From sequence record NC_048186.1: a stretch of 64,000 bases of DNA; one strand, written 5' to 3'. Positions 1 through 64,000 of this stretch are shown here, in pieces. Position numbers and translations under genes: made by a program. The notes beneath the pieces are model-generated. The model was given only the letters and a program-made list of their open reading frames with translations. It was not told the DNA's origin and searched no databases. Numbering within the stretch: the first letter of the stretch is position 1; every line of letters starts with the position of its first letter. The stretch is from Escherichia phage vB_EcoM_KWBSE43-6.

Positions 1-1083
1 CAGGATACGCTTGGCAACGCTCGTACCCGTGATGTCATGGCCGGACCAACGAACACGGTTATTGCTGATGTCAACCAGGCCTGTCGCAAATTTCTCAATC
101 GCTTCGCGCGGCTTCATCAACGTATACGCCAGTTTGATGTCACGAGATTTAATCGCTTCAACGATTCGGTCATACGACTGGTGGCTGGTCGTGATCGTTT
201 CCGGTTTGCCATCGATGACAATAACGACGCTCTCCGGCAGGATCATGATCTGATGTTCGTTCAGGAACACACTCAGCTCTTTATCGCCGAATTCAGCCTT
301 GGTCTGTTTGTCACCGATTTGCTGTGTTTCTTTCAATTTTACTTTGAAAGTCACGGATGACAGCGCCAGACGCAGGGTGCGACCGAGGATGCTGTCGTAA
401 TAACCAACCCGGCGGCGGGCGTCCATGGAGCCGCGCATCGGATACGTGTCTTCGTCAGGTAAAATAACCGTGATCTCGGAAGTCTCACCTTTGTGACCAT
501 CAACCAGAGCAGATGCCACTTCGGCCAGCGCAACGATTTTATCGCCGTCATTTTTAGAATTCAATTTGTCGGAAGACTCAGACGGTTTCAGCTGATCGCG
601 CGCGATCATAGCCGCTTTGATCCCAGCATAACTGCTGTCGTCCGTATAGCGCAAACACAGGAATTGGTTGTGGTTCTCCATGAACTTGCCGACATACCAC
701 TCTTCGTCGTCTTTTTCATATACAGCCACGCCGCCTTCCAGGACTTCGAATTCTTTCGTGGCGTCCGATTCTTTAATCGGTGAAATGACGGTGATGTTGT
801 TTGCTTGTTTGATGATACGGACCATCAGCGCACGGGCGATAGTTTTGGTGCTGACGCCATAAGCCGATGCCAGGTTGGTGTTGCTTTCCCCGGCGTGGCT
901 CTGAGACTGGATCAGTTCGATCTGTTCGGTTGTCAGCGATTTCAGAGAAGCCGGGTCAACCCCCAGCTCTTGGTCGGACACACGCTGTACCATTGAGCGA
1001 GGAACGCCCAATTCGTTAGCGATAGAATTCTGGCTTTTGCCATCCTTCAACATCCGTAAAATACTTTTTTCGGTAGCAGTCAT
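1..1083 (-). CDS. rIIB-like protein, partial (ORF continues beyond window start; not in ORF track because no in-window stop)
   Basis: Manual translation of reverse strand from ATG at 1083-1081 gives an uninterrupted ORF to position 1 (MTATEKSILRMLKDGKSQNSIANELGVPRSMVQRV...); two HTH-like segments; sits immediately downstream of rIIA as in T4 rIIA-rIIB. Confidence 0.55.
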   Translation of the reverse strand, partial: MTATEKSILRMLKDGKSQNSIANELGVPRSMVQRVSDQELGVDPASLKSLTTEQIELIQSQSHAGESNTNLASAYGVSTKTIARALMVRIIKQANNITVISPIKESDATKEFEVLEGGVAVYEKDDEEWYVGKFMENHNQFLCLRYTDDSSYAGIKAAMIARDQLKPSESSDKLNSKNDGDKIVALAEVASALVDGHKGETSEITVILPDEDTYPMRGSMDARRRVGYYDSILGRTLRLALSSVTFKVKLKETQQIGDKQTKAEFGDKELSVFLNEHQIMILPESVVIVIDGKPETITTSHQSYDRIVEAIKSRDIKLAYTLMKPREAIEKFATGLVDISNNRVRWSGHDITGTSVAKRIL

Positions 1084-1116
1084 CTTGTAGTTCCCACTTT
1101 GTGTTAGACGGGGCTA

Positions 1117-3873
1117 TTATGCCCCGAGAATACGTTTTGAAATAGCGGCGAAGAAACCCTCTTTGTCTTCTTCAATCGGGTTCTGAGCCACAGGCGTATA
1201 CGTCGCCATCAGATGTTTTAGCAAGTTATGGCAATCGACGCGATACCGGTTATATTTCTTTTGGGTCTGCGAAATAGAACGTGTCCAGCTGATTTCGCAA
1301 TAACCGTTGGTTTTCAGCAATTCATTGATGCTGGAAAACAATTGAATCATACGCGCCTGCCCATGGCGGTATTGGTCAAAGTTCTTTTTGATACTAACAT
1401 GGAAATTTAATTTTTCCATCGCCTCGTTAAGATCTTTGACGCCAGATAATCCTTTCTTGTTCTTACTGATTTCCTTCAGATAATCCCATTCAGTTTCCGG
1501 GATTAATTCAATATTATTCTTATCCAGCTGGGATATTCTATCCTTCAGATAAGCAAACTTTTCTGGGATACCTTCGTGAGATTTGGCCAGAAGTGACTCC
1601 GCATACGGGATACGGTTTATGATACAACGAGTTTGCTTTCTTAATGCTAACAGTTCCCGGGCATTCTTAGATTTGAAAGACGGCATATGGCGTTTCAATA
1701 ACATTTCAAATACCGCATCAATTGGCACGAACACTTCCGGGAACTTTTTCATCATCGGAACCGATTTACGGCGGGCAAGGATGACTTTCTTATGGAAGTT
1801 CATGAACCCAAATATGTTGTTCCCCTCATCGTCCATAGGAGTGTTGTGCATACATTCCAAAATGCTCCGGGCAACGTATTCATTAACACGTTTTCCACGA
1901 ATATCATGGATGCTGTTAGTTCCTGATATCTCAATATAAACAATTTGCTTACCAGAATCAATGATACTGGAGATATCTTCAGCAGATAATTCTTTATCCT
2001 TATAGAAACTGAAACGGAACCCTTCGTATGCAAACATCCCTGGATCTTTTTCGACCGGGGGCTTCACATACTGCATATCATGCATGAAGTAAACTTCACT
2101 TGGCACGAGGATTTCCGAAATAACTTCGTAAAACTTATCGGCAAATACCAAATGGTCAATAGTTGTCTCTTGTTTACCAACCCAAGATTCAAAATAGGAT
2201 TGAAGCTCTTCGTGATTCTTGTATGCGCCTTTATGGTTTTGCAATAAATTGCGATTGGTCAGCAAAGAATCATTGGGCTTAACAACGATAACAACATCAT
2301 GATTATTTCGCGCCGTCCTGATTTTCAGATTACGGGCGCGGCTGGAGTTATCGATAATAATAGCAACAGATTTTTTCTCACCAACCCAACCATAAACGTC
2401 ATTCAGCATGAGTGAATCCTTGGTTTCCCAATACCCGGCATCCCAATATATTTCAAGGTAATAAGGATTCCCGGCAGTACGGAATGGAGCGTCAACATCG
2501 ATGTTACGTTCTATATCAGGGGTGCCGTTGTAAACATATTTCCCTTTGTAGAAGCGGGTATCAGCCGGGAAGTCCCGCTCCATCATTTTGCGGAAACCGC
2601 TACCGAACATGTTGGTGAATTCGTCTTTCTTCATATACAACGCCAGCGGGCCTTTGCTGGACGCCAGGTTGAGTTCGGAAATCTTTTCCTGCATAATTTT
2701 ATTCGCCACTTTCTTGAACTGGCGATTCAGGGTTTCGCGAGTGTACTCATCGTAAGACAAGTCTTCACGAGATGGTGGGACATTAAGCTCACCGAGTTCA
2801 AAGAAGGTATAGGATGTCGGGAACTTTTCCAGAATAGAAGAAACGTCTTGTTCCAGTTGTTCCAGATCAATAGGGTATGACACCCCGCCCATGACCGCAT
2901 AGTGGGTATTCCCCGTCCCCTTCGGCTGGATATAGGTATTCCCCACCCGGTTGTTAAAACTGATGTCTTCCCAATCGAAGTTGTATGAGTGATTCGTGAC
3001 TTTCGGGCGCTCGTTGGGCTTCATAACTTTACCAAGACGGATCAGCTCTTCTTCAAACGCACGGAAACGACTGTTCTTGACCGGGACTTTCACAGACAAA
3101 CCATTCCATTCATCTGTGTCTTCCGGCGCAGGTTCGCGGGTTTCTACGTTTTTTGTCACCAGGTCAACGGTCGGGATACGGTTCCCGTTCAGATACATCA
3201 GGAAGCGATAGATCTTCCCTTCATAGCGGGATTCAACAGTGAATGAATCCGACACAGAGAAAGGTGATTTGGAACCCAGACCGAACGCGCCGATCTGGCC
3301 ATCATCGTCTTCTTTGGTACTGTTGAACAAAGTGGTATAAAGCCCAGGGGAACGGATGATTTCGCCATCTTGGGTTTTAAAGACCAATTGTCCACCATAA
3401 TACGAAGAGAAATCGGGCACACCCAGGACTTCAGAACCTTCTGGGATTTCGTCTTCTTTGACGACCATGTTGCCCGCCAGAAGCACTTCATCTTCACGGG
3501 CCAAAATAGGTTCACCCATGATCTGTTCCAGCGAAAGGCCGATACCCCAGTCTTTGATTTCCAGCCATGGCTCGTAATCGTCCGGGAGATGGACTTCTAC
3601 GGGAATGTTAGAAGGAGCCAGATACTTACTGTACAGTTGGGGCATCGGGGACAGAGAGGCGTAATGAGACGGCATCCAGCGCTGTAAACGGTTACGCATG
3701 TTGTGAGCGTCAATCGCATTACAAACGGTCTCACGAAGCGCCGCCGCTTCTTTATAACGATAAAGGCTGGAGAACAACGTTTCAAATAACTTATCGGTCA
3801 TTTTGACGTTGAACACATTACCAGATATAGATGATGAAGAGCGGACGAAGTGCTCTGACTTGCGCATTTTCAT
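1117..3873 (-). CDS. rIIA: rIIA-like protein (GHKL/HATPase-like N-terminal region)
   Basis: 918-aa ORF; motifs LRETVCNAIDAH and GAFGLGSKSPF match the conserved T4 rIIA ATPase-like motifs as recalled; start ATG at 3873 with weak SD. Confidence 0.75.
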   Translation of the reverse strand: MKMRKSEHFVRSSSSISGNVFNVKMTDKLFETLFSSLYRYKEAAALRETVCNAIDAHNMRNRLQRWMPSHYASLSPMPQLYSKYLAPSNIPVEVHLPDDYEPWLEIKDWGIGLSLEQIMGEPILAREDEVLLAGNMVVKEDEIPEGSEVLGVPDFSSYYGGQLVFKTQDGEIIRSPGLYTTLFNSTKEDDDGQIGAFGLGSKSPFSVSDSFTVESRYEGKIYRFLMYLNGNRIPTVDLVTKNVETREPAPEDTDEWNGLSVKVPVKNSRFRAFEEELIRLGKVMKPNERPKVTNHSYNFDWEDISFNNRVGNTYIQPKGTGNTHYAVMGGVSYPIDLEQLEQDVSSILEKFPTSYTFFELGELNVPPSREDLSYDEYTRETLNRQFKKVANKIMQEKISELNLASSKGPLALYMKKDEFTNMFGSGFRKMMERDFPADTRFYKGKYVYNGTPDIERNIDVDAPFRTAGNPYYLEIYWDAGYWETKDSLMLNDVYGWVGEKKSVAIIIDNSSRARNLKIRTARNNHDVVIVVKPNDSLLTNRNLLQNHKGAYKNHEELQSYFESWVGKQETTIDHLVFADKFYEVISEILVPSEVYFMHDMQYVKPPVEKDPGMFAYEGFRFSFYKDKELSAEDISSIIDSGKQIVYIEISGTNSIHDIRGKRVNEYVARSILECMHNTPMDDEGNNIFGFMNFHKKVILARRKSVPMMKKFPEVFVPIDAVFEMLLKRHMPSFKSKNARELLALRKQTRCIINRIPYAESLLAKSHEGIPEKFAYLKDRISQLDKNNIELIPETEWDYLKEISKNKKGLSGVKDLNEAMEKLNFHVSIKKNFDQYRHGQARMIQLFSSINELLKTNGYCEISWTRSISQTQKKYNRYRVDCHNLLKHLMATYTPVAQNPIEEDKEGFFAAISKRILGA

Positions 3874-3940
3874 AACGAAGAAGTCCTATCAGTTTCAAAG
3901 GGATTACACAGAGGTATGATACGTGAAGGTCGTTCAATTG

Positions 3941-3963
3941 AAAAAGCCCCTGAGAAGGGGCTT
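3941..3963 (-). terminator. rho-independent terminator-like hairpin
   Basis: GC stem (agcccct/aggggct) followed by T-run on the minus strand. Confidence 0.5.
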
Positions 3964-3972
3964 TAGTTCATA

Positions 3973-4314
3973 TTATCCAATGAGTGATGCTCGGAAGTCA
4001 AAGGTCGGGCGCGTCGCCCCCGGTTCCAGCACTTCTTCCAGATAACCGACATATTGTTTGACAACTACAGTCGGCTCGGCACGATTGGGCTTGGTTGCAC
4101 TCAGATCCAGAAGGCTGGAAGCCACCTGCTCTACAACAGTGCGCTTGATCTCAAAATGGTAGCGGCTCCCGAAGGCGGCGATCTTGACTTCATTAATTTT
4201 GAAGTCAGACAATTCACTGCTGTTCAACGTACCGATATTCAATTGTGAGCGCAGATGCTCAACAATGTTAGAATAAATGTACTGCGGTGTGATCAGCTGT
4301 TCAATAGAACTCAT
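3973..4314 (-). CDS. hypothetical protein
   Basis: 113-aa ORF, normal composition, in co-oriented early gene array. Confidence 0.5.
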   Translation of the reverse strand: MSSIEQLITPQYIYSNIVEHLRSQLNIGTLNSSELSDFKINEVKIAAFGSRYHFEIKRTVVEQVASSLLDLSATKPNRAEPTVVVKQYVGYLEEVLEPGATRPTFDFRASLIG

Positions 4315-4488
4315 AATATATCCTCTAAATTTCGGGTTCAGGTTTACTTAATCGAGCGAGTTCGGCTCGAAGATACAGAATTTCGTCGGCCATCTGTTTC
4401 CCTTCACCAAACATGACATGACACTTTACCTTCCTCGGCTCCCCTTCAGATATTTCGAGGAGCCGTTCTTCTGTTAAGGTGTCATCAC

Positions 4489-4707
4489 TCATTTACTCTT
4501 CCTTTTGTTCTTTCCATGCGTTTTGGCTTTCTTCGGTCGTTTCACCGATGGTCGACCATGGCCCGGCGTTCCCGGCCCTGAATTGTTGGAATACCAAATA
4601 TCATCACCGCGATGACGTGATTCCTGATAACTACGCGCCAATGCTTGTTCTGCACTGATAACAGCACCAGCCATAGCAATGGCAACTAATGCCTTTTTGG
4701 AATTCAT
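4489..4707 (-). CDS. small protein with N-terminal hydrophobic/signal-like segment and basic C-terminus
   Basis: 72-aa ORF MNSKKALVAIAMAGAVISA...; stop overlaps next gene start. Confidence 0.45.
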   Translation of the reverse strand: MNSKKALVAIAMAGAVISAEQALARSYQESRHRGDDIWYSNNSGPGTPGHGRPSVKRPKKAKTHGKNKRKSK

Positions 4708-5147
4708 TATAATTCTCCTTTGGCGGCATAGGACAACGCCTTGGCGATCATCACAGCCAACTGCATAGAACCATAGTCAAAATCACGTTCCACTAATGCT
4801 CTGATTTCATCACGAGATTGGACTTCTGGACAATTTTTGCTCTGTCGGCGTTCTTCCTGATCGATTAGATCGCGCAGCATCAGACCAGTAAAAGAATATT
4901 CGTCAAAGTTTTCCAGATACTTCTGGATGTTAGAAGCGACGGGAGTTGGTTTCTGTGCTTCTGGTTCTTTCAGCGCCGCCACGATAGCATCAATATCCCA
5001 CAAAGGATTCAACATCAACAATAGGTTGACAGTCTTTCCTGACTCCGAAGTCGGATTCTTTCCCAGTACATTGTACAGGGTCTTCAAGGTTTTGTCAAAT
5101 GTGAGAACCACTTGTGTAAGTTCTTCATAAGTTGGTTTGGTAGGCAT
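4707..5147 (-). CDS. hypothetical protein
   Basis: 146-aa ORF, start/stop coupled with neighbours. Confidence 0.55.
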   Translation of the reverse strand: MPTKPTYEELTQVVLTFDKTLKTLYNVLGKNPTSESGKTVNLLLMLNPLWDIDAIVAALKEPEAQKPTPVASNIQKYLENFDEYSFTGLMLRDLIDQEERRQSKNCPEVQSRDEIRALVERDFDYGSMQLAVMIAKALSYAAKGEL

Positions 5148-5536
5148 TAGCGTTTGCTCCGGCGTTTGTTATTCATTTTAGTAGCCTGGCGTTTGTGGGA
5201 AGCGGTTCCACAAAGACGAGGCGGCTTTTGGTAACGAGCATCTTTCATCATCTGACGCTCGTCTCGGGATGTTTCAATAAAATCATTGTCATCTAATTTG
5301 CGCCTTGACTTCAGGCTGTTGATAAGCTGCTTCACATCAAATTCAGAACAGATTTCATCCAGAATCACGATGCGCTTGTCGTTCTCTTCAAGACGTGCCA
5401 GTTCACGAGCTGACATATGATCTTCGATCGAAATCTGCTTTATTTCCCATTCCGGATGAAGATCTTGTAATGCGGCCTTCATGATAATACTGTGGTGACC
5501 GCCCCCGATGATCACGATCTTTTTGGGTTCTGACAT
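5147..5536 (-). CDS. hypothetical protein
   Basis: 129-aa ORF. Confidence 0.5.
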   Translation of the reverse strand: MSEPKKIVIIGGGHHSIIMKAALQDLHPEWEIKQISIEDHMSARELARLEENDKRIVILDEICSEFDVKQLINSLKSRRKLDDNDFIETSRDERQMMKDARYQKPPRLCGTASHKRQATKMNNKRRSKR

Positions 5537-5601
5537 GATGTTGCTCCAAAGAAAAGGGATAGAGCAATAATACCCTATCCCTGTTTATTGAAGAATTAAG
5601 T

Positions 5602-6021
5602 CTATTCAGCTTGCGTGTAGTTCAAATCGCCGCGCAGATCCTGAATAGGCTGGCCGCCAACTGCCATGATATAGATGGTGTTGATAGTTTCGAACCACGT
5701 CAGTTCGTTAACGTCTTTGGTGTACGGCGTCACTGGAATAGAAGTTTTGACTTCGTTCGTTTCAGTCAGCGGGTGTGCTTCAACCAGAGTAAGGATAGCG
5801 CAGCGCCCAGACGGATGGATAATACCTTCTTTAAACAACACGATCTTTTTGCGAGGATAGGATGCTTCCCCCAGGCATACGGCAAGATGGTGGATCATTT
5901 CTGGCCGGGTTAATAGAGTATCATTCCTGATGATACCTTGTTTAACAGCTGAGATAACGATCTCGTCCAGAATCGCCTGTTGTTGGTGAAGACTCATAGA
6001 TTCGGTAAGTTTTACGCCCAT
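5602..6021 (-). CDS. hypothetical protein
   Basis: ORF track 5602..6090; likely true start MGVKLTESM at 6021 with AAGGG SD upstream, avoiding overlap with upstream gene. Confidence 0.5.
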   Translation of the reverse strand: MGVKLTESMSLHQQQAILDEIVISAVKQGIIRNDTLLTRPEMIHHLAVCLGEASYPRKKIVLFKEGIIHPSGRCAILTLVEAHPLTETNEVKTSIPVTPYTKDVNELTWFETINTIYIMAVGGQPIQDLRGDLNYTQAE

Positions 6022-6025
6022 GATA

Positions 6026-6589
6026 TTACCCTTTGAAGTTAATCGGAGCCTGAACACCAGATTCAAAAGCTGCCTGGGTATGGCTATCACTTACAACCTG
6101 GCAGGTCTTTTCCAGATCCAGACGCGGGAAACCAAACATTCCAGCCACGATGTTGCCCGGGAACTGCTGGAGCCGGGTCTCGTACAACTGGCACGCATCG
6201 AGTTTTTTGGTCTGGCTGATACGGAATTCATCACGGCCCGCGCTGATTACGATCTGGATTTCTTTATACAGAGATGAATCGAACTGAATGTTCTGTTCCT
6301 GGATCCATTGCATCACCGCTTTGGAACCGTCGGCGCCATAGCGGCCTTCAAATGTTCCCTTGATGACTTCCTTCAACCCGTTCTTGTACATGTCCGGGAT
6401 TTGCGCCGTGTCCTGCACTTTCATAGTATAAGAACTCAGATAGTTCTCCGAGTCCTTGTTGAACTTCTTAACATTGTTCTCCAGCTTGTTAAAACCGTTG
6501 AACGTGCTGATAAGAAACCCGGCGATGATTGCGATCAAACCAACGGTAGCACCGACGACGATAAGAGAAGAACTGATACTTTTTGACAT
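6026..6589 (-). CDS. membrane-anchored protein (single N-terminal TM helix)
   Basis: 187-aa ORF with hydrophobic N-terminus SSLIVVGATVGLIAIIAGFLI. Confidence 0.55.
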   Translation of the reverse strand: MSKSISSSLIVVGATVGLIAIIAGFLISTFNGFNKLENNVKKFNKDSENYLSSYTMKVQDTAQIPDMYKNGLKEVIKGTFEGRYGADGSKAVMQWIQEQNIQFDSSLYKEIQIVISAGRDEFRISQTKKLDACQLYETRLQQFPGNIVAGMFGFPRLDLEKTCQVVSDSHTQAAFESGVQAPINFKG

Positions 6590-6605
6590 TTGTGTAGCCT
6601 CTTGT

Positions 6606-7697
6606 TTAGAATGGGAAACGACGATTTAGACTAAAATTATATGGCCCAGCGCCAAGATAGAATAATACACCGAACGGCACACAACCGAGTAAAGACACGA
6701 TCAGGGCTTCCCAGGTCTTCAACTCACGCCATTTCAGATAATCCATCTCCTTCATAGACACCCGGTTGTAGCCCTTGCTGATATTGGTAGCGACTTCTTG
6801 GAAGACTGCTATTCCCATGGGCTGTCCAGTAAGGGATAATCCATTGCGGGAATGCAACTCCATGTTGTTCATGCCATCTGCAAAAGATGTGCTCTTGCCC
6901 CAATTTATCTTCATATCCTTGGTGATATCGGTAACTACGATGACGTCATTCTTCTTGCCGCCCGCCCATGCATACACCAGCCCCTGGAAATATTCAATCG
7001 GCTGGCCTGAAGTTATCACCCAAACGATGTTCACCTGGCGCTCGGCACCCAGAGTTTTCAGAACGCCGTTCAAATAATCATTCCAGTAACCGACAGGAAG
7101 ATTCAAACCAGACATGTTCAAAACCCGGTTGACACGATAGTAATCATAGACCTTTGGGTACGCCGGAATATAATCTTTGAACTTCTCGGCAAACTGTTCA
7201 TCCGAACGGGAGAATAATGAATCCCTGTTTCCAAGAACGTAGTTCTGATACGGATGATCTTGTGCAGCTGGCTCCCCGATCTTCACCTGTGCCCAGCGCG
7301 GCGGCTGGCGCAAACCTTGTCGGTCTATACGCTTAATGGTCAGATCACCGACGGTCGTGTGAACATCCCAGTCAACGTCATAATCATGCTCGTCACAATA
7401 GATCGGGACACAGGACTGGTTGCCTTTACTATCCGTTGAACATGTCTGGCCGCATTGATACTGGTGCTCACACGAGACCTTTTCCCGAGTCTTGCCAGTC
7501 ACATAACCATTAAGGATTTCCACGTCAGCGGCACTCCCCAAGGAGAATGCTGCGTATGCACCCGCTTGTATCAGGCAAGACAAACCAACCCCGATAAGGG
7601 TCGTATAGACCGTCTCCTTAACGTTGTGGTCGGCCTGGTGTCTGACTATGAACGCAACCGCCATTGCCAACGGCAGGATGAAAAAGAGATAGATCAT
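6606..7697 (-). CDS. membrane protein with N- and C-terminal TM segments and Cys-rich central region
   Basis: 363-aa ORF; ATG at 7697 confirmed; hydrophobic ends. Confidence 0.55.
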   Translation of the reverse strand: MIYLFFILPLAMAVAFIVRHQADHNVKETVYTTLIGVGLSCLIQAGAYAAFSLGSAADVEILNGYVTGKTREKVSCEHQYQCGQTCSTDSKGNQSCVPIYCDEHDYDVDWDVHTTVGDLTIKRIDRQGLRQPPRWAQVKIGEPAAQDHPYQNYVLGNRDSLFSRSDEQFAEKFKDYIPAYPKVYDYYRVNRVLNMSGLNLPVGYWNDYLNGVLKTLGAERQVNIVWVITSGQPIEYFQGLVYAWAGGKKNDVIVVTDITKDMKINWGKSTSFADGMNNMELHSRNGLSLTGQPMGIAVFQEVATNISKGYNRVSMKEMDYLKWRELKTWEALIVSLLGCVPFGVLFYLGAGPYNFSLNRRFPF

Positions 7698-8083
7698 AAT
7701 ACACCATCCACGAGTTGGGCTTTCGTCATACCCAACAGTTGTTCTTTGTGTTTTTCATCCGCGCCGTTGGCAACCAAGAGCGCCCAACGTTCTTCATGGT
7801 ACTTCGGGTCCATGGCTTCATCAAACGATAGGTGATGGCGAAACATGATTGAGGCCACAGAATGAAGATTGTGCGCGGTTGCTCTTTGCAAAGTCCGAGT
7901 TGCTGTGATATGCTGTTTTTGATACTCAACGCCCATAAGACGCAATTCACGAATAATACGAATTGGTGACAAATCACCTTTCTCGTAAAGTTCTTTGATA
8001 CGCGATTTCTTAGGGTGTAATTGGCCGTCTGTTTCTTTCATGAACAAATCGTACAAATATTCGACATATTCTGTGTGAGTCAT
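7694..8083 (-). CDS. hypothetical protein
   Basis: 129-aa ORF overlapping next start by 4 nt. Confidence 0.5.
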   Translation of the reverse strand: MTHTEYVEYLYDLFMKETDGQLHPKKSRIKELYEKGDLSPIRIIRELRLMGVEYQKQHITATRTLQRATAHNLHSVASIMFRHHLSFDEAMDPKYHEERWALLVANGADEKHKEQLLGMTKAQLVDGVL

Positions 8084-8163
8084 AATTTTGATCCTTAGCG
8101 ATAAAAAGGGAACGAGCCAAATATAAGCCCATTCCCTTTATTGAAGAAATTGGTATTGCTCAG

Positions 8164-9381
8164 TTATTTCTTCATCAATGACATCAGATTAACACTCTTC
8201 CCAACAGGGGCGGTCTCCTGTTTGCGTTCAATACGCTCTTCAAGTTCCCAACGTGTTCCCTTCTGTAGATGCCAGATATGTAGGGGAACGCCCGTCTCAA
8301 AGAACACAGGCATCTTCCACTTCTGGACGCCTGGGACGTGCCCTGCGGGAGCCTTCTCACATAACAGGGTATCTGGTAGCCAAAGTGAACGCGCCTCCCA
8401 GAGTGCCGCGCAGGAGTACTCCGGCCAAATGCGTTCCATGTAGTCGATTTCGTCCCAGGTACGCTCCGCATCCCACCCGATATAACGAGTGTTCTTCAGA
8501 CGGAAGAATTTCTTCAACCAACACGCGCCAGAGGTCTCAAAGTTCAGACGGTTGATGAACGTCAGGTGACCGAATTCTTCAACGCATTCATGGAATGCCT
8601 TTTCCAAATCGGCTTCCAGGATGTCACACTCTTCATCGGTGATAGGACAGCCGTCGATCTTTTTCTTCCCGTGTTTGGTCACCCAATCATCACGGTTAGA
8701 AAGGAACGCCGCGCCGTTGCGGTTCGATTCGCTACCTTCACGGTCACGCAGCATGAAGCCAGGGACATCGATTTCCCACATGTTACCGAACACCATGTTC
8801 AGGGCTTCCAGGAAGTTCCAGGCGCTCAGACGGCCGAAGTATTTCCAGGACATTGCCGTGTCCCACAACTCAGTAAACTGGTCTTCTTTCATGGTGCATT
8901 CCAGCATCCAACGAAAAGAATCCATCTGAGTTTTACCGCCCAGCCAATCCACATAGGACTGAACACATGGGATCATCTTGGACTTGCGGTAGCGGCAATC
9001 AGTATCGAAGCGCATGCGTTCAAAGTTCAGATTATACCAGTCCGAGAAGCGCTGCATTTCTTCTTTGGTCTGCGGAGGAACCGGGAACTCAGAGTAGATT
9101 GTCCACGGGCCGATCGCATTATAGCAGCAACCCCAAAGAAACGCCATCCAGATCTTGCGCTCGATCTTTTCCAGATTGGTGAGGCCTTCTGTGACTTCAA
9201 TAGCATAATCCATCAGACGCATCTGCTGGTTGTGCTCTTCAGTATAGGACAGCGCTTCTACCCACGCCTTGAGCAGATACATCCGGTTCTCAGGCTTGCG
9301 GTAGTCAACCTTCAGATCAATCGGGTACTTCCATTGCTCAGGGGCTTTATACCCCTGCGGCATTTTAGATAAATGTGCCAT
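8164..9381 (-). CDS. hypothetical enzyme; candidate DNA base-modification transferase (aGPT-pyrophosphorylase-like placement)
   Basis: 405-aa ORF, ATG at 9381 with AAGGA SD; adjacent to P-loop kinase gene; functional call is by context only. Confidence 0.35.
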   Translation of the reverse strand: MAHLSKMPQGYKAPEQWKYPIDLKVDYRKPENRMYLLKAWVEALSYTEEHNQQMRLMDYAIEVTEGLTNLEKIERKIWMAFLWGCCYNAIGPWTIYSEFPVPPQTKEEMQRFSDWYNLNFERMRFDTDCRYRKSKMIPCVQSYVDWLGGKTQMDSFRWMLECTMKEDQFTELWDTAMSWKYFGRLSAWNFLEALNMVFGNMWEIDVPGFMLRDREGSESNRNGAAFLSNRDDWVTKHGKKKIDGCPITDEECDILEADLEKAFHECVEEFGHLTFINRLNFETSGACWLKKFFRLKNTRYIGWDAERTWDEIDYMERIWPEYSCAALWEARSLWLPDTLLCEKAPAGHVPGVQKWKMPVFFETGVPLHIWHLQKGTRWELEERIERKQETAPVGKSVNLMSLMKK

Positions 9382-9384
9382 ACA

Positions 9385-9765
9385 TTAATCCTTTTCGCCG
9401 ACGGAACTTGAAAGTTCTTCATCTCCAGGATGAGGCTGAACTGGCTCCAGTTGCACTTGATCTGCGGTGACCGGGCCGAATGCAGAGTTCCAGATATCGA
9501 CAAAGCGTTTGTCAGAAGTAACAACCCACATACGCTTGGCTTTATTGGAACGGTCAGCAATGAACGCCTGGGCATTGGCGTTAGTACGGACGAGACCGAC
9601 TTGGCGCCACTGACCAAAATCTTTAGACGCCGGGTTAGTGTTCAGCTGAAACTGTGGGATAACCCGGTTGTCTTCCGGATAATAACGGACAGCATTGATC
9701 ATCTTGGCATCGCCCTTATAATCAATAGCGATAGCCACGGCATCGCGGGGAATCAAAATTTTCAT
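9385..9765 (-). CDS. hypothetical protein
   Basis: 126-aa ORF. Confidence 0.5.
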   Translation of the reverse strand: MKILIPRDAVAIAIDYKGDAKMINAVRYYPEDNRVIPQFQLNTNPASKDFGQWRQVGLVRTNANAQAFIADRSNKAKRMWVVTSDKRFVDIWNSAFGPVTADQVQLEPVQPHPGDEELSSSVGEKD

Positions 9766-9766
9766 C

Positions 9767-9970
9767 TCATTTCCTTAAAAATAATTTATAGACAACAGGT
9801 ATCAAGAACGATAAGAAGCCGAACCAGTAAACCACATTCATGGTTTTCTTTTCTGCTTCTGATAGATCAATGAAACCATAATGATATACTATCATGGTTA
9901 ATAATGAGGCTAAACAAGTGATCGCCCCGACCAATAAAATTGCATCCAACCACTTGTTGTTCATCTTCAT
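9767..9970 (-). CDS. small membrane protein (two predicted TM helices)
   Basis: 67-aa ORF, hydrophobic segments. Confidence 0.5.
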   Translation of the reverse strand: MKMNNKWLDAILLVGAITCLASLLTMIVYHYGFIDLSEAEKKTMNVVYWFGFLSFLIPVVYKLFLRK

Positions 9971-10851
9971 TTCCTCAACATCATAGCCAGCACGTTAGAA
10001 CTTTTGGACAGCTGTTTCTTTTCATCAGCAGTCTTCTTGACAGTCGGGCGGCGGGTAGCCTTTTCCGGTACGCGATGCGCCAGCGGGTCTGAACCACCAA
10101 CTTCGCGTGTCATTGGATGGTCTTCGCAATACTTATAGAATTCTTTGAAGACGAACCCAGCGTCACGGACTTCATTGATGATCATGTGATGAATGGCATT
10201 GCCAATGACCCACAGCGGTGCGTCGAATGGCAATTGGGCAACTTCGCTGCCAACGCCGTTCTTTTTGTAGAGGACGTCCTGACCGCTGTATGAATCTACA
10301 ACGACATCCCAGCCCGCCGCCGCCATTTCAGATTTAGACTTTTCAAATTCTTTCTGATAAGACTCATTCCGAGTCCAGCCCGAATCCCCGGCTTCTTTAC
10401 CAGAACGCCCACGGATACGAGCATCATACTGATAACGATCCGGATACGTGAAGTACAACAGCGCCAGTTGCTCAATAGGATAATTGGCAAACAGCCATTC
10501 TGGACGCCATTTATCAGACAGCATCAACGGTTCACCCTCACAGACGAGCGTATATCCCGCGCTGAGATGTTCTTTGACCAGTTCGCGGGCGATATCACCA
10601 GAACCTGTCGCGGCATGGATAGCGTCCATCGAGGTCCACGAGGCAAGACCGGATTTGTTTGACGCAGTATACTGGCCGACAAACATTAATTTCAGTTCAT
10701 CAAAGGCCAGGCCAAACAGGCGCGTTTTATCGCCGATGGTATAAGTGACCTCGCGCGGCTCGAGGCGAGTACGCAGCCATTCTATGAACTGTACCACACG
10801 AGTGCCCTTGCCCGTGCCGCTTGTGCCTTTGATTACAATCAGTTTTGACAT
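9967..10851 (-). CDS. P-loop kinase; candidate 5-hydroxymethyluracil DNA kinase
   Basis: 294-aa ORF; Walker A GTSGTGKGT near N-terminus; ATG at 10851 confirmed. Confidence 0.55.
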   Translation of the reverse strand: MSKLIVIKGTSGTGKGTRVVQFIEWLRTRLEPREVTYTIGDKTRLFGLAFDELKLMFVGQYTASNKSGLASWTSMDAIHAATGSGDIARELVKEHLSAGYTLVCEGEPLMLSDKWRPEWLFANYPIEQLALLYFTYPDRYQYDARIRGRSGKEAGDSGWTRNESYQKEFEKSKSEMAAAGWDVVVDSYSGQDVLYKKNGVGSEVAQLPFDAPLWVIGNAIHHMIINEVRDAGFVFKEFYKYCEDHPMTREVGGSDPLAHRVPEKATRRPTVKKTADEKKQLSKSSNVLAMMLRK

Positions 10852-11222
10852 TAGTTGTCATCCTCAATACGCCATGATACACCGCCAAGCCAAGGCGACC
10901 AGAATACAGCGACCTTCTGGCGACCATATTCTTCGAATTTCACTTTATAACGGTCATCGAAGTCATAGAAAATTTCATCTTCTTCAGAACGTAATAAAGA
11001 ATCTACTGCTAATGAATGAAATTTCTGAGCTGCTCCAACGGGAGTAGGAGTTTCCATCCCCCTGATATAATTGTTTACAGCCGAAACGATCGGATGTACG
11101 ATGCTTTTCGCGGAAACTACAGGCTGAGTTGTAACTTTCAATTCGTTAGACACTTCAGACTCCTTGACGGACAAATTGGTAATGTGCAACCAGGCGGTCA
11201 ACGACTTCTGTAAAATTTTCAC
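10851..11222 (-). CDS. hypothetical protein (start uncertain)
   Basis: 123-aa ORF overlapping upstream gene by about 68 nt. Confidence 0.4.
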   Translation of the reverse strand: MKILQKSLTAWLHITNLSVKESEVSNELKVTTQPVVSAKSIVHPIVSAVNNYIRGMETPTPVGAAQKFHSLAVDSLLRSEEDEIFYDFDDRYKVKFEEYGRQKVAVFWSPWLGGVSWRIEDDN

Positions 11223-11946
11223 GCAGATAGTCGAAGTGGTTGCGGCCTTCTACTGGTTTAACATATATCATATTTTCTGAATCCGAAAGATCCAGTTTTT
11301 CATAATTCCCCTGAGGAACGAAGATGCTGAAAACATTGTTCCAGATGCACGGGTCGACATATTTCGGATTGTCGTCAATCAAAACATCGCCAGCAACCAT
11401 GTGCTTTTCATCCGTGCTGATGAAGCCATTGAAGATGTTCGGGAACTTGCCATACACGAACTGACGTTTGCTGCGTTCGTGCTCGGGTTCACATTTGGTG
11501 ACAGCAACAAATTCCACCATTTCAAACTTCATGAGCAGCGCATCATGCAAGTTGTTCAAGAACTCTACCGCACCGGGCAACGGCTGCATACGGGAGTACA
11601 GATCAGGTTGGCGCCAAAAGTCCATCGGGTCGCGTCCGTTTGACATATAATGGGTCTTACCGCCGATACTGACATATGAATGTGACCATGCCGGATGAGC
11701 ACGTTCACGCATCAGGATTGCCAAATCACCCGCATGGTTCATATAACATTGCTTGGTGATCGGCTGGAATTTAGCAGGGCCAACAATCCCGTCCGGGAGA
11801 CTTGCTTGGGCTTCCAGGTTTCCGTCATTAAACCATTTGACCCAAGGCGATAGACTATCGACGATTGTCAGATCAACGTCCACCAAAACCCGGTACAGGC
11901 CTCCGACCTTTGAGTTCATATCGTATAGGCAAGTCAGGTTGTTCAT
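11155..11946 (-). CDS. HAD-superfamily hydrolase-like protein (possible nucleotidase/phosphatase)
   Basis: 263-aa ORF; DxDxT-type motif VDVDLTIVD near N-terminus. Confidence 0.5.
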   Translation of the reverse strand: MNNLTCLYDMNSKVGGLYRVLVDVDLTIVDSLSPWVKWFNDGNLEAQASLPDGIVGPAKFQPITKQCYMNHAGDLAILMRERAHPAWSHSYVSIGGKTHYMSNGRDPMDFWRQPDLYSRMQPLPGAVEFLNNLHDALLMKFEMVEFVAVTKCEPEHERSKRQFVYGKFPNIFNGFISTDEKHMVAGDVLIDDNPKYVDPCIWNNVFSIFVPQGNYEKLDLSDSENMIYVKPVEGRNHFDYLRENFTEVVDRLVAHYQFVRQGV

Positions 11947-12302
11947 TTATCTTCCTCCACTTTATCATATCCTGTCGCTTTACAACCATCAGCCTGGCAG
12001 TCGCCATACAGGACAACCATGGAGTCTTTTACGAAAGTAGAACAATGATACAGCTCCGTCGTTGGATCGCTGTCATCGTAATTGCAAACGGTCTGGATCG
12101 GGCCGGGAGTAGTACCCTGGAGGGCGGCATGTGCTTTAACCATGTCATCCATTTTGGTCTGAGCCTGGTCTTGGGTGAAGTCCGGCCCGCTGAGATCTGG
12201 TGTGTCCAAGAGAGCAGAGCAAGCAGACAGAGACACTGACAGAGTGAACGCCAGCATGATTTTGTAGAACAGAACGGTTTTATTGAGTTTCATCTTAATC
12301 AC
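11943..12302 (-). CDS. putative lipoprotein
   Basis: 119-aa ORF; signal peptide followed by lipobox-like LSAC. Confidence 0.55.
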   Translation of the reverse strand: MIKMKLNKTVLFYKIMLAFTLSVSLSACSALLDTPDLSGPDFTQDQAQTKMDDMVKAHAALQGTTPGPIQTVCNYDDSDPTTELYHCSTFVKDSMVVLYGDCQADGCKATGYDKVEEDK

Positions 12303-12359
12303 CTATTTTTGTCAAAGGGAAACAACAAGGGGAATTATATCCCCCTGTCGGTTATTGAA

Positions 12360-12647
12360 TTAGTGAGAAGCCAAAGAATTATTGTGGTCTACCATAAATT
12401 GGTAGTTGCCACCGAATTTTTTGACCGCATCAATCTCGTGTTGTCCCCATTGATATTGGTAACGCTGGAACAATTCTCCTGGCACAACTTCAATCTCAAA
12501 CTCAAAGAAGCAGTCTTGGCAGAGAACTTTCCCTTCTTCAGTGAAAGATTTTGCTATCAAAAGCGTCACGTCCGGGCCGGGTCTTCCAAATATATACAAA
12601 TATGGATTCCCCAAAACCACTTCATTACCACGTTGATCAACAATCAT
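12360..12647 (-). CDS. hypothetical protein
   Basis: 95-aa ORF directly downstream of DNA polymerase. Confidence 0.45.
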   Translation of the reverse strand: MIVDQRGNEVVLGNPYLYIFGRPGPDVTLLIAKSFTEEGKVLCQDCFFEFEIEVVPGELFQRYQYQWGQHEIDAVKKFGGNYQFMVDHNNSLASH

Positions 12648-12650
12648 TTT

Positions 12651-15647
12651 CTACCCCTTTTTACCCATCATCGCTAATAAATTGACCCGACGTTTGTGAG
12701 ACCAGCCAACGACCGTCAGTATAGACTGGATCGGTTCGATGAATGACTTCTCAAATGCCGTGTTGTAATCCACCCATTTCGCCATATCCAATTCTTCGGG
12801 GAAGAACTCTGGATAGGCGAAATAGTTCTGACCGAATGGATTACCAGCTTTCAGCAGAACAATGTTGACTTTATCGCCAGATTCTATTAACGGTAAATCG
12901 AGTTCTTCATGTTTCTCCACCAGGCGATTGTAGCCGACGCATGCCTTTGCAGCAAAGTGCGCCCCAGAGATAAAGGATCCGTCAGGAGCCACGCACTTCT
13001 CAATATCAGAGACACCTGATGCCTTCGCAATATCATCGACGCTCAGTTTCATGTACTCATCTTTATACGTCTTGATGAGGTCTTGGACTTCGCTTTCCGT
13101 GCCTAAAAGAATGCGCTCATAGCACTTGATGAGACGTTCACGACACCATTCTGGCGTTGTTGATTTACGCGCCTCAAGACCTTTGAATTTGATCTTCGGC
13201 TTCTCATATTTGATGCCTTCACTGTCATAGACAGCCATGCAATACATCTTCTTGGCACGCCATACTGCAGCAGACGCAATGACTTCACGCTCCCAAACCA
13301 TGCGCTGTTCGTAGCCATTCATCGTATTGCAGAGCATCTGCGCCCATTCATTGGTCTTGGGCTGGTAATTCTCCTTGATCCATTGGTCGATATTATCAAC
13401 GAGTTTGTGGTGATCAGTTTCTCCTTCCCACAATTTCTTGACCAGGCGCTCGATACAGATATAGTTCGAGTCCGTGTCCCCCGCGATAACATAATCCAGG
13501 CCGCTGGTCCCGCACAATCCGTTAAGATAATCGTCAGTGTAACGTTTGTTCCACTTATTGATCAACTGCCCTGAAGTTGTAATCGCTTCCGCAATGTTGA
13601 GGTTAAAGTATTCTTTAAACCAGACGTTAGAGATTGCACCATAACCTGCGTTCATCAAGATCTTCAGACCTTGCTGTAACGTGTCTTGGGCAACGCCAAG
13701 GTCTTCCCATTTGTGCATCACTTCGGACAGGTGATCAAGGTCGATGTTTTTGTGCTCTTCATACCAGTCTTGGTCAAAGTAGCGGGATTTCATCGCGGAT
13801 TCAAGGTGGAAGTCACCCTTAGACATTTCCTTACACCAGCCCGCCCATTGCTCATACTTCAGACCCTTGGCCTTCTCACCTTTACGGTCAGCGTAAATGC
13901 CGCGCATGATCTCAGAGAGGAAGGACATTTTCTCATTACTGAAGAATTGAACGTTTGGTGTAAACGACACGTTGTAACGCACGAGGGTTTCAAACCGGAA
14001 TTCACCCAGGGCAACCAGTTCATCTACAACCTGTAGGCGTTCATCAATCGCGCGGAGCAGTTTGTCATGAAGATTCTTCATATGGCGACGTTTATGCATC
14101 GGCGTCGTCATATCATTCATCTTGACAGCAAGCTCTTCACACATGGCTTCAATGATTTCACGACGGGTGTGTTTATCACCGATAATCGTTTCAGGCCCGA
14201 GGTTGTACTGCTGAATGATGTGTGGGTACAGGGAGTTCAAGTCCTCTGAGAAGACCCAATAATAGATCCCTGGCGCCACTTCCATGACATATGCGCCTTC
14301 AAAGTTTGTCGGCCCATCATAGACGCGCTGGACTTTGGGAACAATCCCCTTTTCGTACAGCTTGTAATAACACATGGCCAACCATGGCGCTACCGTGCCC
14401 AAACCGTCTTCAAAGTTAGATTTGGTGCGATACGCCAGGACAAACATCAGCTGAATGAGACGCAGTTTTTGTTCCAGACGCCAGACGAGTTTGACGTCCT
14501 TAATACCATACCGGGTGTGCTTACAATAATCGTTGAAATACAGATCAAACAGTGATTTGCTCTCACTGTAATCCATCTTCTTCTCACCGAGTTCGCAATA
14601 TGCAATCCAGTCCAAAGAATATCTTTCACGTGTGGTGTACGTGTGCTTCTTATAGACCTGCAGGTAATCCAACATAGGACAACCAACGAACTGATAAGTC
14701 GTGATGTCACCTTTCTTATCCCGGATGATGCGCTTTTTTATCTTACCCCAAGGACTCAGGCGATTAGTGTCGGCTTCACCCAATACTTGCATACAGCGTT
14801 CTACCAGATACGGGCTATCGAATTGCTCAATGTTCCAGCCTGTCCAACCGTCAAAGGCCCGCGCTTCCCAGTAATCAACAAATGACCGCAGCAGATCTTG
14901 TTCGGTGGTGAACTCTTGATATTCTACTTCCAGACCACCGATCTCTTCATCATTTGGGTCATATTTGAACTTATGGCGATCCTTAGAACACGGCATCCCC
15001 CAGACCATATATTTGTTATTGGTCAGATCCTGGAGCTGAATGAGCGTAATCGGGAATGCCGCATTCATGTTCTGGGTGATCTTACCATTTGCGTCAATAA
15101 TGGGGAACTGGTCGGTCACGTTGTTGGAGATAAAGGAGCCGGGGAAATGCTCGCGGACGAACGCATGGTTGGCCAAGATACGTTTATGGAACTGACGGAC
15201 GCGCGCCGCGCTCCCTTTGAACGTCTGTAGTTCTATCGTCGGGTGCGGGAATGGACCTTTAGTCATCTGCCCATCGACCCATCCTGCAGAGAACACTTCG
15301 ATATCAAGATTGGCGATATGAATGTTGTTGTAATCTGGCTGAATCGTACCGGGGAAACTGTGGGCGATGAATTGGTAGGCATAGTCAGTCTGACCGTATA
15401 TCGCCGCGCCTTCTACATCCTTGTATTCCTCCATATAGTTGTCGGCGTCACGCATAGACGCAAACTTTTTAGAAATCAGAGGTTCGTTCAACAGGCCGAC
15501 TTTTTCAACATTAGAATAATCAGCCGTGGGTAAATACAGAGTGGGTTCGAATTTCTTTTTGAGCATGCGACGGTTGCCCATGTCATCTGCAATTCGAACT
15601 AACAGGTCGTTGCCTTGCCGGGCGACGTTAGTATAGAAAACAGTCAT
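12651..15647 (-). CDS. DNA polymerase, family B (T4 gp43-like)
   Basis: N-terminus MTVFYTNVARQGNDLLVRIADD aligns with T4 gp43 as recalled; motifs DIEV (exo), DLNSLYPHI, KILMNAGYG, YVIAGDTDS; true start ATG at 15647 with GGAGA SD (ORF track extends to 15830). Confidence 0.9.
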   Translation of the reverse strand: MTVFYTNVARQGNDLLVRIADDMGNRRMLKKKFEPTLYLPTADYSNVEKVGLLNEPLISKKFASMRDADNYMEEYKDVEGAAIYGQTDYAYQFIAHSFPGTIQPDYNNIHIANLDIEVFSAGWVDGQMTKGPFPHPTIELQTFKGSAARVRQFHKRILANHAFVREHFPGSFISNNVTDQFPIIDANGKITQNMNAAFPITLIQLQDLTNNKYMVWGMPCSKDRHKFKYDPNDEEIGGLEVEYQEFTTEQDLLRSFVDYWEARAFDGWTGWNIEQFDSPYLVERCMQVLGEADTNRLSPWGKIKKRIIRDKKGDITTYQFVGCPMLDYLQVYKKHTYTTRERYSLDWIAYCELGEKKMDYSESKSLFDLYFNDYCKHTRYGIKDVKLVWRLEQKLRLIQLMFVLAYRTKSNFEDGLGTVAPWLAMCYYKLYEKGIVPKVQRVYDGPTNFEGAYVMEVAPGIYYWVFSEDLNSLYPHIIQQYNLGPETIIGDKHTRREIIEAMCEELAVKMNDMTTPMHKRRHMKNLHDKLLRAIDERLQVVDELVALGEFRFETLVRYNVSFTPNVQFFSNEKMSFLSEIMRGIYADRKGEKAKGLKYEQWAGWCKEMSKGDFHLESAMKSRYFDQDWYEEHKNIDLDHLSEVMHKWEDLGVAQDTLQQGLKILMNAGYGAISNVWFKEYFNLNIAEAITTSGQLINKWNKRYTDDYLNGLCGTSGLDYVIAGDTDSNYICIERLVKKLWEGETDHHKLVDNIDQWIKENYQPKTNEWAQMLCNTMNGYEQRMVWEREVIASAAVWRAKKMYCMAVYDSEGIKYEKPKIKFKGLEARKSTTPEWCRERLIKCYERILLGTESEVQDLIKTYKDEYMKLSVDDIAKASGVSDIEKCVAPDGSFISGAHFAAKACVGYNRLVEKHEELDLPLIESGDKVNIVLLKAGNPFGQNYFAYPEFFPEELDMAKWVDYNTAFEKSFIEPIQSILTVVGWSHKRRVNLLAMMGKKG

Positions 15648-15725
15648 TGTATTCTCCAGGTTATCCGTGCCGTTAGCACGTTCCCATAATTTAGCCGAGG
15701 AGGGTTCATTGACCAAGGAGTTTAT

Positions 15726-16298
15726 ATGGCAATCCCCTTGGTAAGCATGATTCCTGGCGCTTTGAAACAGCTCTGGAATCTGGGAACTGATTTGATTCAA
15801 TATAAGCGGGAAATTGTAAGCGCCAAGCACGATGTCAAGTTAGAAGCGATCAAATCGTCTTCCGACTGGGAACTATCTAAGATCACAGAAGTTGGTGGTT
15901 CTTGGAAAGATGAATTCTGGACTATCGTTCTTGCTATCCCCGCGATCCTCGTTATGTTAGCTCCAGTTGTGGAACTGCTTTTGTTCCCCGGTGAATATCA
16001 TAAAGGGGATTTCATCAAAGCAGTAGTCGGTGGCATGCAAGCCCTGGATACCGCGCCTGATTGGTATACTGCTTCATTATTGACAGCAATTAGTGCATCA
16101 TTCGGTATCAAAGGCTACAACCACTTTAAAAGCAACAGCCGCAAGGCGCAAGCTGTCGATGCCCTTAAACAATTCGGCGTCAAAGTGGTTAGCAAAGATC
16201 CCACTGTTGTTACTCAGTCGGGTTCTCCCGATCTTGAGTCTGCTCCCCCAGCTGGGTCTACTGCGACCTCTGGTGCGTGGCCTGATCTGAAGAAATAA
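15726..16298 (+). CDS. membrane protein, hypothetical
   Basis: 190-aa ORF with central TM segment; divergent from polymerase gene. Confidence 0.5.
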   Translation: MAIPLVSMIPGALKQLWNLGTDLIQYKREIVSAKHDVKLEAIKSSSDWELSKITEVGGSWKDEFWTIVLAIPAILVMLAPVVELLLFPGEYHKGDFIKAVVGGMQALDTAPDWYTASLLTAISASFGIKGYNHFKSNSRKAQAVDALKQFGVKVVSKDPTVVTQSGSPDLESAPPAGSTATSGAWPDLKK

Positions 16299-16305
16299 GG
16301 TTCAA

Positions 16306-16329
16306 GGGGCTTCGGCCCCTTTCTTTTGG
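16306..16329 (+). terminator. rho-independent terminator
   Basis: aaggggcttcggcccctt followed by tcttttg. Confidence 0.6.
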
Positions 16330-16338
16330 TGTTAAGGA

Positions 16339-16551
16339 ATGGATGTGGTAAACAAGAGATTGCTCGTCACCCAGGGCGGGGCGACGATAGTAAGAGGCCG
16401 GATTTATGAACAAACTAAACTCGGCTCACACAAAACTAGACTGAAAGTGAAAGCGCCAGATGGTGGTTGGCCCACAAATGTCATTGTTCCCGATGGTCTC
16501 TTAGAACGAGGGTTCGCGACATATCGAGGGGCAGAGTTCAAAATTTATTAA
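16339..16551 (+). CDS. hypothetical small protein
   Basis: 70-aa ORF. Confidence 0.4.
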   Translation: MDVVNKRLLVTQGGATIVRGRIYEQTKLGSHKTRLKVKAPDGGWPTNVIVPDGLLERGFATYRGAEFKIY

Positions 16552-16645
16552 AATATTTATTGAAAAACTTTACTTCTTCAATAACTGACGTATACTTCAA
16601 ATTGTAGTACGAACAAACAACAAATTGAAGAGAAGGAAATACATC

Positions 16646-17173
16646 ATGAAAATTTTAGCAGAAACCGCAAACAAAAACACAGTTTTGTCTGATGCAGGTG
16701 AAGGCCACGTTTTCGGTAACTTCTTCGGTGCTGTGGAAGGCGACAAAATTTCTGCTGGGCGTTACATGGTCGTATATCATCCTATCATGAAAGGCGTTCG
16801 CCAAGAGATGAAACAAAAATTTGACTCCTACGTTGACGCCATGCAGTTCTTCCTGTTCCAGAAGCGCCATGAGCGTTTTGTAGAAGCCAAAGACGCCGGG
16901 CTGGACGATGCAACTGCCGAACTGATTGCCGAAGGAAAAATGACTCTTGAAGCCGCTCTGGGCGATATGGATATGGACGCCGAAGCACATTGGATTGAAT
17001 ATTCCGCATATCAGAACGAATGCGAAGATGATCCGGAAGATGACGGGTTTGATCCAGATCTCCACGGCGGCGAAGACGACAATACCCCTCCTCTGGAAAT
17101 TCTGATGGCAGGTGGTCAGGCCGCTTGGGAATGGCAGAACGAGAAAAATGCCTGGCTGGATAGCCGCCTCTAA
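16646..17173 (+). CDS. hypothetical acidic protein
   Basis: ORF track 16625..17173; ATG at 16646 preceded by GAAGGAAA SD. Confidence 0.55.
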   Translation: MKILAETANKNTVLSDAGEGHVFGNFFGAVEGDKISAGRYMVVYHPIMKGVRQEMKQKFDSYVDAMQFFLFQKRHERFVEAKDAGLDDATAELIAEGKMTLEAALGDMDMDAEAHWIEYSAYQNECEDDPEDDGFDPDLHGGEDDNTPPLEILMAGGQAAWEWQNEKNAWLDSRL

Positions 17174-17231
17174 TATCAGGTAAAGCCCCTCCGGGGGCTT
17201 CTTCCCCAAATTTGAAATGTAGGACTATATC

Positions 17232-17774
17232 ATGACAATACCTAAAACTGCTGTGCGCCTTGCAGTCGAGCCTCTCTTATCACAGGCTGAAGACGCCGCT
17301 GTCATCTCGGCGAACAATATTATTGCCAAAGTGATGACGGATCTTGAATCCCATGGGTGGGACATTAACAAAGCTGCTCCCTGGCCGTCGTCTGTTGGGA
17401 TTCGTTTAGGGCATCCCGATTATAATAAGATGAAGTCAAAGCACACTCTGTATCACTCCCTGGTGAAAATCGTGTCTTCAACATATCAACCGGGACAACC
17501 TGAGATTGTCAAGGCGGATGAAGACCGCCAAAAACGTTTCATTGAAGAAGCCCGCCGGAATGCGGCGTTGCAATATGAGTCGTTCATCTGCAAACTGGAA
17601 GACAAAATCGGAGGGCACAGCGCTGCTACCCTAGAAGGTTCTCATGTCTGGGGATATTCAATCCTGACAGTGACAACCCCAGAGGGAATTCAGCGCTGGA
17701 AGACACAGACGATTGTTAACGTCTCTGTCCTGGGCAAAATCTTCAACCAATATCCTACTCGTCGGGTGAAATAA
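17232..17774 (+). CDS. hypothetical protein
   Basis: 180-aa ORF. Confidence 0.55.
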   Translation: MTIPKTAVRLAVEPLLSQAEDAAVISANNIIAKVMTDLESHGWDINKAAPWPSSVGIRLGHPDYNKMKSKHTLYHSLVKIVSSTYQPGQPEIVKADEDRQKRFIEEARRNAALQYESFICKLEDKIGGHSAATLEGSHVWGYSILTVTTPEGIQRWKTQTIVNVSVLGKIFNQYPTRRVK

Positions 17775-18145
17775 TGAAAAATTTTGCAGAAGAACTTCAA
17801 GACCATATCGATAAGGCGAAGTCTTGGAATGCCATGGGTAACGTAGAAAAGGCTGTTGACATCTTCGTGAAGGCGTTAAAGAAAGATCTGATAACACAAG
17901 CCAAACATGGAGTTGAAATTGATGACATGGGTTATGTTGTCGGTAGTCAATCATTCGACAACATCTATGCGGCATTTCACCAAGCATATAAATCCCCTCA
18001 TTACCCGACCGATTTTCAAGTCAAGAAGTTCAAGAATCTGTTGAGAGCCAGGTTGTTAGACGAAGGACTGAAGTTTGAATTAAGGAAGGATGAACGCACG
18101 GATATTATTACCATGAAATTCACTGTCCACTCTGACAGCATCTAA
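17774..18145 (+). CDS. hypothetical protein
   Basis: 123-aa ORF, start overlaps previous stop. Confidence 0.55.
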   Translation: MKNFAEELQDHIDKAKSWNAMGNVEKAVDIFVKALKKDLITQAKHGVEIDDMGYVVGSQSFDNIYAAFHQAYKSPHYPTDFQVKKFKNLLRARLLDEGLKFELRKDERTDIITMKFTVHSDSI

Positions 18146-18146
18146 A

Positions 18147-18172
18147 AGAAGGGGCTTTCGCCCCTTTTCTTA
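18147..18172. terminator. bidirectional terminator hairpin between convergent genes
   Basis: aaggggctttcgcccctt with T-runs on both strands. Confidence 0.6.
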
Positions 18173-18622
18173 TTCCCAGAAATCATCGTCATCATCGACT
18201 TCCGCCAATTCAGTATCCAGATCTTCATCCGAATACTCCGGCAATTTACCATTCTGTTGCAGGTAAGCGATCTCATCATCTTCCAGCTGCAGGTCGGTGG
18301 CGATAAAAAGTGCATCGCTTTCTTCGTCATGCTCAATGCTGTACGACGTATATTCCATGCCCTGAACGGTAATGATGATGCTGGTCGGATCATCGGGGTC
18401 GACGTGTGCCTCGAAAGGAACTCCATCAATCGGAGCGTCTTCCAGGAAAGTTGCCAGGGCGATAGCAGCACGAACAACGTCGGTGCCTTCTACGGACGCA
18501 TAGATCTCTTCAGCGCCAGTTTCCCCGCGCTCAAAAAACTCTATGGTTGTGCCGTCTTGAACGCCAGTCCATATTGGAGCGTCCAGTATTGATTCAGATT
18601 CGAATAAAGTGGAGATTGCCAT
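18170..18622 (-). CDS. hypothetical acidic protein
   Basis: 150-aa ORF, poly-Asp C-terminus. Confidence 0.5.
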   Translation of the reverse strand: MAISTLFESESILDAPIWTGVQDGTTIEFFERGETGAEEIYASVEGTDVVRAAIALATFLEDAPIDGVPFEAHVDPDDPTSIIITVQGMEYTSYSIEHDEESDALFIATDLQLEDDEIAYLQQNGKLPEYSDEDLDTELAEVDDDDDFWE

Positions 18623-18654
18623 GTCAGTGATCCTCAGTGTGGATTATGGGGTAT

Positions 18655-19122
18655 TTAGGCTTCCCCCGTCCGCACCGCGATACCAGATTTGTATAACACC
18701 ATCTCAACAATCATCGTATCGTCTAGAGAAACAACAGAGTCATAACCCATATCCATCAAAGCACGAGCATTTTCATGAACAGTACCCGGAGGAATATCCA
18801 ATTCCCTCATCTTGTCTTCCCAAACGGATACATTATTGGAATGTAGGACCAGAGTTCTCCGAGGATTCACCCTAAAGACAAGAACATGTGGTTCACCAAA
18901 CTGGCGATAACGAGTAGCATTTTCCGCATACTGAAGAGCGACTTCTGGTTTTCCTGACAGATAGAACCCCGGCCCCATTGTCCCGGCGTCAGTCTGTCCA
19001 AACTTCTTAAAGTCGAATTCATCAAAAACAACATTGGATCCATGATACAACTCCAAATTTGTCATATCTGGGACGGCATCATGATAAAAGAATTCCAAAA
19101 AGGTTTTCATAAAATACCCCAT
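18655..19122 (-). CDS. hypothetical protein; possible ADP-ribosyltransferase-like fold
   Basis: 155-aa ORF; N-terminal YHGS motif followed by GPGFYLS; weak motif-level resemblance only. Confidence 0.4.
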   Translation of the reverse strand: MGYFMKTFLEFFYHDAVPDMTNLELYHGSNVVFDEFDFKKFGQTDAGTMGPGFYLSGKPEVALQYAENATRYRQFGEPHVLVFRVNPRRTLVLHSNNVSVWEDKMRELDIPPGTVHENARALMDMGYDSVVSLDDTMIVEMVLYKSGIAVRTGEA

Positions 19123-19150
19123 ACGGATTGTATGGGGTATTTAGGAGGGA

Positions 19151-19303
19151 TCAGTTACCACCAGGACAGAACACGTTCCCGCAGAGAGGACCGCCATCAT
19201 TATCTCTGCGACCACAAGTGCTACAGAAACCACCATAATTCGGCTTCTGCTTGAGTGGAGAAACGGTTTTCTGTTGTTGAGGGACGACTTTCTTTATTTT
19301 CAT
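19151..19303 (-). CDS. small Cys-rich (zinc-ribbon-like) protein, 50 aa, not in ORF track
   Basis: Manual translation MKIKKVVPQQQKTVSPLKQKPNYGGFCSTCGRRDNDGGPLCGNVFCPGGN; ATG overlaps stop of upstream PLP-enzyme gene (ATGA coupling). Confidence 0.45.
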   Translation of the reverse strand: MKIKKVVPQQQKTVSPLKQKPNYGGFCSTCGRRDNDGGPLCGNVFCPGGN

Positions 19304-20670
19304 TCAGGTTTAAACTCATTCACAGGAACATTTTCAGGGATAACCAACTCAGGACATGCTGCCTTCATCGGTTCTACATACGGCTTACTACCAACGATCC
19401 AGAACAGAGAGTTCTCGTTCAACAACTCTGGTTTGTGTTCCTGGATCCACGTCATTACCTTGCCTTCATAGCGAGGATGAAGTTCAATGTCACCCCATTG
19501 GTATTCCATCAGATCGTTGTAACGAACCCAATTGGTGGTGTGCAAATCCCAGTGATGAACATTAAAGCGCGGAGAACCATCCGCTCTCTCCAGTTCTTTC
19601 GGGTCGTAACGACCTAACAGGCCAAGCAGTGAAACGCTCTTAGGGGACTGCGGAGCGTCCTTCTTACCATACAGATAATCCGGGTTGTCATGATAATGGC
19701 GAGTGAAGTCCACAATGTGCGGTAAATTGGCATATTCACCAATAATGCGCAGACGACTTTCAATGAAGTCAAGGCGATTAGGACCGATGCCGATCAGGTA
19801 CACATTTTTCAGATTCGGTTTCGGGTGCATTGCCAGGCCCGTCAGGATACTGGTGCAAGAGTTGCATGAACCCGCCGGGATGATCAGATCAGTAATATGA
19901 TCCGGAATGTTGGCGACCTGTTCACCACCCAGCATATGGAATCCAGCGATGCGCTCCGGGGAATGCAATTTATGGTCCAGAGTGATCCCATACTCCAGAT
20001 AATACGCCTTTGGATTCTGTTGTTCAATCAGCTTCTTACAGCGAGGCTGAATGGTGCTGTTATAACCAGAACCGACGAAATTGAAGACGCTACCGAACCA
20101 TGCCGACATTGCTACCATGTCATGGTTCATGCAAGTGGTTGGCTTGGTTGCACCCAAGACTGTAGTCGTATGCCCGCCGAAGTGCCGAGAGACTGCCGTC
20201 GCCATAGGGGACTGCGGACTACCAACGACAGTACCATGGATGATATCGGGGGAGCCTCCGGCTTTCAGATGCTCAACCATGAGCCAGATAGCCTGACGGA
20301 GTTTGCTGCCGTTGATACCCTGTTGCCCGTTTGCATAGTTGGACAGCGGCGCGAAGTAATCTTCACGTTTGAACCAAACCTGTTGGTTGGTTACGGGGTT
20401 TGCAACGAGTTCACACGGGGTGTGTTTGTAGAGATAATCTTCCCAGTGAACCAGGTTGCGGTCTAGAGAAAGAGTTTTGAAGATAGTTTTGTTGTGATGT
20501 TGAGAGATAATACCCCCCATCGACGATTCTTCCTTTAACGCATCGCTGACAAATTCTTCAAGGATATCTTGGTTGATACTACTTTCACAGCTTTGGACTG
20601 TAAATGGAGTTGTATTTGTTTCAACAACAGTTTTGATGTCATTTAAAAGTTTCTGGGTTTTATCGTTCAT
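19300..20670 (-). CDS. PLP-dependent enzyme-like protein; candidate DNA hypermodification enzyme
   Basis: 456-aa ORF; ATG at 20670 with GGAGA SD; Gly-rich segments and Lys-containing motif GINGSKLRQ suggest a fold-type II PLP enzyme, motif-level only. Confidence 0.45.
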   Translation of the reverse strand: MNDKTQKLLNDIKTVVETNTTPFTVQSCESSINQDILEEFVSDALKEESSMGGIISQHHNKTIFKTLSLDRNLVHWEDYLYKHTPCELVANPVTNQQVWFKREDYFAPLSNYANGQQGINGSKLRQAIWLMVEHLKAGGSPDIIHGTVVGSPQSPMATAVSRHFGGHTTTVLGATKPTTCMNHDMVAMSAWFGSVFNFVGSGYNSTIQPRCKKLIEQQNPKAYYLEYGITLDHKLHSPERIAGFHMLGGEQVANIPDHITDLIIPAGSCNSCTSILTGLAMHPKPNLKNVYLIGIGPNRLDFIESRLRIIGEYANLPHIVDFTRHYHDNPDYLYGKKDAPQSPKSVSLLGLLGRYDPKELERADGSPRFNVHHWDLHTTNWVRYNDLMEYQWGDIELHPRYEGKVMTWIQEHKPELLNENSLFWIVGSKPYVEPMKAACPELVIPENVPVNEFKPE

Positions 20671-20739
20671 TCTATTTCTCCTGTAGACATTGGCATATCA
20701 TAGCGTATCTACAGGAGTATAGAAAAGGAGAATCTCGAT

Positions 20740-21348
20740 CTACTTCTTCAGAAAAGAAAGTAGACGACGGAAGAATGACTGTTTAGGATTCGATACCGGA
20801 TCTTTTCCAACTACGGAGTCAGTGCTTTTTACGGCACACTTTATCTCTAAAATTGTTTTATTCAAATCAGAGCTATCAACAACAGTCGGTTTCACCGGGA
20901 CTTCACGACTACGAACCATGGTTTCATAGTCGCGGGCGATCTCAATGTATTTCCGGCGCTCAGTGAAGAAATCAACTGCTTTCACTTTCCGGCGGCGGGC
21001 ATGAGAACTCTCTTCACCATAGTAGTCGTAATTGTTACGAACCATCCAGTTTACCGCTTGTTCAAACGTGTTGAACACCAGCATGGGAATACCGTCGCCT
21101 TTCTCAATACAATCCAGTGAAGAGTACCCGACGATGACGGTCATACCTTTCTGGAACAACTTACAGGGGATGGCGTTACCGGGAGTGTTGCGGTCGCGCG
21201 GGACGATATGATCTTCACGGTGAACAAAGTTCGGATACAAGAACTCATTGAGAGTTCCTTTGTAGCCCTTATATGTGTACATACGGACGAATGGAGGAAC
21301 GTCAACTACCACTTCGTTCAGTTCCCAGATAGTAACATTGCGCATCAA
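20740..21348 (-). CDS. hypothetical protein
   Basis: 202-aa ORF. Confidence 0.5.
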   Translation of the reverse strand: MMRNVTIWELNEVVVDVPPFVRMYTYKGYKGTLNEFLYPNFVHREDHIVPRDRNTPGNAIPCKLFQKGMTVIVGYSSLDCIEKGDGIPMLVFNTFEQAVNWMVRNNYDYYGEESSHARRRKVKAVDFFTERRKYIEIARDYETMVRSREVPVKPTVVDSSDLNKTILEIKCAVKSTDSVVGKDPVSNPKQSFFRRLLSFLKK

Positions 21349-21415
21349 TATTTCCTCAAATCAATGTTAGGGGTTTAACGGTTAAATTTTAAACCCCTTT
21401 GTTTGATTGAACAAA

Positions 21416-21934
21416 TTAGATGGTGTTCATATACAATGGTACTACTTGCTCAGCGATGAGAACGATCTCATTAATAGTAAAATCACCACCATAAGAATAC
21501 AACTTCATCTGCGCCCCGTTGGTTGCGAGGTTCCCTGCTTTGTCTACACTGAAAAATGTAATAAAGGAAAGTGTATCCGGTGGGGGTACGCTAGAATCAC
21601 GGCTTTTAGATAACTGGTTACCAGTAGAACCGACAAAATCCAATAGCATTGTCCTGTTGGCAGTAGAACCTGACCATGATCCGATTATATTCACTTTAAC
21701 AGGTAATATAGAGTCTACAGGAAATGCATGGAATTTATGATCAGAAAGTTTGAAGAAAGGAGATAAACCAGTTACAGATGCAGGATGGGGAGTTTTACCA
21801 TCCAATAAAGTCAACAAATCTACTCCGGTACTCCCGGCAGGTAAAGATGCAGTAAGCCCAGAAAATCTTACTTCTACTTTTATACGATGTGTCTGCAGCA
21901 TATTTCCCAAATATGGAGAAATTAAAATAGCCAT
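21416..21934 (-). CDS. hypothetical protein
   Basis: 172-aa ORF. Confidence 0.5.
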   Translation of the reverse strand: MAILISPYLGNMLQTHRIKVEVRFSGLTASLPAGSTGVDLLTLLDGKTPHPASVTGLSPFFKLSDHKFHAFPVDSILPVKVNIIGSWSGSTANRTMLLDFVGSTGNQLSKSRDSSVPPPDTLSFITFFSVDKAGNLATNGAQMKLYSYGGDFTINEIVLIAEQVVPLYMNTI

Positions 21935-21942
21935 AATTCCTC

Positions 21943-22179
21943 CTACGAAACTATTATAACAGAGTTAGCAGACGTTCCTTTAACCCAGCCAATGGTTGGT
22001 GGGGTAAGGACGATGATATTACCCTGATAAATGATATGAGATGCCGCCCCGGAAACGGGCGTCGTGGGGTTGTCGCACAAATACACGGAACCTTGAGTCA
22101 CTTGTAGTGTTTTCAAAGATGTGCCGTCAGAGACTTGAGTCCATGTACTCGCATCTAGAACTATTTTGGCAGTAGCCAT
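21943..22179 (-). CDS. hypothetical small protein
   Basis: ORF track 21943..22356 overlaps a tRNA; true start MATAKIV at 22179 with GGAGG SD. Confidence 0.5.
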   Translation of the reverse strand: MATAKIVLDASTWTQVSDGTSLKTLQVTQGSVYLCDNPTTPVSGAASHIIYQGNIIVLTPPTIGWVKGTSANSVIIVS

Positions 22180-22230
22180 AATACCCTCCAAATACAAGAC
22201 AATGGTATTGTTATTTATACCAACAAAAAA

Positions 22231-22256
22231 GAAGCCCGGTATCCTTACCGGGCTTT
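22231..22256 (-). terminator. rho-independent terminator downstream of tRNA cluster
   Basis: agcccgg...ccgggct stem followed by T-run on minus strand. Confidence 0.55.
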
Positions 22257-22307
22257 GATAAAGACCAAAATCACATGGCCTATTCGCAGTTATGCTACAC
22301 AGATTAT

Positions 22308-22381
22308 TGGAAGGAGCACCAGGATTCGAACCTGAGATCATGGGATCAAAGCCCATTGCCTTACCGCTTGGCTATGCTCCT
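22308..22381 (-). tRNA. tRNA-Gln (anticodon UUG), CCA encoded
   Basis: Manual cloverleaf: acceptor AGGAGCA/TGCTCCT, D-loop GCCAAGCGGTAAGGC, anticodon loop CUUUGAU, T-loop TTCGAAT. Confidence 0.8.
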
Positions 22382-22541
22382 AAAATTGGGAGAGGTACGC
22401 CAGAGTCGAACTGGAAACAGTATTTGACTGGATTATTTGCATTTAGGCCAGTCATCCCCTGTCTTTTGATCTCCACCCCATCTGCGGCCTGGTGCCGGAT
22501 GCACCCAACATTCAGGTTGCGGGAGAACATACCCCTTAATT

Positions 22542-22625
22542 TGGTGAGGGAGGATGGATTCGAACCACCGAAGCCGAAACACCTGATTTACAGTCAGGCC
22601 CATTTGACCACTCTGGTACTCCCCC
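22542..22625 (-). tRNA. tRNA-Tyr (anticodon GUA), long variable arm, CCA encoded
   Basis: Manual fold: anticodon arm CCTGA-CUGUAAA-TCAGG, long variable arm, T-loop TTCGAAT. Confidence 0.75.
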
Positions 22626-23043
22626 GAATTTGGACGGGCTTCTCACCCGATTGTGCATTTGATCTGCCGTAGCCCAACTCCCCGCGTCGTAACGCCGATT
22701 GGTTAACTGGCACCAGTGCCTTCTGGTGTGATCCCTTGGAACTTTACAGGCTTCGCGCCAAACCATTTCTGGTAGTTGGGGCATCGTTTCCGATGTAGGG
22801 TTCCCCCATTTTAACACAGCTGGCTGCAACGCTTACTGTGTTTGTATCAGAGTGTCCGGTGTAGCATTCCGTGAGGTGCGCACTACTGTAGCCTCTACAC
22901 TCTGAATTTGTATGAAGTGGGAATCACTCTCCTGGGTGTCTGTATCCTGCGGCCTTACATTGGCAGCTATCGCGCGATTCGCACTTCCGAAGGCGCTTTG
23001 AGACACTCCACTTCAATTTGATGATGCCACACCACGTCTGGTT

Positions 23044-23114
23044 TGTTGAATCCAGGATTCGAACCTGGGATACCTGCCTTACAGGCGAGTCGCTTTGCCT
23101 CAGCGTTATTCAAC
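23044..23114 (-). tRNA. tRNA, identity uncertain (anticodon loop CUGUAAG, possibly GUA; one mismatch in anticodon stem)
   Basis: Acceptor GTTGAAT/ATTCAAC, T-arm CCAGG-TTCGAAT-CCTGG; anticodon stem imperfect, could be a pseudo-tRNA. Confidence 0.5.
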
Positions 23115-23239
23115 TGGCACCAATTTGGTGGGCGTTACTTTCGTCGGTTTCAGATTCCGTTCGGCTATTGGACGTTGTTCCAAAGAACTTGTCGGTCGCG
23201 TACTTCGTGCTTACTCGCTTTCGTTTCACACCCATTGTC

Positions 23240-23315
23240 TGGCGATGGTGGCAGGACTTGAACCTGCGACATATGGATTAACAGTCCACCGTTCTACCGA
23301 CTGAACTACACCATC
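23240..23315 (-). tRNA. tRNA-Asn (anticodon GUU), CCA encoded
   Basis: Acceptor GATGGTG/CACCATC, D-arm GTTCAGTCGGTAGAAC, anticodon loop CUGUUAA, T-loop TTCAAGT. Confidence 0.8.
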
Positions 23316-23322
23316 ATCAATT

Positions 23323-23409
23323 TGGCGGAAAGTCTGAGATTCGAACTCAGGGGGCATTACACCCGACGATTTTCAAGACCGTTGCCTTAAACCGCTCGGC
23401 CAACTTTCC
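23323..23409 (-). tRNA. tRNA-Ser (anticodon UGA), long variable arm, CCA encoded
   Basis: Acceptor GGAAAGT/ACTTTCC, D-loop GCCGAGCGGTTTAAGGC, anticodon loop CUUGAAA, variable arm CGGGTGTAATGCCCC. Confidence 0.8.
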
Positions 23410-23415
23410 TTTGTA

Positions 23416-23501
23416 TGGTGGAAGATACAGGATTCGAACCTGTGCAACCTTTCGGTTGTACACCTTAGCAGGGTGCTGCAATACCGCTCTGCCAATCTTC
23501 C
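23416..23501 (-). tRNA. tRNA-Ser (anticodon GCU), long variable arm, CCA encoded
   Basis: Acceptor GGAAGAT/ATCTTCC, anticodon loop CUGCUAA, long variable arm, T-loop TTCGAAT. Confidence 0.75.
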
Positions 23502-23692
23502 TATTTATTCGCTTCTATGGCTCGAAGTTGCTTCTCAGCGTCTTCTTTGGATTCATGTGTTCCCAAAACCTTTGTTTTGGTATGGTCCAACACAACCCAA
23601 TGATCACCACGCTTTTCAACAAACTCAACAATTTCTTTGTTGTCAGTCGCAAGACCATCCCATTCAGTTAAGAACTCACCGAACGTTTTCAT
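23501..23692 (-). CDS. small hypothetical protein embedded in tRNA cluster
   Basis: ORF track 23501..23719 (non-ATG start); likely start MMKTFGEF at 23692; protein-like composition. Confidence 0.5.
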   Translation of the reverse strand: MKTFGEFLTEWDGLATDNKEIVEFVEKRGDHWVVLDHTKTKVLGTHESKEDAEKQLRAIEANK

Positions 23693-23919
23693 CATACTCA
23701 CCAATCGTTTATTGAACAACTGGTTTATTTAGGTGCTCCCGAGGCGGTATTTTAATCCCGCGATCCCATCTCGCCTGCCGTAGACCAGAGCTTGTTGGCA
23801 GTCCAACAAATTTGGCGGGGTCTGAGGATTTTCACCTCACCTGCTGGATTGGCCTCCAGCCGTTCTCTCTGGGGACTCGCCGTCCGGACAGCTATCCCTT
23901 AAACTATCGCCCCTTAATA

Positions 23920-23995
23920 TGGTGATCCTGATTGGTTTTGAACCAATGACCAATCGATTATGAGTCGACTGCTCTAACCACTGAGCTACAGGACC
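23920..23995 (-). tRNA. tRNA-Met/Ile-type (anticodon CAU), CCA encoded
   Basis: Acceptor GGTCCTG/CAGGATC, D-arm GCTCAGTGGTTAGAGC, anticodon loop CUCAUAA, T-loop TTCAAAA. Confidence 0.75.
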
Positions 23996-24007
23996 AAAAT
24001 CTTTTAA

Positions 24008-24118
24008 TTCATATTGTCGTGGACAATACCAAGACAGAGGGTTGGAATCTCTTATCCTATAGCGACCCATAAACCGTTTGATCAGTCCGGCCTAAAGGAT
24101 TACCCACGACAATATGAA
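24008..24118 (-). ncRNA. structured element: 15-bp perfect inverted repeat enclosing about 80 nt
   Basis: ttcatattgtcgtgg (24008-24022) is the reverse complement of ccacgacaatatgaa (24104-24118); no ORF; shares 11-mer ATCTCTTATCC with the element at 25175-25295. Confidence 0.35.
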
Positions 24119-25174
24119 CTGTTTACTCTTTGGTCTGGGGGAGGATTTACCTCCCCCATTCCTCCCGGTTTGGGCAGCGATCTCTCACTCAACCAGGGCG
24201 CCGGCAAATTTTAGATCAATTCTACAGGTTTGTAACCGCGCTGTCGCCAAGTCATGTTGCTTCTCCTATCATTATTTGACCGCACATATGGCGGGCCGGG
24301 TTGTAATAGTTGAGTTGTGAACAACCAAGGGCTGCTAGACCTTTTATCCCGTTTGCGCATGATCAGTTCATGCGAGTCTTATCAAGCACCTTACGGCAAC
24401 TCTTCTGGATGTCATCGCCCTGCTGCCAGGCTCATCCCAGGAGTTTATTTTTCCAGGGCTTTCCACTTACAAGTCTTAACCAGACCGGGATACGGGCTTG
24501 TAAGATCGGGTTGGACACAACTTTGAGGACACTGACGACGTCTACTAGTCACCCATAACTGATATTCGGATGCCAGTATCCTCAAAGTTGCAACCAATGT
24601 CGCAACTCGCAGCTTCCATACAGAAGCAACTTGTCCTCTAACGCTCGGACCAAACGAGGCTGGCTGGTTGATTCAGAGCCGCTGGTTGCTCCAGCAAGCA
24701 TGGGTTGATAGCCCGGCAACATAGAATCACCCAAAGATGAAGAACACTCAGTGGTACAAGCCAGGGATACCAATTTCAGGTCCTTTGCGAGTTCTTTAAT
24801 GCTCTTCATTTTGTGAACTTGAGAATACTATACCTGTCTCGGGTTTCCCCTTAGTACGGTCACTCATTGTTCGTCACACCAGGGAGCTACCCTTGATGGC
24901 CCGCTTATTTTGAGTTGTTCCTGGTGCCCACCAGTGTCCGGAATGTATAGGCATCGCAGTCTACAAGGCACTGATCTTTTTCGCCCAGCGCTCTCTCAAG
25001 TTCACAAATCGAAGTGCCCTGACTCAACAGTTGTGGCCCAACATATTGTTATCGTCTACCGGGCTGGCCGTCCACTTTGTAGATCAACCTTTGGGTTTAA
25101 GATAAATTGTCAAGGCACTTCGATTTGGGTGCCCTTCACCTGCCAGGGATCAGGGCTGATGGCAAGACTTCGCT

Positions 25175-25295
25175 CACATCTGGGAGGTATCTCTTATCCG
25201 GATTCGAACCGGATTTATCCTGGCAGAGGAATCTAACCCCTTCACCTTGTCTTCACAAGGACGGTCAACAGACCTCAAGATACCTCCCAGATGTG
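25175..25295 (-). ncRNA. structured element: 18-bp perfect inverted repeat enclosing a T-arm-like hairpin (tRNA-like fragment)
   Basis: cacatctgggaggtatct (25175-25192) vs agatacctcccagatgtg (25278-25295); internal ATCCGG-TTCGAAT-CCGGAT on the minus strand; no canonical cloverleaf. Confidence 0.35.
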
Positions 25296-25299
25296 GAGC

Positions 25300-25390
25300 C
25301 GTTTTAGGGAGTCGAACCCAAATGCTCGGCCAGCGCTGACCTTACATCCCACCTGACTTAGGCAACCCACCTCTGCTTACTCAGGAGCTT
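25300..25390 (-). ncRNA. tRNA-like fragment or tRNA pseudogene (T-arm GGG-TTCGACT-CCC, 3-prime ...GGCTCCA)
   Basis: T-loop motif present but no matching 5-prime acceptor strand found by hand. Confidence 0.25.
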
Positions 25391-25419
25391 ATCCCCTTTA
25401 GACAGTCAGATATAACGGC

Positions 25420-25510
25420 TTTGGGATTGGAGGGAGGAATCGAACCTCCCAGGGTGCTCCCCAAATCAGGGGCTGGCTCACGCCTGAAACCTGTTTAAGC
25501 ACCTGCTCCG
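25420..25510 (-). ncRNA. tRNA-like fragment or tRNA pseudogene (T-arm GGAGG-TTCGATT-CCTCC followed by ...CCCA)
   Basis: T-arm plus CCA-like end, but acceptor and anticodon arms not canonical. Confidence 0.25.
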
Positions 25511-25829
25511 CTCATTGTCGGCGGGAGATTATTAATCACACCCTCCCGCCTATTTTAGTGCGCCGAATTTTGTTATGAGGAATCGGAAGACCTCACTGAC
25601 TTATAGGCTATTACGCCGCCATCAGAACTACATCATCGTTTGCATTTATCTTTGTGGTCAGTTTCTAAAAACCCGCAAAGTCGCGCACAACGAGAACGAA
25701 AACCTGTTTGAGCACAAGACGCCATGTCCTGGATCACATCGAAGTGTTTGTCTAATGCCCAAACAGCTTTTCGCTTCAGTGGGTTAACTATACTTTGTTA
25801 ACCCTTATTGACAAAACTTTAAATTATTT

Positions 25830-25925
25830 TGCGGTGGTCGGAATCGAACCGACAGCTGGTTGAGCGCAGAGTCTTAGGAGAAGGTGCTAACCCGACCATC
25901 ACCAGCAAGCGTCGCACGGGACGCC
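25830..25925 (-). ncRNA. tRNA-like fragment or tRNA pseudogene (T-arm GTCGG-TTCGATT-CCGAC)
   Basis: T-arm present; remainder does not fold into a cloverleaf by hand. Confidence 0.25.
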
Positions 25926-26431
25926 TATCCTCGTCTGCCTATGTTCGCACACCATTCCTGTGCGTTCACCGCAATCTAATTTACCGGAACTTACGCATCC
26001 AGCCTCGCCCTGTTGGCGCTCCTAGAATCCGGGAAGACAGTAGGAACAATTATGTTACCAACAGGAAACCTTTGTGTTGCCCTTTGACGCAACATTATGA
26101 ACCCTCTTTAGAAGACTCATAATGTTGTCGGTGTGATGAGGATTACCAGCCCTCGACCTTCCCATCGTGCGGTGTCGACTCGCCGCCGGGATGCTCTCGT
26201 TCCTCTCCTGTAGATCGATATCAGGCAACCAACAGTGGTAACTTTCTGAGCTAATCACACTTTCAACAGGGAGTTTCGTTCTCCGACGGTCAGTGCGTCC
26301 ACTAACACCAGCAGGGTTACTGCGCTGCCTCTATTCACACAAGCCCCTGAGACTAGGGATTAACTGGTTTCGGGTTCAAGCCTACTCCCACTGTGCTGTT
26401 TCCCTTGAAATTTTATGATACTGCAACACGG

Positions 26432-26605
26432 CTAATTTGAAAAGTCCTCTCCTCTTGAGCAACAGGACCTGAAATCCTGCGGCGAACCTCTGCTCAAAAC
26501 CCGGTGCGCTATCGAAGGCGCTTTGCCAGAGTAAACATCGGGTGTTCCTAGGAGAGTGAAGGCCATCCCGATGATGAGGATAAGGAGTAACGCTATGATT
26601 ATCAT
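26432..26605 (-). CDS. small hydrophobic membrane peptide, 57 aa, not in ORF track
   Basis: Manual translation MIIIALLLILIIGMAFTLLGTPDVYSGKAPS...; strong SD GGGAGGG 7 nt upstream of ATG. Confidence 0.45.
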   Translation of the reverse strand: MIIIALLLILIIGMAFTLLGTPDVYSGKAPSIAHRVLSRGSPQDFRSCCSRGEDFSN

Positions 26606-26662
26606 ACTGTTCCCTCCCTTCCATGCAACTTACTTTACTGTAATTCTGTATTGAATAAAGCG

Positions 26663-27232
26663 TTATTTTACCACAGAAAACTTCACAACCTTCTCTAGGA
26701 TAAACACATATTCCTGAGCAGCTGAATTCGACATATAATGCGTAGACGGAATAGAATGTGAATTCGTTGTTTCGCCCAGATTAACGCGGTCACACCAGCC
26801 ATTGATGGCATTACCGTAGAAGCCGATGATCGCAACGAAGTAGATGCGCTGGCTTTCTGGTTCCAGAACATAGTTGATCGTGAACGCAGTGTCCGTGCGG
26901 ACGGCTTCCAGTTTGATCCCAATACGACATTCCGGCATGTTGGGACGAACATATAAATGACGGAAGCGGTCGCGGCGGGCGGTGGAAGATTGTTCCAGTT
27001 CGTTGCGGAACTCACTCGTGACGTCGATGTTAAATGAAAAGGTGTTGTGTTTCATATCGGAACGAGCAAGGGAAACCGCATTGTCGATAACGCGACGGAA
27101 ATTTACCCCTTTATTTGTCAGGAGTTTAACTTCCTCAGCAATTGTCGTCAAAGAAATTTTGGTGGCTTGTTGTCCTTCATATTTTTCTAACAAAGGAATG
27201 ACGTGTTTCATAACTGCGGTGTTAATGTGCAT
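26663..27232 (-). CDS. hypothetical protein
   Basis: ORF track 26663..27271; likely start MHINTAV at 27232 with GAGGA SD. Confidence 0.55.
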   Translation of the reverse strand: MHINTAVMKHVIPLLEKYEGQQATKISLTTIAEEVKLLTNKGVNFRRVIDNAVSLARSDMKHNTFSFNIDVTSEFRNELEQSSTARRDRFRHLYVRPNMPECRIGIKLEAVRTDTAFTINYVLEPESQRIYFVAIIGFYGNAINGWCDRVNLGETTNSHSIPSTHYMSNSAAQEYVFILEKVVKFSVVK

Positions 27233-27539
27233 AATAAGATCCTCTTGTAGAATTGAAATAAACGCCATCATTATAATAGAACGATTGTTATTGAATATTG
27301 GTCTCTAAATTACAGGAGTGTTTTATTAATAGGCAGAAACTACTTTTCTAACACATCTCTAGACTGTATGCTAACGCTGTGCCCTTCGAGTTGTGAGTGT
27401 CAACGAACAACGAGAAGCAGCCTCCCTGGCTGTGGAAGGGTGCCAGCCCGCACAGGGCGGTCTTACGAGCGAAGCGAGTTGATTAATATATTTGATAATA
27501 ACGCGCGCGAGAGTAAATTCCTTTCTCTGTCTTCAACAG

Positions 27540-27546
27540 CTAAATA
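27540..27546 (+). promoter_or_regulatory. late-promoter-like motif CTAAATA
   Basis: Motif about 40 nt upstream of the baseplate wedge start; same heptamer recurs upstream of at least nine other plus-strand structural genes. Confidence 0.35.
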
Positions 27547-27586
27547 TCTCCAACACCATATTCAAACTTGTGTGACGGAGATCAAC

Positions 27587-29368
27587 ATGGCTACACAAAC
27601 AGTTCCTTCACTCGACGTCAGGGCTTTCGAATACATTATCAAGCAGCGTATGAAAGCTGATCCGACCTTCAAGGATTATGACTTTGAAGGATCTGGTCTC
27701 AGTGCTATCATCCGTCTGCTCGCCTCTGACGCGAATGCTATCGGCTTTATGCAAAACATGCTGAACGGAGAGAGTCACCTCCAATCAGCCCAACAACGTT
27801 CTAATGTTGGTTTGTCATCTGCATTCTTGTCGTACACTCCTGAGAACTATCAGGCGGCGTATATGTATGCAAATGTTAAAGTCACTCCATATGACGCGAC
27901 GACAGCGCCAAGCGAAATCATCATGGATCGCAAGGTTATGTTTGTTGGGGCCAAAGATGGGAAGTCTTACAACTTCACCGTTGAGAAGCCTGTGTCCACA
28001 ACCCTGCGACCAGAAGGATATTATCTTTTTGAGAATGTAAAACTCATTCAGGGTGATTGGCTTTACAAAACGTATGATGTTGAAGGTAGCGCGATCAGTA
28101 CATACAAGATCCCATCTACTAATGTAGATATCAACCATCTGGTTGTCAACGTGCAGGAATCTGAGACTTCTGATGTTTCTTACACATTTGATCGTTATAA
28201 CAGTCCGTTTGATCTGAATCAATACGCTCGTCTTTATTTCGTGGAATTGGGACTTGATGGCTTCTACACTTTTGAATTTGGGGATGGTTATATTTGCCGT
28301 CGTGTTGAAGACGGGAACGTCGTGTTCTTGCAGTATCTGGAGACTTCCGGCGCGGACGGCAACGATATCACTTCAGTTTCATCCGCGACTGCAATCGCTG
28401 GGAACAACCTGGTGGATATCGAACTCGTATCAGAAAGAAGTGCAGGCGGTACTGATCCAGAGTCCATAGAGGATACCAAGCGTCTTGCCCCTCTGAGCTA
28501 TCAGGCGGATGGTGCAGCGGTGGCCGAAACAGACTATGCCTACCTGACAGAGAAACTCTTCTCGAACGTTCTACGGGCTAAAGGCTATGGTGGAGATACG
28601 CTCAATCCACCGGACCCTGGTTATGTTTACATCGCGGTAATCCCAACAGTTGGTGAAACACTTTCCGATGCTGAGAAAGCCGATATCGTGTCTACCCTTG
28701 ACAAATACAATGTCGGTTCTATAACTCCGAAGGTTGTGGATGCTGAAGTCACATATATCCAGGTCAATACCACGATATTCTGGGATCCAACTGCTACAGC
28801 GTATGCTGAAGACGGTTTGAAAACTCTTGTCAAGAAAGGTGTAGTCACCTGGGGAACCAATAATCTTGACAATTTTGATGAGCTGTTTGACAAAGAAGTT
28901 TTGCAAAACGCCATAACAGATATGGAGCGTTCCATCGTTTCCAATATTACTTCTGTCGCATACAAGCGTCACTTCAAACCAGAATATGGTGTTCTTGACA
29001 GCTTCACGTTTGATTTCGGTCGTTCCATCAAATCTGGCTCGGTTGTTATCAACGGGTTCAAGCCGCTTCCAGCTGAAGTTGACTTCACTTATTACATCCG
29101 GGATGTAAATGGTGTTCTCAATATGTACAAGGTCAGCACTTCTGATACGACGAAGGAATATCTGGTGCAGGCTGTTGGTGTCGTTGATTATGCGAATGGC
29201 GTCGTTGAACTTCAGCAGATCACAGTGTCAAACTATGATGAAGGCGGCGCGGCGATTGTCGTGTCTCCGGAAGGATTAAACCAGAACATCCAGGTTACAT
29301 CCAATCAGGTTCTTCGTATTGGTGATGTGACCGTAGACGCGGAGGTCCGCTATGTCCAAAGATCTTAA
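27587..29368 (+). CDS. baseplate wedge protein (T4 gp6-like)
   Basis: Start MATQTVPSLDV with GGAG SD (ORF track start 27368 is an upstream extension); motif DYDFEGS matches the T4 gp6 N-terminal region as recalled. Confidence 0.7.
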   Translation: MATQTVPSLDVRAFEYIIKQRMKADPTFKDYDFEGSGLSAIIRLLASDANAIGFMQNMLNGESHLQSAQQRSNVGLSSAFLSYTPENYQAAYMYANVKVTPYDATTAPSEIIMDRKVMFVGAKDGKSYNFTVEKPVSTTLRPEGYYLFENVKLIQGDWLYKTYDVEGSAISTYKIPSTNVDINHLVVNVQESETSDVSYTFDRYNSPFDLNQYARLYFVELGLDGFYTFEFGDGYICRRVEDGNVVFLQYLETSGADGNDITSVSSATAIAGNNLVDIELVSERSAGGTDPESIEDTKRLAPLSYQADGAAVAETDYAYLTEKLFSNVLRAKGYGGDTLNPPDPGYVYIAVIPTVGETLSDAEKADIVSTLDKYNVGSITPKVVDAEVTYIQVNTTIFWDPTATAYAEDGLKTLVKKGVVTWGTNNLDNFDELFDKEVLQNAITDMERSIVSNITSVAYKRHFKPEYGVLDSFTFDFGRSIKSGSVVINGFKPLPAEVDFTYYIRDVNGVLNMYKVSTSDTTKEYLVQAVGVVDYANGVVELQQITVSNYDEGGAAIVVSPEGLNQNIQVTSNQVLRIGDVTVDAEVRYVQRS

Positions 29369-30203
29369 TAACGGACATCTGGGCGTCAAATATGAGACGC
29401 CGTTGTTCTACCAGAACGATTTCCCTCTGTTCATTGAGTTCATGGATACGTTCTTCAATTGGCTGTATCGCCAAAACGGTTTCACTGAAGAAGAAATCCT
29501 TGCTTACCTGGCGGACACCAGTTGGCTGAATCCGGCTAGTGACGCCAGCCCGCTGATGCAGCTGGTAGACCTGAAGATACAGAAGACGCCCGGTACTGCT
29601 GTGCGTGATATGCTCCTCGACAAATATCTGGTCAGGACATTTGAGCAAATGATGGCGCTTGATACTGAAGAATTGTTGGACTCTGATGGGCGTCCTCTAT
29701 TTTCACCTGAAGACAAGAATTCAAGTATTGATGCCTGGTATAAAGAATTCGGGTTTCAAAGAACGGTTGACAAATCTTTTCCTGAATTTGGGTTCTTTGT
29801 ACCAGAAGGATCTGATGGTCTTATTACAGCGGATGGCAACCAGTTCTCGGTTTATATCGAGGGAACGCGCCGCCGGACATTAGATCACACCCGCTGGCTG
29901 AAATTGTTGAAGCATATCTATAAAATACGGGGAACGCAGAAAGCAATAGAATTGTTCTTCTGGATTTATTTCGGTGTTCCAGTTACTGTATATTATCCGA
30001 AAGAAGATTTGGCTGGTTTGGATGCTAACTTTGATTGTGATGGTGAAGTTGGTCTTCGTGATGATTACTACTATGACGAATACACATATGTCATAAGAAT
30101 ACCTGGCGACGTCGCAGATTTCGAAGGTGTATTCGATCGCGTGTTCCGTCAACACTTCCATCCATCTGGTTTCAAAGTATTCCTCGAAAGCACTAGGAGT
30201 TAA
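29352..30203 (+). CDS. baseplate/tail structural protein, hypothetical
   Basis: 283-aa ORF overlapping the end of the gp6-like gene; placement in baseplate module. Confidence 0.5.
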   Translation: MSKDLNNGHLGVKYETPLFYQNDFPLFIEFMDTFFNWLYRQNGFTEEEILAYLADTSWLNPASDASPLMQLVDLKIQKTPGTAVRDMLLDKYLVRTFEQMMALDTEELLDSDGRPLFSPEDKNSSIDAWYKEFGFQRTVDKSFPEFGFFVPEGSDGLITADGNQFSVYIEGTRRRTLDHTRWLKLLKHIYKIRGTQKAIELFFWIYFGVPVTVYYPKEDLAGLDANFDCDGEVGLRDDYYYDEYTYVIRIPGDVADFEGVFDRVFRQHFHPSGFKVFLESTRS

Positions 30204-30207
30204 GAAA

Positions 30208-31461
30208 ATGGCTGATTATCTGAGCAAATATACAGGCCAGCAGATAGATAGTATTCTAGATGCGGTCGATGGAAAACTGAACAAAACTGATGTCGTGAAC
30301 GATATCACGGTAGATGACGACCTGTCCCCGGCGTCAGCACACCTTACGTTCGTCTTAAAATCTGCTATCGATACAATGAACGATGTTTTGACCAACAAAG
30401 TTGTTCGTACCGATGGGCAAGAACAAACGATAAACGGGAAAAAGACTTTTGCGTCTGTTCTGAATGCAAATGGTGGCATCGTAGTCCCGGCCCAACGCTC
30501 TATAACGATCACGGATGAACCTGCGGCCAACACGGATGCGGTGAACCTCAGCATGTTGAAAAAACATGGGCTGAGCACTGTGGATTCCGTTGGTTCTGGT
30601 TCTGGTCTGAAGATTTCGTTGCTTTCCAATGGTTACAACAAATTGGAAGTCGATCTCTCTAATCTTGTCGTGAGGACAGACACAGCGCTCCCTCAATCGC
30701 TGGCTGTGTATTCACCCACAGGTGGGTCACAAATATGGTCTATGACAAGCCTGTTCAACAGTTTTTTCGCTGACACTCGTTTCAACGACTACGTGAAGGT
30801 CGTGGAATATGATTCAGATATGCTGAACATTGAAACGCAATTCACTAGCGTCAACAACCGCATAAATCTGAAACTGGATACTGCGACATATACGACGAAA
30901 ATGACCAGTCTGGATTCTCAGATAGCGAATTTACAATCTGGGAAAGTGGATAATACGACGTATACGGCGAAAATGACAAGCCTTGACAGTCAAATCAGCG
31001 GCCTGTCTACGAATAAAGTTGACAAATCGACGTATGACACCAAAATGGCTAGTTTAGACGGTCAAATCAGTGATCTGACTACAAACAAAGTCGATGTGTC
31101 GACGTACACTACTGATATGAACGCCTTGAATTTGGCGCTGGCGGGTTCGGTGAAATTGGCTAAAACCAACACCACCAGTGTTTCTGTCCCGGCTTCTGGT
31201 AGTGCTGCGTTACCTGATTTCACTTTGGTGAATCTGTGTCAAATTTTGATTACAGCCAAATGGGGTACATTGGTTGATACGTTCTTGGTCACAATGACGT
31301 ATGACGGTACTCTTCAGGCAACGTCATTGACACAAAAAAGTACGGCGGGGACTTTGTCGTTCGCAGGTTCTGTTGTTTCAGGTAAACTACGCCTGACAAT
31401 GACCAATGCTAATACAACAACCGCAGCATCTGTCGATTATTCACTTCGTGCTTCTTTCTAA
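30208..31461 (+). CDS. tail fibre protein with tandem 24-aa repeats
   Basis: Start MADYLSKYTGQQ with AGGAG SD; three and a fraction tandem repeats YTxKMTSLDSQIxxLxxxKVDxxT. Confidence 0.65.
   Translation: MADYLSKYTGQQIDSILDAVDGKLNKTDVVNDITVDDDLSPASAHLTFVLKSAIDTMNDVLTNKVVRTDGQEQTINGKKTFASVLNANGGIVVPAQRSITITDEPAANTDAVNLSMLKKHGLSTVDSVGSGSGLKISLLSNGYNKLEVDLSNLVVRTDTALPQSLAVYSPTGGSQIWSMTSLFNSFFADTRFNDYVKVVEYDSDMLNIETQFTSVNNRINLKLDTATYTTKMTSLDSQIANLQSGKVDNTTYTAKMTSLDSQISGLSTNKVDKSTYDTKMASLDGQISDLTTNKVDVSTYTTDMNALNLALAGSVKLAKTNTTSVSVPASGSAALPDFTLVNLCQILITAKWGTLVDTFLVTMTYDGTLQATSLTQKSTAGTLSFAGSVVSGKLRLTMTNANTTTAASVDYSLRASF
30889..31140 (+). repeat. tandem in-frame 72-nt repeat (about 3.5 copies) inside tail fibre gene
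   Basis: Copies begin at 30889, 30961, 31033, each starting tatacg/tatgac...aaaatg. Confidence 0.7.
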
Positions 31462-31468
31462 ATCTTAA

Positions 31469-31509
31469 ACTAAATACCCCTAGACGATTACATGTGCTAG
31501 GGGTATTTT
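31469..31509 (+). promoter_or_regulatory. CTAAATA motif embedded in a 12-bp leader hairpin immediately upstream of tailspike start
   Basis: aaatacccctag...ctaggggtattt stem ending 4 nt before ATG 31513; no SD between hairpin and ATG. Confidence 0.4.
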
Positions 31510-31512
31510 CAA

Positions 31513-34500
31513 ATGGCTAATAAACCCACGAAACCAAATTTTCCGCTTGGGCTTGAATCACAAGATCAATCCGTATTTCAAGAAGGTATTCTGAATAATG
31601 GTGTTGTAGAACATGGCCCAGATGCGGTAATGACTGTGCCAGAAACTCCTGACGCATCTGGGGTTCCTTCTGCTGTCCGTTATAACGAAGATGACGACCA
31701 GTTTGAAGGCTATTACAACGAAGGCGGTTGGTTGCCGCTTGGGGGTGGTAACGGTGGGCGCTGGGAACTCCTTCCGCATGCCCCCTCTTCCTTGTTACAG
31801 CTCGGTCGTGCATATCTGGTGGATAACACTGACGGTGCCTCTACGGTGGTTTTCCCTCCCCCTAAACGGGTTGGTGATAGCATCACTGTGTGTGACCTTT
31901 TTGGTAAATTCTCAACTTATCCTCTGACTGTTGACGGTAACGGTAAATCGATCTATGGCTCTGCGGATAGCATGACGATTTCTACCGATAACGTCAGCGC
32001 GACGTTTACGTGGACTGGTGAATCCCGTGGCTGGGTTATTACATCAGGCGTCGGTCTGGGACAAGGCCGGGTTTATAGTCGCGAAATTTACAGCCAAATT
32101 CTGTCAGCGACAACACCATCTATTACCCTGAGCACTCAACCATCTATTGTAGATGTGTATGTTGACGGAAAACGTTTGAAAGAATCCCTGTATACTCTCG
32201 ACGGGTATGAAGTTAAATTCGATCCGGCGCTGGCCTCTGGTTCTGATGTGCAGATTATTCAGTACATCCCAATTCAGCTCGGCGCGGGCGGTGGGGGTTC
32301 TGGTGGAACTGTAATCACCTGGGAATACAACGGCGGCTCAGCTATCGGCGGAGAAACCCAAATCGTGTTGGATGTGGTCGTGGACTCAGTATCTGAGATC
32401 TACATCCGTGGTTCCCGTCAACAGATAGGGCGCGGGTTCACATTTGATCCTGCCACCAGTACGATTACCTTGGCGGATGAACTGGATGCCGGGGATGACG
32501 TTGTCGTCGTTATCAACGGTGACCCAACGGTCTACAACCAAATAGATCGCACTCCTTGGGAAGTTGCTCGGGCGTTTAACGTCTCAAATAACAGCGTCAT
32601 TATGAGCAATGACAGGAATACTACCCTTGACGGGAAAACGATAGTATACGATATTAACAGTCAAAACTCTTGGGAAATTCCTGCTGGTATTCCTGTTGGC
32701 GCTAAAATATCAAGTGTTTCTTCAGGGATTCTTGTGTACACCCCTGGTAACGTCAGTGTCACATTGACATTGTTGACGACGGGTACTACTGTTCTGAAAC
32801 GCCTCGCCAATAGCAATTCTGGTAACGGCGGTGATATGGTTCTTTACAAAGCATCTTCAAATGCTGTGGAAAGAGCTATTTCTATGGCGTTGAAAGATTT
32901 TGTAAACCTCCATGATTATTATCTGTCTTCTGATAACGGAGATTGGTATCCTGCATTTAACAGGGCTTTCCAAGATTCCCAAAATATTTTAGTTCCTTAT
33001 GGTTCTCATGTTGTCAAAACCACGGTTGTTCCACCATCCAATTCAAAAATAATTGGTCTTGGGGAAGCCAGTATCGTTAAATCACCAGATGCGATTGACG
33101 CCGCCGCCACAAACCTCGTTACCGTGTTTCGGGCTACTGGTTCAGATAATATATTGATTTCTGATATTACAATAGATGGTGGTGTTAACGAAGTCAACAC
33201 CGCCAAATCCTTTACACGAACTGTAAGGTTCATTAATTGTACCAACGTGTCGTTGCTGAGGGTTCGAGTATTAAACAACGCGGATTGGTCGACATCGTTC
33301 GAAGGCGGTCATGACTTTACGGTGAAGAATTATTACCAAAGATCGTATCGTTATCAGAACACTGCTATCAATTTGAATGGTGGACGTGATGGCCTACATT
33401 TCATGGATTGTTATAATGTGAATGCAGACGGCCTTGACATAGAATCTGGTGATGATTGCGTGGGTATCACCACTACTGGTACAGATCTTGAAAATATCAC
33501 GATTCGTAACCTGTGGGGTTCATCCAATATTGCTTCTCTCGTTATTTTTAACGAAGAAAAAGATTCTAACGATGTGTACTATTCAGCTAATGTCACTGGA
33601 TTGAATATTAGTGGTATCAGGATCAAGAAAGGCGGCAACGCTCGAAATATCGTCAGGGTTATAGGATACGGTGCCAACACCCAAATCAAAGATGTTTCAA
33701 TCTTGGATGTAAGGGGAAAAGCCTTTAACTCTTATGGTATTTGGGTGCAAGGTAGCGTTGACCATCCAGTAGACACAGTACACATAAGCAATTCAGACGT
33801 TGGTTCACAACAGGCCCACGGCGTTCTGTTGCAGAATATAAAACGTTTGTCCGGTAACGTCTATGGTTATTATGAGGGTGTGAATTCTTCCGCTTCATTT
33901 GTTGGTGTGAACATGGTTTCGATCACTGGTGCGATGTTCACTCCAGGTTCTAGAAGTTCTTACGGGTATGGTGTACAAGTTCTGACCAGTAAAGATATCG
34001 TGCTGACACCTGATATCGAAAGTTGCGGCGCTGGGTTGTTCAGCTCTGCTTCTGGGGGTAATTTACGAATAGTAAACTGTGATGGTGTAACCATACCTTA
34101 TGGCCGTGCCGTCGGGGACGTGGCTGTCAGCTATTGGGGTATCAACTTCGGTGGAAATACAAATTTAGACGTGGGTCTGGAATTCGTGTTTGGTGGGTTT
34201 ACCAACTCGTCTCTCCCGAACTCTTATTATTTAAAAGCCCCAGCAGTTGATATCAAATGGAAAGAAGCGTCTGACGGGACTGTGACTATGAGTATCGCTC
34301 GTGGCGCCAGTATAGTCAGAAACAGCCAAGGCAATTTTACAATAACGTTCAACAATGATATGCGCAGTACATTGTTTTCTTGGCAGGCGACCGCCTATCA
34401 CAATGGCGCGTTACGTTTAGTTCGTCTTGCTTCTGCTGTGGGGACTAAAACGATGACGATACAAGTAACGGATACGGCAAATGCCGCGACGTTCGCTGAT

Positions 34501-34542
34501 TTTATAGAATTGAAAGCGTTTAACACTGCTACAGGATCTTAA
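31513..34542 (+). CDS. tailspike / tail fibre protein with beta-helix (pectate-lyase-like) repeats
   Basis: 1009-aa ORF; Gly-rich linker GAGGGGSGG; repetitive NxSGIRI / DVSILDV beta-helix-like coils. Confidence 0.75.
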   Translation: MANKPTKPNFPLGLESQDQSVFQEGILNNGVVEHGPDAVMTVPETPDASGVPSAVRYNEDDDQFEGYYNEGGWLPLGGGNGGRWELLPHAPSSLLQLGRAYLVDNTDGASTVVFPPPKRVGDSITVCDLFGKFSTYPLTVDGNGKSIYGSADSMTISTDNVSATFTWTGESRGWVITSGVGLGQGRVYSREIYSQILSATTPSITLSTQPSIVDVYVDGKRLKESLYTLDGYEVKFDPALASGSDVQIIQYIPIQLGAGGGGSGGTVITWEYNGGSAIGGETQIVLDVVVDSVSEIYIRGSRQQIGRGFTFDPATSTITLADELDAGDDVVVVINGDPTVYNQIDRTPWEVARAFNVSNNSVIMSNDRNTTLDGKTIVYDINSQNSWEIPAGIPVGAKISSVSSGILVYTPGNVSVTLTLLTTGTTVLKRLANSNSGNGGDMVLYKASSNAVERAISMALKDFVNLHDYYLSSDNGDWYPAFNRAFQDSQNILVPYGSHVVKTTVVPPSNSKIIGLGEASIVKSPDAIDAAATNLVTVFRATGSDNILISDITIDGGVNEVNTAKSFTRTVRFINCTNVSLLRVRVLNNADWSTSFEGGHDFTVKNYYQRSYRYQNTAINLNGGRDGLHFMDCYNVNADGLDIESGDDCVGITTTGTDLENITIRNLWGSSNIASLVIFNEEKDSNDVYYSANVTGLNISGIRIKKGGNARNIVRVIGYGANTQIKDVSILDVRGKAFNSYGIWVQGSVDHPVDTVHISNSDVGSQQAHGVLLQNIKRLSGNVYGYYEGVNSSASFVGVNMVSITGAMFTPGSRSSYGYGVQVLTSKDIVLTPDIESCGAGLFSSASGGNLRIVNCDGVTIPYGRAVGDVAVSYWGINFGGNTNLDVGLEFVFGGFTNSSLPNSYYLKAPAVDIKWKEASDGTVTMSIARGASIVRNSQGNFTITFNNDMRSTLFSWQATAYHNGALRLVRLASAVGTKTMTIQVTDTANAATFADFIELKAFNTATGS

Positions 34543-34543
34543 C

Positions 34544-34780
34544 ATGAATATAAATTGTGTTTTTGTGAAAGACGAAATTCCCCTTGAGAAACAAGATGAC
34601 TTTTTGAAATTATTTTTGGAAAGAATATCATTGGAATTCTCTGATGTCGTGATAACGGCAGAATGGGGAGACGATGAAACTGCTGTCGTTTCAGAGGATT
34701 GTTCTGATTACGTCAAAGCAAATTATCAAAGATTTGTAGACGGTCTTAAACAAGACCTCATTATTTTCGATTATTTCTAA
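34544..34780 (+). CDS. small acidic hypothetical protein
   Basis: 78-aa ORF starting 2 nt after tailspike stop. Confidence 0.45.
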   Translation: MNINCVFVKDEIPLEKQDDFLKLFLERISLEFSDVVITAEWGDDETAVVSEDCSDYVKANYQRFVDGLKQDLIIFDYF

Positions 34781-34819
34781 ACTAAATACCCCATATTGGT
34801 AACGCCTTATGGGGTATTT
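34781..34819 (+). promoter_or_regulatory. CTAAATA motif embedded in an 11-bp leader hairpin immediately upstream of tailspike start
   Basis: aaataccccat...atggggtattt stem ending 4 nt before ATG 34823; no SD; near-identical architecture to 31469-31509. Confidence 0.4.
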
Positions 34820-34822
34820 CAA

Positions 34823-37402
34823 ATGGCCAGAAACATAGAAGAAATTTTCGGTGGGGTAGTCGTAGCACCACACCAGATCCCGTTCACGTACACTTCAACA
34901 AACGGTGGGGAAACTTTTATATCTCTGCCATTTTATCCCATCACCGGGTTCGTTACTATCAACGGTGGTGTACAGGTCCCTCTTGACAATTTCGAAATAG
35001 ACGGAAACACATTAAATCTTGGTCGAGAACTGGATCCAAGTGATGTTGTGTTCTGTTTGTTCGATAAAATCATGTCACCTCAAGATGCCAGTAACAACGC
35101 AGTTCGAGTTTATAAATTCATCTCTGTTGGAGGAGAAACGGAATTCACTCCAGATTTTACGGCGTATGGTGTCCAATCTCTTTATATCAATGGGAAATAC
35201 CAAATAGCTGGTGAGGATTACACATATTCTAAGACAGATGGGAAAGTTTCTTTTACTACCCCATTAGTTACTGGAGTATGGGTTGCAGCTGAGATGAACA
35301 TAAAGCAAAATATCCCCGCTTTAGCTGGCAATAATGGCGCATCACAAATCGGAACAGAATCAGGGCAAAATGTTCAATTAGAACTCGATTCATTCCGTAA
35401 TTTGTTCGGGGAATATGGGTTTAGCATGATAGGGCAAACCACATATCAAGGATTGAGGAATTATAACGGCAATTCCAATTATATGATGATATATGGTAGA
35501 TCCTATCTTCTAGATGGTGGTCATGGTATATTTGATTTAGTTCCTGGCGGTAATGCCATGACAACCCCTGACGATGATTGTGTGCATATTCGAGATACGT
35601 TGGGGCGGTTATGGCGTCGTAGATTTGAAGACAATGTCATAAGAATGAGCTGGGCGGGTGCTAAAAACCAATTAGAAACATCATCACCACAAGATGATGC
35701 TTTCAGGAACTGCCTGCTTGCGGCCAAATCGTTGTCTCCTACTGGTTATCCACAATCAATCATTAAAGGATTAGACCGTGGTGTAGTTTATCTTGCAGAG
35801 CGGCATTATATCCGTTGTGGTAATTTCCCTGAATATATGGCGTGGAAATTGCCACCTACTGGTGGTGGTGACCGTTTTGGGCTGGATCTGCTGTGTGCAT
35901 TGGGAGAAGGGGCGGGGTTCTTTATCGTCCAAGCTAATAACCCATTGTTGCGCGTCCGGGTAGACAACACTGGTATCCCATTCAATGTTTCGAATTATAC
36001 TGATGCCCAACTTGTGAGTATAGTTGAGAACAATTATATCTTACGTTTGGAATCAATGGTGAACGCTCCGGAATTCGACGTTCATCCAGGTAATTATCCC
36101 GGTACTGTTCTTTACAGCACGGGTAAAAAGGATTATTCTGCAGTAACTGCACAATGGCCTGATTTGGTCCAAGTCTTACCGTCTATACAGAACGTCGGTA
36201 ACGCGGTGTTTAACATAAAAAACTGTGGTCGAGATTTTATGTTAACCAATACTGGGGCTGGGTTGGGTCATTTTCATTCCGTTTGGTCACAAAATAACCG
36301 ACTCCCTGGTTATATATCGAACTGCTATGATTTAACGATGACATATGAAGATTATGTCCCACACAACGAAACATCTGGTGGATTGATATTTAGTGAATGT
36401 GGCACTCTTTCTTTAGAAAATATTTTGATTGGCGCAGGTGGGGTAGGACATTTGTGTATATGGGATTGCCGTAACGTCCATATGAACCGTCATATCTCTA
36501 TATGTGGTAATACCACTTGGGCTGCATCTAACCAAGTAGATGATCTTTATGCTTTAGAAATTTGTAACTCCGAAGTTCATATGAGCGGCGTGCATGCTCA
36601 AAACTCTGGTAAATTCGCACGTGTAGGATTCAATTCACAATTAACGGTTGATCACCTTACTGCATGGGATGTTTCAAAATTATTCTTGATGACGAATGAT
36701 TTGACTAAATTGAAATATCGTGGGCAGCGGCAGGCTGTTACAGGGGACCCGAGCCGGATTTATGTGACATCAGGATTCGCTCAAAACCTTAACGCATCTC
36801 AGTTCGGTTGGGCTTGTGCTCCTGTAATAGAAATCGACAGCACAGTTAACGGTGATTTCAAATTTTATTGGAATTGCTGGACCAATAACGTTCATGCAGG
36901 GTATGGATCTGAATCTGAAGCAAATCTTGCTATTATTAGCGTGGCTTCTACAAGTTCTACAGGATCTGTGTCATTCGGCGAAGACGCTAAATTGGAAGGT
37001 AATACGACGAACTACGTCCTTCGTCTTGCAAACAAAAACCAATTGGGGAAAGTGCGCACTCGTCAAACATCTTTCTGTCGTGTACGTTATACCAATGACA
37101 ACTCACAGTCATCTTTTGCAATGCGCGAAGCTGCTCATGACAATGGAACTACTGTGATCCCTATTGACGGAACAACATACAGCTATCCGTACCGCAGACC
37201 TGCTAAATATTTCGTATCTTTAAACGTCCCTGCTGGTGGTGGTTCATGCTCAGTGACATTAAACGGTATGACGATTTTCCAAACTACGGTAGTCGGGACA
37301 CATGGTATAGTTATTGAAATGAAATACCAAGAAACCGTCGTGTTTACGTCATCCAACGTTACTGTATCGAATGCGCAGTGGCGTTATATTTTGGAGGAAT
37401 AA
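34823..37402 (+). CDS. tailspike protein (beta-helix)
   Basis: Start MARNIEEIFGG (ORF track start 34796 is an upstream extension); large beta-rich repetitive protein in tailspike array. Confidence 0.7.
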   Translation: MARNIEEIFGGVVVAPHQIPFTYTSTNGGETFISLPFYPITGFVTINGGVQVPLDNFEIDGNTLNLGRELDPSDVVFCLFDKIMSPQDASNNAVRVYKFISVGGETEFTPDFTAYGVQSLYINGKYQIAGEDYTYSKTDGKVSFTTPLVTGVWVAAEMNIKQNIPALAGNNGASQIGTESGQNVQLELDSFRNLFGEYGFSMIGQTTYQGLRNYNGNSNYMMIYGRSYLLDGGHGIFDLVPGGNAMTTPDDDCVHIRDTLGRLWRRRFEDNVIRMSWAGAKNQLETSSPQDDAFRNCLLAAKSLSPTGYPQSIIKGLDRGVVYLAERHYIRCGNFPEYMAWKLPPTGGGDRFGLDLLCALGEGAGFFIVQANNPLLRVRVDNTGIPFNVSNYTDAQLVSIVENNYILRLESMVNAPEFDVHPGNYPGTVLYSTGKKDYSAVTAQWPDLVQVLPSIQNVGNAVFNIKNCGRDFMLTNTGAGLGHFHSVWSQNNRLPGYISNCYDLTMTYEDYVPHNETSGGLIFSECGTLSLENILIGAGGVGHLCIWDCRNVHMNRHISICGNTTWAASNQVDDLYALEICNSEVHMSGVHAQNSGKFARVGFNSQLTVDHLTAWDVSKLFLMTNDLTKLKYRGQRQAVTGDPSRIYVTSGFAQNLNASQFGWACAPVIEIDSTVNGDFKFYWNCWTNNVHAGYGSESEANLAIISVASTSSTGSVSFGEDAKLEGNTTNYVLRLANKNQLGKVRTRQTSFCRVRYTNDNSQSSFAMREAAHDNGTTVIPIDGTTYSYPYRRPAKYFVSLNVPAGGGSCSVTLNGMTIFQTTVVGTHGIVIEMKYQETVVFTSSNVTVSNAQWRYILEE

Positions 37403-37404
37403 TA

Positions 37405-37704
37405 ATGATTAAAGCAATCAAAGGGGATTTCACTGCTGTAACTTCAGTAGGAGAAATTTCATATCAATACGCTACTGTCCAGACTTTTCGGGGAGATGCA
37501 ACGAGCGTGACCGTAGATGTATTTCTTTCCGATCGCTGGATTATCCAACGGGACGGGATCAATGTGGTAGATGATACTGCGCCTGGATTTTTCAAATCTG
37601 TACAGTTTGCTCCTGATTGGCAGAGCAGTTTGAATATCATAGATCAGGCTTATGAATATTTGAAAAGTCTTCCAGAGTTTTCAAATTCTACTGATGTTGT
37701 ATAA
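37405..37704 (+). CDS. hypothetical small protein
   Basis: Start MIKAIKGDF with GGAGG SD. Confidence 0.5.
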   Translation: MIKAIKGDFTAVTSVGEISYQYATVQTFRGDATSVTVDVFLSDRWIIQRDGINVVDDTAPGFFKSVQFAPDWQSSLNIIDQAYEYLKSLPEFSNSTDVV

Positions 37705-37738
37705 AGTTAAGGGGGCTAGACCCCCTTAACTTATTTTT
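37705..37738. terminator. bidirectional terminator hairpin
   Basis: agttaagggggctagacccccttaact followed by tatttttc. Confidence 0.65.
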
Positions 37739-37976
37739 CTATTTGTACAACAATCCCGTTTTCTTTTAAAACAGCTTCCAATTGCTCAATATGTAGCCTT
37801 AAATTTGAGTAGACGGTCGCTGCGATCAAAATTTCTTCACTTAATTTAACAGGTGAGTGAAGTGCGTCTATGTTAAAATTTCCTCCTGACGCAATAACTT
37901 TTCCATCTTCGTTAAATGTGTAGATGCAAGGATCTGGTTTATTTTTCTTAATCTTTATCAGTATTTCTTGTTTCCC
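37731..37976 (-). CDS. small protein on opposite strand within tailspike cluster
   Basis: ORF track 37731..38096; likely start MGKQEILIK at 37976 with GGAGA SD; flanked by bidirectional terminator. Confidence 0.45.
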   Translation of the reverse strand, partial: GKQEILIKIKKNKPDPCIYTFNEDGKVIASGGNFNIDALHSPVKLSEEILIAATVYSNLRLHIEQLEAVLKENGIVVQIEK

Positions 37977-38049
37977 CATGATACATATCTCCAGCTGACT
38001 ATGATTTGTACAAACATTGTACCCGAAACCGTTCGTTTGGAATAATACA

Positions 38050-38056
38050 CTAAATA
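38050..38056 (+). promoter_or_regulatory. late-promoter-like motif CTAAATA
   Basis: Located 39 nt upstream of ATG 38095. Confidence 0.35.
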
Positions 38057-38094
38057 CAAGAATCAAGCCACAGAAAAACAACAGGAGATTCATC

Positions 38095-40098
38095 ATGAAT
38101 CCGCAATTTAGTCAGCCCGGTGGTTCCGTCTCTAAAGACGTGAACAAACAATCTATCGCACGTGTATTCTCTAAGAAAAAGAGTGATATATCATATTTGA
38201 AAGTTGGTTCTAGCGTTAATGGTTATGCTGTGCTATTCGAGCCGACAACCCAAACGTGTTGGTTTAGAGGGACTGCAACAGGTAATACAGTTTCTTGGAC
38301 TATCAACAATGATATCATGACTTTAGTGACTTCGGGTGGTTCCTTCACTCTGAACAAAGCCCAAGTTTGGGATTCTGTTACACTTTCCGGTGGAAATGCG
38401 ACGAGTTTGATCGGAACACCTTCTGGTGGAACGTTAGCTAATCTGTTATTACGGACTGTGTCTCCTGCTGAATTCGGATTAGAAAACGATCCAACAGGAG
38501 TCAAAGCAGATAAAAATACCATGGCTGTTCAAAAGGCTATTCGTTACCTGAATTCTTTGGGTGGTGGACGTCTCTTGTTCCCTACTGGGCAATACACATT
38601 TTGCTATGGAATTTGGTTGTTTGACAACATTCTGATCGATCTGAACGGTAGCATCTGTACTTTCAAAAACGCAACTTTTCCATTACGCAGTCGGGCATGT
38701 TTTGTTATGGGTTCTTCTTATGAAGTCAACCGTGACAAGGCTATGAGTTTTTATGATGACGGCACCTACATCAACAACCCAAACCCGACCAATACAGCAT
38801 ATGTGAATTTGCCGTTGGGAACGTTTTTGCGTGACAATGTCAATAAAGCGGAAATCAAAAACGCGCATATAATGAATGGGCATATCAAAGCCACGTTTGA
38901 TTCCCCTACTGCAAACGGTGCTTATGCAATAAATATGGCAAATGCGATGTATTGCACAGCACATGATTTATTCTTTACTGGATTCACAGAAGCCATAAAC
39001 ATGGGTTCGGATACTGGTTCTGAAACTCCGTCTTGCCATGGTTGTCTGGCTCATGATCTTTATATCGTTCAGCCTGACCAAAATAAAACTTATTATTCAA
39101 TTGGTTTTATTTCAAACTCCACCAACTGTTCCATTCAACGGGCGATACAATATCTGCCTTGCGCCGCCGGGACAGAGAACGGGTCGGGTGTGGCTACTAA
39201 CGTCGTTGAAGATTGTATTATAGAGGACATATTCATACCTTCTTTGGGTATTACGCAATCTTCTGAAGGGGTTCTTTTAAACAACGCAAAAGGATGTGTT
39301 GTGAGGAACATTTGTGTCCGAAACTGTAAAGTGGTGGTGGCTGTTTATTATGTCAGCACCAGCTATATCAGTGCTGACAAATGGAATCATATTTCTGGCA
39401 TAACTGGCCAAGGCACAGTTGCATTGATCGCAGTGCGCGGAAAATATACCACATTTACCGGATTCGCTGCGGATTCAACGACGCCGTATGAAATATATTT
39501 CGGGACTACAAACGGATCTAACAACCGTATTGAACAAGAACCGGCTAGTATGTATTTCACAGAGACATCAACGGTCAAACAATATTGGTATTGCAATAAC
39601 AACTACATCAAAGGATGGGTCGTCAAATATCTGTATTTGCGGCCAATGAATACACTGGTGAATGACAAATCTGTTGCATTCAACTGGAACATGAACAAAT
39701 CCGTGTCAGCCAACGATGACACCACGTTGTATTTCTTATGGGAAGTTCCTCCGTCCGTGAAGGCTATAAAGGCGGTCAAACTTTTCGCATATTACAATAC
39801 CAACGCAGTGGCTAAAGGAAGTAATATCAAAATAGAAGTTCGTAGGATGATAGCGTTTGATGGTAACGCTAACACGTTGCCGTACATAGAACCTGCCATT
39901 GGTGCAACTTCTACAGCAACGGTGGATCAACAGAATATAGCCATGAGCGCGGTTCATTCCGATACGGTTAGTCCCGGCATGGTAGTAACTGGCGATACTA
40001 CGAATGGCCTGTCGAATAGTGTTGACATTTTGGTTACGTTTGCCAACACGTCCAAAAACTCTTTAATGAAAGAAATGGAAATTACATACCTGGGGTGA
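38095..40098 (+). CDS. tailspike protein with conserved N-terminal module shared with 40429 gene
   Basis: Start MNPQFSQPGGS with AGGAG SD; N-terminal ~90 aa similar to the next tailspike (QTCWFRGTATG vs QTCWYRGTATG). Confidence 0.7.
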   Translation: MNPQFSQPGGSVSKDVNKQSIARVFSKKKSDISYLKVGSSVNGYAVLFEPTTQTCWFRGTATGNTVSWTINNDIMTLVTSGGSFTLNKAQVWDSVTLSGGNATSLIGTPSGGTLANLLLRTVSPAEFGLENDPTGVKADKNTMAVQKAIRYLNSLGGGRLLFPTGQYTFCYGIWLFDNILIDLNGSICTFKNATFPLRSRACFVMGSSYEVNRDKAMSFYDDGTYINNPNPTNTAYVNLPLGTFLRDNVNKAEIKNAHIMNGHIKATFDSPTANGAYAINMANAMYCTAHDLFFTGFTEAINMGSDTGSETPSCHGCLAHDLYIVQPDQNKTYYSIGFISNSTNCSIQRAIQYLPCAAGTENGSGVATNVVEDCIIEDIFIPSLGITQSSEGVLLNNAKGCVVRNICVRNCKVVVAVYYVSTSYISADKWNHISGITGQGTVALIAVRGKYTTFTGFAADSTTPYEIYFGTTNGSNNRIEQEPASMYFTETSTVKQYWYCNNNYIKGWVVKYLYLRPMNTLVNDKSVAFNWNMNKSVSANDDTTLYFLWEVPPSVKAIKAVKLFAYYNTNAVAKGSNIKIEVRRMIAFDGNANTLPYIEPAIGATSTATVDQQNIAMSAVHSDTVSPGMVVTGDTTNGLSNSVDILVTFANTSKNSLMKEMEITYLG

Positions 40099-40101
40099 TT
40101 T

Positions 40102-40347
40102 ATGCAAAATTCGGCTATGCGTGATGCGTTATCTCTATTTTATGCTTTATACGACTATTTGGTAAACAAAGTGGAATTGACAGAAACAGAAGAATCTGTC
40201 AAATCTAAAATAGAACAAGATATGGGGATACGTTGTGATGATTCATTGGATGAGCAAATCCTACAACTGCAATCAGAACTAAACCAAGCAGTTGAAGAGG
40301 GAGAACGTCACCAAATCTTAGATAATGTGGTTGAACTTTTGAAATAA
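40102..40347 (+). CDS. small helical hypothetical protein
   Basis: 81-aa ORF followed by terminator. Confidence 0.45.
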   Translation: MQNSAMRDALSLFYALYDYLVNKVELTETEESVKSKIEQDMGIRCDDSLDEQILQLQSELNQAVEEGERHQILDNVVELLK

Positions 40348-40349
40348 CA

Positions 40350-40375
40350 AAGCCCCTTCGGGGGCTTTTCTTTTG
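40350..40375 (+). terminator. rho-independent terminator
   Basis: agccccttcgggggct followed by tttcttttg. Confidence 0.65.
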
Positions 40376-40381
40376 AACAAA

Positions 40382-40388
40382 CTAAATA
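40382..40388 (+). promoter_or_regulatory. late-promoter-like motif CTAAATA
   Basis: Located about 40 nt upstream of ATG 40429. Confidence 0.35.
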
Positions 40389-40428
40389 CAAGGAGACATT
40401 GTTAGAAAAACAACATGAGGAACCACCC

Positions 40429-42705
40429 ATGAAAACGCAATTTAACCAATCACAAGGCTCAACTTCACGTGAGACGAATAAAGAAGCGATTGCTCGCATC
40501 TTTGGTCTCAAGAAGTCTCAAGTCGGATATCTGTCAACAACCACTCCAATTGATTCGTATGTCATATTGTTTGACAAAGAAACTCAGACGTGTTGGTATC
40601 GAGGTACAGCAACAGGTACTCCAATTTCTTGGAATGTCAATGGTGAATCATTATCTTTGACAACTAATTCTGGAACTTCTATATTAACTAAATCTAAACC
40701 ATGGGATGAATTGAATCAAAAACTATCATCACCACAAGGATTTGGTGCGATAGGCAAATTTTCTTCTTTGATTAATTTAAGAAATCATGAACCCACATAC
40801 CCTGGCGAATCTGTGATTTTAGAAAGAATAGCGTCTGGGAAACCGACAGTTAACGTAGTGCTAAGGCATGATCCTACTGATACCACGTCTGTGGATGACG
40901 ACATAAGCATATTTGTTACACCTGGTGGTGCTCGTTGGAAATTGGATATTAGTGATGGTTATGATATGAGACTGGCAGGGGTTAATGTTGATGGTACAAA
41001 CTTTTCCTCTGCTTTAAATAAAATAGTCAGTGTCATTATTTCAAAAATAGTAGCTAATGGGCGGGTAAATAATGTTGCTCGTCGCATAAAAGTTGTCCCG
41101 ACAAATTTTTTATGTCAATTCTTTTTAACTGATCCTGTTGATTTACCATCAATCGTGTCATGTTCTTTTTATGGGTCACCATTCATAGAATCACAAAACA
41201 TGACGGGACTCTATTCTTTCAGAATAGCCAACCAACCGTTCAGCACGTTGACCAAGGCTATGATGCAAGCAGAAACTTCGTGGCCTAATGGCCCGTTAAA
41301 CCAAGTTATCGGGAATAAAGTTATAAATTCAGGGGATGGCGGGAGAATAACTTTAAGGGGACCCGGATTTTCAGATGGTGTCCCAAGGATAGGTGTTATA
41401 TTAGGTAATGATGTGACCACAGATAAAGACGTGAGGGATTGTAGCGTAGAAGATATGAATATCTTCGGCTTCGACGCTTCTCATACGTTGGGTGGCTATT
41501 TTACCTTTATGGCAGGCTTCCGGAATTGTAACTTCTCGCGTTGTAATGTTGGTATGCGATTACCAAATATCACTGGAAACGCTGGGGAAAGAATGTGGTA
41601 TGATTCTTGCACTTTTGGTAACATGACAAGCCATGCATTACACGTATTTGGGGCTGGTACGTATAGCTTGGTCAACACTTCCATAGACTTCATAGGCGGG
41701 GATATGTTCCATTATGGATCTGATTCTTCTGTGTCTATAGAATTTATTTCAGGCCATATAGAAGGTATACAAGGGTATGATGCCGCGAAAGATACTCCGA
41801 CGAACTATTCTCAGGCCAGGGTTCATATCCATTCTGCCGTTCTGAGAGATCCGAGACAAGGAAGCGGCCAATACAGGGGTATAAGGCAACGTTGGTCTTG
41901 CCCTTCTTCTTCATTTGGGCAAGGACTTTCCGTAATAGACGAATCTATTTCCCCCGGAATGGAGAATACAAAACCGAACACTGCATATCCGTGCTTTATG
42001 GGTAGTCCAAGTAATACTGGTGTTTACATAGAAACCCCGCGAACTGCTAACCGGGGAACGCCGTGGTTGAACAGCTATAGTGATTCTTGTTCCAAGAGAA
42101 TAAATCCGACATATTTCTTTATAACTTCGGCGGGTACTGGGGAGTTAGGTCAGAGTCAATTAGTGTTGGATTATAACTTTTCATACACCAAAACTGGGGA
42201 TGGAATAGTAGAATATGGTGTAGTCGGTGACGCGGATGCAGATGGATTTATACCGTTCAAGATTACTTGTAATGATGTCAATACAGTCATTAATTTGTTC
42301 TGTAATAACCGATCTAAAGCCACCAACGGAAACAAGCCTTTATGGGGAGCTTGCTCAGTTAAATTGGCGAATTCCGTGGGTGATGTCATGATCGCTCCAC
42401 TTAGGGCAACATATTTAGGTTCTACTATCACGTCGATATATAATGACACCACGAAGACGGTAACAAGTACGTTAAATCCTGTTCTTCGTTCAACAAACGT
42501 GGGAGTTGCTCTTAACCTTAGAGATCTGTTGAACGGAAGCGGACTAACAACTAATGACTATCAGGCGACTTATCCTCGATATGTTACTGGTTACTACCAG
42601 GGCAATGATTTCTTTGTCCCCGGTTTCCGCCTTTGGAATTTCACAGGAACCATATATTTGAAATTGCCTATTTGGTGGTTCGAAGGTGATAACTTTGGAG
42701 CATAA
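40429..42705 (+). CDS. tailspike protein with conserved N-terminal module
   Basis: Start MKTQFNQSQG with GAGGAA SD; shares N-terminal module with 38095 gene; Gly/Ser/Asn-rich beta-helix-like body. Confidence 0.7.
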   Translation: MKTQFNQSQGSTSRETNKEAIARIFGLKKSQVGYLSTTTPIDSYVILFDKETQTCWYRGTATGTPISWNVNGESLSLTTNSGTSILTKSKPWDELNQKLSSPQGFGAIGKFSSLINLRNHEPTYPGESVILERIASGKPTVNVVLRHDPTDTTSVDDDISIFVTPGGARWKLDISDGYDMRLAGVNVDGTNFSSALNKIVSVIISKIVANGRVNNVARRIKVVPTNFLCQFFLTDPVDLPSIVSCSFYGSPFIESQNMTGLYSFRIANQPFSTLTKAMMQAETSWPNGPLNQVIGNKVINSGDGGRITLRGPGFSDGVPRIGVILGNDVTTDKDVRDCSVEDMNIFGFDASHTLGGYFTFMAGFRNCNFSRCNVGMRLPNITGNAGERMWYDSCTFGNMTSHALHVFGAGTYSLVNTSIDFIGGDMFHYGSDSSVSIEFISGHIEGIQGYDAAKDTPTNYSQARVHIHSAVLRDPRQGSGQYRGIRQRWSCPSSSFGQGLSVIDESISPGMENTKPNTAYPCFMGSPSNTGVYIETPRTANRGTPWLNSYSDSCSKRINPTYFFITSAGTGELGQSQLVLDYNFSYTKTGDGIVEYGVVGDADADGFIPFKITCNDVNTVINLFCNNRSKATNGNKPLWGACSVKLANSVGDVMIAPLRATYLGSTITSIYNDTTKTVTSTLNPVLRSTNVGVALNLRDLLNGSGLTTNDYQATYPRYVTGYYQGNDFFVPGFRLWNFTGTIYLKLPIWWFEGDNFGA

Positions 42706-42706
42706 T

Positions 42707-42961
42707 ATGTATACCATACATAAAATTCCTTGTGACATAGTCTACAATTCTTTGTTAGAGCATCATAAGTTTTTCATATCTTTAAAGAAAGATTTGGCAA
42801 AGCGTATTAAGAATTCTACGTCAGGATTCAAATATGAAAATTTCAAATTTTGTTATGACAAAGATGATGTAAATCAATATTATCTAAAATTAGATTCAAA
42901 ATGTCGTGACTTTGAAACCCAATTAAACGAAATTTGGTTTCATTCAGTACACCAACAATGA
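42707..42961 (+). CDS. hypothetical small protein
   Basis: ORF track 42686..42961; ATG 42707 has GGAG SD. Confidence 0.4.
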   Translation: MYTIHKIPCDIVYNSLLEHHKFFISLKKDLAKRIKNSTSGFKYENFKFCYDKDDVNQYYLKLDSKCRDFETQLNEIWFHSVHQQ

Positions 42962-42971
42962 GGATTATGGT

Positions 42972-43232
42972 ATGAAATTTAGTATAATTGAAACAGAAGT
43001 TAACCCAGGTTCTGAACTAAGGAATTTCTTAGTCGTTCCTGCAGGAAGTGAAAAAGAAACCGAAGACAATTGGATTCTTTCTTTCAAACATGATTCTGTC
43101 GATACTTTGCAAGAAACCGCTTCTCGTTATCTCATCGCATTCGGTGTCTTGTCCTCGTTGTCACTCAGTTTAGACAACACTGCTATTGTTGAATTGGTGA
43201 AAACTTTAGATAACACTTCAGTTTCAAGTTGA
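42972..43232 (+). CDS. hypothetical small protein
   Basis: 86-aa ORF followed by terminator. Confidence 0.45.
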   Translation: MKFSIIETEVNPGSELRNFLVVPAGSEKETEDNWILSFKHDSVDTLQETASRYLIAFGVLSSLSLSLDNTAIVELVKTLDNTSVSS

Positions 43233-43238
43233 TGCAAT

Positions 43239-43265
43239 TAGCCCCCTCGGGGGCTTTATTCTTCA
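43239..43265 (+). terminator. rho-independent terminator
   Basis: agccccctcgggggct followed by ttattcttc. Confidence 0.6.
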
Positions 43266-43286
43266 TACGATGGGTTGTGTGGTATA

Positions 43287-43293
43287 CTAAATA
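43287..43293 (+). promoter_or_regulatory. late-promoter-like motif CTAAATA
   Basis: Located 35 nt upstream of ATG 43328. Confidence 0.35.
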
Positions 43294-43327
43294 ATTCCAA
43301 GACAAAACTCTATAGATGGAGTACAAA

Positions 43328-46300
43328 ATGCAACAATTGAATCTTAACCGCCGCCCTTATTGGGACGACTGGAATCCAGAGAAGCGTTTCAGCCGCATCC
43401 TGTTCCGCCCAAATCCAATCAAAGTACAGACTCGTGAGCTGAACCAGCTGCAGACTATCCTACAGGATCAAATTGAGAAGATCGGTAATCATCTTTTCAA
43501 AGACGGTTCCATGGTAATCCCAGGCGGTTTGACTATTACCAATTCGGCTGTATCCATGAAGTTCCAGCTGGCGGGTGGGAGCGAATTCACCGACCTGGAA
43601 GGCATTCAAGAACTGTACGTGATTGGCAAAGACAACAACGCCAAGGCCCGTGTATTGTCTCTGGAACGCTACACCAGCGAACCGGATATGATGTTCTGTA
43701 TCCTGGAAATGACCGAGTCCGGCACTGCCGATGGATTCAGCCCGAACGATAATCTATACTTCAACACTTATGATGTGAATGATAACTTCATCCGTATCGG
43801 TTATGGTGTTGCACAGACTGTCGGTGGCTCTATTGTTGCTCGGATGACCAAAGGCGTCTATTTCGTTCGTGGGTTCTTCCTCGACGTTGACGATGATATG
43901 TTGGTTGTCAACAAATATGCAAATAACACCAGCCATCGCGTCGGGTTCAAAGTTACTGAAGAAATCGTGACTGAAGAGCAAGATAGTAGTCTGTTCTCCA
44001 ATGCCCAGGGTACACCGAACACCAAAGCGCCGGGCGCTCATCGCCTTCGTTTGGATCTGAGTCTTCAGGCGTTTGATTATGACGCAGAAGTCGAAGATTT
44101 CGTTGAGCTGGCGAAGATCAAAGACGGTAAAATCCAGTCTATGGTCACCCAATCGACGTACAATATCCTCGAAGACACTATGGCCCAGCGCACCTATGAG
44201 CAAGCTGGTGACTACAACGTGTCTACTCACCAGATCGACCTTCGCGAACACCTGAAAGAAAACAACAATGGTGGGGTATATACTCCGGCCGAAGGTGGCG
44301 ATGAAAGCAAACTGGTTGCGGTAATGAAGCCGGGCATTTCTTATGTCCGTGGTCGTCGTATTGAGAACGTCGGGGAAGAACTCGTCGTCATTGATAAGGC
44401 GCGTGATACAGACCTCCTGAACAACACGCCAGTTGCTGTAGCGACAGGTAATTTCCTGACGACCAAGAACTCTAAAGGTGTTCCTGTTATCAGCCGTAGT
44501 ATTCGCTACAAATTGCTGAATGCTTCTGGTGTTACCCAAGCGACTGCCCTGTGTATCTCCGCCGACCGTACCGGGACGGAATTCCGTCTGTATATGCGTG
44601 ACCTGGTCGTCACTGGTGATATGAGCACGGTCACCAAAGTCGCTTACGAAGAAAGCGGGACCACGATGTTCTCGGCAGCGTTGGAAACTAATCAGTTCTC
44701 ACAAAGTTCATCTATGGATCTCATATTTGAACTGCCTGTCTTTGGCGTGAAAACTTTGGCTCCGACCGGAACGATTGATATCAACTACACCGTCTTGCGT
44801 TCTTACAAAATTACGCTGGATGCGTCAGGTAACGGTTCTATATCTGCACCGCTGGGATACAGTTTTTCTCCGGAATTCTCACTCTACTCCGGAGCGAAAT
44901 CTGACGGAACCGCCGCCCAGATCGATATCTCCAGCAGCCTGTCTCTGACCGGGACACCAGTTGGGTCGGCTCTGCAGATTTCCCTCGGTTCCGGTAATGC
45001 TCTGCAATCTATCAACCTGTTGGCGCTGATGGTACGCACCACTGCTATCATCAAAACCAAAACTGTTACGACTGCTACTGAGACTGTGATCTTCACCAAC
45101 CAGGCCAGCATCCAGCTTGCGAACCATGACGGCTACAAATTGACTTCCGTCAAAAATGCCAATGGTGCTGACGTGACCTCTAACTTCACTCTGGATGGCG
45201 GGCAGCGTGATGCGGCGTACTACAAGTCCAGTCTGATATCGGCCACTGGAGCCATTTCAGGCGCGTATACCGTGGAATACACGTATTTCGCTCACAGTAC
45301 TGGTGACTTCTTTACCGCTGATTCGTATACTTCTATTGATTACAAATCAATCCCGAATTATACGTCGAGCACGTCGGGTACAGTGTATGGTCTGGCCGAC
45401 AGTATAGACTTCCGCCCTAAAATCACCAATGGTGCGTCTGATACTGATATGGTGCGGCCTAACACGGCGATCATCATGGACGTTGAATATTATCTGCCTC
45501 GCATTGATGCTGTGTACCTGGCAGACAACGGCGTTTTCAACGTTGCTCGTGGTATCAGTTCGAACAACCTGGCGGCTCCGGCTATTCCAGCAAACGCCAT
45601 GCGTTTGTACGAACTGTTGATTCCCCCATATACTCCGGATATTGACGATATTCAGATCCGTACTATCGACAACCGCCGCTACACAATGCGGGATATCGGT
45701 AAGCTGGACACCCGTATATCGAACGTCGAGTATTACACAACACTGTCTCAGCTGGAATCTTCGGCTATGACTCAGCAAGTATTCGACCCGGTAACAGGCA
45801 ACCCACGTTACAAAAATGGTATCGCTGCTGATCCGTTCAAAGACTTTCGTCTGATTGATGATCTGTCTTCCGACTGGATGGGTTCCGTAGACACCGACAA
45901 TGGTCGCCTGCGTCCGTTTGTACAACAAAACGCGATTGACCTGGTTCCGGATGGGTGGGACAAGGTTATGGACGGTATGGTCGTGTGCAAATACACACCG
46001 GAAATTTCTGTTAATCAGGAATATGCGACGACGACGATCAACGTCAACCCATATGCTGTGTTTAACTGGACGGGGTTCCTCAAACTCAATCCGACAACAG
46101 ATTACTGGTTTGAAAACTACTACGTTGCCCCTCGTGTTATCAACGAGACGATCAATACCCGTGGTGCTGTCCAAGAAGGTACGGTTTATGGTACATGGCG
46201 GACTGTGTCTGTATCTGAGCGGGTATGGGAACCGCACGGCGCGGGCGGCGTATGGTGGGGATATCGTTATAGAACCACTGTGTCTACACGTGATGTTTCG

Positions 46301-48166
46301 ACTTACACGTACACGGATACAACCACCACTTCACTTTCTGGCGAACAGATTGTTGAAACTCAGGTTATTCCGTACATGCGTTCAATCGAAATCAACTTTG
46401 ACGCCAGCGGCCTGCGCCCGTTCACCAGAATGTATGCATTCTTCTCTGGTCGGGATGTGAATCTGTACTGCAAACCGAACGGCGGGGCATATGGTGCACC
46501 GTTGACGACGGACGCCAACGGTAATCTGAAAGGTGTATTCAAAGTTCCGCAGAATAACACCATTAAATTCAATACTGGTGACAACGTCTTCCGGTTAACT
46601 GACAGCCCGACTGATAGCAAGTCTGCTGATGATACTCTGACGAATGCCGAGATTGTTCATAAGTCCTTTGGTAAGAAACAAGGTATCCAGAAGACCTATG
46701 TTAACACACGTGTCCTGGGTTATACTGTATCGACTAAATCTGAAACAACTTCGTCTGAAGCCGTTGTTGGTCAGTGGCGTGATCCTATCGCACAATCTTT
46801 CATGGTGGCGACCAGCATCGGTGGTGAATACATTGAAGGTGTGGAAGTGTTCTTCTCAAGCAAATCACGTGATGTTCCAGTAACTCTGGAAATCCGTGAG
46901 ATGAGCAATGGCCTTCCGGCAAGTACTGTTATCACCCGGAAAACTTTGAACCCGTCTGACGTCAAAGTATCGAATGACTCTTCCCTCGGGACGAAATTCA
47001 CTTTCGATTATCCAGTATATCTGCAGGCTGGCACAGAGTTTGCTATCGTTCTTCTGGCTAACACCCAGGATTACAATGCTTACATTGCAGAAATGGGTAA
47101 AAAGAATTTGCTGTCGAACGAATATATCGCCAAACAACCGTATACTGGCGTGTTCTTCACCTCGTCAAACGGTTCAACCTGGTCTCCAAACCAAATGGCG
47201 GATATGAAATTCCGTGTGTATCGCTGTAATTTTGCTGCTGCCGACAACGTGGTGACATTTACTCCGAACGCCGGGCCTAAAATCCGTCCTCTTGGTCTGA
47301 ACGTGTTGAACTGCGTCAACGGTTCTACTGTGGTCACAGTTTACGCACCGGGCCATGGTCTTGTTGCGGGCAACTCTGTGACGTTGTCAGAACTGACGGG
47401 CGGCTGCGGCTTTACCGCAGAGCAACTGAATAAAGTTCACACTGTCACGGATGCGAGCTATACTTCATTCAAGATTGATGTTGGCGCAGCTGCGGACAGC
47501 GATGGACAGATTGGTGGTGAAGACGGTTCTTTCTTGGGCAATTACCTGGTAGATATGTTCTATGCCAGCGTGACCAATTCAGCCCTGGAAGGTTCTATAT
47601 TGAAACTGGAATACCGTTATCGTGATTCTACTTCCAATTCTATGTCTGATTGGGCTGAGTTTGAATCTGATACTGATGTTCCTTTGCCAACAGAAGGTAT
47701 TTATCGTCAGGCTGGGGATTTCCAGGTAAGAGCCACCATGACTCGCAGCGCGAGCAATGCGTACACGGCACCAATGATTGATGGTGATGACTTAACCGTG
47801 GTTCTCAACTCGCATGGCGTAGATCCTTTCGAGGACGTTTTCCGCTATGTGACCAAGGACGTAAGTTTTGACAACCCGTGTACAACTTTGAAAATGTACT
47901 TCGGCGCGATGTTGCCTTCTCAGTCCACCATGACTGTACAGGTCAAACTTCTGCGCCCAGGGCAAGAAATGGATTCGATCGAATGGGAAACGGTTACGCC
48001 GAATTCTCCTCTGGTCAACGATGGTTCCGCATTCTTTGAATATGAATACGATAAGACCGTCGACAGCAGCAGTCCATTTTCAGCCCTGAAAGTCAGAGCA
48101 TTAATTCGCGGAAGCCGGATAGCCCCACCTTCCTGCAAAGATTTCCGCTTGATTGCTCTGGCATAA
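43328..48166 (+). CDS. very large virion structural protein (about 1612 aa), baseplate or fibre component
   Basis: Uninterrupted ORF; start MQQLNLNRRPYWDDWN with GGAG SD; Thr/Ser/Gly-rich beta-type composition; position between tailspikes and neck genes. Confidence 0.65.
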   Translation: MQQLNLNRRPYWDDWNPEKRFSRILFRPNPIKVQTRELNQLQTILQDQIEKIGNHLFKDGSMVIPGGLTITNSAVSMKFQLAGGSEFTDLEGIQELYVIGKDNNAKARVLSLERYTSEPDMMFCILEMTESGTADGFSPNDNLYFNTYDVNDNFIRIGYGVAQTVGGSIVARMTKGVYFVRGFFLDVDDDMLVVNKYANNTSHRVGFKVTEEIVTEEQDSSLFSNAQGTPNTKAPGAHRLRLDLSLQAFDYDAEVEDFVELAKIKDGKIQSMVTQSTYNILEDTMAQRTYEQAGDYNVSTHQIDLREHLKENNNGGVYTPAEGGDESKLVAVMKPGISYVRGRRIENVGEELVVIDKARDTDLLNNTPVAVATGNFLTTKNSKGVPVISRSIRYKLLNASGVTQATALCISADRTGTEFRLYMRDLVVTGDMSTVTKVAYEESGTTMFSAALETNQFSQSSSMDLIFELPVFGVKTLAPTGTIDINYTVLRSYKITLDASGNGSISAPLGYSFSPEFSLYSGAKSDGTAAQIDISSSLSLTGTPVGSALQISLGSGNALQSINLLALMVRTTAIIKTKTVTTATETVIFTNQASIQLANHDGYKLTSVKNANGADVTSNFTLDGGQRDAAYYKSSLISATGAISGAYTVEYTYFAHSTGDFFTADSYTSIDYKSIPNYTSSTSGTVYGLADSIDFRPKITNGASDTDMVRPNTAIIMDVEYYLPRIDAVYLADNGVFNVARGISSNNLAAPAIPANAMRLYELLIPPYTPDIDDIQIRTIDNRRYTMRDIGKLDTRISNVEYYTTLSQLESSAMTQQVFDPVTGNPRYKNGIAADPFKDFRLIDDLSSDWMGSVDTDNGRLRPFVQQNAIDLVPDGWDKVMDGMVVCKYTPEISVNQEYATTTINVNPYAVFNWTGFLKLNPTTDYWFENYYVAPRVINETINTRGAVQEGTVYGTWRTVSVSERVWEPHGAGGVWWGYRYRTTVSTRDVSTYTYTDTTTTSLSGEQIVETQVIPYMRSIEINFDASGLRPFTRMYAFFSGRDVNLYCKPNGGAYGAPLTTDANGNLKGVFKVPQNNTIKFNTGDNVFRLTDSPTDSKSADDTLTNAEIVHKSFGKKQGIQKTYVNTRVLGYTVSTKSETTSSEAVVGQWRDPIAQSFMVATSIGGEYIEGVEVFFSSKSRDVPVTLEIREMSNGLPASTVITRKTLNPSDVKVSNDSSLGTKFTFDYPVYLQAGTEFAIVLLANTQDYNAYIAEMGKKNLLSNEYIAKQPYTGVFFTSSNGSTWSPNQMADMKFRVYRCNFAAADNVVTFTPNAGPKIRPLGLNVLNCVNGSTVVTVYAPGHGLVAGNSVTLSELTGGCGFTAEQLNKVHTVTDASYTSFKIDVGAAADSDGQIGGEDGSFLGNYLVDMFYASVTNSALEGSILKLEYRYRDSTSNSMSDWAEFESDTDVPLPTEGIYRQAGDFQVRATMTRSASNAYTAPMIDGDDLTVVLNSHGVDPFEDVFRYVTKDVSFDNPCTTLKMYFGAMLPSQSTMTVQVKLLRPGQEMDSIEWETVTPNSPLVNDGSAFFEYEYDKTVDSSSPFSALKVRALIRGSRIAPPSCKDFRLIALA

Positions 48167-48449
48167 ATAAAATTGAAATGGCGGGGGATTCCCCCGCCCT
48201 CTTGAGAGGATATGTGTATGCGTGGAATGAAAGTACAGGGGCACGCATCAATGGTACGCAGTAGCTCTTGCCCCGGAGCAATCATCTGCACTGACCATGT
48301 TGCTGGAATGGCGGCGCTTCGGTCTCGCCAAGATACTGAACAAAGAGAGGCTAAGATTGCTGCGCAATCGGCCCAAATTGATCAGCTTGAAGCAACCGTT
48401 AAAATGTTGGCAGAAAAACTCGGGATTACAATCCCGGACGGGGGCGAAA

Positions 48450-48788
48450 ATGACAACGCAGAATAACAGCTTGTTTAATGTTAAGGAAATCTTGACTGCT
48501 GCCGTTGCATCTCTATTGGTCTCTTCTGCGACATTCGTATGGTTTATGGGTGGATTAGAAAACCGTGTGAATGTTCTGGAAAAAGACTCTGGGAAAGTTG
48601 ACCAGATTTTGATAAAGGTTAATGATCTCAGCGAAAGAATGGCTGTCATGAACAACGATATATCCTACGTTAAACAAAACATGACTGAATTGAAATTAAA
48701 CAGCAGCAGCCTTTCTGACGACGTTAGAACATTGCGCCTGACTGTTTCAGATCTACAGCGCAAGGAGGGTGATAATGGCCGTCAATAA
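48450..48788 (+). CDS. hypothetical protein with TM segment and coiled-coil
   Basis: ORF track 48297..48788; likely start MTTQNNSLFNV; hydrophobic LTAAVASLLVSSATFVWFMGG. Confidence 0.4.
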   Translation: MTTQNNSLFNVKEILTAAVASLLVSSATFVWFMGGLENRVNVLEKDSGKVDQILIKVNDLSERMAVMNNDISYVKQNMTELKLNSSSLSDDVRTLRLTVSDLQRKEGDNGRQ

Positions 48789-49527
48789 GATTCGGGACAA
48801 AGATTCATTTATGAATTATGTCCTTCGTAAATTGGGTGCGCCTGTCATCCAAATCAACCTCGACAAAACACAAGTTGAAGACGCGGTTGATGATGCTTTA
48901 CAGAAGTTTTGGGAGTACCATCGCGACGGTAGCCAAGATGCATTCTTCCTTTACCAGGTGAAGCAGGAAGACATCGATAAAGGATATATCACCTTTCCAG
49001 AAGATATCGATGACGTTGTCGAAGTTATCCAAGGGCCACCAATTGAATCTATCGGTAACTGGGCAACCCCCCAGTGGCAGATGGCTCAGGCGATGTTAGT
49101 GCCCAAAGCTGCTTTGGTATCTATCCGTCTTATCGATTATGTCTCTATGCAGCAGCGCCTTTCCGATATCACCAGCGTCCTCAATGTCCGCAGGGCATTC
49201 GTCTACAAGAAATTCCAGCGCCGTCTGTACCCTCAATTCTCAGCTGTTATCGACGAAGTCCTGGCGTTCAAGTGCTACCAGAACATCGACCCCACAGCGG
49301 AAGAGAACACAGAAGCATGGAATGACATGTGGCTGAAGGCTTATGCGACCGCATTGGTAAAACGCCGCTGGGCGGAAGTGCTCAAAAAGGCCCGAGGCAT
49401 CCGTCTCCCTGGCGGGATAGAACTGGATGGCGATAGTATGTTCAGCGAGGCCGAGGCCGAGATCGAGCGCCTGGAAGAAGAACTGCGTACTGGTCAGCAG
49501 TATCCCATCGACTTCTTTATGGGATAA
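48775..49527 (+). CDS. neck protein (T4 gp13-like by position)
   Basis: Start MAVNKIRDKD with GAGGG SD; synteny with gp13-gp14-gp15-gp16-gp17 order. Confidence 0.5.
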   Translation: MAVNKIRDKDSFMNYVLRKLGAPVIQINLDKTQVEDAVDDALQKFWEYHRDGSQDAFFLYQVKQEDIDKGYITFPEDIDDVVEVIQGPPIESIGNWATPQWQMAQAMLVPKAALVSIRLIDYVSMQQRLSDITSVLNVRRAFVYKKFQRRLYPQFSAVIDEVLAFKCYQNIDPTAEENTEAWNDMWLKAYATALVKRRWAEVLKKARGIRLPGGIELDGDSMFSEAEAEIERLEEELRTGQQYPIDFFMG

Positions 49528-49529
49528 CA

Positions 49530-49558
49530 AAAAGCCGGGGTTTCCCGGCTTTCTTTTA
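49530..49558. terminator. bidirectional terminator hairpin
   Basis: agccggggtttcccggct with T-runs on both strands. Confidence 0.6.
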
Positions 49559-49768
49559 GAGTTTGATATCCCGAGGGCCGGGTAGCGCAGTCGCCTGAAT
49601 ATACCCATCATGGACGTTATTACTGTCCCACCATTCAATGAAGTCATTCCCGTCAGATTGTTTTACCAAACCGACGATATCATAATCACCACCTGCAATT
49701 TTAGCATCCACACAGATGATTCTTACTCGACTTCCATCACGAGTTTCTTTGATATCTTCTACTTGCAT
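49556..49768 (-). CDS. small protein on opposite strand within neck module
   Basis: 70-aa ORF MQVEDIKETRDGSRVRIICVDAK... with protein-like composition, bracketed by terminator and late promoter motif. Confidence 0.4.
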   Translation of the reverse strand: MQVEDIKETRDGSRVRIICVDAKIAGGDYDIVGLVKQSDGNDFIEWWDSNNVHDGYIQATALPGPRDIKL

Positions 49769-49789
49769 TCATCAATTCCTCAATAGAAT

Positions 49790-49796
49790 TAAACAT
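49790..49796 (+). promoter_or_regulatory. late-promoter-like motif CTAAATA
   Basis: Located 32 nt upstream of ATG 49828. Confidence 0.35.
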
Positions 49797-49827
49797 CGAC
49801 TAAATACCTTCAAAATTGAGGGTATAG

Positions 49828-50471
49828 TCATGGCCACTTCAAAATATTTCAACTACACGAACCACCAAGGCACGCAGAAGTTAATTGATGACCTCGTGGT
49901 GGAGATGATACAATTACGTGGGATCGACGTCAAGTATATTCCACGCGCCATTTATGAAAAATACCCAATTTTAAACGAAGCCGAACATCGTTTCGACCAG
50001 GCGTTTGATATTGAGGTCTATATGCAGGATTATCAGGGCTTCAACACCCAAATGTGGGAGAAGTTCGGTGGTATCCAGCTACAAGATGAGGTGACATTTA
50101 CTATCGCCCGTCGCCGCTTTGCGGAAGTTATTGGTAACGGACCAGGACTGGATCAACAACCTCAGGAAGGGGATCTCATTTATCTTCCGATGGCGAATAA
50201 AATATTCAAGGTCAATAACCCGAATAATGACGAAGACTTCATGCAATTCGGTAAATGGTACACGTATTCATTACCATGTACCTTGTTCCAGTATGGCAAC
50301 GAAGACTTCGATACTGGTGTCCCTGAAATTGATGATATTGATAAACGTCTTCAAGATCTTGAAGGTGATGGGGTTTACCAGGATGCTACTCTCCAAACAG
50401 ACAACCAGTTTGCTGATGAGATCGAAGAAGATCTGGCCCCCAATAATGTCAAAATAGATTTTGGAGAATAA
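49828..50471 (+). CDS. neck protein (T4 gp14-like by position)
   Basis: Start MATSKYFNYT with GAGGG SD (ORF track start 49716 is an upstream extension). Confidence 0.5.
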
Positions 50472-50473
50472 CC

Positions 50474-51172
50474 ATGAGACCTTTTCAGAATTATTTTTAC
50501 CATGGTTCACTCCTGAAATATATCCATGTGTTCAACGCTATTATGTCTGACGTTCAGGTGAAAACTGAGCGCGGTCTTATGAAAGTCCCGTTACACATGG
50601 CTATTGGTCGTCGTAATGACCTGAACCGAAATGTCCCAGCGAATGCATTACCATTTGCGACGATGTCTTTCGGTCAATTTGAAATCAATAAACAGGTAAC
50701 GAATTCGTATCACAACAAATTGGCGACTAATACTGCGACGTCTAAGCAACGAATTCCAATCATCATCGACTTTGAATACAATGTGCGTACAAAGAAGATG
50801 AATGAAATGCTTCAGATCCTCGAACAGATTTATTCTGTTTACACTCCTTCAATAGATTGCCAGATAAAGGACAACGAAACGCTCAAGCAGGATCAGGTTG
50901 TGAAGATCCAATTGATGAGCCATACGATGTCAGATAACTGGGAAGGGGATGCTGCTGAATCTCCTCATGTCGATTGTAATTTCATGTTTCAGCTTCATGG
51001 TGCTATCTATGGCTGGGATTATTGGGTTGATGACGGTTCCGGTACTGGTGATCCAAACGTTATCAAGGAAATAATTATCGAAATGTCTACTGATTTGAAT
51101 ACACCGTGGACGGAATTGCCTCTTTGGTTTACTGTTGACAAAGACGGCGTCCACCATCCAGAGGATGATTGA
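50474..51172 (+). CDS. tail completion / sheath stabiliser protein (T4 gp15-like by position)
   Basis: 232-aa ORF between neck genes and terminase. Confidence 0.5.
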   Translation: MRPFQNYFYHGSLLKYIHVFNAIMSDVQVKTERGLMKVPLHMAIGRRNDLNRNVPANALPFATMSFGQFEINKQVTNSYHNKLATNTATSKQRIPIIIDFEYNVRTKKMNEMLQILEQIYSVYTPSIDCQIKDNETLKQDQVVKIQLMSHTMSDNWEGDAAESPHVDCNFMFQLHGAIYGWDYWVDDGSGTGDPNVIKEIIIEMSTDLNTPWTELPLWFTVDKDGVHHPEDD

Positions 51173-51174
51173 TT

Positions 51175-51861
51175 ATGTCTAATATGTCGGAACGTTTGTT
51201 ACAGACCTTAGATGCTGTCTCAGCACGAGATGAGGTTGCTCAAGATGCGATGAAGAAAACCGCATTGAAGCCCGGTGTTGATTATGATGAAGAAACGGGG
51301 GAGTGGTTAGGTGATCCCCCGGAAGGGTATCAAGGATTCGAGATGCCACCATCATTGTCTGAAGTCGCATCAAAAGAATCAAAAGTTCCTGAATACGAGG
51401 ACACTGACGCCACGACTGACTACAAACGTATTCGTGACACCACATATGCTATGCAAGAAGCCACGATGTTCATGATGGGCAAGGCCGCTGAACTCGCCGC
51501 TTCTACAGAGGCTCCTCGTGCATTCAGCGTCTTCCGCGAGCTGGGTGAACTCATGCGTGGTCTCAATAAAGACTTGATGGAAAACCAGAAAACCATCAAG
51601 GATGTTACTCGCGACAAAGAACCGCCGGGACAGACCACCGTTGAGGTTTCTGAAGATGAAAATGGAACGACTACAGTCAAAGTCGGTAAGACTGCTCGTT
51701 CGTCCAGAGATCTTCTCCAGATGATTGAGAAAGTTCGACGTGATGCCGAAGCCAATCGAAATTCTCGCGTCAACCCCGATGAAGAAGTAATTGACGTCGC
51801 GGAAGAACCAAAACAGGAAGATAAGTCAGAGGGCGAGGACAATGGCGTATCCGAAGCGTGA
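51175..51861 (+). CDS. terminase small subunit (T4 gp16-like by position)
   Basis: ORF track start 51169 is a TTG codon; ATG at 51175 with GAGGA SD; acidic C-terminus; immediately upstream of and overlapping the large terminase. Confidence 0.55.
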   Translation: MSNMSERLLQTLDAVSARDEVAQDAMKKTALKPGVDYDEETGEWLGDPPEGYQGFEMPPSLSEVASKESKVPEYEDTDATTDYKRIRDTTYAMQEATMFMMGKAAELAASTEAPRAFSVFRELGELMRGLNKDLMENQKTIKDVTRDKEPPGQTTVEVSEDENGTTTVKVGKTARSSRDLLQMIEKVRRDAEANRNSRVNPDEEVIDVAEEPKQEDKSEGEDNGVSEA

Positions 51862-54052
51862 AGTCGAATATGCCCCGGTCAAGACGGGGTTTAAAATTGA
51901 AGACGTCAAATTGCGTATGGACCAAACGTTCATGCGCAAGCCGACTGTGCGTGCTCCTCGTGTTGAATTAGTCCTTACTGATGAGCAAGAAGATGAATAT
52001 GTCAAGTGTGCCATGGACGCACACTATTTCGCTGCGAACTATTACAAGATCACCACTATCGACCACGGCTTCATCTTGTTCGATATGCATGATTATCAGA
52101 AGCAATTGTTCCATGATTTCCAGGATCATCGATTCAATGCTGTCGTACAGGCTCGTCAGTCTGGTAAATGTGTTCGGGGCGACTCTGAAGTTTATGTTTA
52201 CGATACTCTCAGCCAGGAAGAGTTCTCTATCACCATAGAGGAGCTTCACAGCCGCTTCGAGGACGTTAACCATGCAGAGCCGTTGAATACCATTGGCAAA
52301 CACAATAAGTTCGTAGATAGCCGCTTCGGCAAACGATACTTTGTGAAGTCTGATAGTGGTTGGGTTCCTGTAATAGCAGCACACAAGACAAAAGAATATG
52401 CAGAATATGTGGTAAAAACTGAAAGTGGTCGGACGATTCATGTCGCGGACGAACATCTATTCTTTAATGAATATAATAGTGAGGTTTTCGCCAAAGATCT
52501 GGAAGCCGGGGATGCCATCATGACGCAAGATGGCCTTGAATGTATTTCTGAAATTTGGGAAACCGGCGAATCTCACCACATGTTTGACCTCCAGGTGAAA
52601 TCATCTGAGCAGCGTTATTACACCAATGGGTTCCTGAGCCATAATACGACAGTGGTGGCGGCATTTCTCCTCTGGTACGCGATGTTCAACTCTGACAAAG
52701 AGATCGCGGTTCTTGCGAACAAAGAGAAACAGGCTATTGAAATCCTGGATCGTATTCGTAAAGCATATCAGGACATGCCATTCTTCGTCCAGCAAGGTTG
52801 TGAGAAATTTGGTTCAACCCTGATTGAATTCGAGAACGGTTCGAAGATCTTTGCATACGCGACTTCCTCGGACTCCATCCGTGGTCGTTCTGTATCTCTC
52901 CTGTATGTGGACGAAGTCGCATTCATCGAAAACGACTTTGAATTCTGGGAATCAACTTTCCCGGCGATCGCCCAGGCAGAGACTTCGAAGTGTATCCTCA
53001 CCAGTACACCAAAAGGTCAGCGCGGGCTGTTTTACGACATCGTCACGAAGGCGAACCCAGAACATCCTCAATACAACGACTTCAATCTTACGGAAGTTCC
53101 TTGGTACAGGGTTCCGGCGTACACCAAAGACCCGAATTGGGAATCCAAACAACGTGCCAAACTTGGCGACGCTCGTTTCGATCAGGAATTCGGTATCAAG
53201 TTCCGTGGTTCTGTCGGTTCATTAATACCGTCGAAATGTCTGGACAAGATGACATCCAAGTTGTATCAGGAGCCGAATGAGTTCACCAAAATCTACAAAC
53301 CCTTTGACAAAACCAGAACATATTTTGGTATTGCGGATACAGGCAAAGGGGTTGAGGGGGACTACTCTGTGCTGACCATATTGGACATCACGGAATATCC
53401 TCATACGATTGCAGCCAAATACCGGAACAACACGATACCGCCGATGATGTATGCATACACGATTGCCGATATGTGTACTCAATACGGTGAATGCCCTGTG
53501 CTTGTAGAGACCAACAATGATGTTGGTGGCCAGGTGATCACAATCCTGTATCAAGAAATTGAATATCCGGAAATCGTGTTTACATCAACGGACAATAAGG
53601 GTACTGGTAAGAAGATCGGCGGTCGTCGTCCTGAACCAGGGATCAACACCAACAAGAAAGTTCGCTCTATCGGTTGTGCTAACCTGAAAGCACTTATCGA
53701 AAGAGAGATGTTGGTAATCGAAGACCAGGATACGATTGATGAACTGAGTACGTTCGTGTTTACTGGGACCCGCTATGAGGCCGATCAGGGTTGTCATGAC
53801 GACTGCGTTATGCCACTTGTTTTATATTCATGGGCTGTAAAACAGGAATGGTTCAGTGATTTAACTGATACCAGCATTTCTCGAGATATGCGCGGTCGTA
53901 TGAATGCGATGGAGCAACACCAAGTCCTCCCGTTTGGGGGCAAATTTACTGGTGATACCCCTCATGAAGTACAGCATATGCCGGGCTTTGGGGGTGTGAA
54001 TGTATTTGATGAACGTTCTGGGATGTCAATGGAAGAGTGGTTCAAGAACTGA
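51842..54052 (+). CDS. terminase large subunit (T4 gp17-like) interrupted by a mini-intein
   Basis: Start MAYPKREVEY; Walker A reads RQSGK|C...HN|TTVVAAF, rejoining to RQSGKTTVVA like T4 QLGKTTVVA as recalled; downstream LLYVDEVAFI resembles T4 MIYIEDCAFI. Confidence 0.9.
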   Translation: MAYPKREVEYAPVKTGFKIEDVKLRMDQTFMRKPTVRAPRVELVLTDEQEDEYVKCAMDAHYFAANYYKITTIDHGFILFDMHDYQKQLFHDFQDHRFNAVVQARQSGKCVRGDSEVYVYDTLSQEEFSITIEELHSRFEDVNHAEPLNTIGKHNKFVDSRFGKRYFVKSDSGWVPVIAAHKTKEYAEYVVKTESGRTIHVADEHLFFNEYNSEVFAKDLEAGDAIMTQDGLECISEIWETGESHHMFDLQVKSSEQRYYTNGFLSHNTTVVAAFLLWYAMFNSDKEIAVLANKEKQAIEILDRIRKAYQDMPFFVQQGCEKFGSTLIEFENGSKIFAYATSSDSIRGRSVSLLYVDEVAFIENDFEFWESTFPAIAQAETSKCILTSTPKGQRGLFYDIVTKANPEHPQYNDFNLTEVPWYRVPAYTKDPNWESKQRAKLGDARFDQEFGIKFRGSVGSLIPSKCLDKMTSKLYQEPNEFTKIYKPFDKTRTYFGIADTGKGVEGDYSVLTILDITEYPHTIAAKYRNNTIPPMMYAYTIADMCTQYGECPVLVETNNDVGGQVITILYQEIEYPEIVFTSTDNKGTGKKIGGRRPEPGINTNKKVRSIGCANLKALIEREMLVIEDQDTIDELSTFVFTGTRYEADQGCHDDCVMPLVLYSWAVKQEWFSDLTDTSISRDMRGRMNAMEQHQVLPFGGKFTGDTPHEVQHMPGFGGVNVFDERSGMSMEEWFKN
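52169..52645 (+). mobile_element. mini-intein (159 aa, Hint domain, no endonuclease domain evident) in terminase P-loop
   Basis: Begins with Cys (CVRGDSEV), ends with HN followed by Thr +1 residue; block F-like MFDLQV...YYTNGFLSHN; removal restores the Walker A motif. Confidence 0.8.
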
Positions 54053-54055
54053 TCA

Positions 54056-54062
54056 CTAAATA
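54056..54062 (+). promoter_or_regulatory. late-promoter-like motif CTAAATA
   Basis: Located 43 nt upstream of sheath ATG 54105. Confidence 0.35.
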
Positions 54063-54104
54063 TCTTTCAAATTGAGCGAAACTCTACCGAGAAGGAATAA
54101 TATT

Positions 54105-56000
54105 ATGGCAACTACAAGCTTCAGCGTTGCGCCGTCTGTACAGTGGACCGAGCGCGATGCCACGCTTCAGACATCTCCGTCCGTTGTTGTTCAGGGCGCG
54201 TCTGCTGGTAAATTCCAATGGGGTGAAGTAGAATTGCCCGTGTTGGTTACTAGCGGTGAGACTGGTCTGGTGAAGAAATTCTTCAAACCGAATGATGATA
54301 CTGCAATCGACTTTCTGGTCATCGCTGACTTTTTGTCGTACAGTTCTGCTGCATGGGTGACCCGTATCGTCGGCCCTACTGCCAAGAACGCCGTGACTAA
54401 AGGTCAGAGCGCTATCCTCATCAAAAACAAACTGGACTTTGAGACCGCAAGTCCTTCGGCTTCTATCACGTGGACTGGTCGTTATCCCGGTTCCCTGGGC
54501 AACGATATTGCCGTTAACATCTGTGATGCAGCGTCATTCCCAACCTGGGAATTCCGTAACAACTTCGCCTATGCTCCTCAGGCTGGTGAATTCCACGTTG
54601 TTGTTGTGGATAAAGTTGGCCGTATCACCGATTCTTCCGGCGCTGTCGGTCAGGTTGATCGTATTTCTATTTCTGGTACTGCTACCGCCGCTGGCGCCAT
54701 CACAGTAGCAGGTGAATCTGTTGCGTACCTGCAGACGGATACCCCAGCAACTCTGGCGGCTAAAATCGGCCTGGAGATGGAAGCACTGACTGATGTTTAT
54801 TCGAGCGTTGTTGTGAAATCGAATACCGTCATTCTGACCCACAAAGCTATCGGCCCGCAGCCTGTTACCACCGTGGTTCCTGATGCCAATGGTCTGACTG
54901 GGACTGCGATCATCACCACTGTTGGCGCATCCGGTACGATCATTGAGAAATATGAACTGATGCAGAATACCCAGGGTTCTAAAAAATCCGACGGCGCGAA
55001 CGCATATTTCAAAGATGTTATCAACAATACTTCGAATTGGGTTTACACCTTCACTAATGCCCTGGCGGCAGGTGTAGTTGAACTCGAAGGTGGTGTTGAT
55101 GATTACGACGTCAACCGTGTCGCTGCTATCGAAGCCCTGAACAACGCCGAAGCATACGATGCCAAACCTGTGTTTGCATACTGCGAAGAGCTGATTGAAC
55201 AGCAGGCGATCATCGATCTGTCGACTAACCGTAAAGACACAGTGTCCTTCGTGTCGCCGCTGCGTGATGTTGTAGTCGGCAACCGTGGTCGTGAAATGGA
55301 TGATGTTGTGGCTTGGCGTGAAAGCCTGGTGCGCGATTCTTCCTATTTCTTTATGGATGACAACTGGGCATACGTTTACGACAAGTACAACGACAAAATG
55401 CGCTGGATCCCGGCGTGTGGTGGTACTGCAGGTCTGTGGGCGCGTACTATTGAGATTGCTGGTATCTATAAGTCCCCGGCGTTCCATAACCGTGGCAAAT
55501 ACAACAACTACAATCGTATGGCATGGTCCGCGTCTTCTGATGAACGTGCTGTGCTGTATCGCAACCAGATCAACAGCATCGTCACCTTCTCCACAGAAGG
55601 CATCGTGCTGTACGGTGATAAGACTGGCCTGACCCGCCCGTCAGCGTTCGATCGCATTAACGTGCGCGGCCTGTTCATCATGGCTGAACAAAACATCGCT
55701 GCCATCGCCAAATACTATCTTGGTGAAAACAACGATGCGTTCACTCGCAGCCTGTTTAGCAACGCCGTTCGTCCTTATATTCGCCAGCTGGCCAACATGG
55801 GCGCGATTTATGACGGTAAAGTGAAGTGCGACGAAGACAATAACCCGGCTGAAGTTATTGCTGCCAACCAGATGGTTGCTGGTATCTGGCTGAAACCAGA
55901 ATACAGCATTAACTGGATTTATTTGGATTTTGCTGCCGTTCGTCCGGACATGGAATTCTCGGAAATCGAATCCGGCGGCGGTATTGTCGCAGCGTCATAA
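54105..56000 (+). CDS. tail sheath protein (T4 gp18-like)
   Basis: Start MATTSFSVAP with GAAGGAA SD; about 631 aa; conserved position upstream of tail tube. Confidence 0.8.
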   Translation: MATTSFSVAPSVQWTERDATLQTSPSVVVQGASAGKFQWGEVELPVLVTSGETGLVKKFFKPNDDTAIDFLVIADFLSYSSAAWVTRIVGPTAKNAVTKGQSAILIKNKLDFETASPSASITWTGRYPGSLGNDIAVNICDAASFPTWEFRNNFAYAPQAGEFHVVVVDKVGRITDSSGAVGQVDRISISGTATAAGAITVAGESVAYLQTDTPATLAAKIGLEMEALTDVYSSVVVKSNTVILTHKAIGPQPVTTVVPDANGLTGTAIITTVGASGTIIEKYELMQNTQGSKKSDGANAYFKDVINNTSNWVYTFTNALAAGVVELEGGVDDYDVNRVAAIEALNNAEAYDAKPVFAYCEELIEQQAIIDLSTNRKDTVSFVSPLRDVVVGNRGREMDDVVAWRESLVRDSSYFFMDDNWAYVYDKYNDKMRWIPACGGTAGLWARTIEIAGIYKSPAFHNRGKYNNYNRMAWSASSDERAVLYRNQINSIVTFSTEGIVLYGDKTGLTRPSAFDRINVRGLFIMAEQNIAAIAKYYLGENNDAFTRSLFSNAVRPYIRQLANMGAIYDGKVKCDEDNNPAEVIAANQMVAGIWLKPEYSINWIYLDFAAVRPDMEFSEIESGGGIVAAS

Positions 56001-56005
56001 GACAC

Positions 56006-56033
56006 CAAACCCCGCTTCGGCGGGGTTTTACTT
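56006..56033 (+). terminator. rho-independent terminator
   Basis: aaaccccgcttcggcggggttt followed by tacttcgg. Confidence 0.55.
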
Positions 56034-56068
56034 CGGGGTAAATAATATCGGCAACCCGGAGATTTGAA

Positions 56069-56524
56069 ATGATATTTGCATACAAAATTGAAATGATATC
56101 TAACAACAAGGTCTACATCGGTGTGACCAATGATCCGCAAAGGCGATATGAGCAACATTTGGCCAATGCATTTCAATATAATGTTGAAAGTGAATTGTAT
56201 GATGCCATGCGCAAATATGGGGCTTCCGCTTTTACTTTCGTGATTATTGCTCAAACCGATGAAGTCCACAAATGGGAATTGGAAAAGCAATTAATTGCTC
56301 AATACGATTCTTATGAATTGGGCTACAACATGAATAAAGGCGGTAACGATGGAAGTCATCTGGTTGGTAAAGCTGCTGCTAAATTGACCTCCACTGGAGA
56401 ACATATTGGTATGGTCTCATTAATTGATCCACGTTGGGATCTCTGTGAGATTGAACCAGTACGGAACAATGTTGATCATGGCTTTGATCTCAGTAAATTG
56501 ACGATCAAAAGATTAACAGACTAA
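56069..56524 (+). CDS. GIY-YIG family endonuclease (Seg-like free-standing homing endonuclease candidate)
   Basis: N-terminal YKIEMISNNKVYIGVTNDPQRRYEQH and downstream YNMNKGG match GIY-YIG motifs; inserted between sheath and tube genes. Confidence 0.7.
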   Translation: MIFAYKIEMISNNKVYIGVTNDPQRRYEQHLANAFQYNVESELYDAMRKYGASAFTFVIIAQTDEVHKWELEKQLIAQYDSYELGYNMNKGGNDGSHLVGKAAAKLTSTGEHIGMVSLIDPRWDLCEIEPVRNNVDHGFDLSKLTIKRLTD

Positions 56525-56558
56525 TTAGAATTGTGTAACTCTTTTTGGAGAATGTATA

Positions 56559-57092
56559 ATGGCTACAGTAAATGAATTTCGCGCGGCCATGTCACGTGGG
56601 GGCGGCGTTCAACGTCAGCACCGCTGGCGTGTGACTGTAAACTTCCCGGCATTCGTAGCGGGTTCTGACACCATTCGTGACGTATCTCTGTTGGCTGTAA
56701 CAACCAACACCCCGACAGGCCAGCTGGGTGAGATTCTCGTTCCGTGGGGTGGCCGTGAACTGCCGTTCCCTGGCGACCGTCGTTTTGAGGCTCTGCCTGT
56801 AACGTTTATCAACGTTGTGGACAACGCCCCGTACAACGCATTTGAAATCTGGCAGCAGTATATCAACGGCAGCAACAACAACCGTGCGTCTGCTAACGCA
56901 GATGATTATTTCCGTGACATCATCATGGAACTGCTGGATGCTAACGACAACGTCACCAAGACCTGGACGCTGCAGGGCGGCTGGCCTCAGAACCTCGGTC
57001 AGCTGGAACTGGATATGTCTGCTATGGACTCCTATACTCAGTTCACTGTTGACCTGCGTTACTTCCAGGCCATTTCGGACAAGTCTCTCTAA
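56559..57092 (+). CDS. tail tube protein (T4 gp19-like)
   Basis: 177 aa; C-terminal GWPQNLGQLELD resembles T4 gp19 LWPTNVGELQLD as recalled. Confidence 0.8.
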   Translation: MATVNEFRAAMSRGGGVQRQHRWRVTVNFPAFVAGSDTIRDVSLLAVTTNTPTGQLGEILVPWGGRELPFPGDRRFEALPVTFINVVDNAPYNAFEIWQQYINGSNNNRASANADDYFRDIIMELLDANDNVTKTWTLQGGWPQNLGQLELDMSAMDSYTQFTVDLRYFQAISDKSL

Positions 57093-57160
57093 CGTTACAC
57101 GTGGTGGGGGAATTTATTTCCCCCTCACTAATTACAAGAAAACGTTGAGGACATATAATC

Positions 57161-58843
57161 ATGGCATACGGCAAAGGTTTCTTTGGTCTGTTCAGCGGCG
57201 GCGGTTTAGTTGACGCCAAAGTTGACACGGACAAATATGTCCAGAGTCAAGAAGAGAAGCTGCTTTCAAAAGCGACTGTTGTAGCTCTGGACGACGCTCA
57301 GGATGGTTCAGTCATCCTCCAGGGCGGGGCCAACACTTACAATTATGTTGGTGTTGAGAGCGAGCTGCTTAATGTCAAACAGCTTGTTGAAGAATATCAG
57401 TCCATGGCTCAGCAGCCTGAAATCCGCAAAGCGGTGGACATCATTATTAACGACGTTGTCACCTGCGAAGAAGATGAAACGCCGGTTACTATCAATCTCG
57501 ATAAAGTTGAAGGCATCAGTGAAGATTTGAAAGAACAAATCACAGAATGCTTCAAAGAGATTATGAATTTGCTGGACTTTGACGACACTGCGTATCAGAA
57601 GATGCGTAAATGGTATGTTGAAGGCCGTCAGGCATATCATGTTGTAACTGACCCGACCAAGCCAGGTAACGGCATTCAGAAGCTGGTCATGCTTGATTCT
57701 CGTTGCATCCGTCCAGTATACGTCGTTGAGAAAACGATGCGAGAAGGCGGCATCGAGGCAATCGAAAAGGTCACTCTCAAGTATTACTACAATCCGAACT
57801 ACAACCGCAACCAATTCACTGGTCAATCTGGGACATCTCAGAACTTCCAGCCGTCTCAACAGGAACTGGTATTTGACGAAGAAAGTATCGTCTATGTTGA
57901 TAGCGGTGAAGATCCTTTGGCAAATGGTGTTGTTCCCGGTCTGCTGAACCCTGCTATCCGCCCGCTCAACAACCTGGTTACGGTTGAGGATGCGACGGTA
58001 ATTTACGCCATCACCCGTGCTCCAGAAAAACGTGCATTCTATCTGGACGTCGGTACTCTCGGTAAGAAATCTGCCGAAGAATACATGACTATGATGATGG
58101 GTAAATTCAAAAACCGTCTGGCGTTTGACCGCAGTACTGGTAAGATTACGGGCAACAGCCATCTGATGGGGATAGCTGAGGACTATTGGTTGCCTCGTCG
58201 TGAAGGTCAGAACGCCACTGAGATTTCAACAGTCGGTGGTGGCGACCAATTAGGACAGATGGACCACGTCAATTACTTCCTTGAAAAACTGTATAGCTCT
58301 CTGTTTATTCCAAAGAGTCGTATCCAGGAAGAAGGGAGCATCAATATTGGCGGTTCTAATTTGGCTGAGATCACCCAGGAAGAACTGCGGTTCAACAAAT
58401 TCTGCGCAGGTTTGCGCCGTCGTTATTCTAAATTCTTCTCTGAATTTTTACGTCGTCAGTTAATTTTGAAAAAGATTACTGACGAACAAGATTGGGTTGA
58501 AAAAATTCAACCGTTCGTTACGTTTGAATTCACCTCAGACAGTTTTATCCGTGAACAGCAAGAAAATGAAATGCTTGCTGGTCGTCTGAGCGCCCTGACC
58601 GGGATTGAGCCTTATATCGGAACATTCTTCTCAATTGATTACGCGATGCGGAACATTATGCGTATGTCTGATGAAGAAATTAAGGCCCAGCAAGAGAAGA
58701 TCAAAGAAGAAAAAGATAAAGGAATGTATCCGAAGGTTCAGGCTGATGAGAGTGGTGGATTTAGTGGACAAGATGTTAGCCCGCTGAAATGGCGACCTGA
58801 AGTTATCCCTTTCCAGGGTACACCCGGCGGAGTAGAAGAGTAA
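57161..58843 (+). CDS. portal vertex protein (T4 gp20-like)
   Basis: 560 aa; segments RKWYVEGRQAYHVV and AITRAPEKRAFYLDVGTL...EDYWLPRREGQ resemble T4 gp20 as recalled. Confidence 0.85.
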   Translation: MAYGKGFFGLFSGGGLVDAKVDTDKYVQSQEEKLLSKATVVALDDAQDGSVILQGGANTYNYVGVESELLNVKQLVEEYQSMAQQPEIRKAVDIIINDVVTCEEDETPVTINLDKVEGISEDLKEQITECFKEIMNLLDFDDTAYQKMRKWYVEGRQAYHVVTDPTKPGNGIQKLVMLDSRCIRPVYVVEKTMREGGIEAIEKVTLKYYYNPNYNRNQFTGQSGTSQNFQPSQQELVFDEESIVYVDSGEDPLANGVVPGLLNPAIRPLNNLVTVEDATVIYAITRAPEKRAFYLDVGTLGKKSAEEYMTMMMGKFKNRLAFDRSTGKITGNSHLMGIAEDYWLPRREGQNATEISTVGGGDQLGQMDHVNYFLEKLYSSLFIPKSRIQEEGSINIGGSNLAEITQEELRFNKFCAGLRRRYSKFFSEFLRRQLILKKITDEQDWVEKIQPFVTFEFTSDSFIREQQENEMLAGRLSALTGIEPYIGTFFSIDYAMRNIMRMSDEEIKAQQEKIKEEKDKGMYPKVQADESGGFSGQDVSPLKWRPEVIPFQGTPGGVEE

Positions 58844-58855
58844 AAATTTTATCAA

Positions 58856-58862
58856 CTAAATA
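58856..58862 (+). promoter_or_regulatory. late-promoter-like motif CTAAATA
   Basis: Located 28 nt upstream of ATG 58890. Confidence 0.35.
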
Positions 58863-58889
58863 TAGAAAATTAACTTCGGAGATACAATC

Positions 58890-59054
58890 ATGAGCGCGAT
58901 CGATATTGTTCGAGCCGTACTGGATGGTGACATCGAAAATGCCACGGCAGAATGTGGTATGGAACTTGATGCCCGCCGTGAAGAACTGATTGCTCAGGGT
59001 ACAGAATACGTTCTGAATTCCCTGGGTGACGATCTCAGCACTGGCGCGGAATAG
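58890..59054 (+). CDS. small acidic protein, 54 aa (prohead core protein candidate), not in ORF track
   Basis: Manual translation MSAIDIVRAVLDGDIENATAECGMELDARREELIAQGTEYVLNSLGDDLSTGAE; GGAG SD; position matches T4 gp67/gp68 slot. Confidence 0.45.
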   Translation: MSAIDIVRAVLDGDIENATAECGMELDARREELIAQGTEYVLNSLGDDLSTGAE

Positions 59055-59063
59055 GTGATTAAT

Positions 59064-59372
59064 ATGGAAATCAAAGAAATTGCCACGTTCGCTGATTTCC
59101 TGGCTTCCCGCATGGACGAACAGAAAGTCATCGATAAAGTGAACGCAAAAGGTAAACGCCGTCGTCGTTTAAAATGCGCTCCTGGATTCAAACTTTCCGC
59201 TGATGGTTCTCGTTGTGAAGTCATGAACGCCAGCGAGCGTCGTACCCGTAAACTGGGCAACCGGAAAGCCATACGCGCTAAAAAACGTATGGGCCTGGGG
59301 TATGAACGCAAAGTGGAGCGGCGTAAAAAGAAAGCCATGAAGTTCCGTAAAATGATGGGACTGAGCAAGTAA
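59064..59372 (+). CDS. basic prohead core protein candidate (gp68-like by position)
   Basis: Start MEIKEIATF; highly basic C-terminal half. Confidence 0.45.
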   Translation: MEIKEIATFADFLASRMDEQKVIDKVNAKGKRRRRLKCAPGFKLSADGSRCEVMNASERRTRKLGNRKAIRAKKRMGLGYERKVERRKKKAMKFRKMMGLSK

Positions 59373-59379
59373 GGAGCAA

Positions 59380-60048
59380 ATGATGAAACTGTTGCGTGAG
59401 ATCACGGCGATAGGAAAGGAACTTCAGATCGGGGAAGCGCAAACTTCCACTGGTGGGAAGGCCATGTTCATCGAAGGTCCGTTTGTGATGTGTAACCAGG
59501 TTAACCGCAACGGGCGCAACTACGACCTTGAAAAAGTCGGTCGCCCTGCTGTGGAAGCATATGACCGGGAATACATTCAAGATCGTCGCGCAATCGGTGA
59601 ACTCAAGCATCCTGACTATCCATTTCCTGATATCGAACATGCCGCCCTCAAAACCGAGTCACTCGTGTGGCAAGGCAACAATGCAATCGGGCGGGCGCGT
59701 ATTTTAAACACCCCCAAAGGTCAGATCATCCGTGCTCTGGCTGATGCGGACTTCAACCTGGCTGTCTCTACACGTGGCCTGGGTGAGACAGTAGAAGTTA
59801 ACGGCTATGATGACGTCAAGCCGGGCTTCATGCTTACCGCTGTTGATGCTGTCGACCGTCCTTCTGGACAAGTTTGTTATGTAAAAGCGGTTCACGAATC
59901 TGTAGACTGGCAACTTGATGAATCCTCTGGTATCTGGATGCCTCGGGACATCAAAGGTCAGGTTGTAGACAATCTGGTTAAACACAATAGCCAGCTTGAA
60001 GACGACTTCCTGCGCCGTCTTGATTTAGCTCTTAAAAAATTGGGTTGA
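59380..60048 (+). CDS. prohead core protease (T4 gp21-like)
   Basis: 222 aa; QVNRNGRNY and GELKHPDYP...GRARIL...STRGLG resemble T4 gp21 as recalled. Confidence 0.85.
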   Translation: MMKLLREITAIGKELQIGEAQTSTGGKAMFIEGPFVMCNQVNRNGRNYDLEKVGRPAVEAYDREYIQDRRAIGELKHPDYPFPDIEHAALKTESLVWQGNNAIGRARILNTPKGQIIRALADADFNLAVSTRGLGETVEVNGYDDVKPGFMLTAVDAVDRPSGQVCYVKAVHESVDWQLDESSGIWMPRDIKGQVVDNLVKHNSQLEDDFLRRLDLALKKLG

Positions 60049-60058
60049 TTTCAGCTCA

Positions 60059-60065
60059 CTAAATA
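60059..60065 (+). promoter_or_regulatory. late-promoter-like motif CTAAATA
   Basis: Located 29 nt upstream of scaffold ATG 60094. Confidence 0.35.
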
Positions 60066-60093
60066 CTGAAAAATCGTTCAGAAGGAAATTATC

Positions 60094-60954
60094 ATGAAAC
60101 CTGAATTACAAAAACTGTTTGAGGGCGTTAATGGCCTCAGCACCGAGTTCCTGGACAAAGTGAGCGGTCTGATGGAGGCTAAAGTCGGCGAAGCCCGTCT
60201 TCAGGCTATCCAAGAGACTGAACATGTTGCCCACCAGGAACGTCTGAAACTGGTGGAAGCGCATCAGCAAGAAATCGCTAACCTGAAAGAAACTCATATT
60301 CAGGAAGTGGCGACCAAAGTTGATGCATTCCTGAATGCCGTGGTTGAAGAATGGGCGAACAAAAATGCTCCGGCTATTGACGCTACCATCAAAACCGAAG
60401 CGGCTGAAAAATTCCTGTCTGGTATGGTCAACGTGCTGAAAGAAGCCAACGTTGAATTTACTGTAGACACCGACGGCCAGATCGCGGCCCTGACTCATCG
60501 TCTGGCGGAAGCAGAAAAACGTGCAAACGTTTCTGAATCCGAGCTGAAACAGATCCGTGAACAAGAAAGTGTCCGCCAGCGCAATAACGTCATTGACGAA
60601 ATTTGCGAAGGCATGGTCAGTACCAAAAAAGAAGTCGTTGTTGGCCTTCTGGAAGGTATTCAATTTTCTGACGCCTCTTCCTTCGGCGCTCGCGTTCGCA
60701 CCTTCCGCAACCTGGTAGAAGGTAACAAAGACGACTTTACTGACAAAGTCGGTAAAGACAACGAAGGCGGTAAATCTTCTGATGATCAGGAAAAAGACAT
60801 CAAAGAAGGCAAAAAACAGAAAAAAGAAGGCGACGATGACGATGATGACGACAACGACAACGACGATGACCCTGATGAAACCGACAAAGAACTGAAAGAG
60901 TCGGTCAGCCGTCAGCTGGAAGAATACCGTCGTATGCGTGGTCTGAAAGGCTAA
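60094..60954 (+). CDS. prohead scaffolding core protein (T4 gp22-like)
   Basis: 286 aa, coiled-coil, highly acidic poly-Asp C-terminal stretch; between protease and major capsid genes. Confidence 0.75.
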   Translation: MKPELQKLFEGVNGLSTEFLDKVSGLMEAKVGEARLQAIQETEHVAHQERLKLVEAHQQEIANLKETHIQEVATKVDAFLNAVVEEWANKNAPAIDATIKTEAAEKFLSGMVNVLKEANVEFTVDTDGQIAALTHRLAEAEKRANVSESELKQIREQESVRQRNNVIDEICEGMVSTKKEVVVGLLEGIQFSDASSFGARVRTFRNLVEGNKDDFTDKVGKDNEGGKSSDDQEKDIKEGKKQKKEGDDDDDDDNDNDDDPDETDKELKESVSRQLEEYRRMRGLKG

Positions 60955-61048
60955 ATTTTGCAGCCACAGCCCTCTATAAAAGGGGGCTTGATTTTGAACG
61001 ACTAAGTAATTTCAACTTAACTGAATATCAATGTAAGGAATGAGCATC

Positions 61049-62371
61049 ATGGCTAAGAAACTTGTTACTGAACAAATGCGCGAAACGTGGCTGCCGGTTC
61101 TGAATGAAGAATCCAAATCTATTCAGCCGCTGTCTGCCGAAAACGTCGCGGTTCGCCTGCTGCAGAACCAGGCCGAATGGAACGCCAAAAACCTGGGCGA
61201 ATCCGAAGCGCCGGGTTCTCTGAACACCACTGTCGGTAAATGGCAACCGGTTCTGATCGATATGGCAAAACGTCTGGCGCCGATCAACATCGCGATGGAC
61301 TTCTTCGGCGTTCAGCCGCTGTCTGGTCCGGACGGTCAGATCTTCGCACTGCGTGCTCGCCAGGGCGTTGCTGACGGTTCTAACACCCAGCAGTCCCGTA
61401 AAGAACTGTTCATGCAGGAAGCCGATTCCGGTTATTCTGGTGACGGTACTGTACAGGCTGGCGACCCGTCTGGCTTCACCCAGGCTGAGATCGAAGGTTC
61501 CGGCGCTGGCACCACCACCATCGGTAAAGGTATGCCGTCGACCGACGCTGAACTGCTGGGCTCTCCGTCCAATCCGTGGGCGCGTGTTGGTATCACCGTT
61601 CAAAAAGCGACCGTTACTGCGAAATCTCGCGGCCTGTACGCTGATTACAGCCACGAACTGCGCCAGGATATGATGGCGATCCACGGCGAAGACGTGGACA
61701 ACATTCTGTCCGACGTGATGGTAACTGAAATTCAGGCGGAAATGAACCGCGAATTCATCCGCACCATGAACTTCAGCGCAGTGCGTTTCAAAAAATTCGG
61801 CACCAACGGTATCGTAGACATCGCTCAAGACATCTCCGGTCGTTGGGCGCTGGAAAAATGGAAATTCCTGACCTTCATCCTGGAAGTTGAAGCGAACGGT
61901 ATCGGCGTCGACACCCGTCGTGGTAAAGGCAACCGTGTTCTGTGTTCCCCGAACGTAGCGTCCGCGCTGGCAATGTCCGGCATGCTGGATTACGCTCCAG
62001 TTCTGCAGGAAAACACCAAGCTGGCGGTTGACCCGACTGGTCAGACCTTTGCGGGCGTTCTGTCCAACGGTATGCGCGTCTATATCGACCCGTATGCAGT
62101 AGCAGAATATATCACCCTGGCGTACAAAGGCGCAACTGCGCTGGATGCTGGTATCTTCTTCGCACCTTACGTGCCGCTGGAAATGTACCGTACCCAGGGT
62201 GAAAGCACCTTCGCACCGCGTATGGCGTTCAAAACCCGTTACGGTATCTGCGCGAACCCGTTCGTACAGATCCCGGCGAACCAAGACCCGCAGGTATACG
62301 TTACTGCCGATGGCATCGCCCAAGACAGCAACCCGTACTTCCGTAAAGGTCTCATCAAATCTCTGTTCTAA
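61049..62371 (+). CDS. major capsid protein (T4 gp23-like)
   Basis: ATG 61049 with AAGGAA SD (track start 61040); AMDFFGVQPLSGPDGQIFALRA, TAKSRGLYADYSHELRQD and FKTRYGICANPF resemble T4 gp23 as recalled. Confidence 0.9.
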   Translation: MAKKLVTEQMRETWLPVLNEESKSIQPLSAENVAVRLLQNQAEWNAKNLGESEAPGSLNTTVGKWQPVLIDMAKRLAPINIAMDFFGVQPLSGPDGQIFALRARQGVADGSNTQQSRKELFMQEADSGYSGDGTVQAGDPSGFTQAEIEGSGAGTTTIGKGMPSTDAELLGSPSNPWARVGITVQKATVTAKSRGLYADYSHELRQDMMAIHGEDVDNILSDVMVTEIQAEMNREFIRTMNFSAVRFKKFGTNGIVDIAQDISGRWALEKWKFLTFILEVEANGIGVDTRRGKGNRVLCSPNVASALAMSGMLDYAPVLQENTKLAVDPTGQTFAGVLSNGMRVYIDPYAVAEYITLAYKGATALDAGIFFAPYVPLEMYRTQGESTFAPRMAFKTRYGICANPFVQIPANQDPQVYVTADGIAQDSNPYFRKGLIKSLF

Positions 62372-62389
62372 TCGGACAGCTGATCTGAA

Positions 62390-62420
62390 TCAAACCCCGC
62401 CATGTGCGGGGTTTTTCTTT
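62390..62420 (+). terminator. strong rho-independent terminator after major capsid gene
   Basis: aaaccccgccatgtgcggggttt followed by ttcttt. Confidence 0.75.
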
Positions 62421-62470
62421 ATACACCCTCAGTGTTATTATATTATGGTCTATCACTGAGGAAACAAAAC

Positions 62471-62716
62471 ATGAATCTGTCAGGAGCAGCAATTGATGTT
62501 CTATACCAACTTTTCTGGTTTGGGCCAAGAGAAGCTGGTGAAATTCCGTCTAAATCTGGTGAGTTGGAATTGTTGTCTAAAGGGTTGTGCGAAAGATTAG
62601 ATCTGGTTTCTACACCCAAAGGCAAAGATACTCATCTCTGCGTTTTGACTCCAAATGGTTACATCCAATCCCGCGCTCTTTTCTTCCATTCCAACAAACA
62701 GGAAATCAAATCATGA
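62471..62716 (+). CDS. hypothetical small protein
   Basis: ORF track 62402..62716; ATG 62471 with GAGGAA SD. Confidence 0.5.
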   Translation: MNLSGAAIDVLYQLFWFGPREAGEIPSKSGELELLSKGLCERLDLVSTPKGKDTHLCVLTPNGYIQSRALFFHSNKQEIKS

Positions 62717-63033
62717 GTATTCAATTAACCATTTCTTCCCTGATCCCAGCGTTCGGCAGCAATCTGGAACAAATCACTTACATCCGTAATCGGCTGGAAG
62801 ATGTGGCGTTCCAATTGGGGTATGTGGAACCTCCTCGGGAAGTAAAAGAAGCGGAGGATGCTGCGGCACCTTCCAACCTCATCGATGCGTATGATGAAAT
62901 CGGGCGTAAAACGAACGTTGTCATACAGCAAATTTTTGAATATATCGGGTTTATAGAAAACGCGCTGGGGAATTCTTACCACCCCCAGTCTGATTCGGTT
63001 AAGGAAATTGTTCCAACATCTAATGGTATTTAA
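62713..63033 (+). CDS. hypothetical protein
   Basis: ORF track 62587..63033; ATG 62713 overlaps previous stop (ATGA). Confidence 0.5.
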   Translation: MSIQLTISSLIPAFGSNLEQITYIRNRLEDVAFQLGYVEPPREVKEAEDAAAPSNLIDAYDEIGRKTNVVIQQIFEYIGFIENALGNSYHPQSDSVKEIVPTSNGI

Positions 63034-63035
63034 AG

Positions 63036-63062
63036 AGAGGGCGCAGTCGCGCCCTTTTATTT
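63036..63062 (+). terminator. rho-independent terminator
   Basis: agggcgcagtcgcgccct followed by tttatttg. Confidence 0.6.
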
Positions 63063-63071
63063 GGGGGTTTT

Positions 63072-63320
63072 ATGTACTCAAATATTTCAAACTCTGAAGC
63101 CCTGTCTTTGGCTAAACGATACCATTGCTTCAAGTCCCGCGCCGGGCATTCCTGGGATAAAAAGGCGTGGATCAAGCAATTACAGATACAAATAGAGATA
63201 ATGGAATCTCTATCCACTCAGTGCGGAAATAACCCATTCGCTGCCCGTTGTCTTGAACAAGAGTATGCAACTCTTAAAATGCAACTGAACACTGCGATGT
63301 CACACGTTTTGCACTCTTAA
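63072..63320 (+). CDS. hypothetical small protein
   Basis: 82-aa ORF. Confidence 0.45.
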   Translation: MYSNISNSEALSLAKRYHCFKSRAGHSWDKKAWIKQLQIQIEIMESLSTQCGNNPFAARCLEQEYATLKMQLNTAMSHVLHS

Positions 63321-63378
63321 CTTTTCAATAAACAGATTTCAATTATTATTCACCCACAATCTAAACGAGGAACAACTG

Positions 63379-63585
63379 ATGGCCCGCGAAGACAATTCAC
63401 AGATTTCTACCAACGCCAACTCAACCTTCAATGAGTGGCACAACACCCTTGAGCGCGTAGCACGTTCTCAAGGTGGTTCAGCTGCTGACGCCGATGCCTG
63501 GCGTGAAGATTATGACAATGGCAAGACTCCGCGCCAGGCATGGGAAGACGAATGGGGATGGGAAGATGCAGACACTAATTCGTAA
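63379..63585 (+). CDS. hypothetical small acidic protein
   Basis: 68-aa ORF. Confidence 0.45.
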   Translation: MAREDNSQISTNANSTFNEWHNTLERVARSQGGSAADADAWREDYDNGKTPRQAWEDEWGWEDADTNS

Positions 63586-63796
63586 AATCTTTCTGGATAA
63601 AAAGGGGATGGAATCAAAGGTCGAAATCATCACGACTCAAAAATTGTTTGAGAAAGGTGAAACTCGATACTATCTTAATGTGTTCCTTTACCTTCCAGAA
63701 TGCAGCCTGAACCGCGATATTACCCAACCGGATGGAACTGTGGTCCGTTGGGAAATAGCCAAACAGGAAGATGTTGAAAAAGACATATCACTTTGA
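63566..63796 (+). CDS. hypothetical small protein
   Basis: ORF track 63473..63796; likely start MQTLIRKIF overlapping previous gene end. Confidence 0.45.
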   Translation: MQTLIRKIFLDKKGMESKVEIITTQKLFEKGETRYYLNVFLYLPECSLNRDITQPDGTVVRWEIAKQEDVEKDISL

Positions 63797-63810
63797 AGCG
63801 AGATCTATAT

Positions 63811-64000
63811 CATGACAAATAAATTCATTTTTCTGGACGTTCGCGGTAAACGATTCTTCAAAACCGATCTGGACGAAAAGACAGAAGGGTTCCAGGGGCG
63901 ATTATCATATTTGTTGCCGACAGGCGATATCGACACCCAAAGATATGTGGCGGATGTACGGGATCTCCTGGATTGTGGTTGGGTTGAAATTCCTAACCCC
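63811..64000 (+). CDS. hypothetical protein, partial (continues beyond window end; not in ORF track)
   Basis: ATG at 63811, open to the window edge (MTNKFIFLDVRGKRFFKTDLDEK...). Confidence 0.4.

What the first reader, a model, noticed from the sequence alone, without database searches (positions are those of the whole stretch)
23996..26430. About 2.4-kb ORF-poor, highly structured region next to the tRNA array
In an otherwise densely coded genome this stretch has only short ORFs of implausible composition. It contains two long perfect inverted repeats (15 bp at 24008-24022 / 24104-24118 and 18 bp at 25175-25192 / 25278-25295), each enclosing about 80-85 nt, and both enclosed segments carry the same 11-mer ATCTCTTATCC. 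It also has several T-arm-like hairpins (GG-TTCGAWT-CC) at 25200, 25311, 25440 and 25840 that do not complete a cloverleaf. Candidates are degenerated tRNA genes, processed structured ncRNAs, or miniature inverted-repeat mobile elements.
Basis: seen in the sequence. Interest (0 to 1): 0.75.

Follow-up and report, generated by a model that had tools for sequence, protein, structure and literature searches.

The report
Phage RNA-gene array targeting host tmRNA
The gene-free 2.4 kb beside this Klebsiella phage's tRNA genes is a string of conserved structured small-RNA genes; one of them, shared unannotated by hundreds of unrelated enterobacterial phages, is a "headless" tmRNA look-alike with its own 10-codon tag frame and an arm complementary to the tag start of the host tmRNA, which suggests that phages tamper with bacterial ribosome rescue.

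Summary
Window 23996-26430 has no conserved ORF and no Pfam match. It contains the reported perfect inverted repeats, the shared 11-mer (2 copies, 0.02 expected) and five T-arm motifs, all on the minus strand like the tRNA array.

It is not decayed tRNAs or MITEs. It is a mosaic of single-copy structured-RNA cassettes with strong covariation (cassette I1: 57 pairs, 99.1% paired, 16 compensatory; 52 G·U cells, 0 A·C). Cassettes are present or absent in a patchwork among 21 Ackermannviridae loci.

The main result is the element at 25520-25705 (minus). It has a tmRNA-like resume signal (invariant U-5, A-4), a 10-codon tag frame (ANDDVVLMAA, then two stops), a stop-codon hairpin, a covarying pseudoknot and a 3' hairpin. 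It has no tRNA-like domain. Its 5' arm is antisense to host ssrA nt 68-106, which hold the resume codon and codons 1-6 (0/500 shuffles for 17 of 20 arms).

It occurs in 721 of 50,697 phage records (Ackermannviridae, Felix O1-like, P1, N4-like, siphophages) and 656 of 5,426 E. coli genomes, and is never annotated.

Best model: it pairs with host tmRNA and either blocks its tag template or replaces it. Expression and function are untested.

The parts
26140..26430 (-). U1: upstream conserved structured segment. It starts right after the small ORF 26432-26605.
   Evidence: Found in all Ackermannviridae loci that have the region, including Erwinia Bue1 (70% identity, 99% coverage) and Yersinia CAU_YEP3 (86% identity, 56% coverage). 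RNAalifold gives 7 compensatory pairs but also 18 pairs with some non-canonical cells.
26090..26127 (-). I7: 18-bp hairpin, with neighbouring covarying hairpins at about 26130-26200.
   Evidence: z = -5.7. 6 compensatory pairs of 31, 2 pairs with non-canonical cells, in 12 distinct sequences. The overlapping ORF is frameshifted or lacks its ATG in relatives.
25829..25974 (-). I6: tRNA-like cassette. 8-bp acceptor stem (25974-25967 with 25836-25829), D-arm-like hairpin, expanded interior, T-arm 25853-25837, no CCA.
   Evidence: Missing as a precise unit (25830-25978) in L002 and L008, and absent from most other relatives.
25787..25814 (-). Promoter-like site TTGTCA-16-TATAGT.
   Evidence: Best sigma-70 match in 23400-27400, 10 of 12. 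The promoter and the first ~50 transcribed nt are conserved even in Dickeya PP35, which lacks the tmRNA-like element.
25697..25773 (-). Leader helix specific to Ackermannviridae: CGAAAAGCUGUUUGGGCA (25773-25756) pairs 17 of 18 with UGCUCAAACAGGUUUUCG (25714-25697). It encloses a small hairpin (25731-25715) and sequesters the arm's seed.
   Evidence: Read from the sequence. The pairing shows up as the alignment of a chance mir-578 hit. Coordinates. No covariation test was possible because the sequence is invariant.
25664..25705 (-). 5' antisense arm of the tmRNA-like RNA (AGGUUUUCGUUCUCGUUGUGCGCGACUUUGCGGGUUUUUAGA). It is complementary to host ssrA nt 68-104.
   Evidence: Score 39.5 against shuffles 17.6 +/- 2.9, 0/500. 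It is the top-scoring site in the whole 64-kb window. Scores against other tmRNAs and against its own RNA are at background. Duplex dG is -35 kcal/mol with the host segment and -17 to -18 with its own segment.
25608..25643 (-). Resume codon GCA (25643-25641), tag frame ANDDVVLMAA (25643-25614), then stops UAA UAG (25613-25608).
   Evidence: U-5 and A-4 are invariant in 23 of 23 sequences. They correspond to E. coli U85 and A86 (PMC2481249).
25596..25625 (-). Helix-5-like hairpin holding the stop codons in its loop. Outer stem 25625-25622 with 25599-25596.
   Evidence: All 4 outer pairs show compensatory changes; 97.6% of cells paired.
25558..25596 (-). Pseudoknot: hairpin 25596-25575, whose loop CCGA (25586-25583) pairs with UCGG (25566-25563).
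   Evidence: Stem: 3 of 5 pairs compensatory. Loop-to-downstream pairing: 4 of 4 compensatory (CG/GC, CG/UA, GC/AU/CG, AU/GC).
25520..25550 (-). 3' hairpin with conserved loop GGUGUGAUUAAUAA.
   Evidence: 4 of 4 stem pairs compensatory. The loop is conserved across phage families.
25422..25519 (-). tl3: cassette with T-arm (25450-25432) and 3' ...UCCAAUCCCA. It contains GUGCUUAAACAGGUUU (25502-25487), a 94% direct repeat of the 16 nt at 25715-25700 that adjoin and overlap the start of the arm.
   Evidence: Present only in the window, L002, L132 and L140 (99% identical in Salmonella phage SP1). z = -0.8 and no covariation power.
25294..25419 (-). tl2: tRNA-like RNA. Acceptor stem (25419-25413 with 25304-25298), two long internal arms, T-arm 25319-25307, discriminator U, encoded CCA (25296-25294).
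   Evidence: 95-98% identical across Klebsiella, Salmonella and E. coli phages (83% in Shigella phage MK-13), while flanks are 76-82% identical. 5 compensatory pairs of 38.
25175..25295 (-). I5: perfect 18-bp closing stem around four hairpins, including a canonical T-arm (25213-25197) and a second T-loop-like hairpin (25240-25226). Carries GGAUAAGAGAU.
   Evidence: z = -7.5.. Present in only 4 of 22 loci.
25005..25127 (-). I4: 19-bp closing stem around a branched interior.
   Evidence: z = -6.05. 3 compensatory pairs, but 11 pairs with non-canonical cells in the interior.
24795..25023 (-). I1: conserved structured RNA of about 230 nt in 9 helices.
   Evidence: 57 pairs, 99.1% of cells paired against 32-45% in slid controls. 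16 pairs with compensatory changes against 0-4 in slid controls. 0/500 shuffles reach the observed score. 52 G·U cells and 0 A·C cells. No Rfam match.
24604..24794 (-). M11: structured segment. Relatives carry an STnc100 cassette inserted at about 24610.
24511..24597 (-). I2: 24-bp long-stem hairpin RNA.
   Evidence: z = -6.3. 3 compensatory pairs.
24320..24504 (-). M13: structured segment conserved as far as Dickeya PP35.
   Evidence: 12 distinct sequences. 6 compensatory pairs of 42, and 1 pair with non-canonical cells.
24124..24319 (-). M14: structured segment, variably present.
   Evidence: 5 compensatory pairs, 10 pairs with non-canonical cells.
24008..24118 (-). I3: 20-bp closing stem around two hairpins. 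Carries GGAUAAGAGAU.
   Evidence: z = -4.5. 44 pairs: 4 compensatory, 10 changed on one side, 0 non-canonical, from 3 distinct sequences. Variably present.
23920..23995 (-). tRNA-Met (CAU), the first canonical tRNA downstream.
23800..23919 (-). D1: conserved segment just 3' of tRNA-Met, outside the finding.
   Evidence: 89-100% identical in the relatives that carry it (Vi01 96%, Dickeya 93%, MK-13 89%); absent from about half of the loci. 3 compensatory pairs; z only -1.5.

Best explanation
The interval is a minus-strand array of independent structured small-RNA genes. It continues the phage's tRNA cluster and lies between the baseplate genes and the tail-needle genes.

Inferred: the cassettes are transcribed with the tRNAs, partly from the conserved promoter at 25814-25787. 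They would then be cut apart by tRNA-processing enzymes, because tRNA-like ends abut one another (tl3 CCA, 2 nt, tl2 acceptor; tl2 CCA overlaps the I5 stem).

Shown: cassettes are shuffled, gained and lost among Ackermannviridae. Homing-endonuclease genes invade the same region.

One cassette (25520-25705) belongs to a widespread, unannotated phage RNA family. The family has a tmRNA-type message module: resume signal, a 10-codon tag ending in Ala, stop codons inside a hairpin, and a pseudoknot. It has no tRNA-like domain. In that place it has a 5' arm antisense to the host tmRNA across its resume codon.

Most likely mechanism (inferred): the arm anneals to host tmRNA nt ~68-106. That occludes the host tag template, as synthetic anti-ssrA oligonucleotides do. 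The phage RNA's own resume codon sits about 20 nt beyond the duplex, comparable to the 22 nt from ssrA nt 68 to the host resume codon. Ribosomes rescued by the host's alanyl-tmRNA/SmpB could therefore be redirected to add the phage-encoded tag. The functions of the other cassettes are unknown.
For: Region as an RNA array:
- No conserved ORF.
- The minus strand folds more stably than the plus strand for every module.
- z-scores of -4.5 to -7.5 for five cassettes.
- Covariation in most modules, formally for I1.
- G·U without A·C in helices.
- Conserved promoter.
- Patchwork presence and absence of cassettes.
- STnc100 and HNH endonuclease genes inserted at this locus in relatives.

tmRNA-like element:
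- Tag frame conserved as peptide. 17 distinct DNA versions all have 10 codons with the stop at codon 11. Pairwise single-nucleotide codon differences are 224 synonymous to 90 non-synonymous.
- U-5 and A-4 are invariant. These match the known frame determinants.
- Sub-threshold Rfam tmRNA hits fall on the same element in five independent loci.
- 15 of 17 tested pairs are compensatory, including the pseudoknot; 0/500 shuffles.
- No tRNA-like domain: ARAGORN is negative in every family member, although it does call tmRNAs in other contigs that share the resume 17-mer. No consistent T-arm plus acceptor stem lies nearby.

Antisense arm:
- 17 of 20 distinct arms are significant, always at ssrA nt 68-106.
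- The sense-orientation score is at background.
- Scores against other tmRNAs and against the element's own RNA are at background.
- It is the top site in the window.
- The predicted heterodimer is 14-17 kcal/mol more stable than the two monomers.
- The exact 39-nt target occurs in Klebsiella, Escherichia, Citrobacter, Kluyvera and Kosakonia genomes.
- A second subfamily without a tRNA-like domain has arm AUUGUUCGUC. That matches GACGAACAAU of ANDEQYALAA-type tmRNAs.
- Precedent: anti-tmRNA oligonucleotides suppress trans-translation (PMC3384345).
- Pairing around the resume codon is the explanation proposed for the inactivity of an E. coli tmRNA mutant (PMC2481249).

Distribution: 721 phage records and 656 E. 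coli genomes, next to tRNA genes or between Q and the holin gene.
Against: - There are no expression, processing or interaction data.
- Duplex-energy z-scores against mononucleotide shuffles are modest (-1.3 to -6.7), because U-rich arms pair readily with the A-rich target.
- Three arms (L004, L087, L111) have shorter complementarity, though the 10-11 nt seed is kept.
- Part of the host target lies in pseudoknot PK1 and may be inaccessible.
- In Ackermannviridae the seed is itself sequestered in a 17/18-bp leader helix.
- Translation of a tag from an RNA without a tRNA-like domain has no precedent. The peptide-level conservation is not corrected for phylogeny and partly overlaps a helix.
- The K. 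pneumoniae ssrA itself was not examined.
- The host of the second subfamily is unknown.
- Several cassettes (tl3, I5, I6) have too few distinct homologues for a covariation test.
Confidence: 0.6

Rival explanations
1. The tmRNA-like element is the coding piece of a true two-piece tmRNA. Its acceptor piece would be one of the neighbouring tRNA-like cassettes (tl3, tl2 or I6 here; a 126-nt tRNA-like RNA in the E. coli 55989 prophage). It would then act independently of host tmRNA.
For: - Environmental phage contigs do carry true permuted tmRNAs with the same resume context.
- The best Rfam hit is to tmRNA_permuted.
- Expanded tRNA-like RNAs lie next to the element in several contexts.
- tl3 repeats the 16 nt that adjoin the arm.
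Against: - No companion is conserved across the family, and several members have no T-arm within -400 to +600 nt.
- No candidate has G3·U70 plus ACCA except one wV8-specific tRNA-like gene, which is replaced by an ordinary tRNA in close relatives.
- I found no pairing between the pieces.
- This model does not explain the host-specific antisense arm.
Confidence: 0.12
2. The tmRNA-like element is only an antisense inhibitor or decoy for the trans-translation machinery. Its tag frame is an evolutionary leftover that is never translated.
For: - The antisense arm and the oligonucleotide precedent.
- There is no tRNA-like domain.
Against: - Tag length is invariant at 10 codons.
- The stop position, U-5 and A-4 are invariant.
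- Synonymous changes are in excess across 17 DNA versions from five or more phage families. A relic would not show this.
Confidence: 0.2
3. The region is decaying tRNA pseudogenes and spacer DNA with no function.
For: - T-arm motifs occur without cloverleaves.
- The region varies in size among relatives.
Against: - Compensatory changes preserve helices.
- Some cassettes are 95-100% identical across genera while their flanks diverge.
- The core element is conserved across unrelated phage families.
Confidence: 0.03
4. The inverted repeats are DNA-level features: miniature mobile elements, homing-endonuclease targets or scars, or a replication origin with cruciforms.
For: - Cassettes are inserted and deleted as units.
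- HNH endonuclease genes lie in the region in relatives.
- Plus-strand folds are also strongly non-random.
Against: - Each cassette is single copy, and arms are not shared between cassettes.
- Helices keep G·U but not A·C (52 to 0 in I1), which fits RNA from one strand only.
- The interiors covary as well, not only the arms.
- Endonuclease-driven shuffling can explain the mobility without the cassettes being transposons.
Confidence: 0.07
5. The cassettes are domains of one or a few very large ornate RNAs, by analogy with GOLLD and ROOL, which sit beside phage tRNAs. They would not be many small RNAs.
For: - About 2.6 kb is continuously structured, lies next to tRNAs and has no intrinsic terminator on the minus strand.
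- Conservation runs across the whole stretch.
Against: - Each module is closed by its own long stem and is individually dispensable among close relatives.
- There is an internal promoter.
- tRNA-like ends with CCA imply processing.
- There is no Rfam GOLLD or ROOL match.
Confidence: 0.08
6. A protein-coding gene is hidden here by frameshifts or unusual decoding.
For: Some annotators call up to 15 'hypothetical proteins' across this interval in close relatives. There are weak PHROG matches.
Against: - No Pfam match.
- The best-matching ORF is broken in relatives by indels that respect a hairpin.
- Substitutions follow base pairing, not codons.
Confidence: 0.02

Closest known systems
tmRNA (SsrA), especially the coding piece of permuted two-piece tmRNAs (Rfam RF04321, RF00023, RF01849)
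   Same: - Resume context UAAAU|GCA with U-5 and A-4.
- Tag begins AND(D/N), ends in Ala, and is 10 codons long.
- Stop codons sit in a helix-5-like hairpin.
- A pseudoknot follows.
- It lies among tRNA genes.
   Different: - No acceptor stem, T-arm or CCA.
- Rfam score 25.5 bits against a gathering score of 47.
- ARAGORN is negative.
- Its 5' part is antisense to the host tmRNA rather than half of a tRNA-like domain.
- Only about 190 nt long.
Mycobacteriophage DS6A 'TLD-only' tmRNA (PMC4131195; PMC11915505)
   Same: A phage-encoded partial tmRNA. [quoted passage not shown]
   Different: It is the mirror image. DS6A keeps the tRNA-like domain and lacks the tag frame. This family keeps the tag frame and lacks the tRNA-like domain. 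The proposed action is base pairing, not titration of SmpB.
Synthetic anti-ssrA (anti-tmRNA) oligonucleotides used in cell-free translation and ribosome display (PMC3384345)
   Same: Both are complementary to tmRNA. The oligonucleotides suppress release of stalled ribosomes by trans-translation.
   Different: This is a natural, phage-encoded, structured RNA, and it carries a substitute tag template.
Phage T4 stable RNAs 'species 1 and 2' (rnaC, rnaD) in the tRNA cluster. This comparison rests on my own knowledge and was not tested here.
   Same: Small stable RNAs of unknown function, encoded within a phage tRNA gene cluster, with tRNA-like 3' ends.
   Different: No sequence relationship was examined. 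Here there are many more cassettes, several of them closed by stems of 18-24 bp.
GOLLD and ROOL large RNAs, and YrlA (bacterial Y RNA, a tRNA mimic). This comparison rests on my own knowledge plus Rfam.
   Same: Structured RNAs associated with phage or prophage tRNA genes. YrlA combines a long terminal stem with a T-arm-containing tRNA-like module, as I5 does.
   Different: No Rfam match to any of them in the window. No Ro/Rsr partner was looked for. The architecture is modular rather than a single large fold.

Membership tests
tmRNA | tRNA-like domain: acceptor stem with G3·U70, T-arm, 3' (A)CCA. | tested here: not met
   ARAGORN calls no tmRNA in the window or in any family member, although it calls tmRNAs in other contigs that share the resume 17-mer. 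A custom scan for T-arm plus acceptor stem finds no consistent partner.
tmRNA | Message-like domain: Ala resume codon with conserved upstream U-5/A-4, short tag ending in Ala-Ala or similar, and a stop codon. | tested here: met
   GCA resume codon. U-5 and A-4 are invariant in 23 of 23 sequences. All tags are 10 codons long and end in A. The stop is always at codon 11.
tmRNA | Helix 5 around the stop codon, and pseudoknots. | tested here: inconclusive
   A stop-codon hairpin and one downstream pseudoknot are supported by covariation. PK1, PK3 and PK4 equivalents were not found. No closing P2 helix is supported.
tmRNA | Reaches the Rfam gathering score of a tmRNA model. | tested here: not met
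   Best hit is tmRNA_permuted at 25.5 bits against 47. The other models score 10-16 bits.
tmRNA | Alanylation, SmpB binding, tagging activity. | not testable with these tools
   Needs biochemistry or proteomics.
trans-acting antisense RNA against host tmRNA (proposed new class) | Extended, site-specific complementarity to the target, conserved across members and specific to the host version. | tested here: met
   17 of 20 arms give 0/500 shuffles, all at ssrA nt 68-106. Controls are at background. The second subfamily matches the ANDEQY-type tmRNA.
trans-acting antisense RNA against host tmRNA (proposed new class) | Physical pairing and a functional effect in vivo. | not testable with these tools
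   Only cofold and duplex predictions are available.
tRNA | Cloverleaf with anticodon arm, recognised by ARAGORN or Rfam RF00005. | tested here: not met
   No call inside 23996-26430, even at E <= 1. tl2 and I6 have only the acceptor stem plus T-arm.
MITE | Multiple copies sharing terminal inverted repeats, with target-site duplications. | tested here: not met
   Every cassette is single copy in the 64 kb. Arms differ between cassettes.
STnc100 (RF02076) | Rfam gathering score. | tested here: not met
   Not found in the window. Present in relatives L001, L002, L134 and L143, inserted at about window 24610.
YrlA / GOLLD / ROOL | Rfam model match. | tested here: not met
   No hit in the window at the gathering score, or at E <= 1 in 21500-27500.

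The most novel reading that the evidence does not exclude
Phages of Enterobacterales and related hosts encode a 'tag-swap' RNA. It has no tRNA-like domain and docks by base pairing onto the host's own alanyl-tmRNA, covering the host tag template. It presents a phage-encoded resume codon at the native distance. Ribosome rescue would still proceed, but rescued proteins would receive a phage-chosen tag (AANDDVVLMAA and variants) with altered recognition by proteases or adaptors. That would be a bipartite host-virus tmRNA.
Probability: 0.3. Interest if true: 0.95.

Novelty: categorically new. Interest (0 to 1): 0.87.

Why it matters
Trans-translation is the main ribosome-rescue pathway in bacteria, and some phages are known to need it in order to grow. 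I found no description of a natural RNA that targets tmRNA, nor of a tmRNA-type tag template that lacks its tRNA half. I checked the held literature and the two tmRNA census papers; that search covers only part of the literature.

If the model holds, several model and therapeutic phages carry an unnoticed regulator of host protein quality control. These include P1, Felix O1, ViI/CBA120-like, N4-like and lambdoid prophages, in 12% of complete E. coli genomes. The element is directly testable by deletion, arm mutation and mass spectrometry in P1 or Felix O1.

The result also shows that 'empty' stretches beside phage tRNA arrays can be dense arrays of conserved structured RNAs. The 230-nt I1 RNA is one example with no known family. 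Gene callers currently cover these stretches with spurious hypothetical proteins.

Tried and rejected
- Rfam at gathering and at permissive thresholds gives only tRNAs and sub-threshold tmRNA hits.
- I first read the conserved GUUUUCG as the tmRNA 5' 'GGUUUCGAC' motif, and the upstream hairpin as a closed vestigial acceptor stem. I dropped this reading. The sense similarity to ssrA is at background, and the motif is a perfect complement of host codons GAC GAA AAC.
- I looked for a tRNA-like domain in several ways: a one-piece topology, a permuted topology, tl3 as a TLD-only RNA, I6, and the wV8 tRNA-like gene with G3·U70/A73/CCA. None is consistent across the family.
- A brute-force covariation search found no supported helix closing the 5' and 3' parts.
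- The conserved 3' loop UGAUUAA could pair with ssrA UUAAUCA (read from the L144 sequence). By my estimate a 7-nt match of this kind is expected by chance about 9% of the time, so I kept it only as a lead.
- I3 and I5 show no evident similarity beyond the shared 11-mer (by eye, not formally aligned).
- The search for related loci with the flanking protein returned only 5 close relatives.
- Literature searches for tmRNA-like, ssrA-like, anti-tmRNA or two-piece tmRNA in phages found nothing describing this element.
- I did not build a covariance model or make structure predictions.

Full report
**Identity of the window.** The window is from a Klebsiella Taipeivirus (Ackermannviridae), 97.8% identical to phage phi1_175010. 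Seven tRNA genes (22308-23995) all lie on the minus strand. The finding covers the DNA just upstream of them on that strand. It runs up to a small conserved ORF (26432-26605) and the Vi01_177 homologue (26663-27271). The same gap, between the baseplate-wedge and tail-needle genes, exists in all Ackermannviridae examined. Its size ranges from about 0.46 kb (Yersinia phage) to over 4 kb.

**Check of the observation.**
- The two inverted repeats are at the stated positions.
- The 11-mer occurs twice against 0.02 expected.
- The T-arm motifs are present.
- No cloverleaf is called.
- No credible ORF exists.

The ORF with the strongest PHROG match (26058-26258, minus) lacks its ATG or is frameshifted in Vi01, CBA120, SKML-39 and others. 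The indels fall in a hairpin loop.

Five cassettes fold far better than shuffles, with z from -4.5 to -7.5.

All five T-arm motifs are on the minus strand. Every module folds more stably on that strand.

**What the region is.** I mapped 19 segments of the region onto 21 related loci. The result is a patchwork.
- The tRNA-like cassette I6 is missing as a precise unit in K5lambda5 and MK-13, and is absent from most other relatives.
- I5 is present in only 4 loci.
- tl3 is absent from most Klebsiella relatives but 99% identical in Salmonella phage SP1.
- tl2 is 95-98% identical in nearly all the relatives that carry it (83% in MK-13), while its flanks are 76-82% identical.

Relatives carry extra cassettes here. 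One is an STnc100 RNA that passes Rfam's gathering score. Others are HNH homing-endonuclease genes; in 0507-KN2-1 one sits inside the tmRNA-like element.

Each cassette is single copy in the window.

RNAalifold finds compensatory changes in nearly all modules that have enough distinct homologues. For the 230-nt I1 RNA the formal count is as follows:
- 57 pairs, with 99.1% of cells paired; slid controls give 32-45%.
- 16 pairs with double-sided changes; slid controls give 0-4.
- 0/500 shuffles reach the observed score.

Its helices hold 52 G·U cells and no A·C cell. That pattern fits an RNA read from the minus strand. It does not fit a DNA cruciform or a plus-strand transcript.

The best promoter-like site is TTGTCA-16-TATAGT at 25814-25787 on the minus strand. 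The site and the first ~50 transcribed nucleotides are conserved even in Dickeya PP35, where the downstream RNA is different.

tRNA-like ends abut each other. The tl3 CCA is followed by 2 nt and then the tl2 acceptor stem. The tl2 CCA overlaps the first bases of the I5 stem. I infer that the cassettes are processed like a tRNA precursor.

**The tmRNA-like element.** A distant BLAST of the region hit hundreds of unrelated phages, but only over about 25528-25704. In P1, Felix-O1-like wV8, an N4-like phage and a Skatevirus, the match lies in unannotated DNA upstream of tRNA genes on the same strand.

Aligning these copies revealed a tmRNA-type tag frame...AUAAAU GCA AAC GAU GAU GUA GUU CUG AUG GCG GCG UAA UAG, which encodes ANDDVVLMAA. 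E. coli's tag is ANDENYALAA.

I scanned IMG/VR for the 17-mer around the resume codon. Nearly every hit has a tmRNA-like tag. ARAGORN calls true permuted tmRNAs in most hits with longer tags. It calls none in any member with the 10-residue tags of this family.

Across 17 distinct DNA versions:
- The frame is always 10 codons long.
- The peptide follows A-N-D-[DN]-x-[FMV]-[LMK]-[AVM]-[AV]-A.
- A stop follows at codon 11.
- Synonymous codons are used freely (GCU/GCC/GCG, GUU/GUA/GUC, CUG/UUG).
- Pairwise single-nucleotide codon differences are 224 synonymous to 90 non-synonymous. This count is not corrected for phylogeny.

U-5 and A-4 before the resume codon are invariant in 23 of 23 sequences. 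In E. coli the corresponding U85 and A86 set the reading frame, and A86 is the key determinant (PMC2481249).

Four helices have strong support on a 23-sequence alignment spanning at least five phage families:
- a hairpin that holds the stop codons, as tmRNA helix 5 does;
- a hairpin whose loop pairs with a downstream segment, forming a pseudoknot;
- that downstream pairing itself;
- a 3' hairpin with the conserved loop GGUGUGAUUAAUAA.

In total, 15 of 17 pairs are compensatory, 95.6% of cells are paired, and the covariation score is 0.61 against at most 0.18 in slid controls.

Rfam's tmRNA models hit the element below threshold in every locus tested.

**No tRNA-like domain.** Neither ARAGORN nor a custom scan finds a consistent acceptor stem plus T-arm near the element. 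In wV8 and KFS-SE2 a promoter-like sequence sits just upstream of the conserved 5' end, and in P1 a terminator-like hairpin does. That leaves no room for an acceptor strand.

**The 5' arm is antisense to host tmRNA.** I fetched an annotated E. coli ssrA. The element shows no sense similarity to it beyond chance. Its reverse complement, however, aligns to ssrA nt 67-104.

Results for the 20 distinct 5' arms:
- The antisense score is 31-47, against shuffles of about 16.5 +/- 2.8.
- 17 arms give 0/500 shuffles at or above the observed score.
- The site is always ssrA nt 68-106. This covers the 3' side of PK1, the A-rich linker, the resume codon (nt 90) and codons 1-6.
- The three weaker arms keep only the seed.

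The family's invariant motif (U)AGUUUUCGU(C) is the exact complement of GAC GAA AAC UA.

Controls:
- Scores against three phage permuted tmRNAs and against the element's own RNA are at background.
- Duplex energies are -33 to -38 kcal/mol with the host segment and -14 to -22 with its own segment for the full-length arms.
- The arm is the best ssrA-related site in the whole window.
- Cofolding favours the heterodimer by 14-17 kcal/mol.
- The exact 39-nt target is found in Klebsiella, Escherichia, Citrobacter, Kluyvera, Kosakonia and other genomes.

A second subfamily also lacks a tRNA-like domain (tag ANDDSFEVARLAA, placed directly after a tRNA). Its arm carries AUUGUUCGUC. That is the perfect complement of GACGAACAAU in ANDEQYALAA-type tmRNAs. 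It scores better on that tmRNA than on E. coli's, and the main family does the reverse. The arm therefore appears to track the target.

**Mechanism.**

Shown:
- the sequence architecture;
- the covariation;
- the peptide-level conservation;
- the site-specific complementarity.

Inferred:
- The RNA anneals to host tmRNA across the resume codon.
- Synthetic anti-tmRNA oligonucleotides suppress trans-translation (PMC3384345). Pairing around the resume codon is the explanation proposed for an inactive tmRNA mutant. So blocking of the host template is the minimal expected consequence.
- The phage RNA keeps a translatable-looking tag frame with the frame-setting U-5/A-4.
- The linker from the end of the arm to the phage resume codon is about 20 nt. 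The distance from ssrA nt 68 to the host resume codon is 22 nt.
- I therefore favour a template swap on the host's tRNA-like domain. This step is speculative.

In Ackermannviridae the seed is also paired 17 of 18 with an upstream leader segment. That suggests a closed precursor form.

**Distribution and novelty.** The element is in 721 of 50,697 phage records. These include Ackermannviridae, Felixounavirus and relatives, P1/P7/SJ46, N4-like phages and several siphophage groups.

It is also in 656 of 5,426 complete E. coli genomes: 554 places on plasmids and 150 on chromosomes. In E. coli 55989 it lies in a lambdoid prophage between the Q antiterminator gene and the holin gene.

It is never annotated. 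In P1 the adjacent 'dicF-like region' is annotated instead.

The 2014 census of 543 RefSeq phages found ssrA only in eight mycobacteriophages, and named two more outside that dataset (Bacillus phage G and DS6A). It describes only the opposite truncation, the TLD-only RNA of DS6A (PMC4131195). The 2025 tmRNA database paper again mentions CDS-less forms, but in the passages I searched it mentions no forms that lack the tRNA-like domain. My literature searches found no description of this element. The held library is incomplete, so prior description cannot be excluded.

**Limits.**
- There are no transcript data.
- The K. pneumoniae ssrA itself was not compared.
- Accessibility of the target inside PK1 is unknown.
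- Several cassettes (tl3, I5, I6) lack enough variation for covariation tests.
- The functions of all cassettes other than the tmRNA-like one remain unknown.

Noticed in passing
L001:3506-3720, L002:3394-3607, L134:8759-8972, L143:4613-4827 (equivalent to an insertion at about window 24610): Close relatives carry an RNA of about 215 nt that passes the Rfam gathering score for STnc100 (RF02076). It is inserted in this same array and absent from the window. P1 has a sub-threshold STnc100 hit near its tRNAs (L003:1278-1397).
   Followed up: partly
L143:3032-3592; L140:2526-2996; L138:4526-4939: HNH homing-endonuclease genes are inserted in the RNA array of relatives. In 0507-KN2-1 one splits the tmRNA-like element. 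In SP1 one lies just upstream of it. In CBA120 one abuts tRNA-Met. They could drive the cassette shuffling.
   Followed up: partly
window 23800-23919 (minus): A segment just 3' of tRNA-Met, outside the finding, is 89-100% identical in the relatives that carry it, including Vi01 (96%) and Dickeya (93%). It is more conserved than the neighbouring protein gene. The fold z-score is only -1.5, and there are 3 compensatory pairs.
   Followed up: partly
L014-L126 (IMG/VR), e.g. L017:about 9960-10320: Dozens of environmental viral contigs carry true permuted (two-piece) tmRNAs called by ARAGORN, with tags such as ANDNFA...ALAA. In L017 and L048 protein-coding-looking sequence flanks the gene, so these appear to be phage-encoded.
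   Followed up: partly
L075 about 10580-10780; also L028 and L130: A second family of tag RNAs without a tRNA-like domain (tag ANDDSFEVARLAA) starts immediately after a tRNA gene. Its arm is complementary to ANDEQYALAA-type tmRNA. The host is unknown.
   Followed up: partly
L004:2355-2433 (minus), phage wV8: An unannotated tRNA-like gene lies just downstream of the tmRNA-like element. It has C1-G72, G2-C71, G3·U70, A73 and an encoded CCA, which are alanine-type identity features. Rfam tRNA scores it 31.7 bits and ARAGORN is negative. Close relatives (L094, L112) have an ordinary tRNA in its place.
   Followed up: partly
L137:2920-3390 (E. coli 55989 prophage): The element is flanked by two copies of a long hairpin (CACAACAGGUAAGAGCA...UGCUCUUAUCGUUGUG). 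A 126-nt tRNA-like RNA follows, with acceptor UGUGGUG/CGCCACA, a canonical D-arm, a T-arm and a 3' ACCCA end. This resembles cassette I6 of the window.
   Followed up: no
window 25487-25502 and 25700-25715: A 16-nt direct repeat (94% identical) brackets the tmRNA-like element. On the RNA strand it reads GUGCUYAAACAGGUUU. It could be an insertion scar or a duplicated functional motif.
   Followed up: no
window 24460-24508: A 49-nt stretch is 95.9% identical to the 144-kb Klebsiella phage KP13-26. It is the only match outside Ackermannviridae apart from the tmRNA-like element.
   Followed up: no
L008:about 4075-4180 (Shigella phage MK-13): The 3' hairpin with the GGUGUGAUUAAUAA loop is tandemly duplicated. 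P1 also has two hairpins that carry GUGUGAUUAA.
   Followed up: no
window 24047-24057, 25189-25199, 25388-25394, 25924-25930 (minus-strand motif): GGAUAAG(AGAU) or GGAUAGG recurs in four different cassettes (I3, I5, tl2, I6). It may be a shared protein-binding or tertiary-contact motif.
   Followed up: no
PQ066595.1 (phi1_175010) and other relatives: Some deposited genomes annotate 11-15 'hypothetical proteins' across this non-coding array. The matching tiny PHROG families (phrog_38060, phrog_26260, phrog_23857) probably derive from such spurious calls on conserved RNA genes.
   Followed up: partly

Follow-up and report, generated by a model that had tools for sequence, protein, structure and literature searches.

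In a stretch of 64,000 nt from Escherichia phage vB_EcoM_KWBSE43-6 (NC_048186.1), in the following called the window, the heptamer CTAAATA recurs shortly upstream of structural genes, which raises the question what this element is and by which factor it is read. A preliminary description had likened it to the T4 late promoter and had suggested a gp55-type late sigma factor with slightly altered specificity. The window belongs to the genus Taipeivirus of the family Ackermannviridae and is 94-96% identical to the Klebsiella phages UPM 2146 and Menlow, from which the gene map was transferred by tblastn. Judging from sequence comparison we consider it highly likely that the CTAAATA sites are late promoters of this phage, which would be read by a sigma factor of the gp55 family.

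The heptamer was found 16 times in the window compared to an expectation of 6.16 ± 2.27, and at least 16 copies were reached in none of 100 shuffles. On the transferred gene map 13 of the 16 copies are followed, after 23-42 nt, by a start codon in the same orientation. A position 15-60 nt before a same-strand start, occupied by 13/16 copies of CTAAATA, was taken by a pooled 6.1% for 104 other heptamers of the same composition (binomial P 8e-14). The nearest-scoring control heptamers were only shifted versions of the CTAAATA sites and TCAATAA, which is part of the early-promoter motif. Within the early/replication block (1-17000) the heptamer was absent from both strands. Three intragenic copies, seen in a sequence scan of the window at 37203 (+), 36387 (-) and 42412 (-), are probably chance occurrences. 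In the 157 kb genome of Menlow, 16 of 17 copies are located just upstream of a start codon. The Menlow coding DNA contains 2 copies according to our gene calls, while about 9 (Markov order 3) or about 21 (permutation mean) were expected, such that stray copies seem to be avoided. The recurrence of the motif noted in the preliminary description is confirmed.

All ten (+) strand sites that had been listed before do exist; only the start codon of the seventh gene, given as 49828, is actually an ATG at 49830. The first predicted late promoter (27540-27546), present also in Menlow, precedes the gene of a gp6-like baseplate wedge protein (start 27587) and probably also serves the genes at 29352-30203 and 30208-31461. 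Tailspike gene a (start 31513) is preceded by CTAAATAcccc at 31470-31476, which has a Menlow counterpart at 28587, and tailspike gene b (start 34823) by CTAAATAcccc at 34782-34788, a cassette that is also seen at the tailspike genes of Kuttervirus. Further predicted late promoters were found at 38050-38056 before tailspike gene c (start 38095), at 40382-40388 before tailspike gene d (start 40429) and at 43287-43293 before the gene of a 1616-aa VrlC-like protein (start 43328), the latter with orthologous sites in L007, L008 and L010. The predicted promoter CTAAATAcctt at 49800-49806 belongs to the gp14 neck gene (start 49830), has orthologous sites in L007 and L008, and probably serves gp15, TerS and TerL as well. 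The remaining predicted (+) strand promoters precede the tail sheath gene (54056-54062, start 54105), a small ORF (58856-58862, start 58890) with the scaffold and prohead protease genes as probable additional targets, and the gp22 prohead core gene (60059-60065, start 60094). Three sites of the same geometry on the (-) strand had been missed. CTAAATAcccc at 18652-18658 (Menlow counterpart 16836) lies 29 nt before an ORF start at 18622, and the TAA within the motif doubles as stop codon of the upstream ORF. CTAAATAcccc at 19138-19144 (Menlow counterpart 17325) lies 27 nt before an ORF start at 19110. CTAAATA at 23726-23732, which overlaps an early-type TTCAATAA..TATGAT element, lies 33 nt before a small ORF (23692-23501) with six tRNA genes downstream.

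Structural or morphogenesis genes follow 10 of the 13 promoter-position sites; the functions involved are baseplate wedge, the four tailspikes, VrlC-like protein, neck, sheath, and prohead scaffold, protease and core. In Menlow the genes for UvsW, a RuvC-like resolvase and the baseplate tube cap are found behind the motif in addition. ORFs of no assigned function follow it in the window at the starts 18622, 19110, 23692 and 58890.

The late block (27233-62371) has 16 intergenic gaps of at least 25 nt, and all but one of them contain the motif or a one-mismatch variant (15/16). The chance rate of a one-mismatch variant, roughly estimated from the heptamer frequency, is about 1 gap in 8. On the (+) strand CTAAGTA at 61002-61008 lies 40 nt before the major capsid protein gene (start 61049), where Kuttervirus has the same variant, and CTAATTA is found both 31 nt before the tail tube gene (56521-56527, start 56559) and 26 nt before the portal gene (57128-57134, start 57161). 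At the orthologous places of tube, portal and capsid genes Miltonvirus 3M has the canonical CTAAATA; the portal gene carries CTAAATA also in Vibrio phage K490 and CTAAGTA in RSP15. The major capsid gene, which is the most heavily expressed late gene, as well as the portal and tube genes have only one-mismatch variants in the window. GTAAATA at 56038-56044 (+) lies 24 nt before a GIY-YIG homing endonuclease gene (start 56069), which in Menlow and Kuttervirus is preceded by the canonical CTAAATA. ATAAATA takes a promoter position at only two sites of the window: at 48163-48169 (+), 48 nt ahead of the gene of a virion protein (start 48218), where L007, L008 and L010 have ATAAATA, TTAAATA or CTAAATA at the orthologous site, and at 22212-22218 (-), 32 nt before the ORF 22179-21943 and directly preceded by a terminator-like hairpin (22255-22232, -). 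With ATAAATA, TTAAATA, GTAAATA, CTAATTA or CTAAGTA being used at other late genes, C at -12 is preferred but not obligatory.

A position matrix was built from the 16 TAAATA sites at promoter position. It has C at -12 in 13/16 and A at -13 in 9/16 copies, which gives the consensus aCTAAATA; the exact T4 consensus TATAAATA is not the consensus of these sites. At the 13 CTAAATA sites the preceding base is A nine times, C three times and G once, in agreement with the earlier statement that it is usually A or C. The likeness to the T4 late promoter holds for the shared TAAATA, while the C, previously assigned to the first base of the T4 octamer, corresponds to its second base (-12). Upstream of -14 the matrix of 16 sites contains no conserved base and hence no -35 element. 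Downstream of the motif the first two positions are C-rich and free of G. The fifth to seventh positions are A-rich, consistent with a transcription start about 6 nt downstream.

The element is conserved far beyond the genus. Orthologous late genes have CTAAATA or CTAAGTA at a distance of 20-50 nt before them in Kuttervirus 3HA11, in Miltonvirus 3M with its G+C content of 51.5%, in Vibrio phage K490 and in Ralstonia phage RSP15. One of the two precedes the sheath gene in four of four distant relatives; the sheath proteins of K490 and RSP15 share only 46-48% identity with that of the window, and the DNA around the site is diverged. The heptamer itself is kept from genus to genus, unlike the sequence 3' of it. 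The late-promoter motif of the window is in fact already known, being identical to the published Ackermannviridae ("Viunalikevirus") regulatory motif CTAAATAcCcc (PMC7283392), with the same sequence, the same family and nothing essential that differs. A literature search for transcriptomes or mapped transcription starts of Ackermannviridae phages found none. The source of the motif is reportedly Adriaenssens et al. 2012, Arch Virol 157:2035. Compared to its published form, the cCcc tail is present at just 4-5 of the 13 window sites (cccc at 18652, 19138, 31470 and 34782, cctt at 49800), where it serves as 5' arm in a hairpin with the ribosome-binding site. For these two reasons the tail looks like a separate feature and not like a part of the promoter.

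These hairpins were characterized by predicted folding, which gave z-scores from -3.3 to -6.0. At 31472-31508 (+) the hairpin AAAUACCCCUAG..CUAGGGGUAUUU (-18.6 kcal/mol, z -3.75) includes the last five bases of the motif in its 5' arm and the GGGG ribosome-binding site in its 3' arm. Hairpins of the same design are found at the promoter of tailspike gene b (34784-34819, +; -19.2 kcal/mol, z -3.3) and at 19112-19142 (-; -19.0 kcal/mol, z -4.3), the latter matching a Menlow terminator (L001 8252-8282). In a shorter one at 49805-49824 (+) the bases following the motif pair with the GAGGG ribosome-binding site of gp14 (z -6.0, with 5% of shuffles as low). Read-through RNA at 19138, 31470 and 34782 is predicted to have a nearly fully paired ribosome-binding site, a value as low being reached in 0/60 shuffles of the 5' part; at 49800 and 27540 this effect is marginal. 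RNA from upstream of the Menlow endolysin gene likewise folds with a paired ribosome-binding site in the prediction. A strong hairpin followed by T's is present at 3-4 of the 13 sites, is annotated as terminator in Menlow and was not picked up in a simple terminator scan; the remaining 9-10 sites have none. Since a hairpin of any of these kinds is found at 3-5 of the 13 sites only, it is not part of the promoter.

In a different reading of the motif, the upstream gene would end at an intrinsic terminator, possibly a bidirectional one, to which AAATA contributes the A-tract and 5' arm, with no promoter involved. In agreement with this, AAATA at 19138 (-), 31470 (+) and 34782 (+) pairs with TATTT further downstream, forming a strong G+C-rich hairpin with T's behind it, and equivalent hairpins were annotated as terminators by the Menlow depositors. 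However, the motif is kept without a hairpin at the sheath, gp22, VrlC-like, tailspike c and tailspike d genes, and it is the heptamer rather than the following sequence that is conserved across genera. Moreover, the motif of tailspike gene d is closely preceded by a separate terminator-like hairpin of the conventional type (40349-40368, 14 nt before the motif) and that of the VrlC-like gene by another one (43240-43255), and a terminator would need neither a fixed CTAAATA nor a fixed distance to the start codon. We thus regard this reading as very unlikely. The short and fairly regular spacing to the start codons, together with RegA-like and RegB-like RNA-level regulators encoded in the family (also PMC10892097), could also point to a signal acting in RNA, i.e. 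a processing site or translational signal in a late 5' leader whose transcription starts further upstream. Yet this spacing ranges from 23 to 48 nt, and at several sites a terminator abuts or overlaps the motif such that little RNA would arrive from upstream. The match of six of seven bases to the DNA element read by T4 gp55 and the avoidance of the motif within genes on both strands fit a DNA signal better. We regard an RNA signal as very unlikely.

If the sites are promoters, they may still be read by the host sigma-70 holoenzyme, either by itself or with a phage activator similar to T4 middle promoters. TAAATA would then be a -10 element and the gp55 homologue would be uninvolved. TAAATA matches TATAAT in four of six positions. 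The sites have, however, no -35-like or TG-extended element, and a scan for sigma-70-type pairs of hexamers provided no match that coincides with any CTAAATA site. A separate and clearly sigma-70-like motif, TTCAATAA-N12-14-TAnnAT, precedes the early genes (also PMC7283392), i.e. a different set of genes. According to the CBA120 paper (PMC3184105), homologues of MotA and AsiA are absent from ViI-like phages. Recognition by sigma-70 appears unlikely overall.

For the preferred reading, late promoters read by a gp55-family sigma factor, the protein partners have to come from relatives, as the genes of the gp55, gp33 and gp45 homologues lie outside the 64-kb window and were seen in Menlow. From the close relatives we infer that the phage has a sigma factor gene of its own. 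The gp55 homologue of Menlow (256 aa, L004:34351-35121) adjoins gp47/gp46 and was assigned to PHROG 234 (E 4e-54), with a weak direct match to T4 gp55 (PDB 7D7C chain F, E 0.003). The gp33 homologue was assigned to PHROG 254 (E 7e-22) and had no PDB match by sequence, while the gp45 homologue belongs to PHROG 223 and matches PDB 1CZD/1B77. The database holds 51 gp55 homologues, and in Ackermannviridae records the name "sigma factor for late transcription" is given to it. Of the pocket of T4 gp55, the residues N13, R57, F86 and T99, which serve the -9 and -8 adenines (PMC7892883), are invariant in 51/51 Ackermann-type homologues. CTAAATA retains the -9 and -8 adenines. In T4 the -12 adenine is flipped into a pocket of gp55 (PMC7892883). 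A signature of the protein reads NFFS[W/Y] in the Ackermann type and NP[H/F]AY in 150 T4-type representatives and tracks the family; its F94 is found in 52/52 Ackermann-type and 0/150 T4-type proteins, and its W97 is not required. Tentatively, a re-shaped base pocket of the Ackermannviridae gp55 may underlie the use of C instead of A at -12 and of A instead of T at -13, with some late promoters in addition being deliberately set in combined terminator/RBS-hiding hairpins. The gene sets, the missing -35 element, the conservation across the family and the Menlow homologues, all computational findings, fit the proposed gp55-type factor with shifted specificity.

In such a scheme the phage sigma factor would ride on the host core RNA polymerase, assisted by the gp33-like co-activator and the gp45 sliding clamp, and transcription, presumably late in infection, would probably be coupled to replication. 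The polymerase would read the single -10-like element a-C-T-A-A-A-T-A, equivalent to -13 to -6 of T4 TATAAATA, without a -35 element. With a start about 6 nt downstream, the 5' leaders would be about 17-36 nt long. The late region would consist of short units, each made of a terminator or gene end, a promoter and one to four genes, and each of the four tailspike genes would have a promoter to itself. A hairpin AAATACCCC...GGGGTATTT would contain the promoter in its 5' arm at 3-5 of the 13 sites. This hairpin may halt, or translationally silence, RNA arriving from upstream, while RNA begun at the late promoter would lack the 5' arm and keep its ribosome-binding site free. If the tentative view of such hairpins as a deliberate design is true, each tailspike gene would be an insulated cassette, with its own late promoter as the only source of expression, and phages could exchange it as a whole.

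The window's sites share with the T4 late promoters (TATAAATA) a single -10-like element and the absence of a -35 element. With TAAATA, six of the eight bases of the T4 octamer T(-13)A(-12)TAAATA(-6) are identical, while C replaces A(-12) and mostly A replaces T(-13). Virion genes stand behind the late motif in both. In T4 the uvsW and resolvase genes carry late promoters, and in Menlow the corresponding genes likewise follow the motif. Both T4 and Menlow have the gp55 gene adjoining gp47/gp46 as well as gp33 and gp45 homologues, and the gp55 residues that hold the -9/-8 adenines are conserved between the two types. The gp55 homologue of Menlow is, however, longer (256 aa compared to 185 aa in T4), only weakly similar, and has NFFSW in place of the T4-type NP[H/F]AY. 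The T4 genes e, 49, soc and I-TevI reportedly have late promoters within a hairpin that hides the ribosome-binding site (McPheeters 1986, Barth 1988, Macdonald 1984, Gott 1988). In the folding predictions the sites 19138, 31470 and 34782 and the Menlow endolysin gene resemble these genes, in that the ribosome-binding site is paired in RNA from upstream and that RNA starting about 6 nt past the late motif lacks the 5' arm. Unlike in these T4 genes, the predicted hairpins of the window are followed by a T-run and thus resemble intrinsic terminators as well. The late promoters of T4-like cyanophages, of the NATAAATA type, are another lineage-specific variant of the gp55-type promoter (cited in PMC3184105). 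There a different position and base are varied and the A at -12 is retained, unlike the C of the window's sites.

A 20-kb piece of the window is 94–96% identical to the Taipeivirus Klebsiella phages UPM 2146, Menlow, KpS110 and 0507-KN2-1 (Ackermannviridae), with the exception of the tailspike genes. The gene map results from a tblastn transfer of annotations from UPM 2146 and Menlow. Positions 1–15650 (−) hold rIIB, rIIA and the replication block with the DNA polymerase gene last. A mixed region, which includes seven tRNA genes at 22308–23995 (−), extends to approximately 27230, and an uninterrupted block of virion genes occupies 27587–62371 (+). The first part of this block encodes a gp6-like baseplate wedge, four tailspikes, a 1616-aa VrlC-like protein, the neck proteins gp13 and gp14, and gp15; the remainder encodes TerS, TerL, sheath, a GIY-YIG homing endonuclease, tube, portal, scaffold, protease, gp22 and the major capsid protein. 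A lone antisense ORF of 70 aa lies between gp13 and gp14 (49556–49768, −) in the otherwise plus-strand late block. UPM 2146, Menlow and Kuttervirus conserve this ORF, which gave no match in a Pfam search. Two ORFs of 180 and 123 aa at 17232–18145 (+), with only a sub-threshold Pfam match, have no counterpart in either UPM 2146 or Menlow and seem to have been inserted between conserved genes.

The window holds 16 copies of the heptamer CTAAATA, compared to 6.2 ± 2.3 expected. All ten plus-strand sites listed in the preliminary description are present (27540, 31470, 34782, 38050, 40382, 43287, 49800, 54056, 58856 and 60059). At each of them, 23–42 nt separate the end of the motif from the named start codon; only the codon placed at 49828 is actually found two bases off, at 49830. 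Three further sites of equal geometry, at 18652, 19138 and 23726 (all −), had been overlooked and lie before minus-strand ORFs. The copies at 37203 (+), 36387 (−) and 42412 (−) are located within tailspike genes and fit the number expected by chance. Overall, 13 of the 16 copies lie 15–60 nt upstream of a start codon on the same strand, while the pooled share for 104 other heptamers of the same letters in that position is 6.1% (binomial P = 8e-14). It is the position of CTAAATA, not its copy number, that provides the strong evidence. A comparison with early genes and coding regions had been proposed as a check. In the early block (1–17000) the motif is absent from both strands. The 157-kb Menlow genome contains just 17 copies, compared to a mean of 26 for heptamers of the same composition, and 16 of them lie directly upstream of a start codon; Menlow coding DNA, according to our own gene calls, holds only 2 copies versus about 9–21 expected. 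CTAAATA is concentrated before genes and avoided elsewhere, as expected of a very short promoter.

Canonical CTAAATA stands before the genes of the baseplate wedge, each of the four tailspikes, the VrlC-like protein, gp14 (followed by gp15, TerS and TerL), the sheath, a group of small ORF, scaffold and protease, and gp22, as well as three minus-strand ORFs without assigned function. One of these ORFs (18655–19110, −), served by the predicted late promoter at 19138, has weak matches to ART-PolyVal (an ADP-ribosyltransferase domain) and DUF3990, below the curated cut-offs. In Menlow CTAAATA is additionally found before the UvsW helicase, RuvC-like resolvase, baseplate tube cap and homing endonuclease genes. 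Late genes without CTAAATA carry one-mismatch variants at the same distance: the major capsid gene has CTAAGTA (61002), the tube and portal genes have CTAATTA (56521 and 57128, respectively), a virion protein gene and a minus-strand ORF have ATAAATA (48163 and 22212, respectively), and the homing endonuclease gene has GTAAATA (56038). Menlow has ATAAATA or TTAAATA before the genes for the gp5-like hub and lysozyme, a hub subunit, the gp2-like end protector, a tube-like protein and the endolysin. Taken singly, such variants are weak evidence. Miltonvirus 3M carries canonical CTAAATA at the orthologous places before the tube, portal and capsid genes, and 15 of 16 late-block intergenic gaps of at least 25 nt contain the motif or a variant. 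The base before TAAATA is C in 13 of 16 hexamers at promoter positions versus 3 of 12 elsewhere, which shows that C is preferred, not obligatory. Altogether the window contains about 19 predicted promoters, including a separate one for each tailspike gene. For the four tailspike genes themselves (31513–42705), relatives matched only the N-terminal, particle-binding parts (17–38% coverage), and no close match to the receptor-binding parts was found among 50,697 phage records. Three of these genes are followed by small ORFs of about 80 aa (34544, 40102 and 42972), for which Pfam gave no match.

Conservation was examined by comparing the sheath-gene neighbourhoods of, in order of distance, Kuttervirus 3HA11, Miltonvirus 3M (51.5% G+C), Vibrio phage K490 and Ralstonia phage RSP15, the sheath proteins of the latter two being 48% and 46% identical to that of the window. 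All four carry CTAAATA or CTAAGTA 20–50 nt upstream of orthologous late genes within diverged non-coding DNA, with CTAAGTA at the majority of sites in RSP15. Since the oriented upstream enrichment is also present at each of the four loci, we consider the element a property of the Ackermannviridae. MAFFT misaligned the motif in the upstream regions of the distant genera (K490 and RSP15), such that the raw upstream sequences are the better evidence. The motif and its promoter reading are already known. The published motifs reportedly go back to Adriaenssens, whose 2012 paper in Arch Virol proposed the genus Viunalikevirus. CTAAATAcCcc is a published Ackermannviridae regulatory motif (PMC7283392), and earlier papers noted homologues of gp55, gp33 and gp45 and sought T4-like late promoters.

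Three other functions of the motif were considered. If the CTAAATA sites were sigma-70 promoters, TAAATA would be their −10 hexamer; this reading fails, because the sites have no conserved −35 region, a sigma-70-type scan matches none of them and the phage possesses a separate early motif. The early genes carry a clearly sigma-70-like element, TTCAATAA-N12-14-TAnnAT, in agreement with the published motif TTCAAT[N14]TATAAT. A pure terminator feature fails as well: the depositors of Menlow annotated hairpins equivalent to those at some of our sites as terminators, but the majority of sites are without a hairpin, whereas the heptamer itself is conserved. A signal acting in RNA fits poorly with the terminators directly upstream of the motif and with its avoidance on both strands. 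Jointly, we regard these three explanations as rather unlikely.

T4-style late transcription is the best explanation, given the missing −35 region, the T4-like bases and the gp55, gp33 and gp45 homologues that are encoded in Menlow. There, a 256-aa protein adjoining the gp47 and gp46 homologues matches the PHROG 'late sigma transcription factor' (E = 4e-54), its similarity to T4 gp55 (PDB 7D7C) being weak (E = 0.003). Menlow furthermore encodes a gp33-like 'late promoter transcriptional regulator' (E = 7e-22) and a gp45 clamp homologue. Homologues of all three were reported for CBA120, ViI and AG3 (PMC3184105, PMC3121705). The same evidence supports the gp55-type late sigma factor with shifted specificity proposed in the preliminary description. 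Its description of the motif as T4-like with a C at the first position holds for the likeness, as six of the seven bases agree with the T4 late promoter TATAAATA, but not for the register. In T4, cryo-EM showed the −12, −9 and −8 adenines to be flipped out by gp55 (PMC7892883); a single register of TATAAATA fits this pattern, with the last A at −6, and the C of CTAAATA then aligns to −12. Host core polymerase would bear a phage gp55-family sigma factor and read a lone −10-like element, probably boosted by gp45 clamps left on replicated DNA. Transcription is predicted to start at the sixth base after the motif, where the surrounding region is A-rich. We found no Ackermannviridae transcriptome or late start-site mapping in the searchable literature.

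The early-type elements are found at 5592, 8145, 12359, 21411, 26655 and 27295 (−) and at 16577 and 63324 (+), 50–70 nt upstream of genes that are early or without assigned function. At 5592, 8145, 12359 and 21411 the −10 hexamer lies within the loop of a strong terminator-like hairpin that is followed by T's. At 23692–23732 (−) a late-type CTAAATA overlaps an early-type TTCAATAA..TATGAT. Downstream of this overlap come an ORF of 63 aa and six tRNA genes (Ser, Ser, Asn, Tyr, Tyr, Gln), an arrangement suggesting that the tRNA cluster is transcribed early and late alike. Adjoining the cluster are three elements of about 120–130 nt, each closed by a near-perfect stem of 18–22 bp: 24003–24123 (−; MFE −43 kcal/mol, z −4.5), 25000–25132 (−; −52 kcal/mol, z −6.1) and 25170–25300 (−; −67 kcal/mol, z −7.5). 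The last one contains two T-arm-like hairpins (CCGGUUCGAAUCCGG). Kuttervirus phages infecting Salmonella and E. coli conserve the second one at 70–76% identity, mostly without annotation, and its 20-bp closing stem stays paired through 3–4 double changes. ARAGORN and Rfam called nothing on the three elements, which may be tRNA-derived or Y-RNA-like non-coding RNAs.

The hairpins at 19138 (−), 31470 (+) and 34782 (+) have the motif's AAATA plus the adjacent CCCC(A/T).. as their 5' arm and ..GGGGTATTT, immediately ahead of the start codon, as their 3' arm. These strong hairpins fold with −18.6 to −19.2 kcal/mol (z −3.3 to −4.3); site 49800 has a shorter version and 27540 a looser one, and the stem sequences hardly differ among the relatives compared. 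A hairpin of the same design precedes the endolysin gene of Menlow, where the 3' arm includes a perfect GGAGG. A simple terminator scan did not list the promoter-embedded hairpins, apparently due to a stem running into the T-run or an over-long loop. In the predicted read-through RNA of the three strong sites the ribosome-binding region is nearly all paired (0 of 60 shuffles of the 5' part were as low); in the predicted RNA from the late start it is mostly free. Hiding of the ribosome-binding site was rejected as a general property, being clear at only 3 of 13 sites and marginal at 2 more. The 'cCcc' tail of the published motif, found at only 4–5 of the 13 sites, is probably the 5' arm of such hairpins, not part of the promoter. 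The strong hairpins resemble the arrangement in the T4 genes e, 49, soc and I-TevI, in which a late promoter lies inside a hairpin that hides the ribosome-binding site.

These results leave the current understanding unchanged. The motif enables late transcription units to be annotated in any Ackermannviridae genome, and it may be used in engineering phages for therapy or biocontrol, e.g. when a depolymerase tailspike is to be exchanged along with its own promoter.

The Ackermannviridae system represents a natural specificity variant of a minimal gp55-type sigma factor. All of 51 Ackermann-type homologues retain the T4 pocket residues N13, R57, F86 and T99. Y97, which in T4 stacks on the flipped −12 adenine, is present in 148 of 150 T4-type gp55 cluster representatives and replaced by W in all 51 homologues; position 94 (P94 in T4) is F in 51 of 51 versus 0 of 150. 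The gp55 homologue of Vibrio phage K490 (1267–1923 of its sequence L011) has NFFSY compared to NFFSW in the enterobacterial Ackermannviridae, and its late genes still carry CTAAATA. W97 is thus ruled out as a requirement for C at −12, while F94 and S96 still track the motif, as a correlation only. The K490 protein is a useful natural control for models of how the −12 base is read, and comparison of the Ackermannviridae system with the T4 cryo-EM structure could reveal base by base how a −10-like element is recognized.

What the first reader, a model, noticed from the sequence alone, without database searches (positions are those of the whole stretch)
31469..34822. Conserved 11-12-bp leader hairpin covering a late-promoter-like motif, directly upstream of two tailspike start codons with no Shine-Dalgarno
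Upstream of both the 31513 and 34823 genes the sequence AACTAAATACCCC(loop)GGGGTATTT(T)CAAATG recurs. The CTAAATA motif forms one arm of a stable hairpin whose 3-prime arm ends 4 nt before the ATG, and there is no SD. This could be a combined terminator/promoter, an RNA processing site, or a translational control structure specific to these two genes.
Basis: seen in the sequence. Interest (0 to 1): 0.6.

Follow-up and report, generated by a model that had tools for sequence, protein, structure and literature searches.

The report
Late promoter hidden inside RBS-masking hairpin
Two tailspike genes of this Klebsiella phage, and at least three or four other late genes nearby, start just after an RNA hairpin whose first arm is the phage's late-promoter motif and whose second arm is the ribosome-binding site, a gene-control trick already known from phage T4 and here conserved across a second phage family.

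Summary
AACTAAATACCCC-loop-GGGGTATTT(T)CAA-ATG occurs at 31469-31515 and 34781-34825 and folds into 12-14-bp hairpins of about -19 kcal/mol. (1) "No Shine-Dalgarno" is wrong: GGGGU in the 3' arm pairs with the anti-SD as strongly (-6.0 to -6.5 kcal/mol) as the median gene in the window (-5.9), at normal spacing, so the 3' arm is the SD. (2) It is not specific to these two genes: a third CCCC/GGGG copy lies at 19144-19108 (-), and 6 of 14 gene-proximal CTAAATA sites in the window have a hairpin pairing the promoter's -5..-1 bases with the SD. The window is a Klebsiella Ackermannviridae (Taipeivirus-like) phage. The hairpins are conserved in five genera, with variable loops and covarying distal stems. 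CTAAATAcCcc is a published regulatory motif of this group. Best explanation: the phage T4 gene e / soc / 49 / I-TevI mechanism. Transcripts from the gene's own late promoter start after the 5' arm and have a free SD, while read-through transcripts fold and mask it. No transcript ends were mapped. In LIMEstone1 the endolysin gene has the same module. Verdict: a new member of a known kind, of moderate interest.

The parts
31470..31476 (+). Site 1 late-promoter-like element CTAAATA (predicted -12..-6). The CCCC at 31477-31480 occupies -5..-2. Predicted late start is about 31482.
   Evidence: -12 rule for CTAAATA from PMC1524935
31472..31485 (+). Site 1 hairpin 5' arm AAATACCCCTAGAC (anti-SD CCCC)
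   Evidence: MFE -18.6 kcal/mol, z -3.8
31494..31508 (+). Site 1 hairpin 3' arm GTGCTAGGGGTATTT, containing the SD-like GGGGT at 31500-31504
   Evidence: (anti-SD duplex -6.5 kcal/mol)
31513..34542 (+). Tailspike/tail protein gene (1009 aa, MANKP...) with a large conserved N-terminal anchor region
   Evidence: (phrog_9383, phrog_7992 tail spike)
34782..34788 (+). Site 2 late-promoter-like element CTAAATA. The upstream ORF stops at 34778-34780.
34784..34795 (+). Site 2 hairpin 5' arm AAATACCCCATA
   Evidence: MFE -19.2 kcal/mol, z -3.0
34808..34819 (+). Site 2 hairpin 3' arm TATGGGGTATTT, with SD-like GGGGT at 34811-34815
   Evidence: (-6.0 kcal/mol)
34823..37402 (+). Second tailspike gene (859 aa, MARNI...). 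The ATG at 34809 inside the 3' arm is out of frame in this window, so 34823 is the start.
19112..19144 (-). Site 3, same module on the minus strand: CTAAATA 19144-19138, 5' arm 19142-19130, loop 19129-19125, 3' arm 19124-19112, GGGGT 19120-19116
   Evidence: (-19.0 kcal/mol, z -4.6)
18655..19110 (-). Gene served by site 3 (151 aa, MKTFL..., phrog_4700). Its LIMEstone1 ortholog ORF173 is a proteomically confirmed virion protein.
27540..27586 (+). Further member upstream of the baseplate-wedge (gp6-like) gene: CTAAATA 27540-27546, anti-SD ATCTCC 27546-27551, pairing with the canonical SD GGAGAT 27577-27582, ATG 27587
   Evidence: (-14.9 kcal/mol, z -3.4; SD zone unpaired 0.21 then 0.69)
49800..49829 (+). 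Further member: CTAAATA 49800-49806, 5' arm ATACCTTCA 49804-49812, 3' arm TGAGGGTAT 49817-49825 (SD GAGGG), ATG 49830. Its LIMEstone1 ortholog ORF151 is a confirmed structural protein annotated 'head closure Hc2'.
   Evidence: (-14.6 kcal/mol, z -6.0)
23696..23732 (-). Weaker candidate member: CTAAATA 23732-23726, arms 23724-23715 and 23709-23700 covering TGGTGAG, ATG 23695. It also overlaps an early-type TTCAAT-N14-TATGAT match.
   Evidence: (conserved in LIMEstone1 ORF167)
18648..18658 (-). Comparator (site 4): exact CTAAATACCCC with no 3' arm, an ordinary GAGGA SD and ATG 18622. It shows that the motif alone does not make a hairpin.
   Evidence: (z +0.4)
37704..37742 (+). Comparator: canonical GC-rich intrinsic terminator after the second tailspike unit. 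Similar ones lie at 40349-40378 and 43240-43265, each followed by a separate CTAAATA (40382, 43287) and a normal SD. A further unmasked CTAAATA at 38050 serves the third tailspike gene.

Best explanation
Each element is a late-promoter-embedded hairpin that masks the ribosome-binding site, as in phage T4 genes e, soc, 49 and I-TevI.

- CTAAATA is the -10-type element read by the phage's gp55-like late sigma factor.
- The four or five bases that follow it (CCCC, or TCTCC / CCTTC at other sites) lie at -5..-1, so they are not transcribed from the gene's own promoter.
- Together with AAATA they are complementary to the Shine-Dalgarno (GGGGU, or GGAGA / GAGGG) and its 3' flank.

Inferred consequences.
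- RNA that starts at the gene's own late promoter begins about 6 nt after CTAAATA. It lacks the 5' arm, is unstructured, and exposes the SD 6-9 nt before the AUG.
- RNA that enters from upstream carries both arms. It folds into a hairpin of about -19 kcal/mol that buries the SD, so the cistron is poorly translated. In this phage it may also be partly terminated.

Shown here: the sequences, the fold energies, the SD pairing energy, conservation and covariation, and the genome-wide association of masking with CTAAATA.
Inferred: that CTAAATA is the late promoter, where transcription starts, that read-through RNAs exist, and the effect on translation.
For: 1. Structure. With the 5' arm the three CCCC/GGGG sites fold at -18.6, -19.2 and -19.0 kcal/mol (z -3.0 to -4.6). 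RNAs starting just past CTAAATAcccc have no significant structure, z > 0. SD-zone unpaired probability is 0.00-0.22 in long RNA and 0.57-0.69 in predicted late RNA.

2. The 3' arm is the SD. The anti-SD duplex is -6.0 to -6.5 kcal/mol against a window median of -5.9.

3. CTAAATA behaves as a promoter.
- 16 copies against 6.2 expected; 14 of them lie 29-49 nt upstream of a gene start on the same strand.
- LIMEstone1 annotators marked the orthologous positions 'putative late promoter'.
- CTAAATA at -12 is the predicted Aeh1 late promoter (PMC1524935).
- Relatives encode gp55-, gp33- and gp45-like proteins (PMC3184105).

4. Association. 6 of 14 CTAAATA genes have SD accessibility <=0.22, against 2 of 31 other genes (Fisher p=0.007). 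The five most masked SDs in the window are all CTAAATA genes.

5. Conservation. Sites 1, 2 and 3 are present in Taipeivirus, Limestonevirus, Kuttervirus and Agtrevirus, and site 1 also in Miltonvirus. Loops vary and distal stems covary: CCCCTAG/CTAGGGG, CCCCTAGAT/ATTTAGGGG, CCCCTAATG/CATTAGGGG. In the pooled pair count, the three pairs distal to CCCC/GGGG are paired in 23 of 23 sequences with 3-4 pair types each. The covariation score is 0.247 against 0.086 in shuffles (0 of 500 reach it) and exceeds all slid controls. The G.U pairs are valid only on the sense RNA.

6. CCCC is kept only where it pairs. The hairpin-less site 4 is CTAAATAGTCC in PhaxI. Unmasked promoters have no C-rich -5..-1.

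7. Independent genome. In LIMEstone1, 7 of 21 [C/T]TAAATA sites are masked (8 once the gp6 start is corrected), including the endolysin gene, the gene class of T4 e.

8. Generality. The same module with CCTC...GAGG or CCCC...GGGG occurs in other viral contigs directly before start codons: 33 of 58 and 24 of 56 sequence classes, against a 10% baseline (p 4e-19 and 3e-10). The genes are homing endonucleases and a resolvase of T4-like cyanophages.

9. Precedent. The mechanism is documented experimentally for T4 (PMC3014915 section 29; PMC2988022 section 12).
Against: - No transcript 5' or 3' ends and no translation data exist for this phage or, as far as I could find, for any Ackermannviridae.
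- The start-site position is extrapolated from T4 and Aeh1.
- For the two tailspike sites, the only upstream same-strand promoter I can see is another late one (27540). The masking there would therefore not be early-versus-late as in T4, and its benefit is unclear.
- The gp6 site (27540) has no same-strand gene upstream at all, so the source of read-through RNA is unknown.
- Any C-rich stretch will pair with a purine-rich SD, so the 4-5-nt core on its own is weak evidence. The case rests on the extended stems.
- The pooled covariation comes from about 4 paralogous sites, so there are few independent events.
- In this phage the tails (UAUUUUCAA) allow some intrinsic termination.
Confidence: 0.6

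Rival explanations
1. The main role is as an intrinsic terminator, or 3'-end stabilising hairpin, for the upstream transcription unit. It overlaps the next gene's promoter for compactness, and the SD pairing is incidental.
For: - The stem has a CCCC/GGGG core followed by TATTTT(CAA) in this phage and an A-tract upstream.
- The hairpins sit 2-11 nt after the stop codon of a co-directional ORF.
- The LIMEstone1 authors' terminator finder probably called the endolysin and ORF129 hairpins as terminators. Those features appear in the record about 30 nt offset.
- Some non-phage-related hits to the same pattern are plain terminators with no start codon after them.
Against: - The U-tract is not conserved in orthologs (TATTACAA, TATCAAA, TATCTATG, TATTAAAC), whereas the GGGG-to-ATG spacing of 5-10 nt is.
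- The loops of sites 1 and 2 are 8-13 nt.
- The scanner called neither these sites nor site 3, but did call the canonical terminators at 37704, 40349, 43240 and 18166.
- Det7 carries a canonical terminator about 40 nt upstream of the hairpin within the same repeated cassette.
- A start codon 1-10 nt after the stem forces the SD into the stem, which an ordinary terminator does not do.
- The two roles are not mutually exclusive.
Confidence: 0.2
2. The hairpin is part of the gene's own mRNA leader, because transcription starts upstream and CTAAATA is not the promoter or not the only one. It would act as a 5' stabiliser and a translational switch opened by a phage factor, by temperature, or by ribosomes finishing the upstream ORF (translational coupling).
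For: - The stop codon of the upstream ORF lies 2-11 nt before CTAAATA. At site 2 a terminating ribosome would cover most of the 5' arm.
- LIMEstone1 encodes a RegA-like translational repressor.
- No start site has been mapped.
Against: - The anti-SD bases always occupy exactly -5..-1 of a CTAAATA element at six different sites with different sequences. This is unexplained unless the start site matters.
- CTAAATA sites without hairpins show the same close spacing to upstream stop codons.
- The gp6 site has no upstream ORF to couple to.
Confidence: 0.1
3. It is a DNA-level inverted repeat, an operator for a dimeric DNA-binding regulator that occludes the late promoter. It would be comparable to I-TevI autorepression at its late promoter.
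For: - There is a perfect 9-bp inverted repeat, AAATACCCC / GGGGTATTT, overlapping the promoter.
- T4 I-TevI binds an operator overlapping its own late promoter (PMC2988022).
Against: - The distance between the half-sites varies from 5 to about 22 nt between sites and genera.
- The distal stem covaries rather than being conserved.
- G.U pairs (9 cells) would be A.C mismatches on the other strand.
- Other members use unrelated arm sequences such as TCTCC/GGAGA and ACCTTCA/TGAGGGT.
Confidence: 0.04
4. It is an RNA processing site, cleaved by RNase III or a similar endonuclease, that cuts polycistronic late RNA into monocistronic units.
For: It is intergenic and lies between co-directional late genes. 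T7-type phages use intergenic hairpins in this way (from general knowledge, not tested here).
Against: - The stems are 12-14 bp, shorter than the roughly two helical turns typical of RNase III substrates.
- There is no match to any Rfam family.
- This reading does not explain why the 3' arm is the SD or why the 5' arm is the promoter.
Confidence: 0.05

Closest known systems
Phage T4 late-promoter / RBS-sequestering hairpins (genes e, soc, 49, I-TevI, I-TevII, I-TevIII, segB; Aeh1 mobE)
   Same: - A gp55-type late promoter lies in the DNA that encodes the 5' strand of a stable hairpin.
- The hairpin buries the SD and/or the AUG in longer transcripts.
- Late transcripts start too far downstream to form it (PMC3014915 section 29; PMC2988022 section 12).
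- Aeh1 uses the same CTAAATA late-promoter variant (PMC1524935).
- In LIMEstone1 the endolysin gene has the module, as T4 e does.
   Different: - It occurs in a different family (Ackermannviridae).
- The SD at three sites is a G4 run paired with CCCC.
- The targets here are tailspike, baseplate, neck and virion-protein genes that sit inside late operons, so the upstream RNA is probably also late rather than early or middle.
- About a third of late-promoter-like sites carry it (6 of 14 in the window; 7-8 of 21 in LIMEstone1).
- Nothing has been tested experimentally.
'CTAAATAcCcc' regulatory motif of ViI-like phages ('Viunalikevirus'; cited in PMC7283392)
   Same: It is the exact motif. There are 4 copies in this window, and the EspM4VN paper lists 5 per genome.
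   Different: The papers I could read list it only as a motif. Here the 'cCcc' extension is explained as the anti-SD arm of a hairpin. It is conserved where a GGGG partner exists and lost in PhaxI where none exists. The paper that defined the motif (PMC4174289) is not held, so I could not check whether it mentions a hairpin.
Rho-independent (intrinsic) terminators
   Same: A G+C-cored stem-loop followed by a T-rich tail in this phage, placed right after a stop codon.
   Different: - The T-tract is not conserved.
- The loops are long at sites 1 and 2.
- A start codon follows within 1-10 nt.
- Canonical terminators exist separately in the same loci.
PeSL-type mobile regulatory cassettes of T4-type phages (promoter plus stem-loop repeats flanking variable genes; recalled from memory, Arbiol et al. 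2010, not read here)
   Same: A short repeated promoter-plus-stem-loop unit precedes variable, exchangeable genes. In Det7, a cassette of about 97 nt (terminator, CTAAATA hairpin, SD) is duplicated at about 90% identity before two tailspike genes.
   Different: PeSLs carry early promoters. Here the promoter is late and the stem-loop includes the SD. No evidence of mobility or recombination at the cassette was obtained. Between this window and UPM 2146 the homology break lies about 400 nt inside the tailspike gene, not at the hairpin.

Membership tests
T4-type late-promoter-embedded RBS-sequestering hairpin | A gp55-type late-promoter element immediately upstream of the regulated gene | tested here: met
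   - CTAAATA lies 43, 41 and 34 nt before the ATG.
- The motif is enriched (16 against 6.2 expected), and 14 of 16 copies are positioned upstream of genes.
- Orthologous positions are annotated 'putative late promoter' in LIMEstone1.
- This is sequence-level evidence only.
T4-type late-promoter-embedded RBS-sequestering hairpin | A stable hairpin in longer transcripts that sequesters the SD and/or start codon | tested here: met
   About -19 kcal/mol with z -3.0 to -4.6. SD-zone unpaired probability is 0.00-0.04. GGGGU is the SD.
T4-type late-promoter-embedded RBS-sequestering hairpin | Late transcripts start within or after the 5' arm and so cannot form the hairpin | not testable with these tools
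   Predicted from the 'C at -12' rule (PMC1524935): +1 at about 31482, 34794 and 19132, which excludes CCCC. Folding of such RNAs shows no structure. This needs 5'-end mapping.
T4-type late-promoter-embedded RBS-sequestering hairpin | Upstream-initiated transcripts read through into the gene | tested here: inconclusive
   - Co-directional upstream ORFs end 2-11 nt before the motif with no predicted terminator between them.
- An early-type TTCAAT-N14-TATAAT match at 21411-21386(-) could feed site 3.
- For sites 1 and 2, only the late promoter at 27540 is visible upstream.
T4-type late-promoter-embedded RBS-sequestering hairpin | The phage encodes the T4-type late transcription machinery (gp55, gp33, gp45) | tested here: met
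   Met in relatives only. LIMEstone1 is annotated with a late sigma factor (ORF091), gp33 (ORF053) and gp45 (ORF120). Kutter et al. 2011 report homologs in CBA120, ViI and AG3. These genes were not looked for in this 64-kb window.
ViI-like 'CTAAATAcCcc' regulatory motif | Exact motif, a few copies per genome, in an Ackermannviridae genome | tested here: met
   4 exact copies. The window is 96% identical to Taipeivirus UPM 2146. The motif is cited in PMC7283392.
Intrinsic terminator | A short G+C-rich stem with a 3-8-nt loop, immediately followed by a conserved U-tract | tested here: not met
   - The stem requirement is met.
- The loops are 8 nt (or 13 nt without the two inner pairs) and 12 nt at sites 1 and 2.
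- The scanner does not call sites 1-3.
- The U-tract is present here but not conserved in orthologs.
- Partial termination in this phage is not excluded.
RNase III processing site | About 20 bp or more of double-stranded RNA | tested here: not met
   12-14 bp. No Rfam match.
Mobile promoter/stem-loop cassette (PeSL-like) | A repeated cassette flanking variable genes, with recombination junctions at the cassette | tested here: inconclusive
   A duplicated cassette of about 97 nt is present in Det7. In this window only 20 nt is shared between sites 1 and 2. The homology break against UPM 2146 lies inside the gene, not at the cassette.

The most novel reading that the evidence does not exclude
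The promoter-plus-masked-RBS unit (with a canonical terminator in Kuttervirus) is a portable insulator cassette. It would make each tailspike gene an autonomous unit with one promoter and one cistron: translationally silent in any foreign or read-through transcript, and expressed only from its own late promoter. That would fix tailspike stoichiometry independently of genomic context. It would also help explain how Ackermannviridae gain, duplicate and swap tailspike genes so freely, with the cassette itself serving as short homology for recombination.
Probability: 0.15. Interest if true: 0.55.

Novelty: new member of a known kind. Interest (0 to 1): 0.35.

Why it matters
- It gives a mechanistic reading of a named but unexplained family-wide motif. 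In CTAAATAcCcc, the 'cCcc' is the anti-SD arm.
- It suggests that T4-style control by transcript origin extends to a second phage family. There it covers structural and lysis genes at roughly a third of late-promoter-like sites, not only a few toxic genes.
- It has practical uses. It identifies the true start codons of tailspike genes that public records place inside the hairpin.
- It tells people engineering Ackermannviridae tailspike cassettes that promoter, hairpin and SD form one about 45-nt unit that must be moved intact. One published engineering study carried over 'the promoter for tsp2 of Det7' (PMC11414711).
- It is not a new principle.

Tried and rejected
- Rfam scan of the whole window: only 7 tRNAs, nothing at the hairpins.
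- Sigma-70 promoter scan: the number of matches is not above shuffles near sites 1 and 2, so there is no evidence for early promoters there.
- Terminator scan: it does not call sites 1-3.
- Relaxed NTAAATA search in the window: no further masked sites.
- 'Site 5' gene (MNAQI..., hairpin-preceded in LIMEstone1 and others): no homolog in this window.
- Translational coupling: the distance from stop codon to motif does not distinguish hairpin promoters from non-hairpin promoters.
- Literature: no paper in the library links the motif to a hairpin, and none reports Ackermannviridae transcript mapping.
- Papers not held: Adriaenssens et al. 2012 (PMC4174289) and Gibb & Edgell 2007 and 2009 (PMC1913452, PMC2655525).
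- Raw hit counts of the two collection scans were not used as evidence. By my rough estimate (the collection size is not given), an 18-base pattern with 28 allowed spacings should occur by chance some tens of times in a collection of this order. Only the enrichment of start codons after the stem was used.
- DNA-operator and RNase III readings: rejected on variable arm spacing, G.U pairs and stem length.

Full report
**What the window is.**
The region 30000-36000 is 96% identical to Klebsiella phage UPM 2146 (Ackermannviridae, Taipeivirus) and about 90% identical to many other Klebsiella Ackermannviridae. The two genes named in the finding are tailspike/tail proteins:
- 31513-34542, 1009 aa, with a large conserved N-terminal region;
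- 34823-37402, 859 aa.

They follow a baseplate-wedge (gp6-like) gene and two other structural genes on the same strand. Two further tailspike genes follow them, at 38095 and 40429.

**The observation.**
- Site 1: CTAAATA 31470-31476, 5' arm AAATACCCCTAGAC 31472-31485, 3' arm GTGCTAGGGGTATTT 31494-31508, ATG 31513.
- Site 2: CTAAATA 34782-34788, 5' arm AAATACCCCATA 34784-34795, 3' arm TATGGGGTATTT 34808-34819, ATG 34823.

As RNA they fold at -18.6 and -19.2 kcal/mol (z -3.8 and -3.0). CTAAATACCCC occurs 4 times against 0.6 expected, and GGGGTATTT 7 times against 0.45 expected. The other two CTAAATACCCC copies are on the minus strand.
- At 19144-19108 the same module recurs: CTAAATACCCCATAC-aatcc-GTATGGGGTATTT-t-ATG, -19.0 kcal/mol, z -4.6. 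It precedes a 151-aa gene.
- At 18658 the motif has no 3' partner, no structure (z +0.4) and an ordinary GAGGA SD.

**Correction 1: there is a Shine-Dalgarno, and it is the 3' arm.**
GGGGU pairs with 5'-ACCUC-3' of the 16S 3' end through four Watson-Crick pairs and one G.U pair. The duplex energies are -6.5, -6.0 and -6.0 kcal/mol for sites 1-3. The median for 58 crude gene calls in the window is -5.9. The run lies 5-10 nt before the ATG in every ortholog examined. So the hairpin pairs the SD with the promoter-proximal CCCC.

**Correction 2: it is not specific to two genes.**
I folded every gene-proximal CTAAATA leader in the window in two forms. The 'read-through' RNA included the motif. The 'late' RNA started at the 6th nt after CTAAATA, following the rule given for Aeh1 in PMC1524935. 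Six of 14 leaders have a hairpin whose 5' arm starts in or just after the motif and whose 3' arm covers the SD:
- 31470, 34782 and 19144(-);
- 27540 (gp6-like gene), where ATCTCC pairs with the canonical SD GGAGAT, -14.9 kcal/mol;
- 49800, where AUACCUUCA pairs with UGAGGGUAU, -14.6 kcal/mol, z -6.0;
- 23732(-), which is weaker.

The mean unpaired probability of the SD zone is 0.00-0.22 in the long RNA and 0.57-0.69 in the predicted late RNA. Among 45 genes, the five least accessible SDs all belong to CTAAATA genes. The split is 6 of 14 against 2 of 31 at <=0.22 (Fisher p=0.007). In all six, the anti-SD bases occupy -5..-1 of the promoter. Promoters without masking (38050, 40382, 43287, 54056, 58856, 60059, 42418, 18658) have ordinary SDs, and all except 18658 lack a C-rich -5..-1.

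**Is CTAAATA the late promoter?**
The evidence is indirect but consistent.
- The heptamer occurs 16 times against 6.2 expected. Fourteen copies lie 29-49 nt upstream of a same-strand gene start, mostly structural genes.
- The LIMEstone1 record annotates the orthologous positions as 'putative late promoter'.
- CTAAATA starting at -12 was derived as the late promoter of Aeromonas phage Aeh1.
- CTAAATAcCcc is quoted as one of 'two unique regulatory motifs' of this phage group (PMC7283392).
- ViI-like phages encode gp55, gp33 and gp45 homologs (PMC3184105). LIMEstone1 annotates a late sigma factor, gp33 and gp45.
- No start site has been mapped.

**Conservation.**
The module precedes the MANKP-type tailspike gene in Taipeivirus (UPM 2146, IME250), Limestonevirus (LIMEstone1), Kuttervirus (Det7), Agtrevirus (Gloob) and Miltonvirus (3M). 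It precedes the M(A/T/S)RN-type tailspike gene in all of these except 3M, with two copies each in Det7 and Gloob. Site 3 is conserved in LIMEstone1, PhaxI and 0507-KN2-1.

Loops vary freely. Site 3 loops are AATCC, GACCA, AACCA, AGCAA and AGTAA, while the stems hold. The distal stem changes in a pair-preserving way: CCCCTAG/CTAGGGG, CCCCTAGAT/ATTTAGGGG (G.U), CCCCTAATG/CATTAGGGG (G-C to A-U, U-A to G-C), and ATAC/GTAT to ATAC/GTGT.

In a pooled, loop-trimmed alignment of 23 distinct sequences from four site classes:
- the three pairs distal to CCCC/GGGG are formed in 23 of 23 sequences, with 3-4 pair types each;
- the covariation score is 0.247, against 0.086 +/- 0.017 in shuffles (0 of 500 reach it), and exceeds every slid control.

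Two caveats apply. These are about four paralogous sites, so independent events are few. The basal nine pairs never vary, because the 5' side is the promoter.

The G.U pairs would be A.C on the opposite strand, and the arm spacing varies from 5 to about 22 nt. Both argue for a sense-strand RNA structure rather than a protein-bound DNA palindrome.

Where no hairpin exists (site 4), CCCC is not conserved: it reads CTAAATAGTCC in PhaxI.

**Replication in another genome.**
In LIMEstone1 (150 of 152 kb), 21 [C/T]TAAATA sites precede ATG-ORFs and 7 show relieved masking:
- the two tailspike genes (ORF160, ORF159);
- ORF173 and ORF129, both proteomically confirmed virion proteins;
- ORF167 and ORF063;
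- the endolysin ORF070 (TTAAATACCTTCGC-attca-TTGCGGAGGTATTT-tcttATG, -18 kcal/mol).

The gp6 gene becomes an eighth once its start codon is set correctly.

**Generality beyond the family.**
Two collection scans were run: CTAAATACCCC-N3-30-GGGGTAT and the canonical-SD version CTAAATACCTC-N3-30-GAGGTAT. They return many contigs in which a start codon with an ORF of at least 50 aa follows within 10 nt of the stem:
- 24 of 56 non-Ackermann classes (p 3e-10);
- 33 of 58 classes (p 4e-19);
- both against a baseline of about 10% at random positions in the same loci.

The downstream genes include several GIY-YIG and HNH homing endonucleases. They also include a 'RusA-like' resolvase of T4-like cyanophages such as S-PM2, whose loop varies (GAAA, AAAA, TATAT, CAAAA) around constant arms. 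These are the gene classes T4 controls this way. Classes are not fully independent, and the raw hit counts are near what chance would give, so only the start-codon enrichment counts as evidence.

**Mechanism.**
The arrangement matches what is documented for T4. Reviews describe inhibitory structures at the initiation regions of e, soc, 49 and I-TevI. In these cases:
- the SD and/or AUG is buried in long early or middle transcripts;
- the late promoter lies in the region encoding the 5' strand (PMC3014915).

The same holds for I-TevII, I-TevIII, segB and Aeh1 mobE (PMC2988022).

I therefore take the tailspike leaders to be the same device. My confidence is 0.6, because the start site, the read-through RNA and the translational effect are all inferred.

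One thing differs, and I cannot explain it. Upstream of sites 1 and 2, the only visible same-strand promoter is late (27540). The discrimination would therefore be by transcript origin rather than by time. For site 3, an early-type TTCAAT-N14-TATAAT match at 21411-21386(-) could supply early read-through.

**The terminator rival.**
In this phage the tail after GGGG is UAUUUUCAA, so some termination is plausible. The two functions can coexist. Termination is not the conserved property, for three reasons.
- The tails decay in other genera.
- The loci use separate canonical terminators elsewhere (37704, 40349, 43240, 18166).
- In Det7, a duplicated cassette of about 97 nt places a canonical terminator (CCCCGCcgaaGCGGG-TTTCTT) about 40 nt upstream of the CTAAATA hairpin.

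**Novelty.**
I found no paper in the library that links the motif to a hairpin, or that maps Ackermannviridae transcripts. The paper that defined the motif could not be read. The principle is well known, so I rate this a new member of a known kind, with moderate interest (0.35).

Noticed in passing
L001 13810 (UPM 2146 gp205); L006 11033 and 13266 (Gloob gp167, gp166); L006 4103 and L004 4091 (gp6 homologs); window 19122: Public annotations place several start codons inside the hairpin: ATGGGGTAT... in the 3' arm, or TTG in the loop. Others lie upstream of the SD-masked true start. In this window the arm ATG at 34809 is out of frame with the tailspike ORF, which shows that the conserved start is the ATG just after the hairpin. 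At site 3 an in-frame ATG at 19122 in the arm is GTG in other genera.
   Followed up: partly
LIMEstone1 NC_019925.1 54223-54250 and 92858-92885 (L226): Two 'putative factor-independent terminator' features cover unstructured sequence (-4.9 and -0.1 kcal/mol). They lie about 30 nt downstream of the real hairpins at the endolysin and ORF129 starts. This looks like a coordinate offset for minus-strand features.
   Followed up: partly
L004 (Det7) 11392-11488 and 13628-13725: A cassette of about 97 nt (canonical terminator, spacer, CTAAATACCCC hairpin, SD) is duplicated at about 90% identity in front of two tailspike genes. A 242-nt repeat at 73% identity also links gene 206 to gene 207.
   Followed up: partly
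window 22311-23995 (-): A cluster of 7 tRNA genes on the minus strand. The candidate hairpin/promoter at 23732 and an early-type promoter match (23716-23691) lie within it.
   Followed up: no
window, e.g. 12334-12359 (-), 27270-27295 (-), 21386-21411 (-): The second published ViI-like motif, TTCAAT-N14-TATAAT, is enriched: 22 matches with up to 2 mismatches against 9.2 expected. Two exact copies are both on the minus strand, one in the divergent region upstream of the gp6 gene.
   Followed up: no
window 34544-34780, 37405-37704, 40102-40347, 42707-42961: Each of the four tailspike genes is followed by a small ORF of about 80-100 aa. These are annotated as hypothetical proteins in UPM 2146, and the first has no PHROG match. 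Their role is unknown.
   Followed up: no
L010, L031, L039, L045, L048, L114 (T4-like cyanophage contigs): A 110-aa 'RusA-like' resolvase gene of S-PM2-type cyanophages is preceded by CTAAATACCCC-(4-5 nt loop)-GGGGTATTTTTT-ATG. The loop varies among relatives while the arms stay constant.
   Followed up: partly
L022 4428-4465, L063: The same CCCC/GGGG module sits directly before a family-B DNA polymerase gene (855 aa) in an unidentified viral contig. This is an unexpected target for a late-promoter device, and it may simply be a terminator there.
   Followed up: no
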